Made by a program: the position numbers and the translations under genes
Assembly (NCBI RefSeq): GCF_041381155.1
Contig: NC_091134.1
Coordinates: forward strand, 61,118,902 to 61,182,901
Length of the DNA stretch: 64,000 nucleotides
Reading direction: 5' to 3'
Source: Argopecten irradians
Taxonomy: Eukaryota
Shown: positions 1 to 64,000 of the stretch, piece by piece
Layout of the letters: every line of letters starts with the position of its first letter
How positions within the stretch are numbered: the stretch's first letter is position 1
Notes under the pieces: model-generated
Told to the model about the DNA's origin: nothing
The model's input: the letters and a program-made list of their open reading frames with translations, nothing else
Database searches by the model: none

Positions 1-1480
1 AAGCGAAGTGAAAAGTCAGAAAAGGAAGAAAAAACCAAATTGAAAAAGGTAAAATTGATTTCCGTCACTATATTTACCAAGAGTGTACATTGTCAGTGTT
101 GTATTAATGACTAAAAGTAAGCTTACATAAGATAATGTATTGGTTATTATACAGATAAACCTGTCTATAAAGATCATACAAAGGACATTTTGAGAAAAGT
201 GGTCTTATGATGCAGGTGTTTTTTAAATAGAGAGGTGGTCAGTTCTATCTTACTACTAAAATGGCAGGTTTGACTGTACACATGTACAGTAATATATGCA
301 TTACTTGGTTTTCAATTAAATTATCTATAAAAAATTATATATTGGTAAGTAATTGAAGCTTAACTATATTTTTTCATGAAATTTAAGATATTGTTACTGT
401 GATAGTAAATTTCAGGAGTTCCAGGTGAGAATATTCTATGTCATATTATAAGACTCTTTCATATGTGGATATGAAGGATAGGGATATTCTACCCGAGGGT
501 CACAAAATGTAGTAAAACCAGAGGCTTACGTTCTATTGCAATTTTACAACTAAATATTCCGTCATTTTGAAATAAATTCAAAGAAATCCACAGCTGAAAG
601 TTAATTTTTCTTAAAATTACGTGATATTTTCAGCAAAAATTCCATTGTTTGCATCTTTTATAGTAAAACCAGTCAAGTTTGTGGAAAAAATGTTAAAATT
701 TTGCTGAGGAAATAGAAATTTTGTTGACGCCGTGACTCACGAGGCTTTATTGCATGGGTAGCCATGCAATACAGCCTCAGGCGGCATGAGTATATTGCCC
801 TAGACCAGCCAGTATTACACCCGTAGGTATGAAAGAAATTATTGTCCTTTACATGACACCATGGATAATATGGCATCAAGGATTGAGGTACAATAATACG
901 TTTTACAAAAATGTTAGACAAATTGTAAACACTTTAAGCAGAATTACATTGTAATAAAGAAAAACAAAACCTTACATGTAGATATTCCATCTTTGCATAT
1001 TACAGAATTAGCTCCCTTGCAGGTTGATATCAATTGTGACATCATTTTTTGTGAGCGAAATTCATGTGGTTTTATGTTTTACGATGTAATGCTCGTAAAC
1101 ACATGCTGTCACAATCATTACCTACCCACAAGGGCAGATAACTTTGTAATATGCAAATAGAGTAGCCACACGGTCCATAACGTGACCCGTGAACCAGAAT
1201 AGATACATTTCAAAGTCTAGATCTGCAACCCTAGAGATATGGAGGATTTTGTTTATTTTGAGGTAATAGGAGTCTAGTATGACATCAAGTGCCATATGTC
1301 TCCAACTAAACTGAAATGAGAATACTCATCTGCCAATTAAAGAAGAATGTATATGATATATATAAACATATCCTAGGCCTGCACATATATTTCAGTACTG
1401 TATAAATGCTATTCTTCGCTGTCATATTGCTCAATGCAAATTTTGATTCTAGTTGTTCATGTATCTAAATCTGTAAACCA

Positions 1481-1610
1481 AAACATATCACATTATTTAT
1501 ATACATGTGTATTTACAATACACTAGTACTGTACCTGTTGTAAACTTTACCAAAACATATCACATTATTTATATACATGTCTATTTACAATACACTAGTA
1601 CTGTACCTGT
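1481..1610. repeat. Two tandem copies of a ~64-bp unit (aaaacatatcacattatttatatacatgtNtatttacaatacactagtactgtacctgt).
   Basis: Direct visual repeat. Confidence 0.8.
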
Positions 1611-1659
1611 ATCAGTCCTTAAAACGGTACACATGGTAACAGTCCTTGACAATGTACAG

Positions 1660-1769
1660 TGAAACTTAACCAGCACCTCTTCAATTTGAAATATAGTGCT
1701 AGGTCACTACTTCGTCACGCAAACAAATGTGATAAGGAAGAAAGGGCAGAAAAAAGAAAACTTAAGAAG
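1660..1769 (+). CDS. CHMP1: CHMP1 (ESCRT-III) coding exon, first one visible. It begins just after a tacag acceptor with the last 2 nt (TG) of a split codon and encodes (M)KLNQHLFNLKYSARSLLRHANKCDKEERAEKRKLKK. The donor is AAG|gtgagt.
   Basis: Translation aligns to human CHMP1B MEKHLFNLKFAAKELSRSAKKCDKEEKAEKAKIKK and fly Chmp1. An in-frame TGA at 1647-1649 forces an upstream splice. A canonical GTGAGT donor lies at 1770. Confidence 0.75.
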
Positions 1770-1926
1770 GTGAGTTTAAACAAGAAAAGATATTTGACAC
1801 TGATCTGTAAAACTAGACATTACAGTAGCACAAAAACAGAAGTTGGGGCGTGTAGATGATCTGTTGCGGGAAAAAAAAATAGAAAAATAGCGTATGTGAT
1901 TTTAGCTGATATTATGTTTGATACAG

Positions 1927-2073
1927 GCTATCCAGAAAGGCAATCTAGAAGGAGCCAGGATACATGCAGAAAACTCGATCCGCCAAAAGAACCAGGCCCT
2001 TAACTACAGACGCATGAGTGCAAGGATTGACGCTGTAGCAGCTCGGGTACAGACAGCCGTCACAATGAAACAG
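1927..2073 (+). CDS. CHMP1: CHMP1 exon, phase 0/0: [49 protein letters not shown].
   Basis: Acceptor gatacag|GCT and donor CAG|gtacat. It matches CHMP1B [47 protein letters not shown] almost residue for residue. Confidence 0.88.
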
Positions 2074-2343
2074 GTACATTACTCCTGTTAAATAAAGTTT
2101 GTTTTAATGTTCGACAATGCTTATAAGGAGATATTTTGCTGTATTAGAATTTCTAGAAGATATTTTTGATAATGTATGATTAACACAAAGGGTCATATGT
2201 ATGTGTATTAGAAAAAGATAGTTTGATTGCCATTAGTTTGTCCGATAGGAATTATTTTGTATCTATATATTGCATAGTTATCTGTCCTTGTGGGTAGGTA
2301 TTGATTGAGACATCTTATGTCTCTGAGCATAATATAATCATTT

Positions 2344-3310
2344 TTAGCTCACCTGGCCCGAAGGGCCGGTGAGCTTATGTCATGGCGCGGCGTCCGTCGT
2401 CCGTCCGTCCGTCCGTCCGTCAACATTTCCTTTAAATCGCTACTAGTCATAGAGTTCTGAATGGAATGTAACCAAATTTGGCCACAAACATCCTTGGGGG
2501 AAGGGGAACAGAACTTGTATAAATTTTGGCTCTGGTCCCCCGGGGGCAGGAGGGGCGGGGCCCAATAGGGGTAATAGAGGTAGATCCTTTAAATCGCTAC
2601 TAGTCATAGAGTTCTGAATGGAATGTAACCAAATTTGGCCACAAACATCCTTGGGGGAGGGGGAACAGACCTTGTATAAATTTTGGCTCTGACCCCCCGG
2701 GGGCAGGAGGGGCAGGGCCCAATAGGGGTAATAGAGGTAAATCCTTTAAATCGCTACTTGTCATAGAGCTCTGAATGGAATGTAACCAAATTTGGCCACA
2801 AACATCCTTTGGGGAAGGGGAACAGAAATTGTATAAATTTTGGCTCTGGTCCCCCAGGGGCAGGAGGGGCGGGGCCCAATAGGGGAAATAGAGGTAAATC
2901 CTTTAAATCGCTACTAGTCATAGAGTTCTGAATGGAATGTAACCAAATTTGGCCACAGACATTCTTTGGGGAAGGGGAACAGAACTTGTATAAATTTTGG
3001 CTCTGACCCCTGGGGGCAGGAGGGGCGGGGCCCAATAGGGGAAATAGAGGTAAATTCTTTAAATCGCTACTAGTCATAGAGTTCTGATGGATTGTAACCA
3101 AATTTGGCCATAAACATCCTTGGAAGAAGGGGAACAGAACTTGTATAAATTTTGGCTCTGACCCCCTGGGGGCGGGAGGGGTGGGGCCCAATAGGGGATT
3201 TAGAGGTTAATATCAAAATTCCTTCAGAAAAGAAACAATGAACCTGTATTCAGAACATTACTTGGCATTACAAACCAGGTGAGTGATACAGGCCCTCTGG
3301 GCCTCTTGTT
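2344..3310 (+). mobile_element. Rolling-circle-like (Helitron/Helentron-type, non-autonomous) element copy 1. It has a hairpin head, a (GTCC)n spacer, 5 monomers of a 157-bp satellite (family A) and a conserved ~105-bp tail ending GGCCCTCTGGGCCTCTTGTT. It lies in CHMP1 intron 2.
   Basis: The head TTAGCTCACCTGGCCCGAAGGGCCGGTGAGCTTATG is a 14-bp-stem hairpin with a GAA loop. It recurs at 20636 and 25948. The tail recurs at 27906-28019 and 44815-44913. There are no long TIRs and no obvious target site duplication. Confidence 0.55.
2429..3210 (+). repeat. Satellite family A: 157-bp monomer, 5 copies.
   Basis: The anchor CCTTTAAATCGCTAC recurs at 2429, 2586, 2743, 2900 and ~3055. Confidence 0.9.
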
Positions 3311-3581
3311 AGAGTAAAGCAAGGATATCACAATAGATATTTACAAGCAAGGAAAAATAATCAAAGGGTCTCCTAGTAGTCTGTTACATTCTCCATGTGA
3401 GTTAATTTCCCATCCTTATTATTTGCTGTGTACAAAGTGTTCACTAAAATGATATTATTTAATATATGTAGCAGTAACACAAATACTGCTGATGAGATAT
3501 ACTGGATTGTTATAATCCAGCCAATGATAAATGACATAATTTAATTCTGTTTGAAGTATATATTTTATGTTGTATTTACAG

Positions 3582-3650
3582 GTTACAGGGTCTATGGCTG
3601 GAGTGGTGAAGTCTATGGAATCAGCAATGAAGAGTATGAATCTGGAAAAG
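3582..3650 (+). CDS. CHMP1: CHMP1 exon: VTGSMAGVVKSMESAMKSMNLEK.
   Basis: Acceptor tttacag|GTT and donor AAG|gtaact. It matches CHMP1B VTKSMAGVVKSMDATLKTMNLEK. Confidence 0.85.
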
Positions 3651-3758
3651 GTAACTGTTCTATGGAAACTTTAAAAACAATGTGGGCAGTATTTGATAAA
3701 AATATTAAAAATTGCAATAATTAATAAATAATTAATGGCAATCCTTACCTTATTTTAG

Positions 3759-3910
3759 ATCTCCCAGTTGATGGACAGATTTGAGCAACAGTTTGAGAAC
3801 CTTGATGTACAGTCACAGGTAATGGAAGACACAATGAACGCATCCTCCACTCTCAACACACCACAGACCCAGGTCGAGGGACTAATGCAGGAGGTGGCCG
3901 ACGAGGCAGG
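3759..3910 (+). CDS. CHMP1: CHMP1 exon ending in phase 2: ISQLMDRFEQQFENLDVQSQVMEDTMNASSTLNTPQTQVEGLMQEVADEA(G).
   Basis: Acceptor ttttag|ATC and donor GG|gtaggt. It matches CHMP1B ISALMDKFEHQFETLDVQTQQMEDTMSSTTTLTTPQNQVDMLLQEMADEAG. Confidence 0.85.
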
Positions 3911-4304
3911 GTAGGTTTCTCAACTTATGGTTCTCATTGATTAAAGAAAGAAATTCCAATACCTGGCCAACCAGTTAAGGATACAAGATGAATAACTTTG
4001 TAAATATTTCTAATAACTAGTCAACCAAATAGCTTTCCGGTCATTTCAATTAAATTTTAAACACAAAAAGATTTGATGTCAGTCTGTCGCAAAACATTGA
4101 TTGAAAAAAAAAAATGTATTAAGGGTCTCCATTCACGGTCTTGTGGTTAGTAGGGATGAAGATGATATAGTTACTACATGAAAGTCCATCAATATTTTAA
4201 TACATATATCACTAAAATATTACTTATTTTCATGACTAGTAGAAAATCATGGTAATTGTGTTAACAGATTCTGTTTTAACATTCAATGACATTTTCCCTT
4301 CCAG

Positions 4305-4386
4305 TCTTGAATTAAATATGGACCTCCCCACAGCACAGTCTACTTTACCCTCTGGGGTAGCCTCAGCATCAGCTAACAGTGAACAG
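4305..4386 (+). CDS. CHMP1: CHMP1 exon starting in phase 2: (G)LELNMDLPTAQSTLPSGVASASANSEQ.
   Basis: Acceptor ccttccag|T completes the GGT codon. The donor is CAG|gtatgt. It matches CHMP1B GLDLNMELPQGQTGSVGTSVASAEQ. Confidence 0.8.
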
Positions 4387-4689
4387 GTATGTGTGTGATA
4401 GACCCTTTGGACAACAATTGGTTATCATAGATGTTTTATGTTATGGTGTGGTGTCTGCCATCCATGTAGATTTCCTCTGTACATTTTATTCTAGACATAA
4501 AGTACAGAATGTGATAGAGGGAATCCATAGATTGGATAGAATTGGATAAAAGTTTAATTTGCACAGTCCTAATGTATAAGTATTTTATGTCACACCATTA
4601 AATGGCATCTATGTAACTTTACCCTTTTCTTGCCTTGTCCTGAAACATCCCATCCCCTCTTTTCTCGCACCTCGGACAGGGAAATCTCA

Positions 4690-5060
4690 CATGATACCTG
4701 GTGCTAGATTTTTCTATCTCGTCCGATCTGTCTGGTACCTTTACGCGAATTTGGCGGAATTTTACGCCATTCATGTAACAGTCCGCGCATGTGACGTCAA
4801 ACTCTCGAACTGGTGACGTCACAAGCGTCAGATAATCAATATTATTAGAAATATGTGCATTCAGTCATTTACCATGCATTGTTTGTTTGTTGTTTTTAAT
4901 TATGAAAACAGTATGTACCGATAGATCATCGTTTTTCTTTGATATAACCGAACTATATAGTTTTATGCGGAATAACTGAAATCGAAGCGCAGATGAAATG
5001 CTTTGAACCAGGAGGCCCAAGACGGGATAGTTTTACACTCTGAACGCGTATATAGACGGG
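4690..5060 (+). promoter_or_regulatory. CpG-rich block with two perfect CRE palindromes TGACGTCA (4792-4799 and 4814-4821, 14 bp apart) and a TATATAG at 5049-5055. It is a candidate intronic promoter.
   Basis: Dense CpGs (cgcgaa, ccgcgc, gacgtc, aacgcg, ggcgcgag) in an otherwise AT-rich, CpG-poor intron. Two full CREB/ATF sites and a TATA-like motif ~55 bp upstream of a large hairpin. Confidence 0.3.
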
Positions 5061-5110
5061 TTTTGCTATATCTTAGAGGCGCGAGAAAAAAAATCTATTA
5101 CCTTTAATTG

Positions 5111-5232
5111 ATCAAGATCGGGTTATCTCAGTCTCGGGCTAAGATTTTGTAACATCCCAACCTCGGCTAATGCCTCGGTTGGGATTATGTTACAAAATCT
5201 TAGCCCTCGACTGAGATAACCCGATCTCGATC
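5111..5232. repeat. 122-bp near-perfect hairpin (inverted repeat, ~58-bp arms, 4-nt loop) in CHMP1 intron 5. MITE-like or hairpin-RNA-like.
   Basis: The left arm gatcaagatcgggttatctcagtctcgggctaagattttgtaacatcccaacctcggc is complementary to the right arm gcctcggttgggattatgttacaaaatcttagccctcgactgagataacccgatctcgatc. Confidence 0.8.
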
Positions 5233-5464
5233 ACTTACAGGTAACAGATTTTATTAGTCTTGTCAAGTTTGTATATGAAGGAGAGGGCATTTATGTATCA
5301 CTGTAACTGATGTATCACTGTAATTTCCAGTTTTGTAAAGAGTTAACAAAAAAATATACATAATCAATGTTGTTATTCAATACATGTTGTAACAAAACAC
5401 ACAGAAATTATCATATAAACATAGTTTTATTGGACAACTTACTAAATATTTTTCTTTTCTTCAG

Positions 5465-5503
5465 GATGAACTTACGCAGCGACTGGCAAAGTTACGGAAT
5501 TGA
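5465..5503 (+). CDS. CHMP1: CHMP1 terminal coding exon DELTQRLAKLRN followed by a TGA stop at 5501-5503.
   Basis: Acceptor ttcttcag|GAT. It matches the CHMP1B C-terminus DELSQRLARLRDQV, the MIT-interacting motif helix. Confidence 0.85.
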   Translation, partial: DELTQRLAKLRN

Positions 5504-5688
5504 TACACATATCAACTTCATTGTGATAGAAAATTGTTAATCTTGACATTTTAACTGTCGCCTTAGCTTTGAGTAGAAAAGTTTTCCTGTGAAAGAGGAA
5601 CCAGAAAATCGATGACTGCCTTCATCTTGTTTATGTACAGCTGTCCCAGACTAAAACTTTATTGTGATGATGGATTCATATCGTGTAA

Positions 5689-5694
5689 AATAAA
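5689..5694 (+). terminator. CHMP1: Candidate AATAAA polyadenylation signal for CHMP1, ~190 nt downstream of the stop.
   Basis: An AATAAA hexamer in the 3' flank. There is no transcript evidence. Confidence 0.3.
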
Positions 5695-8209
5695 CTGACA
5701 CATGCAATATTGTCAGTCAAGGGAATGCTGAGGAGGATGTGGTACTCAATACTGTGAGAAAGATACTTGAAAAGGTGGAGATAATTGTTTTAAACACACA
5801 TTATGAATAATGCCCAAATTTTATATCCGATACTAGTTCTAGGCTATTCCTCATGTTTATATACTGTAGGAAACCAATGTAACATATTATTTCTTCATAC
5901 TTGCTGTATTTGTGAGTTATTTAAGTATTATGTGAGAGATGGGTATGTAGCTAGTGAATGAGAATCACACCTCTAACAATATTTTATTCATTTCATTCTT
6001 TTGTTGCATGTGGGTACTACTTTCAAGGTATCACCAATAATGTTCATACTCTATATGGTGATATTGAACCCACCAGTGAGCAATGATCAAAGGGAGGGAA
6101 CTTAAACCTTATACAATTTTTCTTTTTTTTTCTTCATGTACAGTTTTATGATGATAAGTTTATTTCTGTCCTAATCAATGTATCTGGGCATTTTGACAGT
6201 TAGATGTATACAAAATAAATCTACATCAATAATATTGAAGGATTGATTGTCAATTTTGTTACATTCATTGACTGATAAAGAAAGTTAATCTCATGCAAAT
6301 GAAGTGAACTGTGAATTAAGTTGGATAGGAATGGGTAAAAAACTGTCAGTAATATACAACTCTCTTGGTTTTATATAAATAATTCTTAATTAATTAGAGA
6401 AACATAATGTTTTCCTTTTACACCACGATTTTATAAAAAGAAAAATTCCACAAAACTGCTGTACAATACAAGACTTTATCCTCTTTTGTCAAGCATTTTG
6501 GATCATTTGTTGAAGTGTTCAACAACCTCTATAAAAACTTGTTTCCCTGACATTTCAGGATAAACAATGTTTTCCTTCTTTGATATTGTTATAAACTTGT
6601 TTTCACGTTCATACATACCTCAGTGTATGTAGTAAATTATGTATTATGAATTAATGAAATCGTTAAATAAATCTTGATACAAAATTACAAGGTTGTTGAA
6701 GTTTAACTCACAATTTATACTATACTATAGTGTATCCTGTGTTTCTGCAGTCAGTATGATTGATCTATTTAGGTAAAATAACGTAGATATTCACTCTGAC
6801 TTTTGACCTCAAGATTTAGGTCATCTGATCCAACGGGCCAGTATGACATTAGGCCTATTGTCATCATGCTTATTTTGTCGTTGTCTGCCATTTGCCATCC
6901 TTAAATATTTTTGCGTTTAAACTTTTGGCATTTAGTGAAACTTATCTAAGATGATCCTGACATGGTCCTAACCAAGTTTGTTTATGTTTTGGGTTGATCC
7001 GAAATACAAGATGGATACCATACTTCTTTAGTCCTTCTGCTGCAATTTAGCCAAAAACTTTATGGTAACAATCCTGACATAGTCCCAAGGTATTTCGGAT
7101 TGATGTGAAATCCAAAGGCTGCCACAGTTGTAAAATTTCAAAAATGTAATGGAAGCATCGATGATAGCTTACGCTTGTGCAAGATAAAACCTAGCAAAAG
7201 TTCGAAATTATTACATAATGAAATCACGAAGATGAAATTAAAGAAGACGCTTGCACCCGTGAGTTGAGACTTGATTTTTTTCCCATGTTGACTGGCCCGC
7301 TCATGGTACATTTTCATATTCCATTCAATTGATGTGGGTCAGTTTCATAGACATGAGTAAGGCCCAGCTAAATTACGATCAGTCTAGGGCCTATATATTT
7401 TGCGTTTTCCTAATGCGCTTTGTCGCCCTTTTGTTCCCCACCATAGAGGGTGTCGTCCACGCACTTCCTTTTGGAAAAACAGGAAACGTCATCCCTTTAC
7501 GCCTAGCAGTGAGAATGGTCCTAAACAGGTCCACTGTCTTTTAAAATGTTTTCTTTTTGGAGTAAATATCTCCATAATCTTTTTTAACCAGCACGTTGCA
7601 CTAGGCCAATTGGTTGCGTCCTTTCTTCCATGTTTGACACATGAGTGTCCATAAACTCCTTATAACAGATTGGGCACTTTTGTAAACCTTGTAAAAGAAA
7701 CCCACTGATGCAGACTTCAACTTCTTTCCGTTTTCAGTCATGGACATCCACCTGGTCCATTATGTGGTACTCCTTGAAGTTCATCCGTCGTCAGAATGGA
7801 TATTCCTGTACTTTTGTCTTCGTTTTGAAACTTTGAAGACATTTCAATCTGTCGGCTGCGAACATGTTCTTGATGTATTGAAATATTGCATCGTCCTTCA
7901 CAACGATCAATATTTCTCATACTTTCTTCTAAGTTCCTTTCCCGAGTCTTTCTGTATTTCTCTGGCGACACTCGAGATTATTCCTGAGCTGTCTCTCTGA
8001 AGGTTATTCTTGAACTACTGTAATCCTTTTTCTTGAATGTCCTTCCCATGTTTGTCAGCTTCTTCGTAGTTGCAATCCGGCACATTCTCCTGTTCAGTGA
8101 CGTGGCTCGTGGATTTATATACCAAATTCCATCTGCTAACATCAATTTACGTTCTTTCTATGGAGCTCCACAGACAATTTTGTAGGAAAACATTTACCAC
8201 TGTTTTGTC

Positions 8210-9215
8210 ATCATGCACCGTCCGTTGTCGTGCACCGTGCGCCGTGCGCCTGTAGCATTCTTGGATGAAGGGCTACCAAGTTTGTTCAAATGAATGACCT
8301 TGACCTTCATTCAAGATCACAGGGGTCAAATAGGCTAAAATCTTGTAAACAACTTCTTTTGAATATCTAAGAGGTCCAGAGACCTGATATTGGGCCCCTG
8401 ACATACTGGGATGATGGCCTATTAAGTTTGTTCAAAGCAATGGCCTTGATCTTCATTCAAGGTCACAGGGGTCAAAAAGGCTAAAATCTTCAAACAACTT
8501 CTTCTCAAGAACCAGAAGGCCCAGGGTATTGATATTGGGCCTGTAGCATGCTGGGATGAAGGGCTTCCAAGTTTGTTCAAATGAATGACCTTGACCTTCA
8601 TTTAAGGTCACAGGGGTCAAATAGGCTAAAATCCTTTAAACAACTTCTTTTCAAGAACCAGAAGGCTCAGGGTTCTCATATTGGGCCTGTAGCATGCTGG
8701 GATGAAGGGCTACCAAGTTTGTTCAAATAAATGACCTTGACCTTCATTTAAAGTCACAGGAGTCAAATAGGCTGAAATCCTTCAAACAACATCTTATGAA
8801 TAACTAAGAGGTCTAGAGACCTGATATTGGGCCCCTGACACGCTGGTATGAAGCGCTATCAAGTTTGTTCAAATCAATGACCTTGATCTTCATTCAAAAG
8901 ATTTCTTGAGAATAACTAGGAGGCCTAGAGACCTGATATTGGGCATGTGACCTGCTGGGATGAAGAGCTACCAAGTTTGTTCTAATGAATGACCTTGACC
9001 TTCATCCAAGGTCACAGGGGTCAAATAGGCTAAAATCTTGAAATTACTTTATTGGGCCTGTGACATGCTAGGATGAAGGGCTACCATATTTGTTTTAAAA
9101 AAATGACCTTGATCTTCATTCAGATCACAGGGATCAAAATGGTTAATATATTTAAATGACTATGTTGTATTGTGCCAATAGTCAGATGACCGTTAAGGCC
9201 CATGGGCCTCTTGTG
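8210..9215 (+). mobile_element. Helentron-like element copy 2 (5'-truncated: no hairpin, only a remnant of the GTCC-type spacer). It carries ~6 monomers of the 147-bp satellite family B and a tail ...GACCGTTAAGGCCCATGGGCCTCTTGTG.
   Basis: Same satellite family as 20770-25905. Its tail shares the GGCCC-N3-GGGCC palindrome and CTTGT terminus with the family A tails. Confidence 0.5.
8255..9130 (+). repeat. Satellite family B: ~147-bp monomer, ~6 copies.
   Basis: GGGCTACCAAGTTTGTTCAAATGAATGACCTTGACCTTCATTCAAGGTCACAGGGGTCAAA recurs every ~147 bp. Confidence 0.9.
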
Positions 9216-9230
9216 AAATTAGTGACAGAT

Positions 9231-9579
9231 ATGGTGATTTTATAGGTGTATTGTTTTCAGACAAAGCCTTGACAAAGTCCTCACGGGCCGGTATCAAAAT
9301 CTGCAGGTCCGTCAGGATTTCATGTTATAGCCATTTGATTCGGTTAATATAGTGTTTAAAGACCTAGACCTTTTTCGTTTATACGGTTTGAATGGTTGGA
9401 CCTATTTATTCGTTTATGAATTAACGACAGGTCTATGCCATTTCCGTTTATTCGGAACAACCGGTTCGACCGTTTGTAAAAGTCTTTATTTCAAGTATAA
9501 ATCCTGACGGACCTGTAGTTTATGATACAGGCCTGCGAGGGATTTGTCAAGGCTCGTCTGAAAACAAAATAAAATCACC
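9231..9579. mobile_element. MITE-like element (~350 bp) with ~90-bp imperfect terminal inverted repeats. A further partial copy lies in tail-to-tail arrangement at 9580-9716.
   Basis: Left TIR ggtgattttataggtgtattgttttcagacaaagccttgacaaagtcctcacgggccggtatcaaaatctgcaggtccgtcaggattt and reverse complement of 9498-9579 are ~85% identical. A third, direct TIR copy lies at 9649-9716. Confidence 0.6.
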
Positions 9580-9793
9580 AGGTCCGTCTTTATTCATAAA
9601 CGAACAACTATGTCCAACCAGTCAAACCGCATAATCGAAAACGGCCATGGTGATTTTATATCGTTTCAGACAACTAGCCTTGACAAAGCCCTCACAGGCA
9701 CGTATCAAAATCTGCAGATATATTACATTTACGAAAGGTGCAACCGTATAAACGAAACCGGGCTTACACTGGGGCAACTTCCTCGATCATATG

Positions 9794-9868
9794 TAACATT
9801 CTCAGGGCGATGTTACACTAACATTCTCAGGGCGATGTTACACTACCATTCTCAGGGCGATGTTACAT
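9794..9868. repeat. 25-bp minisatellite in 3 copies (aacattctcagggcgatgttacact).
   Basis: Direct tandem repeat. Confidence 0.85.
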
Positions 9869-10276
9869 CATATTAACTTCAACAAAAGATTCTTATTCAA
9901 TATGATACTTCAAATTAATTAATGTTTCATGAAACATCATTTCAAATTGAGATTTAGTTTGAATCAATGGAAACATCCATGTATCCGGAATACTTAAAAA
10001 GAACTGTTTAGCAGGGTGCTCTTATAGGACTTCACTTATTTTGAAGCTTTTTAGATTAGGAATTGTCATTGTCGCCAAAGCATCAGTACTATATGACTTG
10101 ATAACCATTTTATAAGGGATGGACTAATCAGGTAGCCAGAACCTTTCTGACTAAAGGTATGTATGCATGCATACCGATATATTATTCAATTTCATATTAT
10201 ATATTTAATGACATTTAATGCGAATTTCTGGTACAGGATAGAATATCCTCTACACCAGACTTAAATTCTGTACATA

Positions 10277-10278
10277 CT

Positions 10279-10308
<30 letters not shown>
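10277..10308. repeat. (TA)n microsatellite, ~16 units.
   Basis: tatatatatatatatatatatatatatatata. Confidence 0.95.
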
Positions 10309-10309
<1 letters not shown>

Positions 10310-13300
10310 GTTGTTCCTTTTCAGTTAAGACAAAAACAATTTAACTTCGCGCCATTTCTTGCTTATGATTTGACAATAAAGCACATGGATATCAAAATAC
10401 AATGTACAGTTTAGATTCCACTATGATCCTCCTCCGATAGATTGAATTAACGTGTAGCTTGGGGAAAGTTATCCACAGTTGATTGGTATGACGTTTGAGC
10501 GAATAAAAGTCAATATGATAATAAAACTCAAACATACGATGACTGGGGATGTAGAATGATATACACATTCAAATTTTATATCTAATAATTCTAATTTTTA
10601 TACTGTTATTTATGTACAAATTGTATACATACGTAAATGTCGTGAATATACTTGTTCTGGCAGATGTTGATATGTAATGACTATGATGAGAATAGGTCTT
10701 GAAATATCGATTCAGATGGATAAAGTAACACTGGAGATACAGGGGTGATGCTGTTCTCAAATGGGACATATACATGTATTAGGTTTCGCTATACACGTAG
10801 GTAGCATTAATTATACTGTATGTCCTTATTGGTTTTTGCTTAGGTAAACACTGTACTGTTTTCTAGTTGACGAATGAAGACGACGAAATACAACTTTGAT
10901 ACACGACGAAGAAAAACTTAAATCAAGATTTTATAGTTTGAAATTATCATTTTCCGTAAAACAAATAAACCATGTACTTCGTTACCATCTATGTGGTTAT
11001 GTACAGTACGAGGTCGATATTGTGACGATGAGTTCTGATATATCTGTGTACATTTAGTTGGATTGCGACTAAAATGTATAAAAGTCATCTTGTAGGCATG
11101 TTTTAATGATATTAAAGTGTTAGAAAATGTCTGCTTTTTGGATAGATATTTTCATAAAAATGACATTGTCTAGACCAGAGGGGGATATCAATATATAGGG
11201 CACTGGAATGGATCCTTGGGGAACTCCCGATTTGATTTCTATGGTATTACAAGAATATTAAAGGCCCATAACCTTTCCGGGCAAAAAATAAAGGTTTCTT
11301 AAAAAACATTAATAACGTCAGAAAATGCATACCGATGACCTAAGATAAGGTTACGACACCAAACATATGCAAGATTTCCTGCGTAATAAATGAAAACAGC
11401 GGAAAGGAAAGTCAATTCGCTGTTTTGCCGTCTGGCGCAGTGATAGTCAACTACCGCGTGGTATTTAGGACGACGGCGGGAAACATAATACGACCCGCGT
11501 TATGAAAATTAACATTTAAATTTATTTTAATCAAATCGTTCAGAAGGTGATGATCAATGTAGTATTAACGGTTAGTTAATACTTTTTAAGACTCTAAAAA
11601 ATTATCGATCTTGTTTTACATTCCCATTTTAAAAATTAAAAGCCATTTCGGAAAGGAAGTGGGCCTTTAACAAAAGTAATCTGATTAAAATACATATCCT
11701 TAGACAACCACTACGTTCAATAGAATACAGATCATTATAACCACCCTGACAACATTCCGTAAGGGGTCATGTTCTTATGATCTCTATACCACCTTTACTT
11801 CAAATCAAATACATTTCCTCACATTGCTACATCAGTTGAAAATGCCATTTCGTCCCAGTGTACATATACTATTAGCTTTCTTATGCTCTTTGGGCGAGAT
11901 GACTACGTACACGAAAATAATTATGGGAGGTTTTTTTAAACTATTTCGTCACCTGAAATTCACTTCAAGATTCTGCAGGTGGCAATTTGATTGTCCATTT
12001 CCAAAGGTCACCTGTACATGACCCCTAATGGGATGTTGTCAGATCCTCTTATCAAACGTAGTGATAATAATCAGATTGGAATAGAAGAAGTTGATAACAA
12101 TTTCAGAAGAGACATGTATGTAGTTTCATTTTCTGAAGTAATAGCTTATGATTGAATAGCAATATAAATTTATCAGAGACATAGATTATTTAATTTACTA
12201 TCTAAATCTCTGTACATTGTATATATAAAGATAATATTTGTGCAAACTTCTCAAACTGAAATTTAGTTCTTTACACGCAACCAATGAAGATTGTTGAGGT
12301 GTCGCGAATATCAAAATGTTCAAAATTTACCTTCGATAACGCCAAAATAAGCTAGGCCTACACCAATTTACACAGAATATGGTTTTCTCTCTACTACTGT
12401 TACTGAAGGATCGATATTTATTATACAATAAGAACCCTATATTTAACATAAAGTCCTCCTTCAAGTCAATATTTCATTAATTAAAATTAGCATTAAGGAT
12501 GTATTCTTCTGAGGTTTCAGTCCCGTTGAAGTCTCGTTTCAACATAGATCAAAGAAGTTATGAGATTTTCAAATATAATTTATCAGTATCTGTAGCAAGT
12601 TGCCAGATGCAAATTTTGTCAAAAAATTACATTTCTATTTTTAGTAGATTTTTTTATACGGGGATTTTAAGAAATGGCCCATTTGGCGGCCATTTTGAAA
12701 TTGTGTCTTTTTTCGCTTCAAATAGAGCAACAGTTTTACCATTTTTTACTGAAATTGTTTTTACTTAAATCATCACTGCGCCAGCATTTTTAGCTGTATT
12801 TAGCTAATTTTTGCTGTAAATCGTTACTAGGTTCGTAGTAATTAAAATATTGAGCATTAATATGTTAAACGATAGACTTTTGTGACTTTATTTTTATATT
12901 TAATGGTAATTTGGGAACTTTTATTTTTTACTCTAAAATACTGAAAAATAACAGAAATTCAAATGGGGCAAAAAAGTAAGCACACGGACCCCCAATTTTT
13001 CTTCCTGATTTAGAAAGAACAACTGTTTCCCTATTGATATGCAAAATAATAGCAAAAGTTTAATACCAAAACTTTTTCTATAAAGGGTTAAATTTGGCAA
13101 AAATGGCTGAAAATGGTGCATTTTGTAGCACAAAATTAAGGGGTAGGGGTAGCATATATTGTTATTCTGAGAAAAATATTAGTCTAATTGATCAAAACTG
13201 GTATATTTTTAAAGAAGACTACTAGAAAATGAATTCTACAAACATTCATACATATCAAACACCTCATTAGGAAATTATGGCTTTAATCTCTATCTTATAT

Positions 13301-14491
13301 GGTCAAAACGGCAAAATTCCCATAAAATCCAATATTTTGTCAACTAGGTGTCTTTGAGTGACAAAAGCTCAAAAACAAGCACACGGACATATGTTTTTTC
13401 TTCCATTTTCTTTTATGGTATGAACTCCTTTTTCCAAAATTCTATATGAGAGAAAAAGTTTGATACAAGAAATTTTTGACTTCTCAGAGGTGTACATCCT
13501 TAATCCTTGCATTAGCATGTCACAGATGTTTTATTTGTCTGATACATTCTTTGAATATTCGGTCTTTTTGAGCCTTGGAGTTCCTAGAATCAGATCTAGG
13601 CCTCCTTTCACAACAACATAAACACCAAAGTTCATTTTCTACTGTTTTAAGTGAAATCGTAAAGGAATATTGTCAGATGTGCAATATGAGGACTTAGTCT
13701 TAGTACGTAACCGTTGTGCCTGAACGAAAATTAAAAAGTCGCGGTTGTCTAACTTTTTATTGTCTATTTTTCACTTTCGTACATAGATGGTAGATCTTAT
13801 TAGAGTGATCTTGTATATATAAGCTTATACATATTATCATAAATGTATGTGCGTTCCATTTTCAAAAATAGTGATGGACTCATTTCTTGTGAGCATGTGG
13901 CTCGTGTTAAATCCCATGTCATTTCTAAAATTAGACAGGGAAGTCTCTTTCGCGCATGCGCATATATAATGTTTTGCTGCAGATATCGAGGATTTCAAGG
14001 TATGGCTTTTCATTTGGATTTCTAATTATACCACTTTGACAATGATATTTGGCAATGATATTATAATTAACGATCTCCACAGGTGAAACTTGTATTATCT
14101 ACAAACAGCTCTGTAATTAATGTCGGTGCATTAACCTGCAAGGCTCTGATTAGCTGGTTTGTTTACTTTTATGTCGGTGAGTTCGTGGTTCTTCCTGGTT
14201 AACTTTTCGCAGGTAAACAATGCAATGGTAGCTATTTAAACAAACGGTACTTCGACATTGATATTCTTTTATCAATACAGGCTAGGCCTAGTAGTAGTTA
14301 AAATATCTTATTTGTATGATGCACGGAGGGTCTATGTCCCGGGTCGTTTCGCCCCTCTAAGTTAGGGCCTTACTCCCAAAAAATAATGACCGGAAAATTA
14401 ACCTGCCAGGTAGGCCTACATATATCTATACAAATGCACAGTGCAGTATACCTACAGATCGTTAATTAATGTACAGTGCAGTATACCTAGA

Positions 14492-17230
14492 GGTATACAT
14501 ATATGGCAAGCCGTTTTGATATTTAATACATAATAGCTTCAGTTAAAAAGTTATTTAGCTTAAGTTAAAAAGATTTCAACTTAAGTTAAAAAGATTTCAA
14601 CTTAAGTTAAAAAGAATTCAACTTAAGTTAAAAAAACTTACATAATCAAACTTTTTTTAACTTAAGTTGAAATCTTTTCAGCTTAAGCTGAAATATTTTT
14701 AACTTAAGTTAAATAACGTGATAATGCAAAATACTCTTTTTCTAACTTAAGTTGAAAAGATTGTTGCACTATGATAATGCAAAAAGAATTTGTCTTAAAG
14801 CTGACAATGCAAGTTAAAAATTATTAAAATGATTTTTTTTTTAAAACAAGTATACTCGTTGTCCAAGAATCGTTTATGAGACATTCCCCAGTTGAGGACA
14901 GCCATTTTTGTTTTACATTCCGACGACTCACCGACCCCTTTATAAAACGCGTGAATCGACACACGTGCGCTCATTTGTGTACCCATACGCCTAGCAGTCC
15001 ACAGTATATATCACCTACAAATAGGTAAACAAATCCCTCACCTGTAAAACTATATGGGACTTTTGTTAGCAAGAAAACATGTCAACTCCTCTAAGCTGTC
15101 ATTTAGATGTTTCTCAAAATAAAATTCCAACGCAAGTGAATAGAAATCCAAACAATAATCCGTCCACATATCTCCACGTATATCATTGTACTCGATGCAC
15201 TCAACTGACCATGTACACGTGACTACGTACCTGACCCGGGCGAGCGACAACTATCAAGGACACACATGTGTCGATGTACATGTACGTGTAAAACTTGGTG
15301 TATATTGAAGTGTTTTATTAGTTCGTATTGGACATATGTTGGGATATAGCTGACAACACATTCATCTATTACATCAATGAAATATTGTCAGGTGAGTGCA
15401 GTGTTTATTTTCAATTTGACATTGTTATTTGCAATATCGGGGCATGTGTATCTGAGACAAGACATGTTTAGAATGACACACGTGTGTCAAGTGTCCCGTG
15501 CTTTATATAGGGGGTTGGCCAGTGAAGGTTACTAAGAAGAGCAAAAGAAAAATGGCTGCCACTTCCTTAGATACCACACTGTCATAACTAGGGGATGTCT
15601 CAGAAACAATTTTTGAAAAAAATATTTCGCTAATATATTTTTTTTTTAATTTCAAATGCATGTTTTTAACTTGCATTGTCAGCTTTAAGTTAGATTTCTC
15701 ATTTTTGCTTTAACACTTATTTTAACTTAAGTGTAAAAATATATCGATCGCACTTCCATCGAAATTGTGATCATGCAAAAAAGGTAAAGTCAACCGTAAA
15801 TCGCCTTTGGACTAGTCCAATATACTCATCCAATGAAAACACTCCATACATAACATCCAATCACATTACAGTTGCTGTTTCGAAACTGCTTTGCGTGCAA
15901 TGACAACTGCGTAACAAAATGGCAGCCCTCGCCCTCAATATTTATATGCTGAGTACCCATTGCACGTTGCATTTTTCTGTTAATTGTTAAGTAAAATATT
16001 TATTTAGCACATTCTCCTGTTGCTCATCTAAAAAATTGCATTTGTTAAAAAGTCAAATTAGACCAGCTACAATTAATCACAACCAAGCTGAAAAGTTTTT
16101 TTAACTTAATAAGCTGAAAAGTTTTCTTTTTACTTAAGTAGTAAAGTTTTTTTAACTTAAGTAGAAAAGTTTTTTTTATTTAAGCTGAAAAGTTTTTTCA
16201 ACTTAAGTAGAAAAGTTTTTTTAACTTAAGCTGAAAAGTTTTTTCAACTTAAGTAGAAAAGTTTTTTTAACTTCAGTAGAAATTTTTTTAACTTCAGTAG
16301 AAATTTTTTTTAACTTAAGCTGAAAAGTTTTTTTAACTTTAGTAGAAAAGTTTTTAACTTAAGCTGAAAAGTTTTTTTTAACTTAAGCTGAAAAGTTTTT
16401 TTAACTTAAGTAGAAAAGTTTTTTAACGTAAGCTGAAAAGTTTTTTCAACTTAAGAAGAAAAGTTTTTTTAACTTAAGCTGAAAAGTTTTTTTTAACTTC
16501 AGCTGAAAAGTTTTTTTAACTTAAGTAAAAAAGTTTTTTTAACTTAAGTAGAAAAGGTTTTTTTAACTTAAGCTGAAAAGTTTTTTTTAACTTAAGCTGA
16601 AAAGTTTTTTTTACTTAAGTAGAAAAGTTTATATATATACCAGGTTTTTTTAACGAAAAATTATTCGTAAGGCATTATTCAAATCCAGCACCTTTATTTT
16701 CTTACTAGCAAAGTGGCTATCTTGAAAAATAATGGAAGGCGCCATATTTACAATGTCTTCTAGACGGAAAACATATCTTGTTGGGGTTACCTTGAAGTAG
16801 TTGATTTGATACCATTCAAATATTAATCTGAATTGCTGATAGCACGTCGTCGGCCATTTTGTTTTATGCAATATGGCTGTTCAAGCTTGTCGGGAACACG
16901 TACAAATGGACTAGCCTAACCCATTATAAATATAAGGGGATGTCAGGTAGAATATTGGAAATATGATTTACTTATCTACAACCAGATTTTTTTAGCTTAA
17001 GTTGAATAAGGTTTATTTGCATTGTCACTTTTTTCAGTTTAAGTCAAAAAGATTTCAACTTAAGTCAAAAAGATTTTTTTTGACTTAAGTGAAAAAAAGT
17101 GATAATGCAAAAAAACTTTTTTTAACTTAAGTTGAAATCTTTTTAGCTTAAACTAAAATCTTTTTAACTTAAGCTAAATAACTTTTTAACTTAAGCTATT
17201 ATGTATTAAATATCAAAACGGCTTGCCATA
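14492..17230. mobile_element. ~2.74-kb non-autonomous DNA-transposon-like element with long (~230 bp) terminal inverted repeats. The TIRs are themselves built from a 22-bp AACTTAAGYTGAAAAG(T)n minisatellite. An internal 16080-16640 array of the same minisatellite is present.
   Basis: Left end tatggcaagccgttttgatatttaatacataatagctt... is matched by the reverse complement of the right end ...aagctattatgtattaaatatcaaaacggcttgccata. The match extends through the minisatellite blocks. No transposase ORF is visible. Target site duplication is unresolved. Confidence 0.6.
16080..16640. repeat. 22-bp minisatellite (aacttaagctgaaaagtttttt), ~25 copies, internal to the long-TIR element.
   Basis: Direct tandem repeat. 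The same unit in opposite orientation lies at 14530-14760 and 16990-17190. Confidence 0.85.
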
Positions 17231-17787
17231 TTAAAGTCACATATGTGTTGGCTTATGTGCATATGCATATACCTATGTGTGTAGTAATCATTATGTCAGT
17301 AATAATTGTTCACAGTTTTAGATAACACATTTGTTGTAATTAATTAGTACCCGTCAAATTACAAAATAAATTAACATAGTGTGAAAAAAGTCAGCCATAT
17401 TCAAACACTTTTCGTACTCGTGGCATATCGATCTGTCACAGTATGGGATTCACAAGACTCACTAGTGATTATACACATTCCATATGACATGTAATATATT
17501 ATGGAATACAATGGGATGTAAGCATTACCGTGTTGAAAAAAATTGTTTAATTCATAAAATGGAGGGGGGGGGGGGGGGTTGGCATTTATATAATTTCAAC
17601 TCCTTTATCAGAAGAGGGTGTGTGTATAAGGATTAGGGAAGGGATGCTTATACATGAAATTATGACGAATATGCACCATTGCATGTGTTTTTAAGCTTTG
17701 ACTTCATTGAAATCAATAAGGTTAAACACTTCAAATAAAAAATCATTTGTACCCGGAAATAAATTATACGTTGTAGTATGTTAAACC

Positions 17788-18738
17788 TAGTCCGCTAAAC
17801 CTGCCTATATTATTAGGCTCTTTTTTTTTTATTATTTTTTTTTTTTTTTTTGCCTAATATATAGTCAGCTCGCGGTACCTCTTAAAAATGTGAAATCGTA
17901 GGCCAGATTTGGCCTACGCTACGTCAGCGGCATATTTCTAATATATCGTCCATGCAATGCCGGGAAAACGTACACATACCTTTATATTGGGATCTTATGT
18001 ACTCCTTTGCCCCCATGTTACATCCCATTTATGAAATTAAACAACTGTGTACAATGAAATACTTCCAAGACCCTTCTATTTCACACATTTGTAATGGCCG
18101 CCGTATACACATTTAGTAGAGCAAACGGCAGCCAATCAACTTCGCTTCCGGTTTTATTTTTAAATATCCACGTGTAGTTGAAAGATAAACAAAATTCTAC
18201 CGTGTATATGCTACATGTATATGCAACGTGAATATCGCGAAAGTTATGCGGTGCCAGCAATAGTCGTGTTCAATTTGAATATTTGACAACATGCCGTGTA
18301 TGTCGACCATGATTTTACTTTAAAAACTCTAACTGGCTAGCATTTTGTTTATCTTTCAACTACACGTGGTTTTTTAAAAATAAAACCGGAAGCGAAGTTG
18401 ATTGGCTGCCGTTTGCTCTACTAAATGTGTATACGGCGGCCATTACAAATGTGTGAAATAGAAGGGTCTTGGAAGTATTTCATTGTACACAGTTGTTTAA
18501 TTTCATAAATGGGATGTAACATGGGGGCAAAGGAGTACATAAGATCCCAATATAAAGGTATGTGTACGTTTTCCCGGCATTGCATGGACGATATATTAGA
18601 AATATGCCGCTGACGTAGCGTAGGCCAAATCTGGCCTACGATTTCACATTTTTAAGAGATACCGCGAGCTGACTATATATTAGGCAAAAAATTTTTTTAA
18701 AAAAAAGCCTAATAATATAGGCAGGTTTAGCGGACTAC
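17788..18738. mobile_element. hAT-like foldback / long-TIR non-autonomous element (~950 bp). It has ~415-bp arms at >95% identity and a ~140-bp central loop, flanked by 8-bp direct repeats GTTAAACC.
   Basis: Left arm 17788-~18204 is matched by the reverse complement of ~18344-18738. The termini are TAGTCCGC...GCGGACTA. GTTAAACC is at 17780-17787 and 18739-18746. Confidence 0.6.
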
Positions 18739-19208
18739 GTTAAACCCTCCTATATCAACTACAAAATATGTACACAATACACTTGTATTTACCAGGTTTT
18801 AGATACAGAATGAGCTGAATAAAAAATAGCTTCAAACACAGGTGTCTGACTTGTTTCACAAAAATATGTGTAAGTATATAAACTTGTTTAGTTCATATAT
18901 AATGAATAAAGTACTACATGATATTTTTGCGAAACCATTAAGCCAGATGCACCTAAAAGTCACCTATATATTACATAGATCAATGGGTGTCTGTATTCAG
19001 TAATAATTCATATGAACCTAAATAGCACATTTGAATTAACATATCTTTTCTTTTATTATCTTCCAGTTTCCCTTTCCAATGCCTTCTATGTCAAGATGAG
19101 GAACACAATTTTCTTCATATATATTAAGTATTAAGCTAGAGTAAAGACAACTTGAAGTACCCAATACACCAAACAGAAGAGCCCTTAGGTCATAATTATC
19201 ACCGTACC

Positions 19209-19340
19209 ATGGCAACAGTATTTGGAGGCTGTCATGTTGTCCTTGACCTGACAACAAGTGTTAGCTTTAAAAGGAAACAGGAAATCCGTAAGAAGATCAC
19301 AGAAAATGACGGTGTTGTCTCCTATATTGTGACAAAAAAG
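19209..19340 (+). CDS. PARP4: PARP4 (vault PARP) exon 1 with the start codon: MATVFGGCHVVLDLTTSVSFKRKQEIRKKITENDGVVSYIVTKK. This is the N-terminal BRCT domain.
   Basis: ATG in a good Kozak context (accATGG) and the first in-frame ATG. It aligns to human PARP4 MVMGIFANCIFCLKVKYLPQQQKKKLQTDIKENGGKFSFSL. The donor is AAG|gtaagt. Confidence 0.75.
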
Positions 19341-19772
19341 GTAAGTACCAAAGTTTCTTCATTGATGACAAGGTAACAACAGAAGATGTAATACTGTATA
19401 CATGTACCTGTTTTTTTTTTACAGGTCAAGATTTCTGCGATTGTAATCATAAACAAAAACAAAACAAAATATTAAAAATTACAGCGGTTGAAAATTTTTG
19501 CTTCCTGACTCTAAGGGTATGATTAATTCATTTCTCAATGTTTTCCTGATCCAATTTTTGCTATCTTAGCAATGACCTGTAAAAATTGAGAAAATATCAT
19601 CACCCCGAAATTGATGGTTTTAGGTAGAAATTGTTTGTGTGAATTTTTATGTTACAATATGGTTTTATAATGACAAAATTGATATCACACCAAAAATTAA
19701 CAGAACAGACTAAAAATCATTTTAAGGTGTGCTGTTTTAACTGTTTTATGTTTACATGTATTATTCCTATAG

Positions 19773-19971
19773 AGTACCCATGTTATCTGCAATGACCCCG
19801 CTAAAGCAGATATTAGCTACAAATGTAAAATGGCCCAGAAGTATGGCATTCCAGTTGTATCTGTCAACTTCTTGTATGACTGTGTGGAGAAAGGGAGACT
19901 ACTCAGTACCGATGACTACCTGGTTATCGGCAAAACAAAGTCTCAGAAACTCAAATCCGGTAGAATTGCAG
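19773..19971 (+). CDS. PARP4: PARP4 exon 2 (rest of the BRCT domain), ending in phase 1: STHVICNDPAKADISYKCKMAQKYGIPVVSVNFLYDCVEKGRLLSTDDYLVIGKTKSQKLKSGRIA.
   Basis: Acceptor tcctatag|AGT and donor CAG|gtaaat. It aligns to human THIILDNADVLSQYQLNSIQKNHVHIANPDFIWKSIREKRLLDVKNY. The overlapping ORF-track frame (19756..) is a different, non-homologous frame. Confidence 0.8.
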
Positions 19972-20134
19972 GTAAATAATCATTAATCATTGTTTTATTT
20001 TGATATTGCAAATTCATGATAACGTACCTTTTAAAATTGTGTTAAAAGTGGTTGTGTAATTAGCAACATCCCCCCCTCCTGCTTGCGCAATTTTCCATGT
20101 TAAGGTAAACTTGATTTGGATGATTTTTTTTTAG

Positions 20135-20274
20135 CTACAAAGTATCAGATTCTTGGTAAAAGGAAAAAGTCCTCCTTCTATCCTGGGGGAGCTAAAGCTT
20201 GGCCGCTACACGAAAAACACACCCCAACATTCAATCATACTAAGTACCAAGTGGCAAAATATGCCTTACTTAAG
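20135..20274 (+). CDS. PARP4: PARP4 exon 3: (A)TKYQILGKRKKSSFYPGGAKAWPLHEKHTPTFNHTKYQVAKYALLK.
   Basis: Acceptor ttttttag|CT and donor AAG|gtaagt. The phase is consistent. YQVAKYALLK matches human FEVAKYNTLEK. Confidence 0.7.
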
Positions 20275-20769
20275 GTAAGTGTACAAAAATCACAATATAC
20301 GGCAAAGAGATATCATGATAGATAAAAAATAAAATCATGATGAAAAAAAATTAATGATAAACTTGACGTATCAAAAAGTAACATAATCTGATAATAAATC
20401 AGAGTTAATTTATGATATTATACATTCAGAATGTTAATGAAGCAAATTAATGTATCCAGCTAAAATATTTCAAAAATATTTTTAATCACCCCAAGGATTG
20501 GATGTAATACCTACTAAAATGCTCTACATTTACATTTGGATCAAGTAAGTAATTATGTTTATGTGAAGTCAAACTCTGGTTTGGGCTTGGCATATTGCAT
20601 TAGAAATTATTGCTAAGAAATTGTACTGATATTATTAGCTCACCTGCCCGAAGGGCAAGTGAGCTTATGCTATGGTGCAGCGTCCAGCGTCTGTCCGTCG
20701 TCCGGCCGTCCGTCCGTCTGTCCGGCCGTCCGGCGACAACTTTTCCATTTAAACAATTTCTTCTCCAAA

Positions 20770-23700
20770 ACTTGGAGACCTAGAGTCCTGAAATTTGACT
20801 TATAGCATGCTGGGATCAAGGGCTACCAATTTTGTTCGAATGAATGACCTCGACCTTCCTTCAAGGTCACAGGGGTCAAATAGGCTGAAATATCTTGTTA
20901 AGACTTCTGCTTCATAACCAAGAGGCCTAGAGACCTGATACTTGGCATGTAACATGTTGGGATGAAGGGCTACCAAGCTTGTTTCATTCAAGGTCACGGG
21001 GGTCAAATAGGCTAAAATCTTTAAACAACTTCTTCTTAATAACCAAGAGACCTAGGGACCTGATATCAGGCCTGTGACATGCTGGGATCAAGGGCTACCA
21101 AGTTTGTTCAAATGAATGACCTTGACCTTCATTCAAGGTCACAGGGGTCAAAAAGGCTAAAATCTTTAAACGACTTCTTCTTAATAACCAAGAGGCCTAG
21201 GGACCTGATATTAGGCCTGAGGCATGCTGGGATCAAGGGCTACCAAGTTTGTTCAAATGAATGACCTTGACCATCATTCAAGGTCACAGGGGTCAAAAAA
21301 GGCTAAAATCTTTTAAAGATTTCTTCTTAATAACCAAAGAGCCTAGGAACCTGATATTAGGCCTGTGACATACTTGGATCAAGGGCTACCAAGTTTGTTC
21401 AAATGAATGACCTTGACCCTCATTCAAGGTCACAGGGGTCAAAAAGGCTTAAATCTTTAAACGACTTCTTCTTAATAACCAAGAGGCCTAGGGACCTGAT
21501 ATCAGGCCTGTGACATGCTGGGATCAAGGGCTACCAAGTTTTGTTCAAATGAATGACCTTGACCTTCATTCAAGGTCACAGGGTAAAAAAGGCTAAAATC
21601 TTTAAAGGACTTCTTCTTTATAACCAAGAGGCCTAGGGACCTGATATTGGGCCTGAGGCATGCTGGGATCAAGGGCTAACAAGTTTGTTCAAATGAATGA
21701 CCTTGATCTTCATTCAAAGTCACAGGGGTCAAAAAGGCTTAAATCTTTAAACGACTTCTTCTTAATAACCAAGAGGCCTAGGGACCTGATATCAGGCCTG
21801 TGACATGCTGGGATCAAGGGCTACCAACTTTGTTCAAATGAATGACCTTGACCTTCATTCAAGGTCACAGGGGTAAAAAAGGCTAAAATCTCTAAACGAT
21901 TCTTCTTAATAACCAAGAGGCCTAGGGACCTGATATTGGGCCTGAGGCATGCTGGGATCAAGGGCTACCAAGTTTGTTCAAATGAATGACCTTGATCTTC
22001 ATTCAAAGTCACAGGGGTCAAAAAGGTTAAAATCTTTAAACGACTTCTTCTTAATAACCAAGAGGCCTAGGGACCTGATATTAGGCCTGTGACATGCTGG
22101 GATCAAGGGCTACCAAGTTTGTTCAAATGAATGACCTTGACCATCATTCAAGGTCACAGGGGTCAAAAAAGGCTAAAATCTTTTAAAGATTTCTTCTAAA
22201 TAACCAAAGAGCCTAGGAACCTGATATTAGGCCTGTGACATACTTGGATCAAGGGCTACCAAGTTTGTTCAAATGAATGACCTTGACCCTCATTCAAGGT
22301 CACAGGGGTCAAAAAGGCTTAAATCTTTAAACGACTTCTTCTTAATAACCAAGAGGCCTAGGGACCTGATATCAGGCCTGTGACATGCTGGGATCAAGGG
22401 CTACCAAGTTTTGTTCAAATGAATGACCTTGACCTTCATTCAAGGTCACAGGGTAAAAAAGGCTAAAATCTTTAAAGGACTTCTTCTTTATAACCAAGAG
22501 GCCTAGGGACCTGATATTGGGCCTGAGGCATGCTGGGATCAAGGGCTAACAGGGGTCAAAAAGGTTAAAATCTTTAAACGACTTCTTCTTAATAACCAAG
22601 AGGCCTAAAGACCTGATATTAGGCCTGTGACATGCTGGGATCAAGGGCTACCAAGTTTGTTCAAATGAATGACCTTGACCTTCATTCAAGGTCACAGGGG
22701 TCAAAAATGCTAAAATCGTTAAACAATTTCTTTTTAATAACCAAAGAGACTAGGAACCTGATATTAAGCCTTTGACATACTGGGATCAAGCTACAAAGTT
22801 TGTGCAAATGAATGACCTTGACCTTCATTCAAGGTCACAGGGGTCAAAAAGGCTAAAATCTTTAAATGACTTCTTCTTAATAACCAAGAGGCCTAGGGAC
22901 CTGATATCAGGCCTGTGACATGCTGGGATCAAGGGCTACCAAGTTTGTTCAAATGAATGACCTTGACCTTCATTCAAGGTCACAGGGGTCAAAAAGGCTA
23001 AAATCTTTAAACGATTTCTTCTTAATAACCAAAGAGCCTAGGAACCTGATATTAAGCCTGTGACATACTGGGATCAAGGGCTACAAAGTTTGTTCAAATG
23101 AATGACCTTGACCTTCATTCAAGGTCACAGGGGTCAAAAAGGCTAAAATCTTTAAATGACTTCTTCTTTATAACCAAGAAGCCTAGGGACCTGATATTGG
23201 GCATGTGACATGCTGGGATCAAGGGCTACCAAGTTTGTTCAAATGAATGACCTTGACCTTCATTCAAGGTCACAGGGGTCAAAAAGTCTAAAATCTTTAA
23301 ACGACTTCTTCTTAATAACCAAGAGGCCTAGGGACCTGATATTGGGCCTGAGGCATGCTGGGATAAAGGGCTACCAAGTTTGTTCAAATGAATGACCTTG
23401 ATCTGCATTCAAGGCTAAAATCTTTAAACAGTTTCTTCTTAATAACCAGACAGCCTAGGGACCTGGTATTGGGCCTGTGGCATGATGAAATCAAGGGCTA
23501 CCAAGTTTGTTCAAATGAATGACCTTGATCTTCATTCAAGGTTACAGGGATAAAAAAAGGCTTAAATCTTTAAACGACTTCTTCTTAATAACAAAACAGC
23601 CTAGGGACCTGATATTAAGCCTGTGACATACTGGGATCAAGGGCTACAAAGTTTGTTCAAATGAATGACCTTGACCTTCATTCAAGGTCACAGGGGTCAA

Positions 23701-25905
23701 AAAGGCTAAAATCTTTAAATGACTTCTTCTTTATAACCAAGAGGCCTAGGGTCCTGATATTGGGCATGTGACATGCTGGGATCAAGGGCTACCAAGTTTG
23801 TTCAAATGAATGACCTTGACCTTCATAAAGGACTTCTTCTTTATAACCAAGAGGCCTAGGGACCTGATATTGGGCCTGAGGCATGCTGGGATCAAGGGCT
23901 ACCAAGTTTGTTCAAATGAATGACCTTGATCTTCATTCAAAGTCACGGGGGTCAAAAAGGCTTAAATCTTTAAACGACTTCTTCTTAATAACCAAGAGGC
24001 CTAGGGACCTGATATCAGGCCTGTGACATGCTGGGATCAAGGGCTACCAACTTTGTTCAAATGAATGACCTTGACCTTCATTCAAGGTCACAGGGGTAAA
24101 AAAGGCTAAAATCTCTAAACGATTCTTCTTAATAACCAAGAGGCCTAGGGACCTGATATTGGGCCTGAGGCATGCTGGGATCAAGGGCTACCAAGTTTGT
24201 TCAAATGAATGACCTTGATCTTCATTCAAAGTCACAGGGGTCAAAAAGGTTAAAATCTTTAAACGACTTCTTCTTAATAACCAAGAGGCCTAAAGACCTG
24301 ATATTAGGCCTGTGACATGCTGGGATCAAGGGCTACCACGTTTGTTCAAATGAATGACCTTGACCTTCATTCAAGGTCACAGGGGTCAAAAAGGCTAAAA
24401 TCGTTAAACAATTTCTTTTTAATAACCAAAGAGACTAGGAACCTGATATTAAGCCTTTGACATACTGGGATCAAGCTACAAAGTTTGTGCAAATGAATGA
24501 CCTTGACCTTCATTCAAGGTCTCATGGGTCAAAAAGGCTAAAAGTCTTTAAATGACTTCTTCTTAATAACCAAGAGGCCTAGGGACCTGATATCAGGCCT
24601 GTGACATGCTGGGATCAAGGGCTACCAAGTTTGTTCAAATGAATGACCTTGACCTTCATTCAAGGTCACAGGGGTCAAAAAGGCTAAAATCTTTAAATGA
24701 CTTCTTCTTTATAACCAAGAGGCCTAGGGACCTGATATTGGGCATGTGACATGCTGGGATCAAGGGCTACCAAGTTTGTTCAAATGAATGACCTTGACCT
24801 TCATAATGACCTTGACCTTCATTCAAGGTCACAGGGGTCAAAAAGTCTAAAATCTTTAAACGACTTCTTCTTAATAACCAAGAGGCCTAGGGACCTGATA
24901 TTGGGCCTGAGGCATGCTGGGATCAAGGGCTACCAAGTTTGTTCAAATGAATGACCTTGATCTTCATTCAAGGTCACAGGGGTATAAAAGGCTAAAATCT
25001 TTAAACAGTTTCTTCTTAATAACCAGACAGCCTAGGGACCTGGTATTGGGCCTGTGGCATGATGAAATCAAGGGCTACCAAGTTTGTTCAAATGAATGAC
25101 CTTGATCTTCATTCAAGGTTACAGGGATAAAAAAAGGCTTAAATCTTTAAACGACTTCTTCTTAATAACAAAACAGCCTAGGGACTTGATATTGGGCCTG
25201 TGGCATGCTGGGATTAAGGGCTACCAAATTTGTTCAAATGAATGACCTTGACCATCATTCAAGGTCATAGGGGTCAAAAAGGCTAAAATCCTTTAAACGA
25301 CTTCTTCTTAATAATCAAGAGGCCTAGGGACCTGATATTGGGCTTGTGGCATGCTGGAATCAAGGGCTACCAAGTTTGTTCAAATGAATGACCTTGATCT
25401 TCATTCAAGGTCACAGGGATCAAAAAGGCTAGAATCTTTAAACGTCTTCTTCCTAATAACCAAACAGCCTAGGGACCTGGTATTGGGCATGTGGCATGCT
25501 GGGATCAAGGGCTACCACGTTTGTGCAAATGAATGACCTTGACCTTCATTCAAGGTTACAGGGGTCAAAAAGGCTAAAATCTTTAAAAGACTTCTTTATA
25601 CCAAAACAGTCTTGGGACCTGATATTGGGCCTATGGCATGCTGGGATCAAGGGCTACCAAGTTTGTTCGAATGAATGACCTTGACATCATTCAAGGTCAA
25701 AGGGGTAAGATAGGCTAAAATCTTTAAACAACTTCTTAATAACCAAGAGGTCTTGAGACCTGTTATTGGGCATGTGACATGTTGGGATGAAGCGCTACAA
25801 AGTTTGTTCAAATGAATGACCTTGACTTTCATTCAAGGTCACAGGGGTCAAATAGGCTAAAATCTTTAAATGACTCCTTTTTAATAACCAAGAGGCAAAG
25901 AGGCC
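20770..25905 (+). repeat. Satellite family B: ~147-bp monomer, ~35 copies, with local deletions (~22540, ~23400, ~23820) and a small duplication (~24790).
   Basis: Same monomer as 8255-9130. The ORFs MLGSRATKFVQMNDLDL... in the ORF track are repeat artefacts. Confidence 0.9.
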
Positions 25906-25947
25906 TCTAATATGCTTAGGGATGATATACATTCTCGTTTATTCTTT

Positions 25948-28019
25948 TTAGCTCACCTGGCCCGAAGGGCCGGTGAGCTTATGTCATGGCGCGGCGTCCG
26001 TCGTCCGTACGTTGTCCATCCGTCATCCGTCTGTCAACATTTCTTTAAATCGCTACTAGTCATAGAGTTCTGCATGGATTGTAACCAAATTTGGCCACAA
26101 GCATCCTTGGGGGAGGGGGAACAGAACTTGTATAAATTTTGGCTCTGACCCCCCGGGGGCAGGAGGGGAGGGGCCCAATAGGGGAAATAGAGGTAAATTC
26201 TTTAAATCGCTACTTGTCCTAGAGTTCTGCATGGATTGTAACCAAAATTAGCCATAAACATATCTTTGGGGGAAGGGGAACAGAACTTGTATAAATTTTG
26301 GCTCTGATCCCCCAGGGGCAGGAGGGAGGGGGCCCAATAGGGGAAATAAAGGTAAATCCTTTAAATCGCTACTGGTCATAGAGTACTGAATGGAATGTAA
26401 CCAAATTTGGCCACAAACATCCTTGGGGGAAGGGGAACAGAACTTGTATAAATTTTGGCTCTGGCCCCCCGGAGGCTGGAGGGATGGGGCCCAATAGGGG
26501 AAATAGAGGTAAATCCTTTAAATCGCTACTAGTCATAGAGTTCTGCATGGAATGTAACCAAATTTGGCCAGAAATATCCTTTGGAGATTAGAACTGAGTT
26601 TGTATAAATTTTGGCACTGGTCCCGGGGCGCAGGAGGGGCGGGGCCCAATAGGGGAATTATAGGTAAATCCTATAAATCGGTACTTGTCCTATAGTTCTG
26701 CATGGATTATCACCAAATTTGTCCACAAACATCCTTGGGGGTAGGAGAACAGAACTTGTATAAATTTTGGCTCTGACCCTCCGGCGACAGGAGGGGGAGG
26801 AGCCCAATAGAGGAAATAGTGGTAAATCCTTTAAATCGCTACTTGTCCTAGACTTCTGCATGGATTGTAACCAAATTTGGCAACAAACATCCTTGGGGGA
26901 AGGGGAACAGAACTTGTATAAATTTTGGCTCTGACCCCCCGGGGGCAGGAGGGGCGGGGCCCAATAGGGGAAATAGAGGTAAATTCTTTAAATCGCTACT
27001 TGTCCTAGAGTTCTGCATGGATTGTAACCAAAATTAGCCACAAACATCCTTGGGGGAGGGGGAACAGAACTTGTATAAATTTTGGCTCTGACTCCCCAGG
27101 CAGGAGGGGCGGGGCCCAATAGGGGAAATAGAGGTAAATTGTTTAAATTGCTACTTGTCCTAAAGTTCTGCATGGATTGTAACCAAAATTAGCCATAAAC
27201 ATATCCTTGGGGGATGGGGAACAGAAGTTGTATAAATTTTGGCTCTGATCCCCCAGGGGCAGGAGGGGCGGGGCCCAATAGGGGAAATAAAGGTAAATCC
27301 TTTAAATCGCTACTGGCCATAGAGTTCTGAATGGAATGTAACCAAATTTGGCCACAAACATCCTTGGGGGAAGGGGAACAGAACTTGTGTAAATTTTGGC
27401 TCTGGCCCCCCGGAGGCTGGAGGGGTGGGGCCCAGTAGGGGAAATAGAGGTAAATCCTTTAAATCGCTACTAGTCATAGAGTTCTGCATGGAATGTAACC
27501 AAATTTGGCCAGAAATATCCTTGGGAGATTAGAACTGAGTTTGTATAAATTTTGGCACTGGTCCGGGGGCGCAGGAGGGGCGGGGCCCAATAGGGGAATT
27601 ATAGGTAAATCCTATAAATCGGTACTTGTCCTAGAGTTCTGCATGGATTGTAACCAAATTTGGCCATAAACATCCTTGGGGGTAGGAGAACAAAACTTGT
27701 ATAAATTTTGGCTCTGACCCTCCGGGGACAGGAGGGGGTGGAGCCCAATAGAGGAAATAGTGGTAAATTCTATAAATCGCTACTTGTCCTAGAGTTTTGC
27801 TTGGATTGTGACCAAATTTGGCCATAAACATCCTTGTGGGAAGGAGAACAGAACTTTGGCTCTGACCCCCTGGGGACAGGAGGGGTGGGGCGCAATAGGG
27901 GACTTAGATGATAATATTAAAATTCCTTCAGAAAAGAAACAATGAACCTGTATTCAGAACATTACTTGGCATTACAAACCAGGTGAGCGATACAGGCCCT
28001 CTTGGCCTCTTGTTGTTAA
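25948..28019 (+). mobile_element. Helentron-like element copy 4: hairpin head, (GTCC)n spacer, ~12 monomers of satellite family A and the conserved tail ending GGCCCTCTTGGCCTCTTGTT.
   Basis: The head at 25948-26040 is near-identical to 2344-2428. Array is 26041-27905. Tail 27906-28019 is near-identical to 3205-3310. Confidence 0.55.
26041..27905 (+). repeat. Satellite family A: 157-bp monomer, ~12 copies.
   Basis: Same monomer as 2429-3210. The minus-strand PAPRG-rich ORFs are artefacts. Confidence 0.9.
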
Positions 28020-28283
28020 GTATGAACCATGTATGATTACCAGATTGCAATTGAGCGATTCGGGCCCATTGGGCCCTTGTTATAGTTTTGTCAAATGTCA
28101 TTTGTTTCCGTTTGGTTCAAAATAAAGAAGCTTTTGTATGGACAGGTATTCTGGGTGCAAGAAAACATTGAACATAGTGTTTATACATATGAATATTTAG
28201 GAAGATCTTTGGCTTAAAAAGAGTAATGTAATATGCTAACATATTTTTTCAATTGTCATAGCTTATTTATTTTTTTCTTCAAG

Positions 28284-28418
28284 AAATATGTGAAGAGTGC
28301 TGGAAGGGCATTTTTCTGTGTTTTGGAAGTCCATGTTAATGAGGAGCGAGATCTTCTGCCGGGACAAACATACAGGTTTAGGGTGTCTAAACACCATGGT
28401 AACCTAAAGAATATCCAG
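28284..28418 (+). CDS. PARP4: PARP4 exon 4: KYVKSAGRAFFCVLEVHVNEERDLLPGQTYRFRVSKHHGNLKNIQ.
   Basis: Acceptor ttcttcaag|AAA and donor CAG|gtgtgt. It aligns to human KVGMEGGQEAVVVELQCSRDSRDCPFLISSHFLLD. The phase is 0/0. Confidence 0.65.
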
Positions 28419-28614
28419 GTGTGTCAAAATGAAATAATTAACATTAGAGATATGTTTTGTGAGAAAAAATATTTTTTGAAAACATATAAATCCAACATTA
28501 GTATTTCTGATGTTCCTGATGATAAATTACATAATGTTATTATTATGATAGTTTTTTTTCCAGTAGGTAATAGTGTACCTGAATAAATGTTTTGATGAAC
28601 CTGTTTTATAATAG

Positions 28615-28776
28615 GATGGGAAACCTGAGAAAATGGAGTGTTATTATGTAGAGACATCAGAAGAGGCAACAAAGATGTACACTTACCTATACAAACAGCA
28701 GACTGACCCCCCAAACCTTATGGAGGTGTCCCATGATGCTCCACCTAGAGGGGTTGGCACCTTGCATTTTCAAAAG
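28615..28776 (+). CDS. PARP4: PARP4 exon 5: DGKPEKMECYYVETSEEATKMYTYLYKQQTDPPNLMEVSHDAPPRGVGTLHFQK.
   Basis: Acceptor tataatag|GAT and donor AAG|gtgata. It aligns to human DGMETRRQFAIKKTSEDASEYFENYIEELKKQ. Confidence 0.65.
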
Positions 28777-30246
28777 GTGATAGAAGTCTTAGAAAGAGTA
28801 TAAAAAAACAAACAACAACATAAAACAAAAAAAATTGTTACCTTGAAATACATCTCAGAGATAAAAAAAAATCTGATTGAGATATGACAATAGAAAAAGT
28901 AAGCTTTTGATCATTATAATTTTACTGCTATTATACAAATTACGTCCTCGGTCAATATTTTTTCTTTGGTCGATATAACCATGTATCGACCTCATCAAAA
29001 TGCTATAATTGTTTTATTATTTTTCTGGATTTTCTACATTTTGAAATGAGTGTGAAACTAAGTGAGCATCGCATTGTACATTCTGCTTCGTGATGACAGT
29101 TACAATTCTATGATTTTGTAACAAGTATAATTCAAAAACAACATATGAAAAAAGTATCACTTGATGCACTTCAAGCTTTTATTACATGAACCCGGTGCAT
29201 GCGTGTTTGTAAATTGCATACATATACATATACTCCATTGTACATGAAGTTCCATGTCTTAAGGACACAGTCAATTAAATGTATAGTTTGTTCTCTGTTG
29301 AAATAATACACTTCGACGTCAAACATATATTAACAGATTCAGATTAAAATTAAGATACATTATCTTATGCTTAGTAATCCATTCCGTAAAATAAAAATCG
29401 TATACATACAGTAGGGTTAGCCAAGGCCTAATGTAGTAAATTAGCCTAGGTGGAATTATAAAAATAAATATCAAACGTATTCACTATTCAATGGCTCCAG
29501 ACGCTTAATGAATATTATTCGATTATTTCCTACTCTCCTACCGTGTTTATATTGAAACTTTAAAAGCTTAAACTGTAGTCATCAGCTGGAAGTCATCATC
29601 ATCTTTGTTAGAAACCGAAACAATCAACGTCGTCTGTCATTGTTAGAAACCAAAACAATCAACGTCGTCTGTCATCAAAGCGTTTGTTTCAAAGCGCCAG
29701 GAACACAAAGCGTTTTGGTAACGTAGACGATAACGTTATCTAAAAATAACCGTGCAATATACTTTTTCTATAAACTACTTCCGGAAAAATCATGCAATAA
29801 AGTTTTTTATCGGTGATCACGTGGCGTATTTTTGACCAATGAGAAGTGACAAAAAATCCAGAAAAATAATAAATAAATATATCAATTGAAGTGTTGCTTT
29901 TTCACAAAAATTTTGATCTTAAATTCATATGAAGCAAAATATAAGAATCAGTGATAAATCTATGTGCGCATCCCGAGTCCTGGACTCACAGAATTTTAAA
30001 AGGACCCATGAAATTTCTGGGAATGGTATCTATAACACTGTGGGACTCATTATTTTCACAAAAATCATTGAAAAGGACCCACGAAAAATAATCATAGATT
30101 GAACACTGAAGAATAATGTAAATTTATTAACTTGAATGATGTATGCAATACTTTATTGTGGTTTACTGTTATGTATAATATCTTTTTGTAATAATGAACT
30201 AAGAGAAAAAGGATTGTATTATTTCTTGATGTATGGGTTATAACAG

Positions 30247-30381
30247 ATGATGGTCACATTTGGACTAGAGAAAACAGAGTTATCTGCCCCTGTCTGTGAG
30301 CTGGTAGAGGGGATATGGAAGGAAGCCTATTCCGATCTGTCTGATATCTTAACTTCACCCAGCTCTGTTAAATTAGAACAG
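30247..30381 (+). CDS. PARP4: PARP4 exon 6: MMVTFGLEKTELSAPVCELVEGIWKEAYSDLSDILTSPSSVKLEQ.
   Basis: Acceptor taacag|ATG and donor CAG|gttagt. ELVEGIWKEA matches human DLVEMIWAEA. Confidence 0.7.
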
Positions 30382-30854
30382 GTTAGTAGATATGTAAAAA
30401 AACATATGTGATAATATTAATAGATGACTAAATTAAAGGTAAATAAATGTGAATAACATGTATTCATAAATAAGGAAAGGATTGAATGATAGATTTATAT
30501 GCAGCAAATTGAATTGGACATTAAATTATCATTTTAATTGATAATTAACTAATTTTATGTATGCAGATTTTCAAATAAATGTCCTATTAAAACAGTATTT
30601 ATTTTATTTATGAATTTATGTATGAAATGTTTATGAAATTTCATCATCTTGACTAGAAGAAAAATTGGTTTACTGTATTGGCTCACAGTAACATTTTATG
30701 AAAAATCATTTTATTCCAGATCTCTATGCACAAAATGCATTTTAACAAATTCAAAATACAAAATGTATCTGTTACTAATGTACACAAATTCTAGTACAGA
30801 TTGTGAACAATATGTCCATTGTGTGACTTACCATGTAACATTGTAATGTTTTAG

Positions 30855-31013
30855 ATTGAGAAAGCTGAAGCACTACTGATGAAACTGAAGTGTCAACCAG
30901 AGGACAAGGAGTCTATTCTCAATGAATACTACACTTCTCTTCCACACAACACTAAAGTGTCTGTCAACCAAGTGAACAATGCTTGGATGTCTAGCGAACA
31001 GGATATATGTCAG
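30855..31013 (+). CDS. PARP4: PARP4 exon 7: IEKAEALLMKLKCQPEDKESILNEYYTSLPHNTKVSVNQVNNAWMSSEQDICQ.
   Basis: Acceptor gttttag|ATT and donor CAG|gtatgt. It aligns to human VSKAEGILLLVKAALKNGETAEQLQKMMTEFYRLIPHKG...ADLCQ. Confidence 0.7.
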
Positions 31014-31309
31014 GTATGTTGAAGATCAGGATTTTTATTTTTCTGGTAACAACAGGACTTGTACCTGATTCATTGTTGTTTTAACAAAGGACTATGTATG
31101 GTTTGGGCCTTTATGGGCCCTCAAATTCATTAAATTGTCAACGTACCGGTAATGTTGCAAAATGAAGCAATATTATAATTGTATTTGAAATATTAAGTGC
31201 ATCCCTGATTCATCTATGCTGGTTGTTTTCTATTATCACCACTTTAGTTGCCATGGTAACCATTCAAAATTTGTGCAAGTCAAGCGTATGTGAAAATTAA
31301 TTCATTTTC

Positions 31310-31985
31310 ACCTATTTTTGTGTCGCCTGCCAAGCAATGGCGACACTGAGGTATCACTATGTCGGCGTCAGCGTCCGGGAAACAGTTTCCGTGCGATAAC
31401 TTATTATTATTGACCGATTTCAACCAAATTTGTTTTATTACTTTATATCAATGAAATCTCGTATGAAATCAATAATTGTCAAAATCCGTCAATATTTGTA
31501 AGAGTTACGGGACTTTAAAATCGTCAAAACAGATAAATCCATGGTTTCCGCTTGATAACTTAAGTATTTATTGTCCAATTTCAACCAAATTTGGTATATT
31601 GCTCTATATCAATGAGATCTTAGATGGGTTCGATACTGGTCAAAATCTGTCAATATTTGCAAGAGTTACTGGACTTAAAAATTGTCAAAACATGGTTTCC
31701 GCTCGATAACTTTAGTATTTATTTTCCAATTTCAACCAAATTTTTGTAAATTGCTTTATATCAGTGAGATCTCGTAGGAGTTTAATAATGGTCAAAATCC
31801 GTCAAAATTTGCAAGAGTTACGAGACTTTAAAATCATCAAAACCGATACTTTTTGTGTTTATTGTCCGATATCAACCAAATTTGGTGTATTGCTTTTATT
31901 GAATGGGATCTTAGATGGGATTGACACTGGTCAAAATCCATCAATATTTGCAAGAGTTATTGAACTTGATAACTTCACTTAATTA
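31310..31985 (+). repeat. Hairpin-headed tandem array, family D. A GTGTCGCC-N12-GGCGACAC hairpin at ~31318-31345 is followed by 4 monomers of ~140-165 bp (anchor TTTCAACCAAATTTG), in PARP4 intron 7.
   Basis: The anchor is at 31421, 31582, 31734 and 31874. The head tgtgtcgcctgccaagcaatggcgacactgaggtatcactatgtcggcgtcagcgtccgg is palindromic. Confidence 0.7.
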
Positions 31986-32526
31986 TTAACAATATTTTCA
32001 ACTTTAAATAAGTATTTTTTGTGATGATGTGCAGGCGACACATCCACTTCTGTGGAATTCTTGTTTGATGGATTTTATGTAAGAAAAAACAGAGTGCAAT
32101 CCTGAACAAACCTAATATTTACTGAGAATATGTAAGCATTTAAGATACATCCTAAGTAGAAATATAAAGTTTATTCAAGGATGCGCTCTATTATTTTTAA
32201 ATGAAAACCTTAGCAAAAATAGGTAAATATTACCAAATGATCAATTTACTTAATTTATGCATATTTTGGATGGTTTAATACCATGATAATTACATCTGCA
32301 ATTATGCACAACTACCATACCAATTGTATCTTGGATGTACTAGATATTTCAAATTAAACAATTTAATCATTAAATAACGGGTTTAAAAATTTGACAGATT
32401 TGGGTGCCAAAAAGGGCCCAAATAGTACAAAGTCCTTTTTCATTTATAAATTGTGTTGTAAATGATGATGATGACGACGACAATGTTGTTGATAGTTTGT
32501 TTTGTATCTAAATGCACCATATATAG

Positions 32527-32687
32527 GTGATGAAGGACATGTTGACCGTCAGTGAAGCCACTGGCTGGTCACTCCGAGGGTCAACAGAGTCCAAATACCG
32601 AGCCCTCAGATGTCAGATAGAGCACAGACCCCCTGACCACCACGTATATAAGACTGTCAAGGCACTAGTCAACAAATCCATTGATAG
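32527..32687 (+). CDS. PARP4: PARP4 exon 8, ending in phase 2: VMKDMLTVSEATGWSLRGSTESKYRALRCQIEHRPPDHHVYKTVKALVNKSID.
   Basis: Acceptor atatag|GTG and donor AG|gtgggt. AKYRALRCQIEH is identical to human AKYRALRCKIEH, the entry into the PARP regulatory and catalytic region. Confidence 0.85.
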
Positions 32688-33086
32688 GTGGGTACTTTGT
32701 GATCATTGTGATCATACCTTTGTGATATGATTCATAAGAGGTAGATGTTTACAGGATTACAGATTTCAGGTCAGGGCATAAGATCACTTACCAGAACATA
32801 TGGTTTTTGTAAGGGGACTGCATAAATAACTAAAGAGATTCTTTCTATAGCTAGGCTTCTTATGTTCCTTTATGTAGGCTTATAAACATAATTGGTTCAG
32901 TTTGATCGAAAGTGATGAAAAGATATTTGGCATTTGATGTAAATCATAAATTAATAAAATCTATTTTTCTGTTATTTCCAATTATTGTCCCTTTTAAATT
33001 GATATTAAGAACAGATTTTCTGTCACCAGTATTGAGAAATCAAATAAATACCCAGCTAGATATAAATGGTTTATTGTGTGTTCCAG

Positions 33087-33227
33087 CAGTGTCACACGGC
33101 TGAACATTGTCAATGTGTTTGAGGTTCATAGACAGCTGGAGGAGGACAACTTCACAAAGGATGTACATGGACAGACACTTTTATTTCATGCATCAAAACC
33201 TAACAACTTTGTTGGGATCTTGTCCAG
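33087..33227 (+). CDS. PARP4: PARP4 exon 9 (PARP catalytic domain): (S)SVTRLNIVNVFEVHRQLEEDNFTKDVHGQTLLFHASKPNNFVGILS(R).
   Basis: Acceptor ttccag|C, with a NAGNAG alternative 3 nt downstream, and donor AG|gtgaat. It matches human LLHGSPVQNIVGILCRG, here with H-A-S in place of H-G-S. Confidence 0.8.
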
Positions 33228-33491
33228 GTGAATAAATCGATACATCCATACACTTTTATTTGATATTTAGCTTTATTGGGTTGACCATTGTTACAGATGA
33301 CCTATTTGATTCCAGCAAATATATACAATCATAATAATTATTATATATTTAATTATTGTAATAAGAATTCAATTACTTTTTTACTAGGAGTTTTGTTTAC
33401 AGTCCTTTAATGTAGAAAATGCACGAAACTTTATTTGTAATTAAGTCATGGAATGGGAATCATTTTACTGATACTGTATTGGATTATCTAG

Positions 33492-33590
33492 AGGCTTATT
33501 GATGCCAAAGATGGTTGTGGACGATTTTGGAGGGACACGGACAGATGCTGGGATGTTGGGTGCAGGCATTTACTTTGCCAGTGCTGCCAG
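33492..33590 (+). CDS. PARP4: PARP4 exon 10 (catalytic domain): (R)GLLMPKMVVDDFGGTRTDAGMLGAGIYFASAA.
   Basis: Acceptor tatctag|A and donor CCAG|gtataa. It matches human RGLLLPKVVEDRGVQRTDVGNLGSGIYFSDS. Confidence 0.85.
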
Positions 33591-34347
33591 GTATAAGTTA
33601 TGAAACTTAGGATTGGTTACATTAGAATAGAATAATAAATAACATAATTAAGTTCTGGTCATGAGTACATAATTCTGCATGCAGAAGGGACTACATAGAT
33701 AAAAGATTTCCAAGGGGCAGCTGAGTGGTTAAGGTGTATCATTCTATTGATCTCCAGTACTTAGTTGTGAGTTTGAAACCAACATTAGGACAATGTGCCT
33801 GAGACTGACTAGAGACTGACCAGAGAAATATGTTTATACTCCCAGAGACATACTTAAGCTTTCCTCACACTCTAAGTTTAAACACATCCTTAAATGCCCC
33901 TTATTTCTAATGTTATATTTTTCCGAAAATATTCTGCAATGTTAAGTGGATATTAAGATACGAAAATGTTTACTTATTATTTTTTTGATGAAATTGATAA
34001 TTTAGCAATTAATAAAGAATTATAAAAAAATGATACTCAGATTCTGAACGGTTTCATTGGTGTTGAAATCGTTATTTCAAAAATAATTTAGAAATAAAAT
34101 TTAATAGAGTTATTTCAGGATAATAAGTTATTCAACTTATTGTTCTTGAAAAACTTCAAATATCATAAAATAAATACGGTATATCGTAAATATTTTTTAT
34201 TAAACTCCGAAATTCAACACTGCACACTTATGTATAGTTTACTAAATTCTATATTTAAATGAAAAACCAATTTCTTTATTCCTTTGTTTGAGTCCTTCAT
34301 TCACAGCATCTATGAGTGGCCTTGGCACTTTGATTTATATCATTTAG

Positions 34348-34531
34348 CACAAGTGTGAAGTATTCCCAGGTCAGTAAAAGCCGAGGCACCAGGATGATGC
34401 TGGTCAACAAAGTGGCTCTGGGTAAATGTATGGACCTATACAGCCACGACCAGACCCTTACTCATGCTCCAGATGGTTACTCCAGTGTTCACGGTGTGGC
34501 TAGCACATCCAATAAATCATCAGACTTCACC
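34348..34531 (+). CDS. PARP4: PARP4 exon 11 (catalytic domain): (S)TSVKYSQVSKSRGTRMMLVNKVALGKCMDLYSHDQTLTHAPDGYSSVHGVASTSNKSSDFT.
   Basis: Acceptor catttag|C and donor ACC|gtaagc. It matches human TSIKYSHPGETDGTRLLLICDVALGKCMDLHEKDFSLTEAPPGYDSVHGVSQTASVTTDFE. Confidence 0.88.
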
Positions 34532-35060
34532 GTAAGCCATCATCCAAATTTAAATTTATACTTTCCTTACTTTTTACACTAGGTAGGATGTAGATATTGA
34601 TTGTGCAATTTGAAGGAAATGTTCTTAACAAACAAATAAATAACAAATTATAAATAACAAACTTACATCTTCATAATATTATTATGATTGAAACATTTAA
34701 GCATAAACTGTCCTCGTGTGGAATCTATGGTCTATATAGATGCCAAAGCTTTGCAGACAATCTTTATAATGTGTACTATCACAAGTGACATCATACTGGT
34801 CATGTTTTGGGTGTCATTTATACCCACATAGACTTTACTTAATTTGGCTTAGTTAGTTTATATAGTAGAAGTGGCAAGTGAATTTCAGTATTTATGCTTA
34901 TGTTGAAGATTTCAACTTAGGATAGACCAAAGAAAAATATCCCAGAAATTTGATTATGTGTGAGTGTATTGGCTTAGATTCATAACCTTTTTTTTTTTTT
35001 TTTTTTTTTACTTTATCCTGATTTATGCAATAACAAACTCCAAATACTGTTCACCTGTAG

Positions 35061-35211
35061 GAGGATGAGTATGTAGTGTACTCACCAGACCAACAGAAGA
35101 TGTGCTACCTCGTGGAGTTTACAGTCAGCAGTGAGACACCCATACCTATGGAAATTGTACACACAGAGGAAAACATGGAGACTAATACTCAAACATTATC
35201 AGACAAAATCA
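35061..35211 (+). CDS. PARP4: PARP4 exon 12, ending in phase 1: EDEYVVYSPDQQKMCYLVEFTVSSETPIPMEIVHTEENMETNTQTLSDKI. It contains the catalytic Glu region.
   Basis: Acceptor cctgtag|GAG and donor A|gtaaga. It matches human DDEFVVYKTNQVKMKYIIKFS. Confidence 0.8.
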
Positions 35212-35560
35212 GTAAGATTTTCATTTAAGATGTACTGTTCATTTTAGGGGTTCATTGTGTTTTTGACAAATTAGAAAATCCATTTGGAGAAATATTGAAG
35301 GCTGGTTATTTTAGGGGTAGATATCTCAAATATAATTTTTTATCAGCTAGTGTAATAACTTGAGTCTTGCTTGTAAACAGTCATCAAGGCATTAAAGTTT
35401 GTAGAGGTCCTGAGTTCAAACCCAGCTGCTACATATATGTTGTCATGTCATCTTTTGAATTAGAAGATAAGGTAAGAGAAAAGAGAAGAGAAGTTATGAA
35501 TTGAAAATTAAAGTTCCCCATTGATATCATTGATCCATATAATTTTTAACTGATTTATAG

Positions 35561-35697
35561 ATTTGAAAGATGTGAAAGATGTCTTGGACCCTATGTCAAA
35601 GGTCAAACCTGGACTGGTGGCTGATGGGAAGGAGGTCAATCCAGTAGAACTAGAGAAACTGGATGTGTTTGCTAAACTAATGGACTTGGTGGCTGAG
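35561..35697 (+). CDS. PARP4: PARP4 exon 13: (N)LKDVKDVLDPMSKVKPGLVADGKEVNPVELEKLDVFAKLMDLVAE. The last 24 nt and the donor seed the downstream 51-bp satellite.
   Basis: Acceptor ttatag|AT and donor GAG|gtatgt. LDVFAKLMDLVAE followed by VKVFQVY (exon 14) aligns to human LEDVHIKGRIIDTVAQ followed by VIVFQTY. Any later satellite copy offers an identical in-frame donor, so the true donor could be a later copy. Confidence 0.65.
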
Positions 35698-36968
35698 GTA
35701 TGTAGTAAACTGAATGTCTTGACTAAACTAATGGACTTGGTGGCCGAGGTATGTAGTAAACTGGATGTGTGTTGACTAAACTAATGGACTTGGTGGCCGA
35801 GGTATGTAGTAAACTGAATGTGTTGACTAAACTAATGGACTTGGTGGCCGAGGTATGTAGTAAACTGGATGTGTTGACTAACTAATGGACTTGGTGGCCG
35901 AGGTATGTAGTTAACTGGATGTGTTGACTAAACTAATGGACTTGGTGGCTGAGGTATGTAGTAAACTGGATGTGTTGACTAAACTAATGGACTTGGTGGC
36001 TGAGGTATGTAGTTAACTGAATGTGTTGACTAAACTAATGGACTTGGTGGCTGAGGTATGTAGTAAACTTTGTTTTGGCTAAACTAATGGACTTGGTGGC
36101 CGAGGTATGTAGTAAACTGAATGTGTTGACTAAACTAATGGACTTGGTGGCCGAGGTATGTAGTAAACTGAATGTGTTGACTAAACTAATGGACTTGGTG
36201 GCTGAGGTATGTAGTAAATTGGATGTGTTGACTAAACTAATGGACTTGGTGGCCGAGGTATGTAGTAAACTGAATGTGTTGGCTAAACTAATGGACTTGG
36301 TGGCCGAGGTATGTAGTAAACTGAATGTGTTGACTAAGCTAATGGACTTGGTGGCTGAGGTATGTAGTAAACTGGATGTGTTGACTAAACTAATGGACTT
36401 GGTGGCCGAGGTATGTAGTAAACTGAATGTGTTGGCTAAACTAATGGACTTGGTGGCTGAGGTATGTAGTAAACTTTGTTTTGGCTAAACTAATGGACTT
36501 TGTGGCTGAGGTATGTAGTAAACTGATTGTTTTGGCTAAACTAATGGACTTAGTGGCAGAGGTACGTAGTAAACTTTGTTTTGGCTAAACTAATGGACTT
36601 GGTGGCTGAGGTATGTAGTAAACTTTGTTTTGGCTAAACTAATGGACTTGGTGGCCGAGGTATGTAGTAAACTTTGTTTTGGCTAAACTAATGGACTTGG
36701 TGGCTGAGGTATGTAGTAAACTGTATGTGTTGGCTAAACTAATGGACTTGGTGGCTGAGGTATGTAGTAAACTGTATGTGTTGGCTAAACTAATGGACTT
36801 GGTGGCAGAGGTATGTAGTAAACTGGATGTGTTGACTAAACTAATGGACTTGGTAGCTGAGGTATGTAGTAAACTGAATGTGTTGACTAAACTAATGGAC
36901 TTGGTGGCTGAGGTATGTAGTAAACTGGATGTGTTGACTAAACTAATGGACTTGGTGGACGAGGTATG
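35674..36968 (+). repeat. 51-bp satellite, ~25 copies (aaactaatggacttggtggcYgaggtatgtagtaaactgRatgtgttgRct). It is derived from the 3' end of PARP4 exon 13 plus its GTATGT donor. The unit is 17 codons and fully open in the exon frame.
   Basis: The first copy is exon 13 itself. The ORF-track proteins are KLMDLVAEVCSKLNVLT reiterated. Each unit carries a GAG|gtatgt donor-like site. Confidence 0.9.
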
Positions 36969-36970
36969 TA

Positions 36971-39842
36971 CAGTACCTGAACCGTTTAACGTTCCCAGCC
37001 TAACGCAAACGCAACGCAAAAAAATAGTTCGTTAGCTAACGCTAACGATTGCTAACGCTAACGATTAACGATTAACGATAAACGATTAACGCAATACCGG
37101 CTAACGATTAACGATTAACGCAAAACGCAAAACGATCGGCTATGATTAACCGGAAATACCGTTGTTATAATCACGGACACGGCTTGACGGTAAATGAATT
37201 ACGGATCTTGATGTTTTGAAATACAAACGAAAGTACAAGAAAAACTGGAGTATGTTCGGGATTAAAGTTTCTGTATATCATATAAACATTTGCCTATGAA
37301 AACTATATGGACACGATGAAGTCAAAGACGACAGTACTCGATGCAAAGTTTCCATGTACAAAAATGAATGACATGTGCAACTGTATGTGTGGAGAAAGAA
37401 TGGTATTATTCTAAAGTGTCATATTTACCCGGTATTTTAAGAAATAACAAATTGTTACAGCATCTCTTTAGTGATAATCACACAATGAAGTCAAACACGA
37501 CTGTACTCGATACGAAGTTTCCACTTCACACGTACGTTTACAAATTACTTGTACAACCGTATGTATTAAGAGAGAATTGTGTTATTCTAAGTGTCATATT
37601 TGTCCGACATTTTAAGAAATAACAAACAAATTGTTACAACAACACTTTATTGATAATATTACCGTCACAATGTCATAACTTTAGTGAAGCGATCAGGCGT
37701 ATACTGGTACATGTACTTTAAATGGAAACATTTTCACACATTTAAAATGCTGTAAATCAAATTTCCATCTATATGTTTGATTTATATTATCGATGTGTCA
37801 TAACTCAACAATGGTAATAATTAACATCTTATAGTGTTTCTCGCATCAATCACAAGTTTCAGGGTTTTTTCCAGATTGTCGAAAGGCTCTTCCGCTTATC
37901 ATGGAAAATTGTATTCTCGGAATATTTGTTTCATAACGGATTACACGCTGTATATAATTAGGGTGTGCATTCATAAAAGCTCATTGCTTACAATTGACTA
38001 GGCATCGATTTTAGGGTCGCACATGTACATTTACAAATACACGTACATACGCCATAGCTAGTGTAATAAAGATTGAACATTTGAATTCGTGTTTCGCCAT
38101 TTGCAGTTCTCTCATTTTATAGTTCATGCATATAATACAGATATAAAGAACGGAAATATTTCACTTCCAGTTATCTATATTCAAATTAAGTCAAATTATG
38201 CATAATCATTGATGACAACAACGATGAAGATAGTGATGCACATGCATACATGTATGTACACTGAAGATAACTGTAAAATTGCATTGCGACAATTTTCTAC
38301 GTATATTTGTAACTGGCGTAAGAAATATAGTTATTTGATCACATTTCACACCAAGCAACTCTTCAATTTACAGTTTAAACAAATTAAATATTCATACAAT
38401 GTATAAGTGTAAGCTAATTCATTCCAACGTAATCTATAGGAAAGCATATTGCCCACATCAAAACTTTGAAATACGACAGTATATATATGTCCGTGAAATG
38501 TACTGTCACAGTGTATATTTTTGTACGGGGCACAGGTAAGTTGGGTATAAAGTTAATCTCCCTCCCAAGAAGGGAAAGTGTTAATTACAGGTGAACTCCG
38601 CCCGTGGCCAGCTACAGGGGGTCGACACAAGGTAACACCAGTCGTGACCTATATACCTGTACAGGTAAAATACCCGTGCGCGTCACGCTGGGAATTGAAA
38701 AGATTCCAGGTACAAATAACAACGAACACATGTGAGAAGGTGCCCGTGACTGTCCAGTTTTTATTGATATGAGCTTAAAGGTATACCCGTGCCTGATTTG
38801 ACACGCGTACAGTACGTGTGAAGGCTTTAATACAATGTAACGTACCCCTGCACAGTTCGAATTCTCTACACGTGTTAACATGTAGTTGTAGGTATACTCG
38901 TACATTACAAACATTTACATCATTTTATTCCATTTTCATATATATATGTAGATACAAGTACTAATTAATTGCGTTTAAAAATATGTACATGTAAATGCCA
39001 AATCTCACCTATTCCCCGTGTTCAAACTCGTCATGATTTTTAAATTTCACGAATTTATTTACAAATCTCCCGAGTCTTTTTTAGCGTTCTTCATACATTG
39101 ATGAAATTTAACATAACAAGAAGAATATGATGCAGCGTGTCTGTAATAACATTTTTATATTTTTTATTATCTGTTTTAGCTATATTCTTGTGTAATCTTT
39201 CAGCTGTCGTGGATTCTTTCTAAAATAATGCTTTTGACATTAATATTCTGTAAGACAGTTTCGTTAATATTTGAATTGCTTTCGCAGAAATCATAGTAAC
39301 TACAAACATATATATGATATATGTTTCTGATAATAATAATAAGAAGTTTTGAAATGTCATTTAAATACGAGTATTTCAGAACGTTTTCACGGATACATAT
39401 GTAGGAGCGTACGTCATGTATATGCGATCTTGTTACTGTACATATTTTTATTTCAACCACATCTAACAAACATATATACATCCAAAAGAGATATAAAATG
39501 CAATACAATACACTTTATTCATATTATTTTTTTTTCATAGATGTTATGATAATCGCTTCTTCACGAAGCGGTAAACGTAATATCATATCCGGATCGTCAA
39601 AGCATCTCACCGGCATTTGGTTCTATTTTTAGTGGCTAACGTTAGCGGAAGTGGGTCCTGCTAACGATTAACGCAAACGATTTCAAACGCAAACGATTGT
39701 AAACGCAACTAACGATTAACGATTGCTAACGCAAACGATAACGATTAACGATAAACGATTGCTAACGCTAACGATTGCTAACGGAAATAACGCAAACGCA
39801 AACGAAACGCAAATTTGGGAACGTTAAACGGTTCAGGTACTG
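36971..39842. mobile_element. Tc1/mariner-like non-autonomous DNA transposon (2872 bp) inserted into the 51-bp satellite. It has 27-bp perfect TIRs CAGTACCTGAACCGTTTAACGTTCCCA, a TA target site duplication and subterminal (TAACG)n-like direct repeats at both ends.
   Basis: The satellite unit gaggtatgTAgtaaactg is split as gaggtatgTA[element]TAgtaaactg. The TA is at 36969-36970 and 39843-39844. No intact transposase ORF. An internal ~150-bp x2 direct repeat lies at 37316-37640. Confidence 0.7.
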
Positions 39843-40370
39843 TAGTAAACTGTATGTGTTGGCTAAACTAATGGACTTGGTGGCCGAGGTATGTAGTAAA
39901 CTGTATGTGTTGGCTAAACTAATGGACTTGGTGGAAGAGGTATGTAGTAAACTGAATGTGTTGACTAAACTAATGGACTTGGTGGCTGAGGTATGTAGTA
40001 AACTTTGTTTTGGCTAAACTAATGGACTTGGTGGCAGAGGTATGTAGTAAACTGGATGTGTTGACTAAACTAATGGACTTGGTGGCTGAGGTATGTAGTA
40101 AACTTTGTTTTGGCTAAACTAATGGACTTAGTGGCCGAGGTATGTAGTAAACTTTGTTTTGGCTAAACTAATGGACTTAGTGGCCGAGGTATGTAGTAAA
40201 CTTTGTTTTGGCTAAACTAATGGACTTGGTGGCTGAGGTATGTAGTAAACTTTGTTTTGGCTAAACTAATGGACTTGGTGTCTGAGGTATGTAGTAGGCT
40301 AAAATGTATTTGTTGACTAAACTAAGGACTTGATGGCCGAGGTACATAGTAAACTGGATGTGTTGGCAGA
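39843..40370 (+). repeat. Continuation of the 51-bp exon-derived satellite (~10 copies, degenerating at the 3' edge).
   Basis: Same unit and phase as 35674-36968, resuming exactly at the interrupted position. Confidence 0.9.
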
Positions 40371-40718
40371 AATCAATTGTCATGTTTTATTCACAATCAT
40401 TGGAATTTTACTTTTCATTGACATTAACTTTATATTGTCATTTACTGTAAATTTAACTTTTGATTTAATTAAGTGTGTCTATTTGCATATTTTTAAGTTT
40501 TTAGATTTTGAATATTTCTCAAATGTAATATATTAATCATGATAAAAGTACTTGTAAGTATAACATTGATGTAAAATAAAAATAGGTGATGATTTTGAAA
40601 GTTTAGTCTACTCGACATGAAGAAACTTTTGTTTTAATTAGGTTTAGATTACCATTATTTTTTAATGTTATCTATAATTGCTGAATTTCATTATTACTGT
40701 AAAAAACTTTCTTTTCAG

Positions 40719-40943
40719 GTGAAGGTATTTCAAGTTTACAAAAACAACAGTGCTGAAATGTTAGAAGGGAAGTATGTGTTCCCACTTGACGAGATGGCGG
40801 CTGTGTGTGGATTTGAGGCCTACATCAATGACAAGCATGTGGTTGGAGAAGTGAAGGAGAAAGAGACGGCGCACAAGGAGTACAAAAAGGCCATCAGTGA
40901 AGGTCATGGTGCCTACCTCATGGACCAGGACGAGGAGTCTCCG
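40719..40943 (+). CDS. PARP4: PARP4 exon 14 (VIT domain): VKVFQVYKNNSAEMLEGKYVFPLDEMAAVCGFEAYINDKHVVGEVKEKETAHKEYKKAISEGHGAYLMDQDEESP.
   Basis: Acceptor cttttcag|GTG and donor CCG|gtaggt. It is near-identical to human VIVFQTYTNKSHVPIEAKYIFPLDDKAAVCGFEAFINGKHIVGEIKEKEEAQQEYLEAVTQGHGAYLMSQDAP. Confidence 0.9.
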
Positions 40944-41019
40944 GTAGGTCCGGGGCTGGGAGTGTCTTTGTCTGTAATTATGGCTTCCATTCCATGGCTG
41001 ATAGGGAGGCCTATCTTAA

Positions 41020-42050
41020 AGTTTTTACATCAGCGTTATATCTGGTTGTAATCTGTATTTTACATCAGTGTTGTATCTGGTTGTAATCTGTATTTTACAT
41101 CAGCATTATATCTGGATGTAATCTGTATTTTACATCAGCGTTGTATCTGGTTGTAATCTTTATTTTACATCAGCATTATATCTGGATGTAATCTGTATTT
41201 TACATCAGCATTATATCTGGATAATGTAATTTGTATTTTACATCAGCGTTGTATCTGGTTGTAATCTGTATTTTACATCAGCATTATATCTGGATGTAAT
41301 CTGTATTTTACATCACTATTATATCTGGTTGTAATCTGTATTTTACATCAGCGTTGTATCTGGTTTTAATCTGTATTTTACATCAGCATTATATCTGGAT
41401 GTAATCTGTATTTTACATCAGCGTTGTATCTGGTTGTAATCTGTATTTTACATCAGCGTTGTATCTGGTTGTAATCTGTATTTTACATCAGCGTTGTATC
41501 TGGTTGTAATCTGTATTTTACATCAGCGTTGTACCTGGTTGTAATCTGTATTTTACATCAGCGTTGTATCTGGTTGTAATCTGTATTTTACATCACCGTT
41601 ATATATCTGGTTGTAATCTGTATTTTACATCAGCGTTGTATCTGGTTGTAATCTGTATTTTACATCACTGTTATATCTGGTTGTAATCTGTATTTTACAT
41701 CAGTGTTGTATCTGGTTGTAATCTGTATTTTACATCAGCGTTGTATCTGGTTGTAATCTGTATTTTACATCAGCGTTATATCTGGTTGTAATCTATATTT
41801 TACATCACTGTTATATCTGGTTATATCTGGTTGTAATCTGTATTTTACATCAGCGTTGTATCTGGTTGTAATCTGTATTTTACATCAGCGTTGTATCTGG
41901 TTGTAATCTGTATTTTACATCAGCGTTATATCTGGTTGTAATCTGTATTTTACATCAGCGTTGTATCTGGTTGTAATCTGTATTTTACATCACCGTTGTA
42001 TCTGGTTGTAATCTGTATTTTACATTAGCATTGTATCTGATTATAATCAG
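41020..42050 (+). repeat. 35-bp satellite (gtaatctgtattttacatcagcgttgtatctggtt), ~29 copies. It starts ~80 bp after the PARP4 exon 14 donor.
   Basis: Direct tandem repeat with R/Y point variants. Confidence 0.9.
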
Positions 42051-42665
42051 TATAACTCAAAACCTTATAATGATACTACACCTAATTTGATGTTTTAGTT
42101 TCTTTGAATTATCTTCAGTTTTAATGTAAACTTTACCACCAAAACTTCTTTCTCAATATTGCTTTTCAAGTCCAAAGTTTAAAGGTCAAGGTCACTGTTA
42201 CTAAAATAGAAAATCATGTTCTGTTTATTAACTGATTGGCAAGTTATTATATTTTTTTGTGGAATTCTTGTCCTTATACTATCTGTCTATACTGATGAAT
42301 GGTTCAATAGTTTCACTCTGAATTGAATTAATAATTTTTAAGTGCAACTAGCGCAGACACAGAAGTATTTTAGACATGAAAATCACTGTGGTATAATAAA
42401 TAATGGAATTTATCATATGCACATACATACAGTATCCATATTTGCAATATTCTTATTGATATTTTAGCGTGAGAATTCATGGATATATGTATTCAGCATC
42501 ATTTTTCAATAGCTAGCTTTTAACACTTTGTGGTGAAGCTACCTTGAGTTAGGCCATCTTTAGATGAGTGATTGCTCTATTGTGTATCATGGCCTTTGTA
42601 CATGACAGATAGGGAATCTCATCCGATTAATTTGTTTAACCTGAACTTTGTATGTTTGTGAACAG

Positions 42666-42818
42666 GATGTGTTTACAGTCACAGTGGGAAATGTCCCTGC
42701 CTATGCAACCGTTGTCATCAAAATCACCTATGTCACAGAATTACAAGTTGAAGGTGACCTTGTGAGCTTCCGTCTGCCAGGCACTTTAGCTCCATGGAAA
42801 CAAAACATTAAGGACTAT
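42666..42818 (+). CDS. PARP4: PARP4 exon 15 (VIT domain): DVFTVTVGNVPAYATVVIKITYVTELQVEGDLVSFRLPGTLAPWKQNIKDY. The donor is uncertain.
   Basis: Acceptor gtgaacag|GAT. It matches human DVFTVSVGNLPPKAKVLIKITYITELSILG...ATVAPWQQ. The only usable donor is TAT|gtaata, which is weak. The ORF runs on to a stop at ~42863 if unspliced. Confidence 0.7.
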
Positions 42819-43255
42819 GTAATAATTTATTATACTCAAACATGCAATTTAACAACAAATTAAACCCTCAAAGGAGAAAATCTTTCATTAAATATAATCT
42901 TAATTAAAAAATTGAAATAGATTTTTTGGAGCAAATTATGTTAATGTCTAACACATGTGGCCTTTTTTCATGAGACTTCATTGATTTGATTTGGACAGGT
43001 GCTTTTAGTATGTTTTACTTCAATATCTTGATCACCAGTCTCTGTAGATGTAGGTGTAACTCTCAGACTAGATCTTGGACCTTATAGGTAAACTAAGTTG
43101 AGCATGTTGAAGGATAGATATCAGCTCTCTCAGATTCTGGATGTGTATTTTTGATTTTGATACATTCTTCTTCATTTATGGATCTTAAATACTTGAATCA
43201 CATCATTTTAGCATGAAATGTAATTTATGAGATTGAGCTGTGTTTTCATTTGTAG

Positions 43256-43342
43256 GATATTGAATGTGTTATTGCTGTTGCTGTGGACATGCCCTTCGAC
43301 CTTAGAAATATCCAATGCCCCACTCACAAAATTGTGATAATG
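43256..43342 (+). CDS. PARP4: PARP4 exon 16: DIECVIAVAVDMPFDLRNIQCPTHKIVIM.
   Basis: Acceptor tttgtag|GAT and donor ATG|gtatgt. It aligns to human TMSIEMPYVIEFIFSDTHEL. Confidence 0.65.
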
Positions 43343-44002
43343 GTATGTATTGATTCCCTTTCTTTTCTTCTAATCATTCAATTATTTGCATAGAATAACT
43401 TGTAAATTTTTGTTCCAATTAAACTATACAAGACATTGTGTGAAACATGTACCCAGTGCAGCAGATGAGTGTGAATTTCCTGATATTGAAAGAAATTTAA
43501 ACTTATATTGCATTAATTTAAATAATTCACTTATTGAAAATTGCAATATGCTGTAAGTGAAAAAGAAATACAAACTAATTGTCTTAAAGAAGTCAAATTG
43601 TGATTTCAGTATCAAGTTCATGCAAAGGTGAGGTAATGTTGCTTAAAGATTTAGGTCAATATTGATAAATTTTAACTGCTGATCAAAAAATCGTAAAACA
43701 GAACAGTAACGCCAAAGTCAACCGACTGAAGATCATCACTATGGTAACAGGCCACAAGTCTGTTGCATGTGGGACCATTTCGTTTTTAGCATGTAGCTCC
43801 ATTGTAGCTTATAGCATATCCCCTAGTTTTGAAAATCACGTTGTGAACAGGATATCTCAAGTTATACACCATTAACAGCTATGAAATTTGGCAGAGACAT
43901 GTAGTTATAGATAAGGACGGAACTGATAAAACTTGGCGACAAACAGACATAAACTGTATTTTTGAGGAATTAAATAATATTTCATTCCTTCTTTGTCTAT
44001 AG

Positions 44003-44913
44003 TAATATTTGGGAAATAGAGGTAAATCCTATAAATCCCTACTTGTCCTTGAGTTCTGTATGGATTGTAACCAAATTTGGCCACAAACATCCATGGGGGG
44101 AAAGGGAACAGAACTTGAATAAATTTTGGCTCTGATCCCCCGGGGGCAGGAGGGGCAGGACCCAATAGGGGAAATAGAGGTAAATCCTTTAAATTGCTAC
44201 TTGTCAAAGAATTCTACATGGATTGTAACTGAATTTGGCCAGAAACATCCTTGAGGAAAGGGGAATAGAGTTTGTATAAATTTTGGCTCTGACCCCACAG
44301 GGGGCATGAGGGGCAGGGCCCAATTGTGGACATAGAGGTAAATCCTTTAAATTGCTACTTGTCATATAGTTCTACATGGATTGTAACCGAATTTGGCCAG
44401 AAACATCTTTGAGGAAAGGGGAATAGAGTTTGTATAAGTTTTGGCTCTGAACCACCAGGGGGCATGAGGGGCAGGGCCCAATTGGGGACATAGAGGTAAA
44501 TCCTTTAGATTATTACTTGTCATAGAGTTCTGCATGGATTGTAACCAAATTTGGCCAGAAGCATCCTTTGGGTAAGGGGGTTAGAGCTTGTATAAATTTT
44601 GGCTCTGACCCCGGGGGCAGGAAGGGCGGGGCCCAATAGAGGAAATAGAAGTTGGTTCTTTAAATCGCAACTAGTCATAGAGTTCTGCATGGATTGTTAC
44701 CAAATTTGACCAGAAACATCTTTGGGGGAAGGGGATTAGAGTTTGTATAAATTTTGGCTCTGATCCCTTTGGGGGAAGGATGTGTGGGGCTTGATAGGGA
44801 AAATAGAGGTAAATATTTAAATTCCTTTAGAAAAGAAACAATGAATCTGTATTAAGAACATAACTTGGCATTACAAACCAGATGAGTGATACAGGCCCTC
44901 TGGGTCTCTTGTT
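44003..44913 (+). mobile_element. Helentron-like element copy 5 (5'-truncated, no head): ~5 monomers of satellite family A plus the conserved tail ...GGCCCTCTGGGTCTCTTGTT, in PARP4 intron 16.
   Basis: Monomers and tail are homologous to 2429-3310 and 26041-28019. Confidence 0.5.
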
Positions 44914-44968
44914 AATTTTGTTAATATTCACTAATTTTCTGGAATTAAAATTATGTTATGTTTTTCAG

Positions 44969-45010
44969 GATTTTGATGCTGGCAGACCAAGAAAAGTAAA
45001 AAATAGAAAG
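44969..45010 (+). CDS. PARP4: PARP4 exon 17 (micro-exon): DFDAGRPRKVKNRK.
   Basis: Acceptor tttttcag|GAT and donor AAG|gtttgt. The phase is 0/0 and bridges exons 16 and 18. Homology is weak (human KQKRTD region). Confidence 0.5.
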
Positions 45011-45159
45011 GTTTGTCATCTTCAACTACATGTATTACAATTGATAAACTGGAGCTATAATTACATTTAAATATAATTTTTATCAAAACCTGTTTTGAAT
45101 AACATTTCTTTATAATATGGAAGCTTTATTATGATAATCTTAATATTTGGAAAGTTCTT

Positions 45160-45350
45160 ATTAGTATTTGCTAGTAGAAAATTAATGCCAATTAGTATTT
45201 ACAAGTAGAAAATTAATGCCAATTAGTATTTACAAGTAGAAAATTAATGCCAATTAGTATTTACAAGTAGAAAATTAATGCCAATTAGTATTTACAAGTA
45301 GAAAATTAATGCCAATTAGTATTTACAAGTAGAAAATTAATGCCAAAAAG
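45160..45350. repeat. 31-bp minisatellite (tagaaaattaatgccaattagtatttacaag), ~6 copies.
   Basis: Direct tandem repeat. Confidence 0.9.
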
Positions 45351-45500
45351 GATAAACAACAAACTGCCTTCTTTTTCTTTGCTTTTGAAAATAGTGCACT
45401 GCACTTTCACAACAATTTAATCCCTAAGAATTTGATGGAATGGAGGCCAAATAGGCACAAACTAAACCTAGTGATCTCACTACATTTGGTTTTATTCCAG

Positions 45501-45638
45501 CCAAAAGGGTGTAAAGCTCTTGTGTTGACTGATGAAGAAGCCACCATGGCTGAAGGATTTCATCTCCTGTTTGAGTTAGCAGAGGTGCACATACCACGAA
45601 TGTGGATTGAACAGAGTGAGGAGGATCCGTCCAATCAG
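45501..45638 (+). CDS. PARP4: PARP4 exon 18: PKGCKALVLTDEEATMAEGFHLLFELAEVHIPRMWIEQSEEDPSNQ. The gene continues beyond the window.
   Basis: Acceptor ttattccag|CCA and donor CAG|gtgaga. IPRMWIEQ matches human LPRMWVEKHPEKESE. Confidence 0.75.
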
Positions 45639-45687
45639 GTGAGAGACGTATACAGCAATATTCTGTATGATGGTAATTGTATATTAC

Positions 45688-48600
45688 AGATGTATGACAT
45701 ACTGACTGACCAGTATATAGATGTTAGATGACCTTGTCAAGTATGACACACTGACTGGTCAGTATATAGATGTTATGTGACCTTGTAAAGTATGACATAC
45801 TGACTGACCAGTATATAGATGTTAGATGACCTTGTAAAGTATGACATACTGACTGGCCAGTATATAGATGTTAGATGACCTTGTCAAGTATGACATACTG
45901 ACTGACCAGTATATAGATGTTAGATGACCTTGTCAAGTATGACATACTGACTGGCCAGTATATAGATGTTATGTGACCTTGTCAAGTATGACATACTGAC
46001 TGGTCAGTATATAGATGTTAGATGACCTTGTAAAGTATGACATACTGACTGGCCAGTATATAGATGTTAGATGACCTTGTCAAGTATGACATACTGACTG
46101 GCCAGTATATAGATGTTATGTGACCTTGTCAAGTATGACATACTGACTGACCAGTATATAGATGTTATGTGACCTTGTCAAGTATGACATACTGACTGGC
46201 CAGTATATAGATGTTATGTGACCTTGTCAAGTATGACATACTGACTGGCCAGTATATAGATGTTATGTGACCTTGTCAAGTATGACATACTGACTGGCCA
46301 GTATATAGATGTTATGTGACCTTGTCAAGTATGACATACTGACTGGCCAGTATATAGATGTTATGTGACCTTGTCAAGTATGACATACTGACTGGCCAGT
46401 ATATAGATGTTATGTGACCTTGTCAAGTATGACATACTGACTGGCCAGTATATAGATGTTATGTGACCTTGTCAAGTATGACATACTGACTGGCCAGTAT
46501 ATAGATGTTATGTGACCTTGTCAAGTATGACATACTGACTGGCCAGTATATAGATGTTATGTGACCTTGTCAAGTATTACATACTGACTGGCCAGTATAT
46601 AGATGTTATGTGACCTTGTCAAGTATGACATACTGACTGGCCAGTATATAGATGTTATGTGACCTTGTCAAGTATGACATACTGACTGGCCAGTATATAG
46701 ATGTTATGTGACCTTGTCAAGTATGACATACTGACTGGCCAGTATATAGATGTTATGTGACCTTGTCAAGTATGACATACTGACTGGCCAGTATATAGAT
46801 GTTATGTGACCTTGTCAAGTATGACATACTGACTGGCCAGTATATAGATGTTATGTGACCTTGTCATGTATGACATACTGACTGGCCAGTATATAGATGT
46901 TATGTGACCTTGTCAAGTATGACATACTGACTGGCCAGTATATAGATGTTATGTGACCTTGTCAAGTATGACATACTGACTGGCCAGTATATAGATGTTA
47001 TGTGACCTTGTCAAGTATGACATACTGACTGGCCAGTATATAGATGTTATGTGACCTTGTCATGTATGACATACTGACTGGCCAGTATATAGATGTTATG
47101 TGACCTTGTCAAGTATGACATACTGACTGGCCAGTATATAGATGTTATGTGACCTTGTCAAGTATGACATACTGACTGGCCAGTATATAGATGTTATGTG
47201 ACCTTGTCATGTATGACATACTGACTGGCCAGTATATAGATGTTATGTGACCTTGTCATGTATGACATACTGACTGGCCAGTATATAGATGTTATGTGAC
47301 CTTGTCAAGTATGACATACTGACTGGCCAGTATATAGATGTTATGTGACCTTGTCATGTATGACATACTGACTGGCCAGTATATAGATGTTATGTGACCT
47401 TGTCAAGTATGACATACTGACTGGCCAGTATATAGATGTTATGTGACCTTGTCAAGTATGACATACTGACTGGCCAGTATATAGATGTTATGTGACCTTG
47501 TCAAGTATTACATACTGACTGGCCAGTATATAGATGTTATGTGACCTTGTCAAGTATGACATACTGACTGGCCAGTATATAGATGTTATGTGACCTTGTC
47601 AAGTATGACATACTGACTGGCCAGTATATAGATGTTATGTGACCTTGTCATGTATGACATACTGACTGGCCAGTATATAGATGTTATGTGACCTTGTCAA
47701 GTATGACATACTGACTGGCCAGTATATAGATGTTATGTGACCTTGTCAAGTATGACATACTGACTGGCCAGTATATAGATGTTATGTGACCTTGTCAAGT
47801 ATGACATACTGACTGGCCAGTATATAGATGTTATGTGACCTTGTCAAGTATGACATACTGACTGGCCAGTATATAGATGTTATGTGACCTTGTCAAGTAT
47901 GACATACTGACTGGCCAGTATATAGATGTTATGTGACCTTGTCAAGTATGACATACTGACTGGCCAGTATATAGATGTTATGTGACCTTGTCATGTATGA
48001 CATACTGACTGGCCAGTATATAGATGTTATGTGACCTTGTCATGTATGACACACTGACTGGCCAGTATATAGATGTTATGTGACCTTGTCATGTATGACA
48101 TACTGACTGGCCAGTATATAGATGTTATGTGACCTTGTCATGTATGACATACTGACTGGCCAGTATATAGATGTTATGTGACCTTGTCAAGTATGACATA
48201 CTGACTGGCCAGTATATAGATGTTATGTGACCTTGTCATGTATGACACACTGACTGGCCAGTATATAGATGTTATGTGACCTTGTCAAGTATGACATACT
48301 GACTGGCCAGTATATAGATGTTATGTGACCTTGTCATGTATGACATACTGACTGGCCAGTATATAGATGTTATGTGACCTTGTCAAGTATTACATACTGA
48401 CTGGCCAGTATATAGATGTTATGTGACCTTGTCAAGTATGACATACTGACTGGCCAGTATATAGATGTTATGTGACCTTGTCAAGTATGACATACTGACT
48501 GGCCAGTATATAGATGTTATGTGACCTTGTCAAGTATGACATACTGACTGGCCAGTATATAGATGTTATGTGACCTTGTCAAGTATGACATACTGACTGA

Positions 48601-51600
48601 CCAGTATATAGATGTTATGTGACCTTGTCATGTATGACATACTGACTGGCCAGTATATAGATGTTATGTGACCTTGTCATGTATGACATACTGACTGGCC
48701 AGTATATAGATGTTATGTGACCTTGTCATGTATTACATACTGACTGGCCAGTATATAGATGTTATGTGACCTTGTCATGTATGATATACTGACTTGCCAG
48801 TATATAGATGTTATGTGACCTTGTAAAGTATGACATACTGACTGGCCAGTATATATAGATGTTATGTGACCTTGTCAAGTATGACATACTGACTGGCCAG
48901 TATATAGATGTTATGTGACCTTGTCAAGTATGACATACTGACTGGCCAGTATATAGATGTTATGTGACCTTGTCAAGTATGACATACTGACTGGCCAGTA
49001 TATAGATGTTATGTGACCTTGTCATGTATGACATACTGACTGGCCAGTATATAGATGTTATGTGACCTTGTCAAGTATGACATACTGACTGGCCAGTATA
49101 TAGATGTTATGTGACCTTGTCAAGTATGACATACTGACTGGCCAGTATATAGATGTTATGTGACCTTGTCAAGTATGACATACTGACTGGCCAGTATATA
49201 GATGTTATGTGACCTTGTCAAGTATGACATACTGACTGGCCAGTATATAGATGTTATGTGACCTTGTCATGTATGACATACTGACTGGCCAGTATATAGA
49301 TGTTATGTGACCTTGTCATGTATGACATACTGACTGGCCAGTATATAGATGTTATGTGACCTTGTCAAGTATGACATACTGACTGGCCAGTATATAGATG
49401 TTATGTGACCTTGTCAAGTATGACATACTGACTGGCCAGTATATAGATGTTATGTGACCTTGTCATGTATGACATACTGACTGGCCAGTATATAGATGTT
49501 ATGTGACCTTGTCAAGTATGACATACTGACTGGCCAGTATATAGATGTTATGTGACCTTGTCAAGTATGACATACTGACTGGCCAGTATATAGATGTTAT
49601 GTGACCTTGTCAATGTATGACATACTGACTGGCCAGTATATAGATGTTATGTGACCTTGTCATGTATGACATACTGACTTGCCAGTATATAGATGTTATG
49701 TGACCTTGTAAAGTATGACATACTGACTTGCCAGTATATAGATGTTATGTGACCTTGTCATGTATGACATACTGACTGGCCAGTATATAGATGTTATGTG
49801 ACCTTGTCATGTATGACATACTGACTGGCCAGTATATAGATGTTATGTGACCTTGTCAAGTATGACATACTGACTGGCCAGTATATAGATGTTATGTGAC
49901 CTTGTCAAGTATGATATACTGACTGGCCAGTATATAGATGTTATGTGACCTTGTCAAGTATGACATACTGACTGGCCAGTATATAGATGTTATGTGACCT
50001 TGTCATGTATGACACACTGACTGGCCAGTATATAGATGTTATGTGACCTTGTCATGTATGACATACTGACTGGCCAGTATATAGATGTTATGTGACCTTG
50101 TCAAGTATGACATACTGACTGGTCAGTATATAGATGTTATGTGACCTTGTCATGTATGACATACTGACTGGTCAGTATATAGATGTTATGTGACCTTGTC
50201 ATGTATGACATACTGACTGGTCAGTATATAGATGTTATGTGATCCTTGTCATGTATGACACACTGACTGGTCAGTATATAGATGTTATGTGATCCTTGTC
50301 ATGTATGACATACTGACTGGTCAGTATATAGATGTTATGTGACCTTGTCATGTATGACATACTGACTGGTCAGTATATAGATGTTATGTGACCTTGTCAT
50401 GTATGACATACTGACTGGTCAGTATATAGATGTTATGTGACCTTGTCATGTATGACATACTGACTGGTCAGTATATAGATGTTATGTGACCTTGTCATGT
50501 ATGACATACTGACTGGTCAGTATATAGATGTTATGTGACCTTGTCATGTATGACACACTGACTGGTCAGTATATAGATGTTATGTGACCTTGTCATGTAT
50601 GACATACTGACTGGTCAGTATATAGATGTTATGTGACCTTGTCAAGTATGACATACTGACTGGTCCAGTATATAGATGTTATGTGATCCTTGTCATGTAT
50701 GACATACTGACTGGCCAGTATATAGATGTTATGTGACCTTGTCAAGTATGACATACTGACTGGCCAGTATATAGATGTTATGTGACCTTGTCAAGTATGA
50801 CATACTGACTGGCCAGTATATAGATGTTATGTGACCTTGTCATGTATGACATACTGACTGGCCAGTATATAGATGTTATGTGACCTTGTCATGTATGACA
50901 TACTGACTGGCCAGTATATAGATGTTATGTGACCTTGTCAAGTATGACATACTGACTGGCCAGTATATAGATGTTATGTGACCTTGTCATGTATGACATA
51001 CTGACTGGCCAGTATATAGATGTTATGTGACCTTGTCAAGTATGACATACTGACTGACCAGTATATAGATGTTATGTGACCTTGTCAAGTATTACATACT
51101 GACTGGCCAGTATATAGATGTTATGTGATCCTTGTCATGTATGACACACTGACTGGCCAGTATATAGATGTTATGTGACCTTGTCATGTATGACATACTG
51201 ACTGGCCAGTATATAGATGTTATGTGACCTTGTCATGTATGACATACTGACTGGTCAGTATATAGATGTTATGTGACCTTGTCATGTATGATATACTGAC
51301 TTGCCAGTATATAGATGTTATGTGACCTTGTCAAGTATGACATACTGACTGGTCAGTATATAGATGTTATGTGACCTTGTCATGTATGACATACTGACTG
51401 ACCAGTATATAGATGTTATGTGACCTTGTCAAGTATGACATACTGACTGGCCAGTATATAGATGTATGTGACCTTGTCAAGTATGACATACTGACTGGCC
51501 AGTATATAGATGTTATGTGACCTTGTCAAGTATGACATACTGACTGGCCAGTATATAGATGTTATGTGACCTTGTCAAGTATGACATACTGACTGGCCAG

Positions 51601-54600
51601 TATATAGATGTTACCTGTGTCCTTGTCATGTTATGTGACTTGTCAAGTATACATACTGACTGGCCAGTATATAGATGTTATGTGACCTTGTCAAGTATGA
51701 CATACTGACTGGCCAGTATATAGATGTTATGTGACCTTGTCAAGTATGACATACTGACTGGCCAGTATATAGATGTTATGTGACCTTGTCAAGTATGACA
51801 TACTGACTGGCCAGTATATAGATGTTATGTGACCTTGTCATGTATGACATACTGACTGGCCAGTATATAGATGTTATGTGACCTTGTCAAGTATGACATA
51901 CTGACTGGCCAGTATATAGATGTTATGTGACCTTGTCATGTATGACATACTGACTGGTCAGTATATAGATGTTATGTGACCTTGTCAAGTATGACATACT
52001 GACTGGCCAGTATATAGATGTTATGTGACCTTGTCAAGTATGACATACTGACTGGCCAGTATATAGATGTTATGTGATCCTTGTCATGTATGACACACTG
52101 ACTGGTCAGTATATAGATGTTATGTGACCTTGTCAAGTATGACATACTGACTGGTCAGTATATAGATGTTATGTGACCTTGTCATGTATGACACACTGAC
52201 TGGCCAGTATATAGATGTTATGTGACCTTGTCATGTATGATATACTGACTTGCCAGTATATAGATGTTATGTGACCTTGTCAAGTATGACATACTGACTG
52301 GCCAGTATATAGATGTTATGTGACCTTGTCATGTATGACATACTGACTGGCCAGTATATATAGATGTTATGTGACCTTGTCAAGTATGACATACTGACTG
52401 GCCAGTATATAGATGTTATGTGACCTTGTCATGTATGACATACTGACTGGCCAGTATATAGATGTTATGTGACCTTGTCAAGTATGACATACTGACTGGC
52501 CAGTATATAGATGTTATGTGACCTTGTCATGTATGACATACTGACTGGCCAGTATATAGATGTTATGTGACCTTGTCAAGTATGACATACTGACTGGCCA
52601 GTATATAGATGTTATGTGACCTTGTCATGTATGACATACTGACTGGCCAGTATATAGATGTTATGTGACCTTGTCATGTATGACATACTGACTGGTCAGT
52701 ATATAGATGTTATGTGACCTTGTCAAGTATGACATACTGACTGGCCAGTATATAGATGTTATGTGACCTTGTCAAGTATGACATACTGACTGGCCAGTAT
52801 ATAGATGTTATGTGACCTTGTCAAGTATGACATACTGACTGGCCAGTATATAGATGTTATGTGACCTTGTCAGTATGACATACTGACTGGCCAGTATATA
52901 GATGTTATGTGACCTTGTCAATGTATGACATACTGACTGGCCAGTATATAGATGTTATGTGACCTTGTCAAGTATGACATACTGACTGGCCAGTATATAG
53001 ATGTTATGTGACCTTGTCAAGTATGACATACTGACTGGCCAGTATATAGATGTTATGTGACCTTGTCAGTATGACATACTGACTGGCCAGTATATAGATG
53101 TTATGTGACCTTGTCAAGTATGACATACTGACTGGCCAGTATATAGATGTTATGTGACCTTGTCAAGTATGACATACTGACTGGCCAGTATATAGATGTT
53201 ATGTGACCTTGTCAAGTATGACATACTGACTGGCCAGTATATAGATGTTATGTGACCTTGTCAAGTATGACATACTGACTGGCCAGTATATAGATGTTAT
53301 GTGACCTTGTCAAGTATGACATACTGACTGGCCAGTATATAGATGTTATGTGACCTTGTCAAGTATACATACTGACTGGCCAGTATATAGATGTTATGTG
53401 ACCTTGTCAGTATGACAACTGACTGCCAGTATATAGATGTTATGTGACCTTGTCAAGTATGACATACTGACTGACCAGTATATAGATGTTATGTGACCTT
53501 GTCAAGTATTACATACTGACTGGCCAGTATATAGATGTTATGTGATCCTTGTCATGTATGACACACTGACTGGCCAGAATATAGATGTTATGTGACCTTG
53601 TCATGTATGACACACTGACTGGCCAGTATATAGATGTTATGTGATCCTTGTCATGTATGACACACTGACTGGCCAGTATATAGATGTTATGTGACCTTGT
53701 CATGTATGACACACTGACTGGCCAGTATATAGATGTTATGTGACCTTGTCATGTATGATATACTGACTTGCCAGTATATAGATGTTATGTGACCTTGTCA
53801 TGTATGACATACTGACTGGCCAGTATATAGATGTTATGTGACCTTGTCAAGTATGACATACTGACTGGTCAGTATATAGATGTTATGTGACCTTGTCAAG
53901 TATTACATACTGACTGGCCAGTATATAGATGTTATGTGATCCTTGTCATGTATGACATACTGACTGGTCAGTATATAGATGTTATGTGACCTTGTCAAGT
54001 ATGACATACTGACTGGCCAGTATATAGATGTTATGTGACCTTGTCATGTATGATATACTGACTTGCCAGTATATAGATGTTATGTGACCTTGTCAAGTAT
54101 GACATACTGACTGGTCAGTATATAGATGTTATGTGACCTTGTCATGTATGACATACTGACTGGTCAGTATATAGATGTTATGTGATCCTTGTCATGTATG
54201 ACACACTGACTGGTCAGTATATAGATGTTATGTGACCTTGTCATGTATGACATACTGACTGGTCAGTATATAGATGTTATGTGACCTTGTCATGTATGAC
54301 ATACTGACTGGTCAGTATATAGATGTTATGTGATCCTTGTCATGTATGACACACTGACTGGTCAGTATATAGATGTTATGTGACCTTGTCAAGTATTACA
54401 TACTGACTGGTCAGTATATAGATGTTATGTGACCTTGTCAAGTATGACATACTGACTGGCCAGTATATAGATGTTATGTGACCTTGTCAAGTATGACATA
54501 CTGACTGGCCAGTATATAGATGTTATGTGTGACCTTGTCAAGTATGACATACTGACTGGCCAGTATATAGATGTTATGTGACCTTGTCAAGTATGACATA

Positions 54601-57600
54601 CTGACTGGCCAGTATATAGATGTTATGTGACCTTGTCAATGTATGACATACTGACTGGCCAGTATATAGATGTTATGTGACCTTGTCAAGTATGACATAC
54701 TGACTGGCCAGTATATAGATGTTATGTGACCTTGTCATGTATGACATACTGACTGGCCAGTATATAGATGTTATGTGACCTTGTCAAGTATGACATACTG
54801 ACTGGCCAGTATATAGATGTTATGTGACCTTGTCAGTATGACATACTGACTGGCCAGTATATAGATGTTATGTGACCTTGTCATGTATGACACACTGACT
54901 TGCCAGTATATAGATGTTATGTGACCTTGTCAAGTATGACATACTGACTGGCCAGTATATAGATGTTATGTGACCTTGTCAAGTATGACATACTGACTGG
55001 CCAGTATATAGATGTTATGTGACCTTGTCAAGTATGACATACTGACTGGCCAGTATATAGATGTTATGTGACCTTGTCATGTATGACATACTGACTGGCC
55101 AGTATATAGATGTTATGTGACCTTGTCATGTATGACATACTGACTGGCCAGTATATAGATGTTATGTGACCTTGTCATGTATGACATACTGACTGGTCAG
55201 TATATAGATGTTATGTGATCCTTGTCATGTATGATATACTGACTTGCCAGTATATAGATGTTATGTGACCTTGTCAAGTATGACACACTGACTGGCCAGT
55301 ATATAGATGTTATGTGACCTTGTCATGTATGACATACTGACTGGCCAGTATATAGATGTTATGTGACCTTGTCATGTATGACATACTGACTGGCCAGTAT
55401 ATAGATGTTATGTGACCTTGTCAAGTATGACATACTGACTGGCCAGTATATAGATGTTATGTGACCTTGTCAAGTATGACATACTGACTGGCCAGTATAT
55501 AGATGTTATGTGACCTTGTCAAGTATGACATACTGACTGGCCAGTATATAGATGTTATGTGACCTTGTCATGTATGACATACTGACTGGCCAGTATATAG
55601 ATGTTATGTGACCTTGTCAAGTATGACATACTGACTGGCCAGTATATAGATGTTATGTGACCTTGTCATGTATGACATACTGACTGGCCAGTATATAGAT
55701 GTTATGTGACCTTGTCAATGTATGACATACTGACTGGTCAGTATATAGATGTTATGTGACCTTGTCATGTATGACATACTGACTGGCCAGTATATAGATG
55801 TTATGTGACCTTGTCATGTATGACATACTGACTGGCCAGTATATAGATGTTATGTGACCTTGTCAAGTATGACATACTGACTGGTCAGTATATAGATGTT
55901 ATGTGACCTTGTCAAGTATGACATACTGACTGGCCAGTATATAGATGTTATGTGACCTTGTCATGTATGACACACTGACTGGCCAGTATATAGATGTTAT
56001 GTGACCTTGTCATGTATGACATACTGACTGTCAGTATATAGATGTTATGTGACCTTGTCATGTATGACATACTGACTGGTCAGTATATAGATGTTATGTG
56101 ACCTTGTCATGTATGACATACTGACTGGCCAGTATATAGATGTTATGTGACCTTGTCATGTATGACATACTGACTGGTCAGTATATAGATGTTATGTGAC
56201 CTTGTCATGTATGACATACTGACTGGCCAGTATATAGATGTTATGTGACCTTGTCAAGTATGACATACTGACTGGCCAGTATATAGATGTTATGTGACCT
56301 TGTCATGTATGACATACTGACTGGCCAGTATATAGATGTTATGTGACCTTGTCATGTATGACATACTGACTGGCCAGTATATAGATGTTATGTGACCTTG
56401 TCAAGTATGACATACTGACTGGCCAGTATATATAGATGTTATGTGACCTTGTCATGTATGACATACTGACTGGTCAGTATATAGATGTTATGTGACCTTG
56501 TCAAGTATGACATACTGACTGGTCAGTATATAGATGTTATGTGACCTTGTCAAGTATGACATACTGACTGCCAGTATATAGATGTTATGTGACCTTGTCA
56601 TGTATGACATACTGACTGGCCAGTATATAGATGTTATGTGACCTTGTCATGTATGACATACTGACTGGCCAGTATATAGATGTTATGTGACCTTGTCATG
56701 TATGACATACTGACTGGCCAGTATATAGATGTTATGTGACCTTGTCAAGTATGACATACTGACTGGCCAGTATATAGATGTTATGTGACCTTGTCATGTA
56801 TGACATACTGACTGGTCAGTATATAGATGTTATGTGACCTTGTCATGTATGACATACTGACTGGCCAGTATATAGATGTTATGTGACCTTGTCAATGTAT
56901 GACATACTGACTGGCCAGTATATAGATGTTATGTGACCTTGTCATGTATGACATACTGACTGGCCAGTATATAGATGTTATGTGACCTTGTCATGTATGA
57001 TATACTGACTGGCCAGTATATAGATGTTATGTGACCTTGTCAAGTATGACATACTGACTGGCCAGTATATAGATGTTATGTGACCTTGTCATGTATGACA
57101 TACTGACTGGCCAGTATATAGATGTTATGTGACCTTGTCATGTATGACATACTGACTGGCCAGTATATAGATGTTATGTGACCTTGTCAAGTATGACATA
57201 CTGACTGGCCAGTATATAGATGTTATGTGACCTTGTCAAGTATGATATACTGACTGACTGCCAGTATATAGATGTTATGTGACCTTGTCATGTATGACAT
57301 ACTGACTGGCCAGTATATAGATGTTTATGTGACCTTGTAGTATGTATGATACTGACTGAAAACTGACTGGCCAGTATATAGATGTTATGTGACCTTGTCA
57401 TGTATGACATACTGACTGGCCAGTATATAGATGTTATGTGACCTTGTCAAGTATGACATACTGACTGGCCAGTATATAGATGTTATGTGACCTTGTCATG
57501 TATGACATACTGACTGGCCAGTATATAGATGTTATGTGACCTTGTCATGTATGACATACTGACTGGCCAGTATATAGATGTTATGTGACCTTGTCAAGTA

Positions 57601-60600
57601 TGACACACTGACTGGCCAGTATATAGATGTTATGTGACCTTGTCATGTATGACATACTGACTGGCCAGTATATAGATGTTATGTGACCTTGTCATGTATG
57701 ACACACTGAACTGGCCAGTATATAGATGTTATGTGACCTTGTCAAGTATGACATACTGAACTGGCCAGTAATATAGATGTTATGTGACCTTGTCATGTAT
57801 GACACATACTGACTGGCAGTATATAGATGTTATGTGACCTTGTCAAGTATGACATACTGACTGCCAGTTATATAGATGTTAATGTGACCTTGTATACCTA
57901 TGACATACTGAGACTGGCCAGTATATAGATGTTATGTGACCTTTGTCAAGTATGACATACTGACTGGTCAGTATATAGATGTTATGTGACCTTGTCATGT
58001 ATGACATTACTGACTGGCTCAGTATATAGATGTTATGTGACCTTGTCAAGTATGACTTATACTGACTGACCAGTATTATAGATGTTATGTGACCTTTGTC
58101 ATGTATGACATACTGACTGGCCAGTATATAGATGTTATGTGACCTACTGTCAGGTATACATACTGCCCACCTGGCCAGTATATAGATGTTTATGTGACCT
58201 TGTAGATGTTATGTGATGACATACTGACTGGCCAGTATATAGATGTTATGTGACCTTGTCATGTATGACATACTGACTTGGCCAGTATATAGATGTTATG
58301 TGACCTTGTGCAAGTATGACATACTGAGATGGCCAGTATATAGTATATGTTATGTATGACCTTGTCATAGTATGACATACCACTGATGTTATGGCCAGTA
58401 AATGTATCGATGTTATTGACCTTGTCATGTATGACATACTGACTGGCCAGTATATAATGTTATGTGACCTTGTCAGTTATGACATACTGAGCTGGCCAGT
58501 ATATAGATGTTATGTGAAAAACCTTGTCCAAGTATGACATACTGACTGGCCAGTATATAGATGTTATGTGGACCTTGTCCTGTATATGACATACTGACTC
58601 CCCAGTATATATGTTATGATGTTACCCCACACTGACTGGCCAGTATATAGATGTTATGTCATATATGACTTACCCCACTTCCCCAGTATAGATGTTATGT
58701 GACCTTGTCATGTAGGTGACACACTGACTGGCCAGTATATAGATGTTATGTGACCTTTCAAGTATTACATTACTGACTGGCCAGTAATATATGTTAATGT
58801 ACCTTGTCAAGTATTACATAGCTGAACAGGCCAGTGATGTTATGGACCTAGTCAATGTTACAAACACTCCCCAGTGTATAGATCGATGTGACCCAGTATG
58901 ACCACTGACCCCCAGTATATAGGTGTTATGTGACCTTGTCATGTATATAACACACTGACTGACCAGTATATATGATGTTATGTGATATTTTCCAGTATGA
59001 CCCTGACTCCCCCCTGTATATAGATGTTATGTGACTTCCCTTGTCCAGTATACTACATACTGACTTCCACTCCCCAGTATATAGATGTTATGTGACCTTG
59101 TCAAGTATGACATACTGACTCCCCAGTATATAGATGTTATGTGACCTCCCCAGTAGTATGAGATGGTTAACCCACTCCCCAGTATATAGATGTTATGTGA
59201 CCTCCCCATGTATGGGTGTTACCCACTCCCCAGTATATAGATGTTATGACCTTGTCAATGTATTACATACCGACTCCCCAGTATATAGATGTTATGTGAC
59301 CTTGTCCCCACTGACTTGGGCCAGTATATAGGTGTTGTGACCTTGTCCAAGTATAGGTGTTACCCCACTTGACTCCCCAGTATATAGGTGTTATGTACCT
59401 TGTCCTCAGTAACATACTGGTGTTTACCCAGTATATAGATGTATATGTGACCCTTGTACCCCAAGTATACATACTGACACACCCCAGGTATATAGATGTT
59501 ATGTGACCTTTTGTCATGTATGACATTCCTGACTCCCCCCAGTATATAGATGTTACCCCACCTCCCCAGTATGACATACTGACTGGTTATCCCCCAAGGG
59601 GTATATAGATGTTTATGTCCACTCCCCAGTATAGTATGACATACTCCCACTGGCCAGTATATAGATGTTATAGTGATCCTTGTCATGTATATGACACACC
59701 CCACTCCCCAGTATATAGATGTTATACCCCACTGTCCCAGTATATAGATGTTACTGACTCCCCAGTATATAGATGTTATGTGACCTTGTCAATGTATGAC
59801 ATACTGCTCTGCCTCCCTGTATAGATGTATATGTGTTACGCCACACTTGTCAGTATATAGAGGTGTTACTCCCCCACTCCCCAGTATATAGGTGTTATGT
59901 TACCCATGGTATAGACACTGACCCAGTATATAGATGTTATGTGAACACTTGTCATGTATATTGGTGTTACTGACTCCCCAGTATATAGGATGTTATGTGG
60001 ACCTTGTTCCAGTATATGTCGTTACCCTGACTCCCCAGTATATAGGTGTTATGTGACCTTGTTCAAGTATGTTACCCTGGACTGGCCAGTATATAGGTGT
60101 TATGTGACCTCCCCAAGTATAAGGTGTTGACCCCACTCCCCAGTAATATGTGCTGAACTTGTCATGTTATGACTTTTACCCCTGACTCCCCAGTATATAG
60201 ATGTTACCCCATGACCTTGTCCCTATATATGTTACCCCACTCCCCAGTATAGTAGTGTGTTACCCATGTATGACACTCCCCAGTATATATATGGTGTTAC
60301 CACTGACTGGCCCAGTATGATACAGTGTTACCCACCACTCCCCATGTATGATAGGTGACTGGCCACTCCCATAGTATCATAGGTATGTTACCATGACCAC
60401 TCCCCATACTGAATGGCATGTTAGTATGTTACTTGACCCAGTATATAGATGTTACCCCACTCCCCTGTAAATAGATGTTACCCCACTCGCCATATATAGA
60501 AAATACTCCACTCCCAGTATATAGATGTTTATGTCCCCCACTCCCCAGTATGACACCTGTGACTCCCCAGTATATATAGATGTTACCCCACCTTCCCAAG

Positions 60601-63600
60601 TATATATGTGTTTTACCTGTCTTGCCAGTAATATAGATGTTATGTTACCTTGTCATGTATGACCACTGACAGTATAAAGATGTTACCCCACTCCCCAGTA
60701 TATAGATGTTACCCCCACCTTTGTCAAGTATATAGGTAACATAATGACTTCCCAGTATATAGGTGTTACCTCACTCCCCTTGTAAAGTATGAGTTACTAA
60801 ACTCCCCAGTATATAGATGTTATGTGACCAACTCCCACAGTATGACACCCCACTCCCCAGTATATAGATGTTATGTGACCTTGTCATATATGACATAACA
60901 ACTGGACTGGCCAGTATATAGATGTTACCCCACCTATGTCATGTATATGACACACCTCACTCCCCAGTATATAGATGTTGAGTGACATGTCAGGGGATGA
61001 CATACTGTATAGGGTAGAGGAGAAAAGGTGTTATGTGACTTGGGAAGTAGGAGAGATGGACCCCACTGGACAGTATATAGATGTTATGAAGACCTGTCAA
61101 GTATGACATATTGACTGGCCAGTTATAGGATGTTTATTGTACCTAGTCAAGTATTGACATACCTTTCTCACTGGCCAGTATATAGATGTTATGTGACACT
61201 GTCCAGTATATAGGAGCATACCCTGACTGGCCCCCAGTATATAGTTGTGTGGTGACCTTGTCAATGTTTGACATACTAACTGGCCATTATATAGATGTTA
61301 CCCCACTCCCTTGTCATGTATGACATACCCACTACCCCTGTAAATAGTTAGTTATGTGACCCCAGTATGTATGACATACCACCTGCCACTAGATGTTCTG
61401 TGATATAGGTGATGTTACCCCACTACCCAGTATATAGGTGTAAACCACACCATGTCATTGTATGACATATCTGACTGGCCTAGTAAATAGATGTTATGTG
61501 GACCCTTGTCAAGTATGACATACTGACTGGCAGTATATAGATGTTATGTGACCTTGTCAAGTATATAGATACTACTGACTGGCCCATTATTAGATGTTAT
61601 GTGACCTTGTAAAGTATGGACACACTGAGTGACGCTATATAGGATTGTTACACTGACCTAGCCAGTAATATGGCCGTATGTTATGTGACTTGTCATGTAT
61701 GATACATACTGACTTGCCAGTATAATAGATGTTATGTGACCTTGTATAAGGTATAACATACTGAGCTGGTCAGTATATAGATGTTTATGTGAGACCTCCC
61801 TGTCAAGTATGTTACCACTGACTTGGCCAGTATATAGATGTTATGTGTACCTTGTCAAGTGATTACTACTTGACTGGTCAGTTAAATATATGTTATGTGA
61901 ACCTTGTCAAGTATAGACATACTGAACTGGCCAGTATATAGAATGTTATAGTGACGTTTGTCAAGTTACATACGAACTGACCCCTGTATATAGATGTTAT
62001 GTGACCTTGTCAAGTATTAAAATACTGACTGGCCAGTATATAGATGTTATGGTGACCTGTCAAGTATGACAATACTGACTGGCCAGTATATAGATGTTAC
62101 CCTGTGACCTTGTCCTGTATATTGATCTTACTGAACAGGCCTGTATATATGTATGTTACCTTGTGAAGTATGACACACTGCCTGACATAAATAGATGTTA
62201 TTTGACCTTGTCAAGTATGATATGTGACTGACATATATAGAAATGTTTATGTGTCCCTTGTCAAGTATGGGACATACTGACTGGCCAGTATAATAGATTA
62301 AGGTTAGCTTGTCAAGTATTACATACAGACAAGCCATATATAGATTGTTATGTGACCTTGTATATAGATGTTACCTGACTTGCCAGTATAATAGGTGGTA
62401 TGTGACCACTTGTAATGTATGACATACGACTGACATATAGAGTATGTGACCTTGTCAAGTATTACATACTGACTGGCCATATATATAGATGTTTATGTGA
62501 CCTTGTCAAAGTATTACATACTGACAGGCCAGTATTATAGATGTTTATGTGACCTTGTCTAATGTTATAACACACAGACTAGGCCAGTATATAGATTGTT
62601 ATTTGACCTTGTCAGTGGTATTGACATAGCTGACTGACCAGTTAATATAGATGTTATGTTGACCTTGTCCATGTATGAGCACAATGACTGGCCAGTAAAT
62701 AGATGTTATGTGACTCTTGTCATGTATGACATGTTACTGACTGGCCAGATTATATAGACCTTGTCATGTATGACACACTTGACTGGCCGGTAATATGGGG
62801 ATGTTATGTGCCCTTCCCATGTACATGTATGACACACTGATCCCCCAGTATTATAGATGTTATGTGACCTTGTCATGTATGGACATACCCGCACTTCCCA
62901 GTATATAGATTGTTAAGTGACCGGATGTCAGTGTATAGACATTACATGAAACTGTGGCCAGTATATAGATTGTTATGTGACCGAGGTCATGTATGAAACA
63001 ACACTGACTGGCCAGTATATAGATAGACGTATGTGGACCGTGTCAAGCTATGAACATACTATACTAGGCCAGTATATAGAATGTTATGAGACCTTTGGTA
63101 ATGTATGACATACTGACTGGCCAGTATATAGATGTTATGTGACCTTGACATGTATTGCATACTGATGGCAGAATATAGATGTTTTGTGACCATGTCCAAG
63201 TATGAAATACTGATGGCCTGTATAAGATGTTATGTGACCTTGTCATGTAAGACATACTAACTGGCCAGTAAAATAGAATTGTTATTTGAACTTGTCATGT
63301 ATGCCATACTGACTGGCCAGTATATATGTTGTTATGGTGACCTTGTCATGTATGACTTACACTTGACTGGCCAGAATATAGAAGTTATGTTACCAAGTCA
63401 CATGTATGATATACTGAACTGGCCAGTAATTATACGATGTTATGTGACCTTGTTAATGTATGACATACTGATGGCCAATATATAGGATGTTCAAGTGACG
63501 CTTGTCCAAGTATGACATACTGGACTGGTCAGTATTATAAGATTTGTATGTGATCTTGTCATGTATTATGACACACTGACTGGTCATTATATAGATGTAA

Positions 63601-64000
63601 TGTGACCTTGTCAAGTATGACACAGCTGACACTGACCCAGTATATAGATGTTATGTGACCTTGTAAAGTATAACACACTGAACTGGCCAGTATATAGATG
63701 TTATGTGACCTTGTCATGTAGGACATACTGTGTTGGTCAGGTATATATATAGTTTTATGTGACCTAGTCATGTATGACACACACTGACCTGGTCAGTTTA
63801 TAGAATGTTTATGTGACCTTGGTAAAAGTATGACACACTGGACTGACCAGTATATGAATGTTATGTGACCTTGTCAAGTGATGGACATAACTGAACTGGC
63901 CAGTTATATAGATGTTTATGTGACCCTGTGTCCACGTATGATCACAATGACTGGCCACTATATAGATGTTAAGTGACCTTGTCAGTGTATGACACACTGA
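45688..64000 (+). repeat. 49-bp satellite (cagtatatagatgttatgtgaccttgtcaagtatgacatactgactggc), ~370 copies across at least 18.3 kb, filling the PARP4 intron after exon 18 and running off the window. It is highly homogeneous to ~57.2 kb and increasingly degenerate from there to the end.
   Basis: Period 49 was verified at several points. Variant classes (caag/catg, ggcc/ggtc, gtgatcc) are locally clustered. Beyond ~58.6 kb ccccactcccc-type derived units dominate. The MSYMTRSHNIYIL ORFs are artefacts. Confidence 0.95.

Follow-up and report, generated by a model that had tools for sequence, protein, structure and literature searches.

Short elements derived from Helentrons, with or without tandem repeats at their centre, are known from oysters, clams, mussels and flies. 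In Crassostrea gigas they are the Cg_HINE elements (Vojvoda Zeljko et al. 2020, PMC7492417). These have a 5′ subterminal inverted repeat (subTIR) of 11-12 nt, an inverted repeat (IR) 1-12 nt away, a GTCY/GTCC/GTCK microsatellite and a variable spacer, then 140-180-bp tandem repeats in a fixed orientation, and finally a 3′ subTIR and a palindrome; they lie in T-rich or TT sites with no target-site duplication (TSD), and intronic and truncated copies occur. The pearl elements of Crassostrea virginica (CvA, CvE and CvG), MgE of Mytilus galloprovincialis and DTC84 of Donax trunculus (PMC3879986) share a plan of flank, microsatellite, 1-6 core repeats of ~160 bp and flank, with the flanks acting as a repeat ‘cassette’ and an AA/TT dinucleotide at the ends; in contrast to the reading given below, their first descriptions treated them as MITEs that have a TSD. 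DINE-1, DINE-TR1 and other insect and mite HINEs (Thomas et al. 2014, PMC4067079) have subTIRs of 13 bp, the 5′ one with a short IR at a distance of 3-22 bp, and a 3′ stem-loop; they contain a microsatellite and, in some cases, tandem repeats at the centre, insert at TT and have T runs at their boundaries.

The same design recurs in the window, by which we mean the whole 64-kb stretch of DNA that was analysed. It contains six short elements in which satellite-like tandem repeats stand between conserved hairpin ends; they fall into three families, A, B and C, and the kind of element is not new. The features are as follows.

2345-3309, forward strand: HINE-A copy 1, full length; 5′ subTIR TAGCTCACCTGG at 2345-2356, head hairpin at 2346-2375
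2391-2421 and 2430-3211, forward strand: interior of HINE-A copy 1, the microsatellite and then five 157-bp monomers
3212-3309, forward strand: right flank of HINE-A copy 1; 3′ subTIR CCAGGTGAGTGA at 3275-3286, palindrome at 3290-3304, CTTGT at 3305-3309
8211-9214, forward strand: HINE-B copy, 5′-truncated; hairpin absent, degenerate microsatellite at 8218-8247
8248-9146, forward strand: array of this HINE-B copy, ~6.5 monomers of 146 bp
9147-9214, forward strand: right flank of this HINE-B copy; degraded subTIR, palindrome AGGCCCatGGGCCT at 9196-9209, CTTGT at 9210-9214
20636-28080, forward strand: HINE-B copy of full length, with a HINE-A nested inside; head TAGCTCACCTG at 20636-20646, hairpin to ~20665
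20688-20732 and 20748-25896, forward strand: interior of this HINE-B copy, the microsatellite and then an array of ~36 monomers of 145 bp with 289- and 434-bp higher-order periods
25897-25948 and 28014-28080, forward strand: split right flank of this HINE-B copy; palindrome GGGCCCattGGGCCC at 28062-28076, CTTGT at 28076-28080
25949-28013, forward strand: HINE-A copy 2, of full length and lying inside the right flank of HINE-B; hairpin at 25950-25979
~25995-26035 and 26043-27902, forward strand: interior of HINE-A copy 2, a degenerate microsatellite and then 12 monomers with an internal duplication of ~941 bp (6 monomers)
27979-28013, forward strand: tail of HINE-A copy 2; 3′ subTIR CCAGGTGAGCGA at 27979-27990, palindrome at 27994-28008, CTTGT at 28009-28013
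31315-32064, forward strand: HINE-C, beginning with a T-run at 31315-31319, 5′ subTIR GTGTCGCCTGC at 31320-31330 and IR GGCGACAC at 31339-31346
31361-31378 and 31385-31972, forward strand: interior of HINE-C, a GC-rich microsatellite-like tract and then ~3.7 repeats of 152-161 bp
32031-32064, forward strand: end of HINE-C; 3′ subTIR GCAGGCGACAC at 32031-32041, palindrome TCCACttctGTGGA at 32043-32056, terminus ATTCTTGT to 32064
44011-44912, forward strand: HINE-A copy 3, 5′-truncated within a monomer; 5.1 monomers at 44011-44814
44815-44912, forward strand: right flank of HINE-A copy 3; 3′ subTIR CCAGATGAGTGA at 44878-44889, palindrome at 44893-44907 (1 mismatch), CTTGT at 44908-44912

A reading made earlier from the letters of this stretch (the sequence-only reading) had assigned a common head to three loci, and the comparison bears this out: a 36-nt head is present exactly at 2344-2379 and 25948-25983 (chance expectation 0), and a diverged B version lies at 20635-20669, with 50/60 matches over the first 60 nt. 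The heads start at 2345, 20636 and 25949, and the two A heads are identical over 60 nt. At each start a two-tier hairpin is followed by the (CGTC/GTCC)n microsatellite that had been noted there, although the tract at ~25995-26035 is degenerate. As DNA, the A head forms a hairpin of 13 bp with a 1-nt bulge (z -7.1) and the B head one of 12 bp with a 1×1 internal loop (z -5.7), so that the hairpin first noticed is real but its proposed 14-bp stem was slightly generous; the C head hairpin has a z of -4.8. In all three families the 5′ hairpin comes from a short IR, complementary to the 5′ subTIR and placed a few nucleotides downstream of it. Of the two copies thought to be head-less, the one at 8210 does lack the hairpin but keeps the degenerate microsatellite, and is therefore not entirely head-less.

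At the other end, the A and B tails finish at 3309, 9214, 28013, 28080 and 44912, in each case with a palindrome and then CTTGT. In all six tails in the window, including that of C, 5-6 base pairs close a loop of 2-5 nt and CTTGT comes next; one of the stems has a mismatch. The common palindrome and terminus proposed earlier are thus present throughout, whereas the exact GGGCCC-N3-GGGCCC form is found only at 28062-28076; elsewhere the palindrome is AGGCCC-N2/3-GGGCCT or has a single mismatch. Each 3′ palindrome on its own scores only slightly better than shuffled sequence (z of about -2.1 to -2.5). The subTIRs of A, TAGCTCACCTGG and CCAGGTGAGCGA/TGA, are complementary at 10-11 of 12 positions, and those of C, GTGTCGCCTGC and GCAGGCGACAC, at 11 of 11. 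The short inverted pair that head and tail were said to contain, CTCACCTGG / CCAGGTGAG, is found in both full A copies but is degraded in the B tails of the window (CAATTGAG, CAGATGAC); B-tail subTIRs are intact in another contig, L001. One additional palindrome followed by CTTGT, at 5611-5630, was considered as a tail and is taken as chance: it has no upstream head, no array and no subTIR.

The structural hallmarks of HINEs in PMC4067079 and PMC7492417 are all found here: next to the 5′ subTIR lies an IR complementary to it, the interior has a microsatellite and central repeats, a palindrome comes after the 3′ subTIR, the flanks are rich in T, no target duplication exceeds 1 nt, and ORFs are lacking. 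On this basis the A, B and C loci are very probably HINEs: non-coding, non-autonomous elements derived from Helentrons, the branch of the Helitrons in which an endonuclease is encoded. The Helentron-type call of the sequence-only reading is therefore supported. The likeness to the pearl elements, MgE and DTC84, compared by description, extends to the microsatellite, since the CCGT/GTCC tract found here, read as its reverse complement, gives the ACGG repeat known from DTC84 and CvG. The DINE-1-type elements differ in that their sequences and hosts are unrelated to those of the window copies. Within the window, ORFs of ≥130 aa occur only as read-throughs of the arrays, and for the one of 145 aa in array A a protein search returned no homologues. 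The same ORF scan found no autonomous Helentron (Rep/helicase/endonuclease) with these termini in the 64-kb window. An autonomous Helentron with ends >95% identical is known for DINE-1 and for mite HINEs (PMC4067079); the excerpted C. gigas account links no autonomous partner to the Cg_HINEs (PMC7492417).

The A copy at 25949-28013 is nested in the B element at 20636-28080. It has remnants of the B array on one side and, on the other, a right flank of B type, which can be aligned to the B tail at 9150-9214. No tail follows the B array directly; past the nested A comes a second tail, at 28014-28080, which belongs to the B element, and the nesting thus accounts for the presence of two tails in succession. 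Each of the three head-bearing loci had been described as closed by a tail, which is correct as far as the presence of tails goes, but the nesting was missed and with it the displacement of the B tail past A. The excerpts of the Cg_HINE study describe no HINE within a HINE, and the longest array they report has 29 monomers, fewer than the 36 of this B array (PMC7492417).

HINE-C lies outside the coordinates of the earlier account. Its architecture is like that of A and B while its termini are different, and apart from one 12-nt palindrome it has no significant similarity to A or B. It is an independent HINE family of the same design.

The 157-bp satellite of family A proposed before is confirmed in the arrays at 2430-3211, 26043-27902 and 44011-44814, whereas the family B monomer measures 145-146 bp and not 147 bp. 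These satellites had been regarded as two unrelated sequences carried by one head and tail module, and this does not hold up well. A and B have different head variants, one for each subfamily and each paired with its own satellite. The first 60 nt of the left module are 83-90% identical between A and B, and the last 37 nt of the right module 86-89%. With the phase fixed by the head-array junction, global alignment of A and B monomers shows a weak but significant similarity, ~50% identity with a z of 4.6 against dinucleotide shuffles (3.0-4.9 when the shared anchor is removed), in a test that was prompted by a shared CTTTAAA motif noticed beforehand. Of 145 rotations the in-phase one scores best, and controls made from reversed or reverse-complemented sequence have z ~0. 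An HMM of the A monomer matches B monomers in phase and on the forward strand only. After a homologous spacer, the A and B arrays start in one and the same phase, at CTTTAAA. Because the monomers resemble each other in phase above shuffles and each is tied to its own head variant, the two satellites are probably diverged homologues, as judged from these alignments, and not independent captures.

The strongest competing explanation is that one flanking cassette repeatedly captured unrelated satellites, by filler-DNA capture or recombination, so that A and B have independent origins. It has a precedent in C. gigas, where Cg_HINE group 2 has related flanks with different repeats (PMC7492417); the mechanism of satellite dispersal that the sequence-only reading had invoked is already published, this case included. 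Also in its favour, the A and B consensus sequences show no significant local similarity (z 1.55), and in their inner portions the right flanks show no relationship. Against it stand the in-phase signal with its null controls, the consistent phase and strand of the HMM matches, the common array start and the pairing of satellite with head variant, and weak in-phase similarities also join the interior repeats of A and B to those of two further contigs, L002 and L004. We therefore consider independent capture an unlikely origin for the two satellites and descent from a common repeat the better account. The other arrangement described for C. gigas, in group 1 (Cg_HINE_4), is one in which flanks and repeats diverged together (PMC7492417); an apparent joint divergence of this sort for two satellites that look different goes slightly beyond the published accounts as excerpted.

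To this point the termini have been considered within one window; the comparison sample consisted of five contigs, L001-L005. L001 has two B elements, in which a B-type head again accompanies B repeats, and the orientation of the arrays relative to the flanks is constant in the window and in L001. L002, L004 and L005 carry the same design and ends, with head hairpins of z -3.2 to -7.0, and L003 has no copy of the family. In this sample the same termini recur in no fewer than two other organisms, probably four. For the VIT exon, the best protein match is 83% along the entire exon, with 92-94% for matches to part of it. The sequence of the outer stem of the head hairpin is conserved across contigs, whereas the inner stem exists as five different sequences, all of which pair; similarly, the 3′ palindromes vary in sequence across loci but keep their pairing. 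Such covariation, counted over few lineages, points to selection on single-stranded DNA structure, as rolling-circle transposition predicts. It too is slightly beyond the published accounts as excerpted, although neither it nor the joint divergence of A and B changes the known picture.

We tentatively raise a broader possibility, with the odds somewhat against it: one old Helentron cis-module may comprise both the TAGCTCACCTG...GTGAGCT head and the GGTGAGCGAYACAGG-palindrome-TCTTGT tail and be maintained in several presumably bivalve genomes by selection for the structure of the single strand, with a 3′ hairpin at one end and at the other a 5′ hairpin in two tiers whose loop is often GAA, and its satellites of 145-160 bp may all derive from one ancestral unit re-phased at CTTTAAA. 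If this were true, many dispersed bivalve satellites thought to be unrelated would be diverged paralogues born in a single transposon lineage, not captures. Motifs of the A and B monomers are absent from 52 C. gigas satDNA consensus sequences, and a search for subTIR and monomer motifs in the Cg_HINE and satellitome supplements yielded nothing beyond a chance AACCAAATTTGG in CgiSat44. The head and tail patterns each have 0 matches in viral contigs, a full-text literature search found no match to the head sequence, and a study of Limnoperna satellites contained nothing that bears on these elements.

The insertion sites bear on the class of the elements. A T precedes every full-length head and a T follows 5/7 tails; no copy has flanking direct repeats longer than 1 nt, and the copies lie in mutually unrelated flanks. 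Chimeras of 150 + 150 nt made for all six copies matched only the copies themselves and revealed no empty site; a 1-2-nt T/TT duplication therefore looks the same as insertion between two Ts. Inverted repeats near both ends with Ts on either side would also suit MITEs that a DDE transposase moves by cut and paste, leaving a TT (AA) TSD, and the DTC84 paper (PMC3879986) took a flanking AA as such a duplication. However, the inverted repeat is asymmetric, since its 5′ copy is terminal whereas its 3′ copy is set back 23-25 nt from the end and is followed by the palindrome; this is the layout of a Helentron and not of a TIR element, and the remaining 2/7 tails have no following T. A true TIR element in the same window, at 36971-39842, has terminal TIRs and a clean TA duplication, and the pearl-type elements once called MITEs were later reclassified as HINEs. 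A MITE origin is thus improbable.

Canonical Helitrons (Helitron1) on the reverse strand, with the head as the 3′ hairpin, are very improbable. The reverse-strand end ...GAGCTAA, noted earlier as CTRR-like, does fit CTRR with its CTAA and has a hairpin near, but the corresponding 5′ end is AACAAG/ACAAG in place of TC, the flanks are A...A and not A|T, the hairpin is 2 nt from the end where ~11 nt would be expected, and subterminal inverted repeats and a second palindrome are foreign to Helitron1; the forward-strand ends, TAGC...CTTGT, are not of the Helitron1 type either. Hardly more credible are segmental duplications or a SINE-like retroposon: 2/6 copies are 5′-truncated with an intact 3′ end, a retroposon-like pattern, but the unrelated flanks argue against segmental duplicates, tRNA and Rfam scans of the window had no matches and the head is not tRNA-, 7SL- or 5S-like, the 3′ end is CTTGT with no A-rich or simple-repeat tail, and flanking duplications are absent.

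The elements are built from three parts. In the left module, the 11-12-nt 5′ subterminal repeat and its adjacent inverted copy, which form the end hairpin, come before the (GTCC)n microsatellite, and a short spacer leads on to the central array of 145-161-bp repeats. The right module starts its end section with a 3′ subterminal repeat that complements the 5′ repeat, and closes with a palindrome of 5-6-bp stem and the CTTGT terminus. We infer that a Rep/helicase encoded elsewhere in the genome would recognise these ends, nick and peel off one strand from head to tail in rolling-circle fashion, and halt at the 3′ palindrome, and that the strand would then be pasted between two Ts without duplication of the target. 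A and B probably represent two diverged subfamilies of one lineage, in which the cis-acting ends stayed similar while the interior repeats drifted to ~50% identity. The arrays presumably grew locally by unequal exchange, giving the 36 monomers of B with their 2- and 3-monomer periods and the 6-monomer duplication in A. The right flank of one B copy has taken up an A copy.

With a 5-kb array apparently grown in place from an element, a nested element and three families inside 45 kb, the window is a compact case of Helentron-derived elements seeding and dispersing satellite-like arrays in a gene-rich region. HINE-A copy 3, whose right flank is 82% identical to that of copy 1 and whose 3′ subTIR, in sense orientation and reading CAG|GTGAGT, could conceivably act as a cryptic splice donor, sits within an intron of a PARP4-like gene.

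In families A and B, two candidate families of HINEs (non-autonomous, non-coding Helentron derivatives), the left-end hairpin, or head, includes a 36-nt sequence with exact copies at 2344 and 25948, where none is expected by chance; a third, diverged head lies at 20635. As single-stranded DNA these heads adopt a hairpin of two tiers, with z -7.1 in A and -5.7 in B, and a (CGTC/GTCC)n tract lies directly downstream of each. The tandem arrays are as follows.

2430-3211, + strand: family A array, 157-bp repeats
8248-9146, + strand: family B array, 145-146-bp repeats
20748-25896, + strand: family B array, 145-146-bp repeats
26043-27902, + strand: family A array, 157-bp repeats
44011-44814, + strand: family A array, 157-bp repeats

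The right ends, or tails, can be aligned over their last ~37 nt, which comprise a subterminal CCAGGTGAG(C/T)GATAC, a palindrome with a 5-6-bp stem and CTCTTGT; the right flanks of the three A copies are 82-94% identical over 163 nt. Small corrections apart, this bears out how heads, arrays and tails were described in the sequence-only reading. The hairpin it reported is present with a stem of 13 bp plus a bulge, not 14 bp; the B array has a period of 145-146 bp, not 147; the tails do contain a palindrome, in the proposed GGGCCC-N3-GGGCCC form only at 28062; and the supposedly head-less copy at 8210 retains a decayed microsatellite.

Four heads are full length, three of them in the window and the fourth in L001 (contig NSIT01000556.1); all start T|TAGCTCACC with a T-rich flank upstream, and seven tails terminate in CTTGT, with T as the next base in five; no flanking direct repeat longer than one T was found at any copy. 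The opening 11-12 nt, TAGCTCACCTGG, can pair with an inverted copy a few nucleotides downstream to form the head hairpin, and are also complementary to a sequence 23-25 nt inside the 3′ end. The layout is thus asymmetric, with the repeat terminal at the 5′ end but subterminal at the 3′ end, where the palindrome follows. Asymmetric repeats, a microsatellite and central repeats of fixed orientation define HINEs, as in DINE-1 of insects and in mite and mosquito elements (Thomas et al. 2014, PMC4067079). According to Vojvoda Zeljko et al. (2020, PMC7492417), eleven Pacific oyster families (Cg_HINE) share that definition, several with GTCY/GTCC/GTCK microsatellites and 140-180-bp repeats. The bivalve elements pearl, MgE and DTC84 (PMC3879986) are earlier descriptions of the same type; DTC84 carries an ACGG microsatellite, the tract found here in reverse complement. 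We consider it very likely that the window elements are HINEs. This kind of element is already known, in bivalves and with related flanks around different repeats, and these elements may well be catalogued for Argopecten irradians; no named family matched in a comparison with the 52 satellite consensus sequences of C. gigas.

At both 5′-truncated copies, the 5′ junction (8190-8215 and 43990-44011) adjoins a T-run (..ctgtttTGTCA.. and ..aatatttGGGAAA..). These copies could have inserted already truncated, or the T-runs could be fortuitous in AT-rich DNA. A palindrome followed by CTTGT at 5611-5630 (GATGActgcctTCATCttgt|TT) was rejected as a HINE tail, as it has no upstream head, array or subterminal inverted repeat (subTIR) and is probably fortuitous.

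The B array that starts at 20748 ends at 25896 without a tail of its own, and an A head begins 52 nt on. The 67 nt directly after the A terminus (28013) end in GATTCGGGCCCATTGGGCCCTTGT and can be aligned both to the B tails of L001 and to 9150-9214, the right flank of the second B copy. Most simply read, a full-length A element (25949-28013) has inserted into a T-run within the right flank of a full-length B element (20636-28080), which explains the ‘extra’ tail. A single element with two arrays, like Cg_HINE_11_12, is less likely because the second array has a complete head and tail of its own. The nesting of A within B is direct evidence that A moved as a unit bounded exactly by its head and tail. 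The interrupted B element has an array of ~36 monomers (5.1 kb) with higher-order periods of 289 and 434 bp, and the A array at 26 kb contains a ~941-bp (6-monomer) internal duplication with 96% identity; therefore, both arrays were enlarged in situ, once the elements had inserted. With ~36 monomers the B array exceeds the longest one reported for a Cg_HINE, of 29 monomers (PMC7492417).

A third family, C, lies outside the loci of the sequence-only reading.

31315-32064, + strand: HINE-C, a 152-161-bp tandem array with both ends

Its left end consists of a T-run, GTGTCGCCTGC, the inverted copy GGCGACAC, which gives a hairpin of z -4.8, and a GC-rich tract of GTC type, and its right end of GCAGGCGACAC (11/11 complementary), the palindrome TCCACttctGTGGA and then ATTCTTGT|T. 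Family C has the design and CTTGT end of A and B and is otherwise unrelated in sequence, with no significant similarity in comparisons of C with A or C with B. Three HINE families are therefore present within 45 kb. A short motif, AACCAAATTTGG / AAC(C/T)(G/A)AAACTTGG, is found at comparable offsets in interior repeats from several HINE families and species; it may mark a conserved site or be left over from a common ancestor.

2470-2481, for example: motif in family A
31576-31587, for example: motif in family C
3160-3175 and 5385-5400: motif in L002 (contig JBEVXV010000836.1)
11620-11632 and 11772-11784: motif in L004, another contig outside the window

The window is AT-rich (GC 31-46% in 2-kb bins) and dense in tandem arrays. 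Outside arrays it holds no open reading frame of at least 130 aa, the sole two of that length being array read-throughs. Shorter, exon-like frames match protein domains.

32998-33228 and 34334-34579, + strand: PARP catalytic domain exons (Pfam E 1.6e-6 and 5.7e-11)
40638-41048, + strand: VIT domain exon (match at 40.7-40.95 kb, E 4.7e-24)

Over its full length the VIT exon is 83% identical to its nearest protein match, and partial matches reach 92-94%. Because these + strand frames match PARP catalytic and VIT domains, the right part of the window is an animal PARP4 (vault PARP)-like gene. The six HINE copies all lie on the + strand, sense to this gene, and at least C and the A copy at 44011-44912 are intronic in it. 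The family A 3′ subTIR (3275-3283, 27979-27987 and 44878-44886) reads ACCAG|GTGAGT; this matches the 5′ splice-site consensus perfectly, lies in sense orientation in the gene region and could act as a cryptic splice donor.

Related elements were found in other contigs. A metagenome scan with the head pattern yielded L001, with one complete and one partial B element; its B-type head is identical to the window B head at 53 of 59 positions, its monomers are ~88-90% identical and its tails are intact (CCAGGTGAGCGATACAGG-palindrome-CTCTTGT). A genome scan with the tail pattern yielded L002, a eukaryotic contig in a Sedimenticola MAG bin, which carries three elements or fragments with heads TAGCTCA(C/A)CTG...GTGAGCTATTG, GTCC-type tracts and different interiors, one of them ending in the tail CCAGGTGAGCGATACAGGGCCATCATGGCCCTCTTGT|T. 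Although filed as Sedimenticola sp., L002 has a spliced-gene-like structure beside its HINEs and is almost certainly host contamination of the bin. The VIT exon led to two further contigs. In L004 the next intron of the orthologous gene contains a related element; in L005 a head at 20106 is truncated by the locus end.

Across the window and these contigs, the outer head stem is nearly invariant, and the inner stem varies (GGCCC/GGGCC, TGCCC/GGGCA, TGAGC/GCTCA, TTGCC/GGCAA, GAGCC/GGCTC) with pairing kept in all; in a four-sequence alignment of those that could be aligned, two base pairs have changed on both sides. The 3′ palindromes likewise vary and stay paired (AGGCCC/GGGCCT, AGGGCC/GGCCCT, GGCTCAG/CTGAGCC, TCCAC/GTGGA). 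Such covariation fits ends that act as folded single strands; coming from few lineages, it is supportive rather than conclusive.

The A and B satellites had been called unrelated, and local alignment of their consensus monomers is indeed not significant (z 1.55). The alignment of the left modules, however, continues across the microsatellite into AAC(A/T)TTT(C)C(A)TTTAAA, and at this CTTTAAA each array starts. When the monomers were rotated to that phase and globally aligned, z rose to 4.6, equalled by none of 1000 dinucleotide shuffles, with about half of the columns identical; the phase ranks first of 145 rotations on either strand. Without the 7-nt anchor, z is 3.0-3.6 for long-array consensus sequences (2-14 of 2000 shuffles equal it) and 4.9 for short-array ones (0 of 2000), and reversed and reverse-complement controls give z of about 0. 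An A-monomer profile also matches B monomers repeatedly, in the same phase and on the + strand only (best E 0.0014). This phase- and strand-consistent similarity speaks against the earlier claim. The left modules share 50-54 of 60 nt and the 3′ ends 32-33 of 37 (against intact B tails). Our moderately confident conclusion is that A and B derive from a single element and have diverged, the interior drifting as the ends stayed similar. The L004 interior repeats show weak in-phase similarity to L002 (z 4.1), B (z 3.0) and A (z 2.6). Each satellite is tied to its own head variant, just as a given oyster repeat cluster always has its own flank pair; A and B resemble Cg_HINE group 1 (e.g. Cg_HINE_4) at least as much as group 2 (PMC7492417).

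The data show discrete, non-coding units whose ends are fixed. They lie in unrelated flanks and within each other, and across genomes the ends are conserved and under structural constraint. By what is known of Helitrons and Helentrons, a trans-acting Rep/helicase(/endonuclease) would nick the 5′ end and displace a strand, the 3′ palindrome would mark termination, and integration of the strand would take place between two Ts, leaving no duplication. The 5′ subTIR is complementary both to the adjacent inverted repeat and to the 3′ subTIR, a triple complementarity that would let the displaced strand form a head hairpin or a head-tail panhandle. A TIR-type MITE, for which the paired Ts would be a TT duplication, is disfavoured: the repeats are asymmetrically placed, whereas in the genuine TIR element of the window they are terminal and the TA duplication is clean. 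The minus-strand reading as a canonical Helitron, the source of the CTRR-like terminus proposed earlier, fails on the 5′ end, flanks and hairpin position. A SINE or segmental duplication is rejected, with no tRNA or Rfam match, no flanking duplication and unrelated copy flanks.

That TIR element (36971-39842, 2.87 kb, non-coding) has a Tc1/mariner-like pattern: each end carries a 27-nt terminal inverted repeat (CAGTACCTGAACCGTTTAACGTTCCCA) with subterminal (TAACGAT)n-like repeats inside it, and the TA duplication is at 36969-70 and 39843-44. It splits a 51-bp array (35560-36970 and 39845-40367, ~36 units in total) that begins in an apparent exon end (..EKLDVFAKLMDLVAE) followed by the donor GTATGT. 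The unit, 51 nt or 17 codons, equals the last ~40 nt of that exon plus the donor; therefore, an exon-intron junction has been amplified in tandem. A 49-bp satellite (45692-64000) extends for >18 kb to the window end, with 97% matches in the first 6 kb and more degeneracy past ~58 kb; its start lies ~50 nt downstream of CAG|GTGAGA (45636-45643), probably a splice donor, and no HINE-type flank was seen there. A long, near-perfect palindrome at 5120-5235 (arms ~50 nt, ggttatctcagtctcgggctaagattttgtaacatcccaacc...) resembles a foldback element or MITE. Finally, identical 76-codon reading frames on opposite strands (17886-18113, +; 18424-18651, -) amount to an inverted duplication that is perfect over at least 228 bp, its arms ~310 bp apart. 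Nearby arrays have units of 21-23 bp, some of them in inverted halves (14537-14715, 16085-16630 and 17032-17198).

Follow-up and report, generated by a model that had tools for sequence, protein, structure and literature searches.

A palindromic unit of 950 bp, located at positions 17788-18737 of the 64,000-nt stretch of Argopecten irradians DNA analysed here (hereinafter, the window), very probably represents a single insertion of a foldback (long-terminal-inverted-repeat) element, a non-autonomous member of the class II (cut-and-paste) transposons. This reading follows from the combination of a bounded palindrome, exact and symmetric ends, a secure flanking repeat, unrelated and unique flanks, and the lack of coding capacity, which together bear out the description of this locus in the initial annotation as a foldback element. 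[quoted passage not shown] Foldback and long-TIR non-autonomous DNA transposons are frequent in repeat-rich animal genomes; the element is an ordinary kind of insertion and an otherwise unrepresented family member of a known element type.

Global alignment of the left half of the unit with the reverse complement of the right half delimits two inverted arms, of 412 nt on the left (17788-18199, plus strand, beginning with TAGTCCGCTAAACCTGCC) and 400 nt on the right (18338-18737, minus strand, reverse-complementary to the left arm and ending with GGCAGGTTTAGCGGACTA), which enclose a unique, non-coding central loop, or spacer, of 138 nt (18200-18337). A repeat finder reported core arms at 17846-18199 and 18338-18691, each 354 nt long, 99% complementary and 138 nt apart, as well as a terminal inverted pair at 17780-17826 and 18699-18745. 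Over the full length, the arms are 94.9% identical across 412 columns when gaps are counted (blastn), and ~99% identical outside of a homopolymer tract. The palindrome is real and lies at the coordinates given in the initial annotation. In the gap-free 354-nt block, the left and right arms are distinguished by four substitutions (17878 C/T, 18165 T/A, 18167 T/A and 18196 T/G); the only other difference is in a T-rich tract (GGCTC-T10-ATTA-T17-GCC on the left, GGC-T8-A7-T6-GCC on the right), with a tract-length difference of 12 nt between the arms. The outermost 32 nt of both arms are identical and the termini are perfect (TAGTCCGC...GCGGACTA). In the whole window, each strand has exactly one occurrence of the 22-nt terminus TAGTCCGCTAAACCTGCCTATA, where chance would yield none. 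Folded as single-stranded DNA, the element forms one long hairpin of -487.6 kcal/mol, compared with -97.9 +/- 5 kcal/mol for shuffled sequences.

Two smaller secondary structures are nested within each arm. Near the left terminus, on the plus strand, a small hairpin (17801-17868) pairs CTGCCTATATTATTAGGC with GCCTAATATATAGTCAG around the T-rich tract at 17820-17851; this region, with its mirror at ~18669-18724, is the sole part of the element in which the arms differ in length as well as in sequence. Further inward lies a mini-hairpin (17897-17918, plus strand; mirror at 18619-18640) with perfect 9-nt stems and a 4-nt loop, CGTAGGCCA-GATT-TGGCCTACG. The arms consist of complex sequence without tandem subrepeats: TRF and the repeat finder reported only the T-tract in the arms, and TRF additionally detected a weak 13-nt repeat in the loop.

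The octamer GTTAAACC is found on both flanks of the element, in agreement with the 8-bp direct repeats of the initial annotation, but only one of the two copies abuts a terminus. The left copy (17780-17787), which is preceded by T, directly adjoins the left terminus, whereas the right copy (18739-18746) is one base away from the right terminus, with a single extra C (18738), overlooked in the initial annotation, in between, so that the junctions read ...GTAGTA-T-GTTAAACC / TAGTCCGC ... GCGGACTA / C-GTTAAACC-CTCC.... The chance of observing an 8-nt flanking repeat in any of nine registers is ~3.5e-4 against a Markov-1 background; this background was simulated from the local non-satellite sequence because real positions of the window are inflated by satellite periodicity. 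Past the repeat, the flanks are unrelated to each other, and they are unique in the window except for a region of 21-23-bp tandem repeats further upstream. A search of the window with the joined flanks did not reveal a paralogous empty site.

The extra C at 18738 allows the duplication to be read as 7, 8 or 9 bp long. In the 8-bp register (GTTAAACC), the right end of the element is one base longer than the left end. The 9-bp register aligns TGTTAAACC with CGTTAAACC, which match at eight of the nine positions and leave perfect ends; this reading, (T/C)GTTAAACC, is possible and requires one transition after insertion. Finally, the 7-bp register, GTTAAAC, yields the ends C-TAGTCC and G-TAGTCC, which are mismatched at the outermost base only. 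GTTAAAC belongs to the 2% of 7-mers in the window that are perfect odd palindromes, and transposon target motifs have been reported as palindromes centred on the duplication. Since the symmetry centre of GTTAAAC falls on a base, it suits a 7- or 9-bp cut rather than an 8-bp cut; given that this is a single site examined after the fact, the odd cut length suggested by the palindrome centre is only a hint. The TTAA core of the repeat was also considered in terms of a piggyBac/Kolobok insertion, and this reading was rejected, given that the repeat runs past TTAA on both sides and the ends implied by such a cut are not inverted repeats.

The element is non-coding. Its open reading frames, the longest of which span 54-59 aa, have no match in Pfam, and neither a tRNA nor an Rfam match, even at E <= 1, was detected within its bounds, on which grounds an RNA-gene explanation was rejected. 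The search for relatives covered several collections. In the 64-kb window, no second copy was found with the 22-nt terminus (up to three mismatches) or by blastn with a word size of 7. Exact scans with two 20-24-mers yielded no match in metagenome contigs, and exact scans of bacterial and archaeal genome contigs (two patterns) and of viral contigs (one pattern) were equally negative. There was likewise no match in exact queries of an assembly index with the 54-aa ORF of the arm and one flanking ORF, in a word and HMMER search of a protein collection with a 70-aa open frame of the arm, or in a full-text search with sequence strings of the element and of the window satellites. No transposase partner or autonomous copy was seen in the window, which we counted against the foldback-element reading, as we did the fact that a single copy is known, the duplication being out of clean register with the termini, and the arms being free of subterminal tandem repeats, which most described foldback and long-TIR MULE families possess.

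The element stands out from its surroundings in CpG content, with an observed/expected ratio of 1.22, compared with 0.37 for the window, 0.27 for the 472-bp interval between the element and the downstream gene described below, and 0.25 over 5 kb on its right side. The gap-free block contains 15 CpGs per arm, and none of the four substitutions between the arms falls in a CpG. Undecayed CpG in a CpG-depleted genome suggests either recent arrival or protection from methylation; accordingly, the best reading is that the element is young or unmethylated, and the CpG content independently points to youth. The recent origin proposed in the initial annotation is therefore upheld as an appearance, conveyed jointly by the near-identical arms and the undecayed CpG.

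From this one copy, a superfamily can be proposed only tentatively; our estimates place a Mutator/Foldback-like origin first, as a choice that falls short of even odds, followed by a hAT origin, which we regard as doubtful, by some superfamily other than those named here, which is improbable, and by a P/Galileo-like origin, which is more improbable still. The initial annotation singled out hAT, and the long arms together with the odd-centred palindromic target argue against doing so; Mutator-like/Foldback and P/Galileo-like elements fit at least as well. Under the hAT reading, a non-autonomous element would have been inserted by a hAT transposase that cut GTTAAACC with an 8-bp stagger, and the extra C would be either a terminal base of the element or a later 1-nt change. 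The exact octamer on each flank and the TAG start on which this assignment was based stand, and the element shares them, as well as its small size and non-coding nature, with hAT non-autonomous elements and MITEs. The hallmarks of hAT are 8-bp TSDs, YARNG termini and NTNNNNAN targets. TAGTC agrees with YARNG at four of the five positions, with C for G at position 5, as is likewise the case in the published hAT family hobo_AC (TAGGC), and the T at position 2 of GTTAAACC agrees with NTNNNNAN, as far as one site can. However, position 7 of the duplication is C rather than A (again, one site against a consensus), the 8-bp register leaves the two sides unequal by one base, and the centre of the palindrome lies on a base, whereas an 8-bp cut calls for a centre between two bases. 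Furthermore, inverted arms of ~400 nt contrast with the 11-16-bp TIRs of the hAT families tabulated in the literature; a foldback derivative could have extended its arms, so that their length lowers the probability of a hAT assignment without excluding it. With the offset register, the TAGTC terminus, the C at position 7 and the ~400-nt arms taken together, membership in hAT is not demonstrated.

The tentatively favoured alternative, a derivative of the Mutator-like/Foldback superfamily, can accommodate the junctions in two ways, either through a 9-bp duplication, (T/C)GTTAAACC, followed by a transition, or through an 8-bp duplication produced by a transposase that cuts at both 8 and 9 bp. Such flexibility has precedent in Muta1, which generated both 8- and 9-bp TSDs in experiment and appears to cut outside of the TIR. 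Among Aedes MULE families, TSDs of 8-9 bp are found in all 14 and TIRs longer than 100 bp in 12 of the 14; the Tm1 and Tetris foldback elements have TSDs of 8-10 bp, and most foldback elements have been placed in Mutator. The element under study would fit this pattern in that its flanks agree at eight of nine positions with perfect termini, its arms of 412 and 400 nt are long TIRs by the >100-bp measure, and its odd-centred palindromic target is compatible with a 9-bp cut. At the level of overall anatomy, it resembles Drosophila FB, Meloidogyne Tm1, Drosophila virilis Tetris and the Aedes Muta1 derivatives, which have non-coding copies that consist of two long inverted arms around a short middle, are flanked by 8-10-bp duplications and are mobilised in trans. 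Short tandem subrepeats make up most of the arms of these elements, whereas the arms here consist of unique, complex sequence; in particular, the latter lack the subterminal tandem repeats of Tm1, Tetris and 10 of the 12 long-TIR Aedes families, a feature that is common in the group, yet not universal. Also somewhat unexpected is a mismatch in the 9-bp duplication of an element whose arms differ by only ~1%. To our knowledge, a TAG... terminus has not been described for MULEs, which further counts against this reading. The third candidate, a two-TIR element of the P superfamily similar to Galileo, with a 7-bp duplication GTTAAAC and ends mismatched at the outermost base only, has the advantage that this is the only register that is exact and symmetric without a later mutation. 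Galileo has TIRs of 0.3-1.2 kb, many of its copies consist of two TIRs and a spacer, as here, and P/Galileo TSDs are 7-8 bp long with the palindromic target GTANTAC, whose GT..AC frame is shared by the perfect odd palindrome GTTAAAC. Nonetheless, GTTAAAC agrees with only four of the six specified positions of that consensus, the eighth matching base of the flanks would have to be a coincidence, the arms are not internally repetitive as those of Galileo are, and Galileo has been reported only from Drosophila, whereas the genome analysed here carries a vault-PARP gene. We know of no vault-PARP gene in insects, and this counts against a Galileo-like element in the present genome. A different kind of explanation, that the palindrome is an assembly artefact (a chimeric read of palindromic form) or an inverted duplication that arose locally, without a transposon, through template switching during replication, is highly unlikely. 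Chimeric long reads are known to yield palindromes, and the element is known from a single copy, but the structure is internal and has definite limits, its symmetric ends being exact and flanked by a direct repeat that has the low chance probability given above (P ~3.5e-4); the two flanks are unique and share no similarity, the 138-nt centre is unique, and four substitutions and 12 nt of tract length separate the arms, whereas a fold-back read would presumably mirror its own flank, with neither spacer nor duplication. On these structural grounds alone, an assembly artefact is unlikely.

We therefore favour a transposon insertion and would annotate the element as a class II insertion with the superfamily left unassigned rather than as hAT. 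Non-autonomous two-TIR foldback copies with the same anatomy and TSDs of 7-10 bp have been described for Tm1, Tetris, Muta1 derivatives and Galileo. In the mechanism that we propose, a transposase encoded elsewhere in the genome would bind the outer ends TAGTCCGCTAAACC..., which are identical, and probably also the subterminal hairpin motifs (GCCTA/TAGGC), and would excise the 950-bp unit. The excised unit would then be joined to a staggered cut, probably of 7-9 bp, centred on the near-palindromic GTTAAAC, and repair of this cut would produce the flanking GTTAAACC repeat; before insertion, the empty site would have read GTAGTA(T/C)GTTAAACCCTCCTATATC. The near-identity of the ~400-nt arms may reflect either a recent origin of the palindrome or of the insertion, or arms that correct each other. 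Together with the intact CpGs, it suggests that a transposase active on this family is present in the genome now or was present recently.

The initial annotation further described the palindrome as a fragile and recombinogenic site, which is overstated for arms separated by a 138-nt spacer, given the effect of spacer length on such repeats in yeast. In yeast inverted Alu repeats, lengthening the spacer from 12 to 100 bp cuts recombination ~300-fold, and lengthening it from 12 to 200 bp cuts gross rearrangements ~20-fold. By analogy with yeast, the 138-nt spacer would make the element comparatively stable, although folding back would still be possible in the single-stranded state.

A gene for a PARP4-like protein (vault PARP) occupies positions 19210-41000 on the plus strand, with its start codon 473 bp downstream of the end of the element. 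The first coding exon (19210-19340) opens with an accATGG start, ends at an AAG/GTAAGT donor (19340/19341) and encodes the first half of a BRCT domain, the second half of which is encoded by exon 2 (~19773-19972), such that the two exons jointly specify the domain. Further downstream, also on the plus strand, are a PARP catalytic exon (34355-34582) and an exon for a VIT domain (~40.7-40.9 kb); relatives of the latter in the protein collection are at most 82% identical, and some are named poly[ADP-ribose] polymerase. The introns of the gene are large and filled with tandem arrays. A location close to the 5' end of a gene is of the type that cut-and-paste elements often use, and the position just upstream of the PARP4-like gene makes the element a candidate cis-regulatory insertion. 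In this respect, the inner part of the right arm carries a row of promoter-like motifs (18363-18616, plus strand; mirrored in the left arm) that resembles a TATA-less promoter, with CACGTG at 18363, CCGGAAG at 18386, ATTGG at 18401, GCCAT at 18439, TATAAA at 18551 and TGACGT at 18611. The element accounts for two of the seven CACGTG sites, two of the three CCGGAAG sites and two of the 14 TGACGT sites in the window; given that the motifs were picked by eye, no fair probability can be attached to the row, which is suggestive only. It is conceivable, but very unlikely in our estimation, that the CpG-rich arms serve as an unmethylated promoter of the PARP4-like gene or as the source of a ~400-bp hairpin RNA that feeds small-RNA silencing. 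If this were the case, each arm would carry a promoter-like module with E-box, ETS, CCAAT, YY1-like, TATA-like and CRE motifs in a row, the PARP4-like promoter might be bidirectional within an otherwise CpG-poor region, and a promoter-carrying foldback element would have been domesticated at the gene for a vault component.

Satellites are very abundant in the window, which is eukaryotic. Just upstream of the element lies a second, larger inverted repeat (14501-17231), with arms of ~270 nt (14501-14777 and 17231-16972), which start with (A)TATGGCAAGCCGTTTTG and are 94% complementary over the outer ~118 nt. Inward, the arms run into 21-bp tandem subrepeats (CTTAAGTTAAAAAGATTTCAA), and a 23-bp array (16085-16630) is enclosed between them. 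This is the classical foldback architecture, with arms composed of tandem repeats of short units; the flanks would fit a duplication of TA (TA/TGGCAAGCC...GGCTTGCCA/TA), no longer duplication being visible, and the repeat has no sequence similarity to the 950-bp element. Within the same region, positions 17000-17200 gave sub-threshold Rfam matches to mir-1422 and mir-2797 on both strands (25-31 bits, compared with gathering thresholds of 60-74), which are almost certainly hairpin look-alikes arising from the 21-bp tandem and inverted repeats and not miRNA genes.

At the other end of the window, a 49-bp satellite (GTATGACATACTGACTGGCCAGTATATAGATGTTATGTGACCTTGTCAA) extends from 45692 to 64000, that is, over at least 18 kb, and runs off the window end. 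It is 97% homogeneous at 45.7-51.6 kb and decays progressively toward 64 kb, with a strand bias (GC skew of ~+0.16) that is maintained throughout. Satellite families of ~145 bp and ~157 bp recur at 2428-3211, 26043-27856 and 44011-44823, and at 8248-9167 and 20856-25896. The 157-bp satellite contains a long open frame, exemplified by a 145-aa ORF at 2754-3191 with the repeated motif GPAPPAPRG...KFIQ; this frame may be either a pseudo-ORF derived from the repeat or part of a repeated gene. Within the PARP4-like gene, the intron that separates the PARP exon from the VIT exon holds two arrays, at 35656-36970 and 39835-40367, of one shared 49-51-bp unit (...CTAAACTAATGGACTTGGTGGCTGAGGTATGTAGT), apparently in the same orientation, and, between them, a stretch (37037-39813) that contains (A)ACGATT-type short repeats and reaches a CpG observed/expected ratio of 1.2-1.9; the arrays and the CpG-rich stretch (35656-40367) may constitute a large composite repeat or element. 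Directly after the VIT-domain exon, a 35-bp minisatellite (TTTTACATCAGCGTTGTATCTGGTTGTAATCTGTA) spans 41023-42053, with 29 copies at 90% identity.

Follow-up and report, generated by a model that had tools for sequence, protein, structure and literature searches.

The locus described here raises the question of whether a coding exon, together with its splice signal, can seed a tandem array, and what such an array would then mean for the protein that the gene encodes. A first-pass annotation had read an array at the end of a PARP4 exon as a satellite whose repeated donors would form a natural substrate for variable-length isoforms or alleles. We find an intronic repeat of an ordinary kind, though one whose origin is unusually clear, and it offers no route to PARP4 proteins of variable length.

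The gene in the window (the whole 64-kb stretch of DNA that was analysed) is an orthologue of PARP4, the vault poly(ADP-ribose) polymerase, on the evidence of protein homology and Pfam domains, and the identity proposed earlier is thereby upheld. The top protein matches are those of Crassostrea gigas (63%) and Solemya (54%), pointing to a mollusc and probably a bivalve as the source, and the best source-named matches are labelled PARP4 or poly(ADP-ribose) polymerase 4. Positions 19773-19976 match the Pfam BRCT domain expected at the N-terminus (27.3 bits, for a cut-off of 21.3), and the spliced peptide carries a PARP catalytic domain (48.8 bits) followed by a VIT domain (122.8 bits). The last exon in the window ends at 45638; the window stops within an 18-kb intronic array and the downstream PARP4 exons, where the C-terminal vWA and MVP-interaction domains would be expected, lie beyond it.

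The exon at which the array begins (35561..35697, forward strand; 'exon 13' in the earlier numbering) is an internal exon of 137 nt, recognized by its translation, (N)LKDVKDVLDPMSKVKPGLVADGKEVNPVELEKLDVFAKLMDLVAE, its acceptor context and its homology to PARP4, and its last codon is complete (phase 0). The Pfam VIT match begins inside this exon. The exon tail thus lies within the N-terminal edge of that match, of which it forms the start, and not between the catalytic and VIT domains, where the site of insertion had been placed. The authentic 5′ splice site follows at 35698..35706 (GTATGTAGT, forward strand), as indicated by the matching donor in Solemya and by orthologues that have no insertion at this point; it matches CAG|GUAAGU at 7/9 positions. 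The intron is about 5 kb long and ends in a unique 3′ part (40368..40718, forward strand) with the polypyrimidine tract and acceptor (ctttcttttcag). The next PARP4 exon (40719..40943, forward strand; VKVFQVYKNNSAEMLEGKYVFPLDEMAAVCGFEAY...EESP), identified by homology and Pfam, encodes the core of the VIT domain and has the donor TCTCCG|GTAGGT. Splicing from donor 1 (35697|35698) to 40719 gives an orthologue-like junction, ...LVAE|VKVFQ....

Between the first of these two exons and the unique part of the intron, the sequence, which was read from one haplotype, is a head-to-tail array (35656-40367) with 36 donor-like sites of the form GAG|GTAYRT and 35 units in between, in agreement with the roughly 35-fold amplification first reported; no such site occurs elsewhere in the 64-kb window. 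TRF describes it as two blocks, 35656-36970 with 26 copies (period 51, 93% matches, score 2129) and 39835-40367 with 10.5 copies. A 40-nt core spanning the junction was found 33 times in the window at ≤3 mismatches, against 0 expected, and all the matches are confined to this intron. From the TRF calls and the donor sites, the proximal block (35698..36968, forward strand) runs from unit 1 to nucleotide 7 of unit 26, with GAG and a GTATGT-type donor closing each unit, and the distal block (39845..40367, forward strand) takes up unit 26 again and continues through unit 35 to an incomplete last unit (GTACATAGTAAACTGGATGTGTTGGC). The 49-bp variant is abundant in the distal block and its last units are degenerate. 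With a period of 49-55 bp (mode 51), 35 units, 93% matches and a single locus in the window, the array is a minisatellite by unit size; satellite DNA in the strict sense extends over tens of kb or more and/or many loci, so that the label 'satellite' does not suit an array of about 1.8 kb.

The repeat unit consists of the last 42 nt of the exon and 9 nt of the intron (GTATGTAGT). It had been divided earlier into 24 nt of exon and 27 nt of intron, but the homology to the exon covers its last 42 nt, and the stretch taken for '19 nt of intron' in fact repeats exon positions -42 to -25, leaving the nine nucleotides of the splice site as the sole part derived from the intron. The consensus unit measures 51 bp and is free of stops in the exon frame (VCSKL[ND]VLTKLMDLVAE), as had been noted. 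The uniform series of 17 codons, in contrast, does not hold: 22/35 units measure 51 bp, 10/35 measure 49 bp, and lengths of 50, 53 and 55 bp occur once each, so that 13/35 lengths are not multiples of three and break the frame. Similarly, an equivalent GAG|GTATGT donor is present in nearly every copy (34/36 are GTATGT), but one site reads GTACGT and another GTACAT.

In order to establish the direction of events, we compared the exon and its intron with the array and with orthologous genes. The last 42 nt of the exon (35656..35697, forward strand; AAACTGGATGTGTTTGCTAAACTAATGGACTTGGTGGCTGAG), where the TRF array starts, are identical to the unit bodies at 34-41/42 positions and represent the founder copy, the first repeat body still embedded in the exon. 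The periodicity ends sharply upstream of 35656, and the preceding 9 nt (GAACTAGAG) are unlike GTATGTAGT. The exon tail (LEKLDVFAKLMDLVAE) aligns to conserved PARP4 residues in Crassostrea, Solemya, fishes, a bird and an ascidian, and this conservation rules out that it was captured from a pre-existing satellite. In Solemya velum PARP4 the same codon boundary is occupied by a phase-0 intron with an identical GCTGAG|GTATGT donor; this intron, of 2,209 nt, contains neither an array nor any exon-tail k-mer of ≥12 nt. A bird PARP4 likewise agrees in intron position and phase, and none of the orthologue proteins in the PARP4 alignment shows an insertion at the junction. Since the phase-0 intron is common to Solemya and a bird, and Solemya is without the array, the exon and intron predate the array. 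These comparisons indicate that the array is derived, seeded from the junction and restricted to a lineage, in keeping with the earlier proposal of a repeat born from a coding exon end and its splice donor; the comparison with orthologues that had been suggested as a check has therefore come out in its favour. We also noticed that the unit's AGTAAACTGTAT weakly resembles the start of the Solemya intron (AGTTACTGTAT), but this likeness is attributed to chance because the match to exon positions -42 to -25 is far stronger (16-17/18, in the same register).

The array is not continuous, since unit 26 is split by an insertion of 2,874 bp. This comprises a 2,872-bp non-autonomous DNA transposon (36971..39842) with perfect 27-nt terminal inverted repeats (CAGTACCTGAACCGTTTAACGTTCCCA; 36971-36997 and 39816-39842, 100% complementary), a sequence with just these two occurrences in the window, and a TA target-site duplication (left copy 36969..36970, right copy 39843..39844, abutting the inverted-repeat ends). 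Once the element and the duplicated TA are taken out, unit 26 reads as a consensus 51-bp unit containing one TA, and the remaining 34 units show what the insertion site looks like when empty. Within the element, TRF finds subterminal short repeats (AACGATT/AACGCAA), and no transposase was recognized in 36971-39842, where the longest ORF has 102 aa and gives no Pfam match at E ≤0.1. Judged by the TA duplication and the termini, it is probably a Tc1/mariner-type derivative; like other non-autonomous elements of that type it combines a TA duplication, inverted repeats starting with CAGT and the lack of a transposase ORF, but differs from the known ones in having no autonomous partner or related copy in the window.

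Taken together, these observations are best explained by a neutral, lineage-restricted intronic minisatellite that is tolerated because it is lost whenever the first donor is used, a reading to which we give a probability of about 75%. A 51-bp segment across the exon-intron boundary (42 nt of exon and 9 nt of intron) would have been tandemly duplicated, and replication slippage or unequal exchange could then have raised the number of units to about 35. The total length of n x 51 + 17 nt is not an integer number of units, and a single simple duplication is thus insufficient unless a deletion followed. All the duplicates come after the original 5′ splice site, and joining of 35697|35698 to 40719 would therefore remove the whole array, and with it the later transposon, within an ancient phase-0 intron. 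The array would be tolerated because the mature PARP4 mRNA is left unchanged; its copies would have drifted without coding constraint, and the repeated donors would be a by-product of the duplication. That donor 1 is predominantly used is suggested by protein homology: since nothing is inserted at the junction in the orthologues, only this donor would yield a protein like theirs. In favour of neutrality, a transposon of about 2.9 kb with a clean TA duplication has been tolerated within the array. Moreover, tandem repeats make up about 51% of the window, which points to frequent array formation in this genome.

A different view of the array, put forward in the first-pass annotation, is that the use of donor n would add n-1 perfect in-frame repeats of 17 residues by the VIT domain and so give rise to isoforms or alleles of variable length. 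The open 51-bp consensus and the near-identical donors, which are close to the splice consensus, agree with this view, and for n = 2 the prediction stands: donor 2 is the only in-frame alternative without an intervening stop, and could place one additional copy of 17 residues immediately before the VIT domain. With this insertion the Pfam VIT match shifts to the duplicated copy (profile 3-111, 121.5 vs 123.3 bits), suggesting that one extra unit may be structurally tolerated. For n ≥3, however, the model is refuted by the sequence. Unit 2 has 53 bp owing to a 2-bp (TG) insertion, and the resulting frameshift brings a TGA (35773..35775, forward strand; the first in-frame stop when the exon is read through) 25 codons into the read-through, so that donors 3-36 are all downstream of it and, if used, would be expected to yield transcripts with a premature stop that are degraded or non-productive. 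This allele could therefore encode at most one alternative isoform (+17 aa). The 13 frame-breaking units and the transposon that splits the array also argue against a coding role, and the unit lengths give no sign of coding selection. Neither open frame of the repeat peptide (one on each strand) was found in a collection of 5.8 billion protein clusters, at E ≤0.01 among 8,000 candidates sharing short words, and the same collection showed no sign of the array or of isoform models with the repeat in other assemblies; an exact-pattern scan of metagenome contigs for the junction core returned 0 matches. The model as a whole is consequently very improbable. We give still less weight to the idea that the array, or its copy number, was mis-assembled from a much shorter duplication. 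Tandem arrays are classic sites of assembly expansion or collapse, and the copy number could be off by a few units, but 28/35 units are distinct in sequence and form an aperiodic mosaic, the transposon with its clean TA duplication is placed precisely in one unit, and the array edges are degenerate, all of which points to a real, aged array rather than to stacked reads.

The repeated donors themselves could nevertheless have consequences, and some use of downstream sites is plausible, because they are as near to consensus as the gene's other donors (7/9); the array may thus not be fully neutral. In the strongest form of this idea the 35 extra strong 5′ splice sites act as a regulatory decoy that competes with the authentic donor or loads U1 snRNP. 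Pre-mRNA would then be partly diverted to premature-stop transcripts, with a drop in PARP4 output proportional to copy number, or else premature cleavage and polyadenylation would be suppressed in the enlarged, transposon-bearing intron. Consistent with such a role, 35/36 donors match 7/9 consensus positions, and their predicted U1 duplexes (-8.1 to -8.5 kcal/mol) are stronger than those of two upstream PARP4 donors (-4.5 and -4.6 kcal/mol). Hodson et al. 2012 (PMC3413131) reported that among identical strong 5′ splice sites the intron-proximal one is preferred in vitro, which predicts that the downstream donors are not inert; applied here, this rule would favour the last donors and non-productive mRNA. 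GTATGT is also almost invariant among the units, but the adjacent exon-derived core varies equally little, and recent expansion explains both without selection. Solemya lacks the array altogether and, with half of the window made up of tandem repeat, no special function is needed to account for one more array. We therefore consider a regulatory decoy unlikely, though less so than either of the preceding alternatives. Slightly better placed, but still improbable, is the narrower proposal that the downstream donors are not inert in vivo and turn part of the PARP4 pre-mRNA, in an amount dependent on copy number, into premature-stop transcripts. If this were true, the array would be a natural, polymorphic dial on PARP4 expression and a ready-made test of spliceosome choice, setting exon definition or a first-come rule against the intron-proximal one.

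No direct precedent emerged from our literature search for arrays that straddle an exon-intron boundary, which does not prove that none exists, but several known systems share features with this one. Intronic VNTRs such as that of ABCA7, an intronic minisatellite near a splice site cited in Hamanaka et al. 2023 (PMC10078293), likewise have units of tens of bp arranged head to tail in an intron near a donor, with a mosaic of unit variants and a potential influence on splicing, here predicted from the sequence. The PARP4 unit differs in being taken from the junction itself, each copy combining 42 nt of exon context with a full-strength copy of the authentic donor. The intron-gain-by-duplication model of Hellsten et al. 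2011 (PMC3265369), in which a tandem genomic duplication is masked by splicing, is similar in that a splice signal is duplicated and the mRNA stays unchanged as the spliceosome removes the duplicate. Every PARP4 copy does lie between the first donor and the acceptor at 40719, as masking by splicing supposes. In contrast to that model (Rogers/Hellsten), no new intron has been made, given the position and phase common to Solemya and a bird; an ancient intron has instead been lengthened at its 5′ end, and the duplication grew to about 35 units and was not left as a single copy. Finally, the C174C-type constructs of Hodson et al. 2012 also place identical strong donors in tandem before one acceptor, whereas PARP4 is a natural locus with 36 sites about 51 nt apart, a 5-kb intron and a 137-nt internal exon, at which all donor choices but the first two are predicted to be non-productive.

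The locus lets one read how a tandem array can start from coding sequence joined to a splice signal: the founder copy is still in the exon, the direction of origin is fixed by orthologues and the units provide their own empty-site controls for the transposon. It also illustrates how splicing would shield a gene from tandem duplication. In practical terms its use is limited: annotation of this gene is likely to pick up false alternative donors and false isoform models that include the repeat, and competition between 5′ splice sites could be studied here in a natural minigene. Two further arrays, a 35-bp array at 41023-42053 and the 18-kb array of 49-bp units (from 45692), occupy other introns of the gene. 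These contain no exon sequence and were rejected as exon-seeded, as they start about 80 and 54 nt, respectively, into their introns.

The intron between PARP4 exons 35561-35697 and 40719-40943 carries an array made of two head-to-tail blocks, as seen by reading the sequence from 35300 to 40900 and with Tandem Repeats Finder (TRF). Block 1 (35656-36970, + strand) has 26 copies with a period of 51, 93% matches and a score of 2129, and block 2 (39835-40367, + strand) has 10.5 copies with a 49/51/100-bp periodicity. Cutting the array at each GGTAYRTA gives 36 donor-like sites with 35 units in between, and a search of the window with a 40-nt junction-spanning core gave 33 matches at ≤3 mismatches, all on the + strand and inside this intron, vs 0 expected in shuffles. 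The array reported in the first-pass annotation is therefore real and far above chance. Its 51-bp unit holds for 22 of the 35 units, but ten are 49 bp long and single units measure 50, 53 and 55 bp; likewise, the GAG|GTATGT donor attributed to each copy is present at 34 of 36 sites, the two others reading GTACGT and GTACAT. Twenty-eight of the 35 unit sequences are distinct, and the mean pairwise identity of the 51-bp units is 94.7%. Since it comprises about 1.8 kb at one locus, the array is not satellite DNA in the strict sense, as it had been labelled, and is by definition a minisatellite.

The periodicity starts at 35656, 42 nt within the exon. The final 42 nt of the exon (AAACTGGATGTGTTTGCTAAACTAATGGACTTGGTGGCTGAG) are identical to each unit body at 34-41 of 42 positions, and the 9 nt upstream of them (GAACTAGAG) do not match GTATGTAGT, so that the unit consists of 42 nt of exon and 9 nt of intron rather than the 24 and 27 nt first proposed; what had been taken for 19 nt of intron in fact repeats exon positions -42 to -25. 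The peptide obtained by joining the neighbouring exons via donor 1 (the authentic 5′ splice site, 35697|35698) matches the Pfam PARP (48.8 bits) and VIT (122.8 bits) domains, and its best source-named matches are the PARP4 of a bird, Crassostrea gigas (63%), fishes and Solemya velum (54%). A BRCT domain segment is found upstream (19773-19976). The VIT match starts at query residue 143, LEKLDVFAKLMDLVAE, and the duplicated exon tail thus codes for the VIT domain's N-terminal edge, not for a linker between this domain and the catalytic one, where the repeats had been placed.

In regards to the origin of the array, the exon tail is matched by conserved residues, with no gaps, in an alignment of 16 PARP4 proteins (C. 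gigas PVTLLEAHIRAKLIDLAGE|VVVLQEY, Solemya SVSLSQVHIAAHLVDLAAE|VTVFQTY, bird PVPLEGVHIKARIIDFVAQ|VVMFQNY), and none of the orthologues in it has an insertion at the junction. The S. velum locus has the same junction and donor (GCTGAG|GTATGT), followed by a 2,209-nt phase-0 intron and a next exon starting with GTGACAGTTTTT; this intron has no exon-tail k-mer of ≥12 nt, only small unrelated repeats. The bird locus also has a phase-0 intron at the identical codon boundary (GCACAG|GTAGAG ... TTTCAG|GTAGTA). The array is thus younger than the exon sequence and the intron, and younger even than the GTATGT donor; it is a lineage-restricted, derived feature that the exon-intron junction seeded, which supports the first-pass annotation as to its origin. 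In ENA metagenome assemblies, two long contigs (L002, 10166-10516; L003, 9971-10459) have compact eukaryotic PARP4 genes that read through this position without an intron, which suggests a lineage-specific intron loss, given that Solemya and the bird carry it.

The founding step would have been a 51-bp tandem duplication spanning the junction, with slippage or unequal exchange probably expanding it afterwards. On either side of the insert described below there are 49-bp and GTATGTGTTGGC variants, a mosaic that fits repeated local amplifications. At the distal edge there is a 26-nt partial unit (40342-40367), and the periodic span of n x 51 + 17 nt, terminating in GTACATAGT plus AAACTGGATGTGTTGGC, needs a later distal-edge deletion or a more complex founding event, a single simple duplication being insufficient. 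Tandem repeats (TRF score 100 or above) make up about 51% of the window, so arrays form readily in this genome and it is no great surprise that one of them crosses an exon boundary.

Since all copies are 3′ of the original donor, splicing from donor 1 would excise them along with the intron and leave the mRNA unaltered. It had been proposed that the use of successive donors gives a series of in-frame isoforms of variable length. Donor 2 (35748) does add 51 nt in frame, but read-through translation from 35698 gives VCSKLNVLTKLMDLVAEVCSKLDVC and then a stop, the TGA at 35773-35775, caused by a frame shift from a 2-bp insertion in unit 2. Donors 3-36 are all downstream of this TGA, regardless of cumulative length modulo 3, so that the maximum for this allele is one alternative protein of +17 aa. 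In a Pfam comparison of this hypothetical protein, the VIT match moves onto the duplicated copy (profile 3-111, 121.5 vs 123.3 bits), and the extra 17 residues would amount to an insertion immediately before the domain. The lengths of the units, ten of 49 bp and one each of 50, 53 and 55 bp, show that no coding constraint has acted on the copies, and in a 5.8-billion-cluster protein collection no protein resembled the repeat peptide in either open frame. The array is not a source of variable-length PARP4 proteins.

The repeated donors could instead serve as decoys or tune expression. They match CAG|GUAAGU at 7 of 9 positions, their predicted U1 duplex (-8.5 kcal/mol) is stronger than those of two upstream PARP4 donors, and each has the identical 42 nt of exon context. 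Among identical strong donors, the intron-proximal site is preferred in vitro (Hodson et al. 2012, PMC3413131), and this rule, if applied to the array, would direct splicing to the last donors and yield non-productive mRNA. Donor 1 would be the choice under exon definition of the 137-nt exon and co-transcriptional commitment. We consider a decoy or expression-tuning role unlikely. The array may offer a natural model of splice-site competition, and it cleanly illustrates how an exon-junction-derived array arises. That splicing can mask a tandem duplication has been described (Hellsten et al. 2011, PMC3265369), and the PARP4 array shares the masking logic of that model although it involves no new intron. 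It is similar to intronic VNTRs near splice sites and to experimental duplicated-donor constructs, but stands apart from both in that its unit clearly derives from an exon junction and that the founder copy is still in place. A literature search brought up no array that would be a direct precedent, which is not proof of absence.

Unit 26 extends over 2,925 bp because it harbours a foreign element, a later insertion of 2,872 bp (36971-39842) detected by inverted-repeat search. It is bounded by perfect 27-nt terminal inverted repeats (CAGTACCTGAACCGTTTAACGTTCCCA; 36971-36997 and 39816-39842) with a TA beside each, and this repeat occurs nowhere else in the 64-kb window. Deleting 2,874 bp (the element plus one TA) regenerates the exact consensus 51-bp unit; the other 34 units thus act as empty-site controls, and TA is the duplicated target site. 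No ORF is longer than 102 aa, a Pfam search of the insert ORFs gave no match, and short subterminal repeats (AACGATT/AACGCAA) are found at about 37000-37130 and 39660-39805. The hallmarks (TA duplication, CAGT termini, no transposase) indicate a non-autonomous DNA transposon, putatively of the Tc1/mariner type.

Other repeats are found in the window. The intron after exon 40719-40943 contains about 29 tandem copies of a 35-bp unit (41023-42053), which start about 80 nt past the exon's donor (40943|GTAGGT) and do not derive from exon sequence. A 49-bp array (GTATGACATACTGACTGGCCAGTATATAGATGTTATGTGACCTTGTCAA) of >18 kb (45692-64000) takes up the PARP4 intron that follows the exon with its 3′ end at 45638; its start is about 54 nt past the donor, it has no exon sequence and it continues beyond the window end. 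Arrays of 145-bp and 157-bp units are located at 2428-3211, 20983-25896, 26043-27856 and 44011-44823. Upstream of PARP4, two stop-free + strand segments, 1906-2088 (…IRQKNQALNYRRMSARIDAVAARVQTAVTMKQV…) and 3759-3911 (…DRFEQQFENLDVQSQVMEDTMN…), resemble exons of a CHMP1/Snf7-type gene.

Follow-up and report, generated by a model that had tools for sequence, protein, structure and literature searches.

The window (the whole 64-kb stretch of DNA that was analyzed) contains a 2872-bp insertion that is probably a single, intact, non-autonomous class II transposon with terminal inverted repeats (TIRs) that entered, by cut-and-paste, one unit of an exon-derived satellite already present within an intron of a PARP4-like gene. 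Perfect TIRs, a duplicated TA, exact restoration of the target and a lack of coding capacity can all be read directly. A perfect terminal inverted repeat, a short target duplication and exact target restoration form the signature of DDE-type cut-and-paste transposition. The element is of an ordinary kind, a non-autonomous TA-duplicating TIR DNA transposon, and its wider significance is small. Such elements are common in animal genomes. It is flanked by the two parts of the satellite and, outside these, by two coding exons:

About 35561 to 35697, plus strand: genuine exon with the start of the VIT domain (...NPVELEKLDVFAKLMDLVAE), from whose 3' end and splice donor the satellite arose.
35696 to 36968, plus strand: left part of the host satellite, about 26 units of 49-51 bp, each made of the exon 3' end and the 5' splice site.
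39845 to 40367, plus strand: right part of the host satellite, about 10 units, with the unit phase continuous across the insertion.
40719 to 40946, plus strand: next exon of the PARP4-like gene, with the core of the VIT domain (PF08487/PF13757 matches).

The first exon is followed by the splice donor GTATGT and its end makes up the first "unit" of the array, which Tandem Repeats Finder located at 35656-36970, resuming at 39835-40367, with a period of 49-51 bp. Each satellite unit joins the 34 nt at the 3' end of the VIT-domain exon to the 17 nt with which the intron after it begins. The segment equivalent to KLDVFAKLMDLVAE is present only once in the aligned homologues, so the satellite arose by tandem amplification of this exon end and intron start, in agreement with the exon-derived origin given in the first-pass annotation. 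The peptide of the joined exons matches VIT/VIT_2-domain proteins labelled poly[ADP-ribose] polymerase by their sources, the flanking VIT exons reaching at most 92% amino-acid identity in the protein collection, and at a homologous locus a PARP-domain exon lies immediately upstream. Since VIT exons are found on both sides, the element lies within an intron of the PARP4-like gene. Two related loci share only the exons with the host (73-83% nucleotide identity by blastn), and both the satellite and the element are absent from them. In exact protein look-ups, neither the satellite ORF nor another repeat ORF had a match.

The boundaries of the element are defined by the following features:

36969 to 36970, no strand: left copy of the duplicated TA, from the sequence and from paralogous empty sites with a single TA.
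36971 to 36997, plus strand: left TIR, CAGTACCTGAACCGTTTAACGTTCCCA, 27 bp, 100% complementary to the right arm.
39816 to 39842, minus strand: right TIR, 27 bp, perfect, complementary to the left arm.
39843 to 39844, no strand: right copy of the duplicated TA, from the sequence and the empty-site comparison.

The junctions read gaggtatgTA[CAGTACCTG...CAGGTACTG]TAgtaaactg (36969-39844), and the element itself spans 36971-39842. A repeat finder paired 36969-36997 with 39816-39844 as arms of 29 nt that are 100% complementary, i.e., the TIR plus the palindromic TA. With up to three mismatches allowed, the TIR was found at two places in the window, both of them element ends, and at none in 100 dinucleotide-preserving shuffles. 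It begins with CAGTACC, giving termini of 5'-CAGT...ACTG-3', and TA flanks the element on both sides within the target context TG-TA-GT (TGTAGT), at positions +6/+7 of the 26th duplicated splice donor.

The satellite itself provides the control for the insertion. After removal of the element and one TA, the array was split into 36 units, of which only one is interrupted, and this unit becomes an exact 51-bp unit. The uninterrupted site GAGGTATGTAGTAAACT, with a single TA, occurs in 30 other units, and TATA at that position in none of them. These 30 units thus act as paralogous empty sites and directly show the gain of two bases (formally 2-4 bp from one copy). The formal range comes from a tgTA/tgTA microhomology, in which the tg preceding the left TA is also the last two bases of the element, so that from one copy the duplication could be TA, GTA or TGTA. 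TA is the sole reading in which the inverted repeat is terminal and symmetric at both ends, because a duplication of 3 or 4 bp leaves it non-terminal on one side. The clean 2872-bp insertion with restored satellite phase, the exact TA duplication and the perfect 27-bp TIRs described in the first-pass annotation were thus all recovered. A satellite with 30 built-in empty sites makes a neat textbook case, in which a 2-bp duplication is shown without population data.

Satellites are prone to misassembly and a single copy was inspected, so we considered that the insertion might involve no transposition at all, being an assembly chimera or repair filler DNA in the satellite with a fortuitous palindrome. 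A perfect 27-bp inverted repeat located exactly at both junctions, the 2-bp duplication and the restored phase make this explanation extremely improbable.

Transposition of a TIR element being the preferred reading, its interior lacks the capacity to encode a transposase. The following segments were distinguished:

37137 to 39636, no strand: AT-rich non-coding interior, GC 0.33 (ORF, Pfam, Rfam, tRNA and self-similarity scans).
37311 to 37660, plus strand: internal tandem duplication of about 175 bp, 76% identity overall (79-89% in ungapped blocks).
38520 to 38900, plus strand: more G+C-rich segment with eight AGGT[AG] sites and a degenerate motif of about 20 bp, GGTA..ACCCGTGC.

The AGGT[AG] sites are concentrated in the last of these segments, with only one more in the remaining 2452 bp. 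The longest ORFs of the element are 100-102 amino acids. A six-frame Pfam search of the element found no family at the curated threshold, and the only matches at E<=1 were two sub-threshold ones that are due to chance (E=0.02-0.07). The 100-amino-acid ORF had no homologue among 5.8 billion proteins, and neither did a concatenation of the 32 stop-to-stop segments of at least 38 amino acids in the same collection; exact protein look-ups of two element ORFs and Rfam and tRNA scans of the element were also empty. The absence of an ORF longer than about 100 amino acids, of Pfam domains and of protein matches identifies the element as non-autonomous, upholding the initial reading that it has no transposase, and mobilization would have been in trans. 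Nothing else in the window resembles the interior, and blastn gave no match that would point to a bacterial, phage or plasmid origin of the element.

Neither relatives nor a partner of the element were found. The 64-kb window has no second copy, either by the TIR with up to three mismatches or by a structure scan (pairs of TA+CA[G/C]T...A[C/G]TG+TA within 8 kb, with at least 17/24 matching bases) that retrieved this element alone. It has no ORF of at least 130 amino acids other than translated repeats, and hence no autonomous partner. Contigs from metagenomes, prokaryotic genomes and viruses contained no exact match to 23-25-mers of the TIR. Shortening the query to 18 nt (TA plus 16 nt) produced 17 and 10 matches in public contigs, which we attribute to chance, as the rest of the TIR agreed at no more than 5/11 positions, AACG arrays were absent and the contigs were mostly bacterial. 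A literature search for the TIR string returned unrelated primer matches only.

Regarding its classification, Tc1 and pogo TIRs start with 5'-CAGT, and pogo-like elements also typically combine TA with CAGT...ACTG ends. Both the TA duplication and a TIR with CAGT...ACTG termini are present here. This combination is a published hallmark of Tc1-like elements (PMC4054914), and Repbase classes non-autonomous DNA elements by target site duplication (TSD) and termini (PMC4455052). Classed by structure in this way, the element most likely belongs to the IS630-Tc1-mariner (ITm) group, of Tc1 or pogo type. Members of this group code for a DD(34-41)E/D transposase with N-terminal HTH domains, or are derived from or have their ends in common with an element that does; the element has no remnant of such an enzyme and the window no candidate for it. 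Against this assignment we counted the single copy seen, the absence of an autonomous partner in the window and the 2-4-bp ambiguity, and also the size, since 2.9 kb is large for a Tc1/mariner derivative without a transposase remnant. Several other groups were rejected. For hAT elements (duplications of 8 bp, or 5-8 bp), the 8-bp flanks GGTATGTA and TAGTAAAC differ and the unit gains only 2 bp, and the flanks at the TIR boundaries do not fit PIF/Harbinger (TWA) or piggyBac (TTAA). ISL2EU duplicates AT within AATT (PMC4482050), while here TA is duplicated in TGTAGT. The element is also not a MITE by size, as these high-copy elements are below about 800 bp (PMC6004678).

Inside the TIRs, both ends carry repeat arrays:

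37001 to 37136, plus strand (all units): left subterminal array, 16 units of 5-25 bp on (T/A)AACG(A/C), mostly TAACGAT heptamers.
39637 to 39813, plus strand, like the left array: right subterminal array, 21 units on (T/A)AACG(A/C).

The predominant units are TAACGAT heptamers and AAACGC/TAACGC hexamers, and the 16 left and 21 right AACG-type units correspond to what had been noted as (TAACG)n-like subterminal repeats. With both ends combined, 37 units are forward and about two reverse. TAACGAT occurs six times at each end and AACGCA six times at the left and seven at the right, with no instance of the reverse complements ATCGTT and TGCGTT in the two ends. Apart from the TIR, every significant match between left and right is plus/plus, and a 45-bp stretch of the arrays is shared in direct orientation at 95.6% identity. 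AACG cores also occur within the TIR (AACGTT and AAACGG). The 27-bp TIRs are equivalent between ends, whereas the subterminal arrays of 130-180 bp run in the same direction instead of being inverted, which gives the element a polarity. In Tc1/mariner elements the two ends are normally equivalent and carry their binding sites in inverted orientation, and long arrays next to the TIRs are found more typically in hAT, CACTA, P or PIF elements. Same-direction arrays are thus atypical for Tc1/mariner end architecture. With the first-pass assignment to this superfamily the TA and the CAGT...ACTG ends fit well and the direct, non-symmetric subterminal repeats less well.

The arrays may be candidate accessory binding sites that make the two ends functionally different, by analogy with Ac/Ds, P and En/Spm. 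They may also be a minisatellite carried by the element and, more speculatively, one minisatellite of a once-short element later split by some 2.5 kb of acquired DNA. We looked for a nested TIR insertion that would have split one AACG array and found no inverted repeat or duplication at the inner array boundaries.

Dense subterminal arrays resemble the architecture of CACTA elements such as En/Spm, and a non-autonomous CMC (CACTA/Mirage/Chapaev) element, with 2-4-bp duplications and subterminal arrays bound by an accessory protein, is a second possible source of the insertion. CMC duplications are of 2-4 bp (PMC4482050) and those of animal CACTA elements of 2 bp (PMC6004678), with which the duplication found here is compatible, and CMC elements were present in all molluscs surveyed (PMC10294476), a point in favor of this origin if the host is a mollusc. 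However, the ends of animal CACTA/CMC elements are invariably CAC...GTG (PMC6004678) and those found here are CAG...CTG, which speaks against CMC membership; with a 3- or 4-bp duplication, moreover, the inverted repeat would no longer be terminal on one side. We consider a CMC origin very unlikely.

The polarity of the arrays, with their long direct stretch and almost no reverse units, could also indicate an undescribed TA-targeting TIR lineage, in which a Myb/SANT-, BED- or THAP-type domain would read the unidirectional arrays and the Tc1-like termini would be convergent. The AACG core, also present in the TIR, recalls two motifs, the subterminal AAACGG bound by Ac transposase and the YAACKG bound by Myb-type domains. 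However, there is no positive sign of such a protein, ITm membership is sufficient to explain TA and CAGT, and the direct arrays could be one minisatellite split by internal sequence. On balance we regard such a lineage as unlikely. It also seems unlikely that the unidirectional arrays, through a Myb/BED-like accessory reader, make the ends non-equivalent, in which case the element would have a family-level architecture new to ITm or come from a separate lineage with convergent Tc1-like termini.

Returning to the Tc1/pogo-type reading, a transposase supplied in trans would have bound the 27-bp TIRs and excised the element from its donor site. The 3' ends of the element would then have been joined to a TA cut with a 2-nt stagger, and gap repair would have duplicated the TA. 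The enzyme was most likely a DD(E/D) transposase of the IS630-Tc1-mariner group (Tc1-like or pogo-like), and the insertion probably took place after most of the array had formed. An element-free allele would read ...GGTGGACGAGGTATGTAGTAAACTGTATG....

The satellite variants bear on this order of events. The 49-bp CTTTGTTTTGGC unit type is present on both sides of the insertion, and the GTATGTGTTGGC unit type is found in units 21, 22, 26 and 27, i.e., also on both sides. Since variants flank the element and only 1/36 units is interrupted, the element entered an array that had already expanded and diversified, unless exchange took place across the element. An arrival after satellite expansion, as first suggested, is plausible. 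Its recency is less firm, because the perfect pair of 27-bp arms excludes only a between-arm divergence above about 11% (95% bound, exp(-27K)) and so constrains it weakly. The CpG observed/expected ratio is 1.53 for the whole element, 1.24 in its interior and 2.6-2.9 in the arrays, compared with 0.5-1.0 in 2.5-kb windows of non-satellite host sequence and 0.32 in the whole window. This is consistent with a short residence in a CpG-depleting genome, but could also result from an unmethylated state or from sequence constraint. If the family is multi-copy, the polar arrays and undepleted CpG would point to it as a reasonable candidate for recent activity or recent acquisition in this host. The insertion could also be used as a presence/absence marker to date the last satellite rearrangements in the PARP4-like intron.

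Among known systems, non-autonomous Tc1- and pogo-like elements share with this one the TA TSD, TIRs of about 20-30 bp starting with 5'-CAGT (PMC4054914) and the lack of coding capacity, but have symmetric inverted- or direct-repeat (IR/DR) binding sites instead of same-direction arrays at both ends. MITEs derived from mariner or Tc1 differ in size, this element being far larger at 2.9 kb. ISL2EU elements, of the PHIS superfamily, also duplicate 2 bp, although the target is AT within A-AT-T (PMC4482050) and not TA within TG-TA-GT. Animal CACTA/CMC elements (e.g., ENS1_Cis; PMC6004678) are alike in their 2-bp duplication and repeat-rich subterminal regions and unlike in their CAC...GTG termini, which are CAG...CTG here. 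Ac/Ds-type hAT elements have many short subterminal motifs with an AAACG core and a TIR that starts with CAG, but their duplications are of 8 bp (5-8 bp), against no more than 4 bp, and most probably 2 bp, in this case. The C. elegans element Tc2, reportedly described by Ruvolo et al. in 1992, is reported to be pogo-like, to insert at TA, to have perfect TIRs of 24 bp and to carry degenerate direct repeats in its subterminal regions. In its target, its short perfect TIRs and its subterminal direct repeats it would resemble our element, and it would differ in encoding a transposase and in a repeat sequence that is not known to be related. By this analogy, Tc2 would be a precedent for direct subterminal repeats within the superfamily.

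The 5' splice site GAG|GTATGT is retained in every unit of the satellite derived from the exon (35696-36968 and 39845-40367), and the satellite constitutes an open frame encoding 17 amino acids per unit (MAKLMDLVAEVCSKL...), with ORFs of 118 to 137 amino acids across it. If one of the downstream donors were used, in-frame repeats of 17 amino acids would be added where the VIT domain begins in the PARP4-like protein.

Sites of the form AGGT[AG] are found inside the non-autonomous element that splits this satellite. Eight of them are clustered at 38520-38900 on the sense strand of the gene, one being a perfect splice-donor consensus (ACAG|GTAAGT), and a single site was counted in the remaining 2452 bp of the element. 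The same segment contains about six repeats of a degenerate motif (GGTA..ACCCGTGC). The motif of the subterminal arrays, located inside each TIR, is reversed at very few places; at one of them (37027-37048), a hairpin scan detected a small palindrome formed by the reversed motif (TCGTTAGC/GCTAACGA).

The element (36971-39842) is not depleted in CpG, with observed/expected ratios of 1.24 in the interior and 2.6 to 2.9 in the subterminal arrays; outside it, the ratio is 0.32 for the rest of the window and 0.5 to 1.0 in non-satellite windows. Elsewhere in the window, the CpG ratio is also relatively high (about 1.0) at 9-13 kb.

The PARP4-like locus of an unrelated species (L001) contains a mariner-type transposase at L001:11648-12715, represented by ORF fragments with HTH_48 and Transposase_1; ca. 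1.2 kb upstream of it lies the homologous VIT exon. A comparison of this transposase and the element revealed no common sequence, and its proximity to the VIT exon is probably a coincidence with respect to the element.

Other tandem repeats found in the window are as follows:
2391-3211, 8248-9167, 20688-25896, 26043-27856 and 44011-44823, (CGTC)n microsatellites adjoining tandem arrays of 145-157 bp
41023-42053, 35-bp tandem repeat in the intron after the VIT exon (29 copies, 90% identity)
45692-64000, satellite with a period of about 49 bp, more than 18 kb long and reaching the window end

The 35-bp repeat begins approximately 75 bp past the VIT exon. The satellite at 45692-64000 shows 97% identity in its first 6 kb, decaying distally, and is one reason why CpG is very scarce in the window. 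As for the (CGTC)n microsatellites and their 145-157-bp arrays, they suggest that the host is a bivalve or another mollusc, since their arrangement resembles that of the satellite-carrying non-autonomous Helentrons that have been described in oyster (PMC7492417).

Follow-up and report, generated by a model that had tools for sequence, protein, structure and literature searches.

The stretch of DNA analysed here (the window) comprises 64,000 nucleotides of Argopecten irradians contig NC_091134.1 and carries, on the forward strand, a series of PARP4-like exons followed by a 49-bp tandem array, which appears to begin within an intron and runs to the window end. The features considered are the following:

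19773..19976, + strand: PARP4-like exon, C-terminal part of a BRCT domain (Pfam BRCT PF00533, E = 4.3e-6, open frame)
33094..35135, + strand: four PARP catalytic domain exons (~33094-33228, 33484-33600, 34340-34530 and 35061-35135)
40677..43336, + strand: exons of the VIT domain and of the region that follows it (40677-40943, 42651-42815 and 43262-43336)
45501..45638, + strand: PARP4 exon of 46 codons, PKGCKALV...HIPRMWIEQSEEDPSNQ, directly 5' of the array (acceptor AG at 45499-45500)
45639..45687, + strand: splice donor GTGAGA, plus 49 bp of unique intron leading up to the first monomer (direct reading)
45688..46100, + strand: 5' array edge, ~8 monomers with the neighbour-shared substitutions TTAGATG, GACC and GTAAAG
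46101..57200, + strand: homogeneous array core, consensus GTATGACATACTGACTGGCCAGTATATAGATGTTATGTGACCTTGTCAA
57201..58550, + strand: transition zone, the same monomers and polymorphisms with many private insertions
58551..61450, + strand: C-rich block in which CCCCAC(C)TCCCC takes the place of the monomer tails, on top of apparently random noise
61451..64000, + strand: canonical ~49-bp monomers with ~15-17% private, insertion-biased differences, running off the window

Around 15-17 exons supported by homology or by open reading frames lie upstream of the array in the window, and the Pfam domains follow each other on the + strand in the order BRCT, PARP catalytic and VIT (19.8 kb, 33.1-35.1 kb and 40.7-42.8 kb). 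The BRCT match is above the curated cut-off. The joined catalytic exons match Pfam PARP (PF00644, E = 9.5e-33), in agreement with tblastn searches with PARP4 homologues, and direct reading shows the H, Y and E motif residues in LLFHAS, GIYFAS and DEYVVY. The VIT exons match Pfam VIT (PF08487, E = 3.5e-33); the exons at 40677..43336 show 65-69% identity with a Crassostrea gigas PARP4-like protein (P0014; tblastn), the VIT part being 77% identical to C. gigas PARP4-like. The 46-amino-acid exon next to the array gave no match when used alone as a protein query, and the best database matches of the longer PARP+VIT query were named PARP4. This exon aligns with residues 244-289 of C. gigas PARP4-like, 246-298 of sturgeon PARP4 and 186-219 of PARP4 from the tunicate Phallusia. 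Judged from its predicted domains and exons, the host gene is a mollusc-type PARP4 (vault PARP) orthologue with intact exons, and the original prediction that the array adjoins a PARP4 exon is supported by both the Pfam matches and the exon alignment.

The array starts 49-53 bp past the donor GTGAGA at 45639, in line with the earlier estimate of about 50 bp. The same exon end and intron position are kept in Solemya velum and in ENA contig L001, where the vWA domain and the C-terminal MVP-interaction domain follow the orthologous exon. Since the orthologous intron is short in these two taxa (~0.4 kb in S. velum and <0.1 kb in L001) and the array is absent from both, the array can be considered a lineage-specific gain. 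Its placement within an intron is predicted from the 5' side, the next exon and the vWA domain being expected beyond the window. A search of the 49-bp intron stub and of the 45.7 kb upstream for progenitor or solitary monomers yielded chance-level matches of 12 nt or less and none other, and no second copy of the family was found in those 45.7 kb. The stub (45639..45687) is weakly similar to the monomer. On account of these chance-level matches we rejected the idea that the array, unlike the 51-bp one, arose from nearby exonic or intronic sequence.

The tandem array was detected by TRF at 45692-64000 with period 49 (scores 11056-13622), and wrap-around alignment gave 367 monomer-equivalents from 45688 to the window end, which bears out the 18-kb satellite of about 370 monomers proposed initially. 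It shows the head-to-tail high copy number and the concerted homogeneity with clustered variants by which satellites are defined, and it is a genuine, young and homogenised satellite-type tandem repeat of at least 11.5 kb. A full-text search of the literature with a 23-nt stretch of the monomer gave no match, and an exact 28-mer had 0 matches in metagenome contigs. The 236 monomers between 45.7 and 57.2 kb fall into 45 types; 87 monomers match the consensus exactly, and recurrent variants make up 93% of variant occurrences (CAAG/CATG 97, GGCC/GGTC 37, GACACAC 18, GTGATCC 11). GGTC and CATG are locally clustered (permutation p <= 0.002), as had been noticed from direct inspection, and this clustering fits the local conversion or unequal exchange then put forward as its cause. 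The cluster described at 50.1-50.7 kb does exist; it consists mainly of monomers with GGTC and CATG and not of the GTGATCC block reported, only 3 GTGATCC being present in the 50-kb bin. No higher-order repeat was found in the core, as no lag stands out in the string of monomer types, and an informative block of 6 or more monomers was not seen to recur in this string; the multiples of the period returned by TRF (106, 147 and 158) do not reach better identity than the monomer period.

The core (46101..57200) differs from the consensus by 1.7% substitutions and, over its 11.1 kb, by 28 insertion events and 10 deletion events. At the 5' edge, 21 substitutions (5.1%) and 2 insertion events were counted in 413 bp, and edge variants concentrate at 45-46 kb, in monomer types M and N. 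Natural edge divergence in this array, as seen at its 5' end, consists of substitutions with almost no indels and of variants shared between neighbours.

Tandem repeats are abundant along this locus: they represent 30% of the upstream 45.7 kb, and at least 8 unrelated arrays in other introns occupy 44% of the upstream gene span. The suggestion that the gene spans or abuts heterochromatic or centromeric sequence is not supported, because arrays already occur in other introns of the gene, as they do in bivalve genomes. In oysters, tandem arrays are scattered through the genome (PMC8268682, PMC7492417). The C. gigas satellitome resembles the present case in that its arrays lie among genes, many unrelated families being found over tens of kb, and in that arrays can reach a few hundred monomers away from classical heterochromatin; the standalone arrays of CgiSat01, for instance, reach 232 monomers, about 40 kb (PMC8268682). 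The monomer described here has 49 bp, unlike the ~160-170 bp of the C. gigas satellites, and the array, with at least 236 monomers, is long for this type of genome. The window also contains (CGTC)n, or (GTCC)n in the other register, preceding 157-bp and 145-bp repeats (2391-3211, 20688-25896 and 26043-27856), and the arrangement of (CGTC)n followed by 157-bp arrays matches that of the non-autonomous, Helentron-derived Cg_HINE elements of oysters, which bear satellite-like repeats (PMC7492417); elements of this kind therefore occur in the window. Unlike these elements, the 49-bp array is not preceded on its 5' side by a microsatellite (45639-45687, direct reading) and exceeds 236 monomers, the reported maximum being 29 (PMC7492417). 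On these two grounds a Helentron/HINE-borne origin was rejected, the 3' flank, where such elements have a subterminal repeat and a palindrome, lying beyond the window.

Satellites within introns of protein-coding genes have precedents. Giant introns containing satellites are reportedly found in the Drosophila Y-linked fertility genes kl-3 and kl-5, and satellites are said to be present in HSP70 introns of Mytilus. The likeness to kl-3 and kl-5 lies in that the polymerase would have to read through the repeats; the scale is 18 kb or more here and megabases there, and PARP4, unlike those genes, is an ordinary gene of autosomal type.

From 57.2 kb onwards the array changes in character. The share of aligned positions with insertions grows from about 0.2% to 3-12%, and insertion events outnumber deletions by 2.7-8.6 to 1. 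There are 0.62-1.71 indel events per substitution, compared with 0.02-0.33 in ten of the eleven other arrays in the window; the eleventh, a short one (39835-40367), has 0.62. Mean monomer length is 50.4-52.5 bp in the whole distal part and 50.4-51.4 bp at 61050-64000, and no identical pairs of monomers are left. The transition zone is particularly informative, as substitutions there are still 2.2% while insertion and deletion events number 43 and 5, with a mean monomer of 51.6 bp; these figures are reproduced by simulated noise with 3% insertion, 0.5% deletion and 0.3% substitution. Between 61050 and 64000, insertions account for 173 events and deletions for 55, next to 235 substitutions, and the transition fraction (74/235 = 0.31) equals the random value, compared with ~0.5-0.73 (about 0.6) in other arrays of the window. 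The inserted bases are of all four kinds and only 51-61% of them equal a neighbouring base, which was counted in favour of noise; natural insertions of 1 bp likewise tend to repeat the adjacent base, a point counted against it. Private distal variants are shared between neighbours no more than between distant pairs, and the polymorphisms of the core persist at similar frequencies (49A>T 0.37 vs 0.43; 19C>T 0.11 vs 0.15).

Two features of the original prediction are not supported by these data. The steady accumulation of indels and substitutions from ~57.2 kb gives way to a non-monotonic profile, with an abrupt onset of insertions at ~57.2 kb, an error peak at 60-60.5 kb and a return of the error to ~15-17% at 61.5-64 kb; and the insertion bias, random spectrum, longer monomers and unchanged core polymorphisms do not correspond to the age gradient of a textbook satellite edge. 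Decay dominated by substitutions, with a natural spectrum and a monotonic course, was observed at the 5' edge and not in the distal part.

A clean array overlaid with random noise (7% insertion, 2.5% deletion and 6% substitution) reproduces the 61-64 kb segment. A standard PacBio-like mix (8% insertion, 4% deletion and 1.5% substitution) was rejected, as it under-predicts substitutions (4.6% vs 8.0%), and for this reason the sequencing platform cannot be named. The fitted ~6% of substitutions is above the 1-4% typical of PacBio CLR raw reads, so some real divergence may be mixed in.

Taking all this together, we consider it likely that the locus holds a young, lineage-specific 49-bp array in a PARP4 intron and that the apparent 3' decay beyond 57.2 kb mainly reflects an artefact of assembly, a reading that we infer from error statistics. 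Unequal exchange, replication slippage and local conversion would have enlarged the array and maintained its uniformity, as the clustered variants suggest; the array would be transcribed within the pre-mRNA and then spliced out, and most likely has no function of its own. In the distal part, random insertion-biased errors of ~15% would be laid over the same young array, because polishing reads cannot be placed uniquely within it and the consensus may rest on one or few error-prone long reads, owing to low coverage or to lack of polishing. The reliable sequence would then be limited to the first ~11.5 kb (45.7-57.2 kb). Low-quality consensus inside extra-long tandem repeats of long-read assemblies is the subject of the work on TandemTools/TandemQUAST (PMC7355294), and the present case is similar in that quality falls within a long array away from the unique anchor, with indel-rich, private errors; it differs in that simple random error does not account for the C-rich block.

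This block has a structure of its own. It contains ~20 short units of 25-32 bp and the sequence TTACCCCACTCCCCAGTATATAG, its substitutions are directed towards C (G>C 103, T>C 57, A>C 26), GC skew is negative at 59-61 kb, and CCCC is confined within the array to 58.5-62.8 kb. The differences are strongly position-specific (chi2 = 310, df 48), and together with their direction towards C this led us to reject merely heavier random noise as an explanation. The 2.9-kb block is either a real derived sub-array or the product of systematic base-calling error. The derived short subfamily that had been proposed corresponds to the C-rich units at 58.55-61.45 kb; it does not dominate from there onwards, since canonical ~49-bp units return.

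The structured and recurrent nature of the C-rich block, which may be genuine, is an argument for the main alternative, namely that the distal 6.8 kb are an older, un-homogenised and decaying flank with a derived C-rich 26-bp subfamily, and that the core-to-edge age gradient is true. If the block were genuine, the initial picture would be right in part. Private, unshared differences are also expected where homogenisation has stopped, and the fitted substitution rate is above that of typical raw PacBio reads. We regard this alternative as unlikely, however. Animal genomes are generally deletion-biased, and here insertions exceed deletions 3-9 to 1 and monomers become longer. Indels are about as frequent as substitutions here, and 3-50 times rarer in ten of the eleven other diverged arrays of the window; the transition fraction is 0.31 instead of about 0.6; the onset at 57.2-58.55 kb consists of insertions without extra substitutions; the young polymorphisms of the core persist at the same frequencies; and divergence is non-monotonic, the genuine 5' edge being quite different. 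It is somewhat less probable still that the distal 6.8 kb are real in full and that one intron of an active PARP4 gene preserves the whole life history of a satellite, with a homogenised core, an indel-ridden old flank and a C-rich 26-bp sub-array. In such a case an unusual insertion-biased mutational process would operate inside the array, and the antisense strand of the C-rich sub-array, which reads GGGGAGTGGGG, could form G-quadruplexes.

The abrupt change in quality at ~57.2 kb and the fact that the window ends within the array, with no distal anchor, might also be explained by a chimeric join or gap-fill, in which a raw read or a contig from an array of the same family elsewhere was attached, so that the array would not be 18 kb nor necessarily contiguous with the gene; long tandem arrays are a known trouble for long-read assembly and its evaluation (PMC7355294). 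This seems improbable to us, as the same polymorphisms at the same frequencies are found across the change, which a single array would be expected to show, neither a breakpoint nor foreign sequence was seen, and the 45.7 kb upstream hold no second copy of the family. A role for the array as a centromeric or heterochromatic satellite, or as a regulatory intronic element through dyad symmetry, ~370 weak GTATGA donor-like sites or a long hairpin RNA, is very doubtful. In its favour, every monomer does have CAA|GTATGA and CTGAC...TATATAG sites (direct reading) as well as dyad symmetry, and 147 nt comprising three monomers fold better than 200 of 200 shuffles (z = -4.3 to -5.4, values inflated because shuffling destroys the repeat). 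The symmetry in the folding runs relies on short stems, plus G-U pairs in RNA folds, and a scan of one monomer pair with a 6-nt seed revealed no inverted repeat. Against such a role, two other taxa have a short orthologous intron that lacks the array, the array lies within a gene-dense stretch full of unrelated arrays, and oysters are described as having little heterochromatin and no centromere-specific satellite (PMC8268682).

The practical value of this analysis is that of a warning, since an attractive "age gradient" is probably a sequencing artefact, and, until reads have been consulted, neither annotation nor evolutionary inference should rely on the length of the array, its distal sequence or the C-rich "subfamily". 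From the biological point of view the array appears ordinary, one more species-specific satellite in a type of genome known to scatter tandem arrays through genes; if the distal part were real, both the C-rich derivative and the insertion-biased manner of decay would be moderately interesting for the study of satellite evolution.

The open frames of the + strand were scanned against Pfam and place the BRCT, PARP catalytic and VIT domains of the host gene in that order; these and other features of the window are as follows.

1906-2088, 3759-3911 and 4243-4395, + strand: open frames lying ahead of PARP4, such as AIQKGNLEGARIHAENSIRQKNQALNYRRMSARIDAVAARVQTAVTMKQV
2391-3211, 20688-25896, 26043-27856 and 44011-44823 (also 8248-9167): (CGTC)n microsatellite, then 157-bp or 145-bp tandem repeats
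19773-19976, + strand: BRCT domain (Pfam)
33.1-35.1 kb, + strand: PARP catalytic domain (Pfam, E = 9.5e-33)
40.7-42.8 kb, + strand: VIT domain (Pfam, E = 3.5e-33)
41023-42053: T-rich 35-bp unit, 29 copies; its start lies about 80 bp past the first VIT exon
45160-45346: 31-bp unit, 6 copies, 98% identity, 155 bp upstream of the exon preceding the 49-bp array
45501-45638, + strand: 46-codon exon aligning to residues 244-289 of the Crassostrea gigas PARP4-like protein and to sturgeon and tunicate PARP4

The three open frames upstream of PARP4 may resemble CHMP1-type ESCRT-III proteins; the single exon tested from them gave no Pfam match at E <= 0.01. When the PARP and VIT exons were joined and searched against a protein database, the matches were PARP4-named proteins from birds, fish, a lizard and Solemya velum, along with the C. 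gigas "PARP4-like" protein (77% identity across the VIT part), and no match near 100%. In C. gigas, sturgeon and tunicate PARP4, the segment matching exon 45501-45638 is directly followed by ACMLxFYPEF and then by the vWA domain, a part that falls outside the window. The orthologous exon of S. velum has an identical end point, with the next exon about 0.4 kb on (L002, GCA_048127485.1, 28595-29361), and in L001, an ENA eukaryotic contig from a metagenome assembly, the next exon follows within less than 0.1 kb (11240-11519). The boundary ...SQ|ACML... ahead of the vWA domain is conserved in all three genes. Because this exon end is kept and the orthologous introns of S. velum and L001 contain no tandem array, the array occupies a conserved intron position and is a lineage-specific gain. 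PARP4 exons would flank it on both sides.

The existence of the array and its start close behind the donor were borne out: the first monomer begins about 50 bp past the GTGAGA donor at 45639, Tandem Repeats Finder detected a period of 49 bp that runs from 45692 up to the window end, and wrap-around alignment gave 367 monomer-equivalents in 45688-64000, with consensus GTATGACATACTGACTGGCCAGTATATAGATGTTATGTGACCTTGTCAA. According to Tandem Repeats Finder, matches amount to 97% in 45692-51628 (indels 0%), 90% in 51628-59806 and 71% in 61678-64000 (indels 14%, apparent period 52). All 276 occurrences of the anchor CAGTATATAGATGTTA lie within the array, and a BLAST comparison of the array dimer with the 45.7 kb upstream yielded only matches of up to 12 nt. 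The array is thus genuine, but as a species-specific satellite of a PARP4 intron it is ordinary. Nearly every PARP4 intron carries its own distinct tandem repeat, and this array is the largest among the many intronic arrays of the window.

The homogenised core with recurring, locally clustered variants that had been described was confirmed. The 236 monomers between 45.7 and 57.2 kb fall into 45 sequence types, 87 of the monomers being identical to the consensus, and recurrent variants make up 93% of the 253 variant occurrences, among them 49A>T (CAAG to CATG, n=97), 19C>T (GGCC to GGTC, n=37), 9T>C (n=18) and a T insertion giving GTGATCC (n=11). Monomers with GGTC adjoin each other above the permutation level (p < 0.0002), as do those with CATG (p = 0.002); a search of the core monomers revealed neither a higher-order period nor any duplicated block of several monomers. 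At the 5' edge, the first ~8 monomers have edge-specific substitutions common to neighbours (TTAGATG, GACC, GTAAAG), with substitutions at 5.1% and just two inserted bases, and this is the natural edge appearance for this array. One irregular monomer at 51612-51650, carrying small deletions and an insertion of 18 bases (gttacctgtgtccttgtcatgttatgtgacttgtcaagtatacatac), interrupts the otherwise clean core and is where Tandem Repeats Finder splits the array; it reflects either genuine structural variation or a local error in the consensus.

The original prediction read the part beyond 57.2 kb as an edge where changes accumulate steadily with age. However, the statistics of this part do not match mutational decay. 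Indel events per substitution were 1.71, 0.62 and 0.97 at 57.2-58.55, 58.55-61.05 and 61.05-64 kb, with insertions outnumbering deletions 8.6, 2.7 and 3.2 to 1, and mean monomer length rose to 50.4-52.5 bp; by comparison, 10 of 11 other arrays in the window, 1-10% diverged, showed 0.02-0.33 indel events per substitution, the eleventh being the short array at 39835-40367 (0.62). All twelve substitution types are present, and the transition fraction, 0.31 (74/235), is near the random expectation of 0.33 and below the 0.5-0.73 or so of the other arrays. All four bases occur among the single-base insertions, which equal a neighbour in only 51-61% of cases, against ~44% by chance. The first change along the array is a rise in insertions at 57.2-58.55 kb with substitutions still at core level (2.2%), and divergence climbs within ~1 kb, is highest at 60-60.5 kb and then declines instead of building up steadily. 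At 61-64 kb the core polymorphisms persist (49A>T 0.37 vs 0.43 in the core; 19C>T 0.11 vs 0.15) under ~7 private differences per monomer, distributed over all 49 positions and shared between neighbours no more than between distant pairs (0.30, 0.20 and 0.24 vs 0.24), and comparison of the distal monomers found no identical pair. Simulated noise on a clean stretch of the array reproduced 61-64 kb (7% insertion, 2.5% deletion, 6% substitution) and 57.2-58.55 kb (3%, 0.5% and 0.3%, respectively). The apparent age gradient is thus probably an artefact of assembly quality. The consensus would be good over the distance covered by reads with an anchor in the unique flank, ~11.5 kb, a typical length for noisy long reads; beyond it, the sequence may come from one or very few error-prone reads, left unpolished because unique read placement is impossible in a homogeneous array. 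The insertion bias recalls PacBio continuous long reads, but the fitted substitution share is higher than is usual for these. Long tandem repeats are a recognised difficulty, both for assembly and for its evaluation (PMC7355294).

Simple noise was ruled out for the C-rich block at 58.55-61.45 kb, where changes are directed to C (G>C 103, T>C 57, A>C 26) and position-specific (chi2 = 310, df 48). The error rate of the head CCAGTATATAGATGTTA stays at 5-10%, while the two "tails" ahead of CAGTAT or AAGTAT read CCCCAC(C)TCCCC instead, with partial forms in which, for example, only TGTG or only TTGT is turned into CCCC; CCCC is absent elsewhere in the array, and GC skew is negative at 59-61 kb. The block may be a real derived sub-array under noise, or it may represent a systematic error of base calling or consensus, such as has been reported for other tandem repeats (e.g. 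nanopore telomere miscalls). As for the short subfamily proposed to dominate from here on, about 20 units of 25-32 bp do occur, but they are local to this block, and they form a subfamily only if the sub-array is real.

A heterochromatin-like setting was also proposed, but tandem repeats of at least 150 bp, in at least eight unrelated families, already take up 30% of the 45.7 kb upstream and, within the PARP4 span ahead of the array, 44%. The (CGTC)n units with 145-157-bp repeats have the same layout as Cg_HINE, the Helentron-derived non-autonomous elements of the Pacific oyster, in which microsatellites of the GTCC type close the left flank (PMC7492417). This layout points to a bivalve genome and accounts for much of the window's repeat load. 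In that oyster, satellite DNAs are scattered genome-wide, mostly in short arrays (the longest with 232 monomers, ~40 kb), there is little heterochromatin, and none of the known satellites is centromere-specific (PMC8268682). Given this scatter and the dense unrelated arrays upstream, the window resembles ordinary euchromatin of the bivalve type.

The array would have expanded and been homogenised through unequal exchange, slippage or conversion, and would be transcribed within the pre-mRNA and spliced out, probably with no function of its own. Such read-through, initially regarded as notable, has counterparts in the satellite-bearing introns of Drosophila Y-linked genes and, reportedly, of Mytilus HSP70, in a paper cited in the oyster literature. 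The monomer has dyad symmetry, and a 147-nt stretch of three monomers folds better than each of 200 shuffles, with z-scores (-4.3 to -5.4) that are overstated because shuffling destroys the repeat; direct reading also identifies a weak donor-like CAA|GTATGA site in each monomer. Neither feature is evidence of function.

A 51-bp array was also observed at 35656-36970 (26 copies), with ~10 more copies 3 kb downstream (39835-40367). The two blocks are separated by a 2.7-kb segment with degenerate (TAACGAT)n-like repeats on either side (37035-37127 and 39662-39813), which would be consistent with insertion of an element into a once-single array. The unit comprises the last 42 nt of PARP4 exon 35557-35687 and the first 9 nt of the intron (...AAACTAATGGACTTGGTGGCTGAG|GTATGTAGT) and, since it spans the exon-intron junction, each repeat reproduces the 5' splice site. 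It equals 17 codons, and open frames of 149 and 130 aa run through the repeats (KLMDLVAEVCSKLNVLT...). This array may be of greater biological interest than the 49-bp one: if a downstream donor copy were used, in-frame 17-aa repeats would be inserted directly before the VIT domain.
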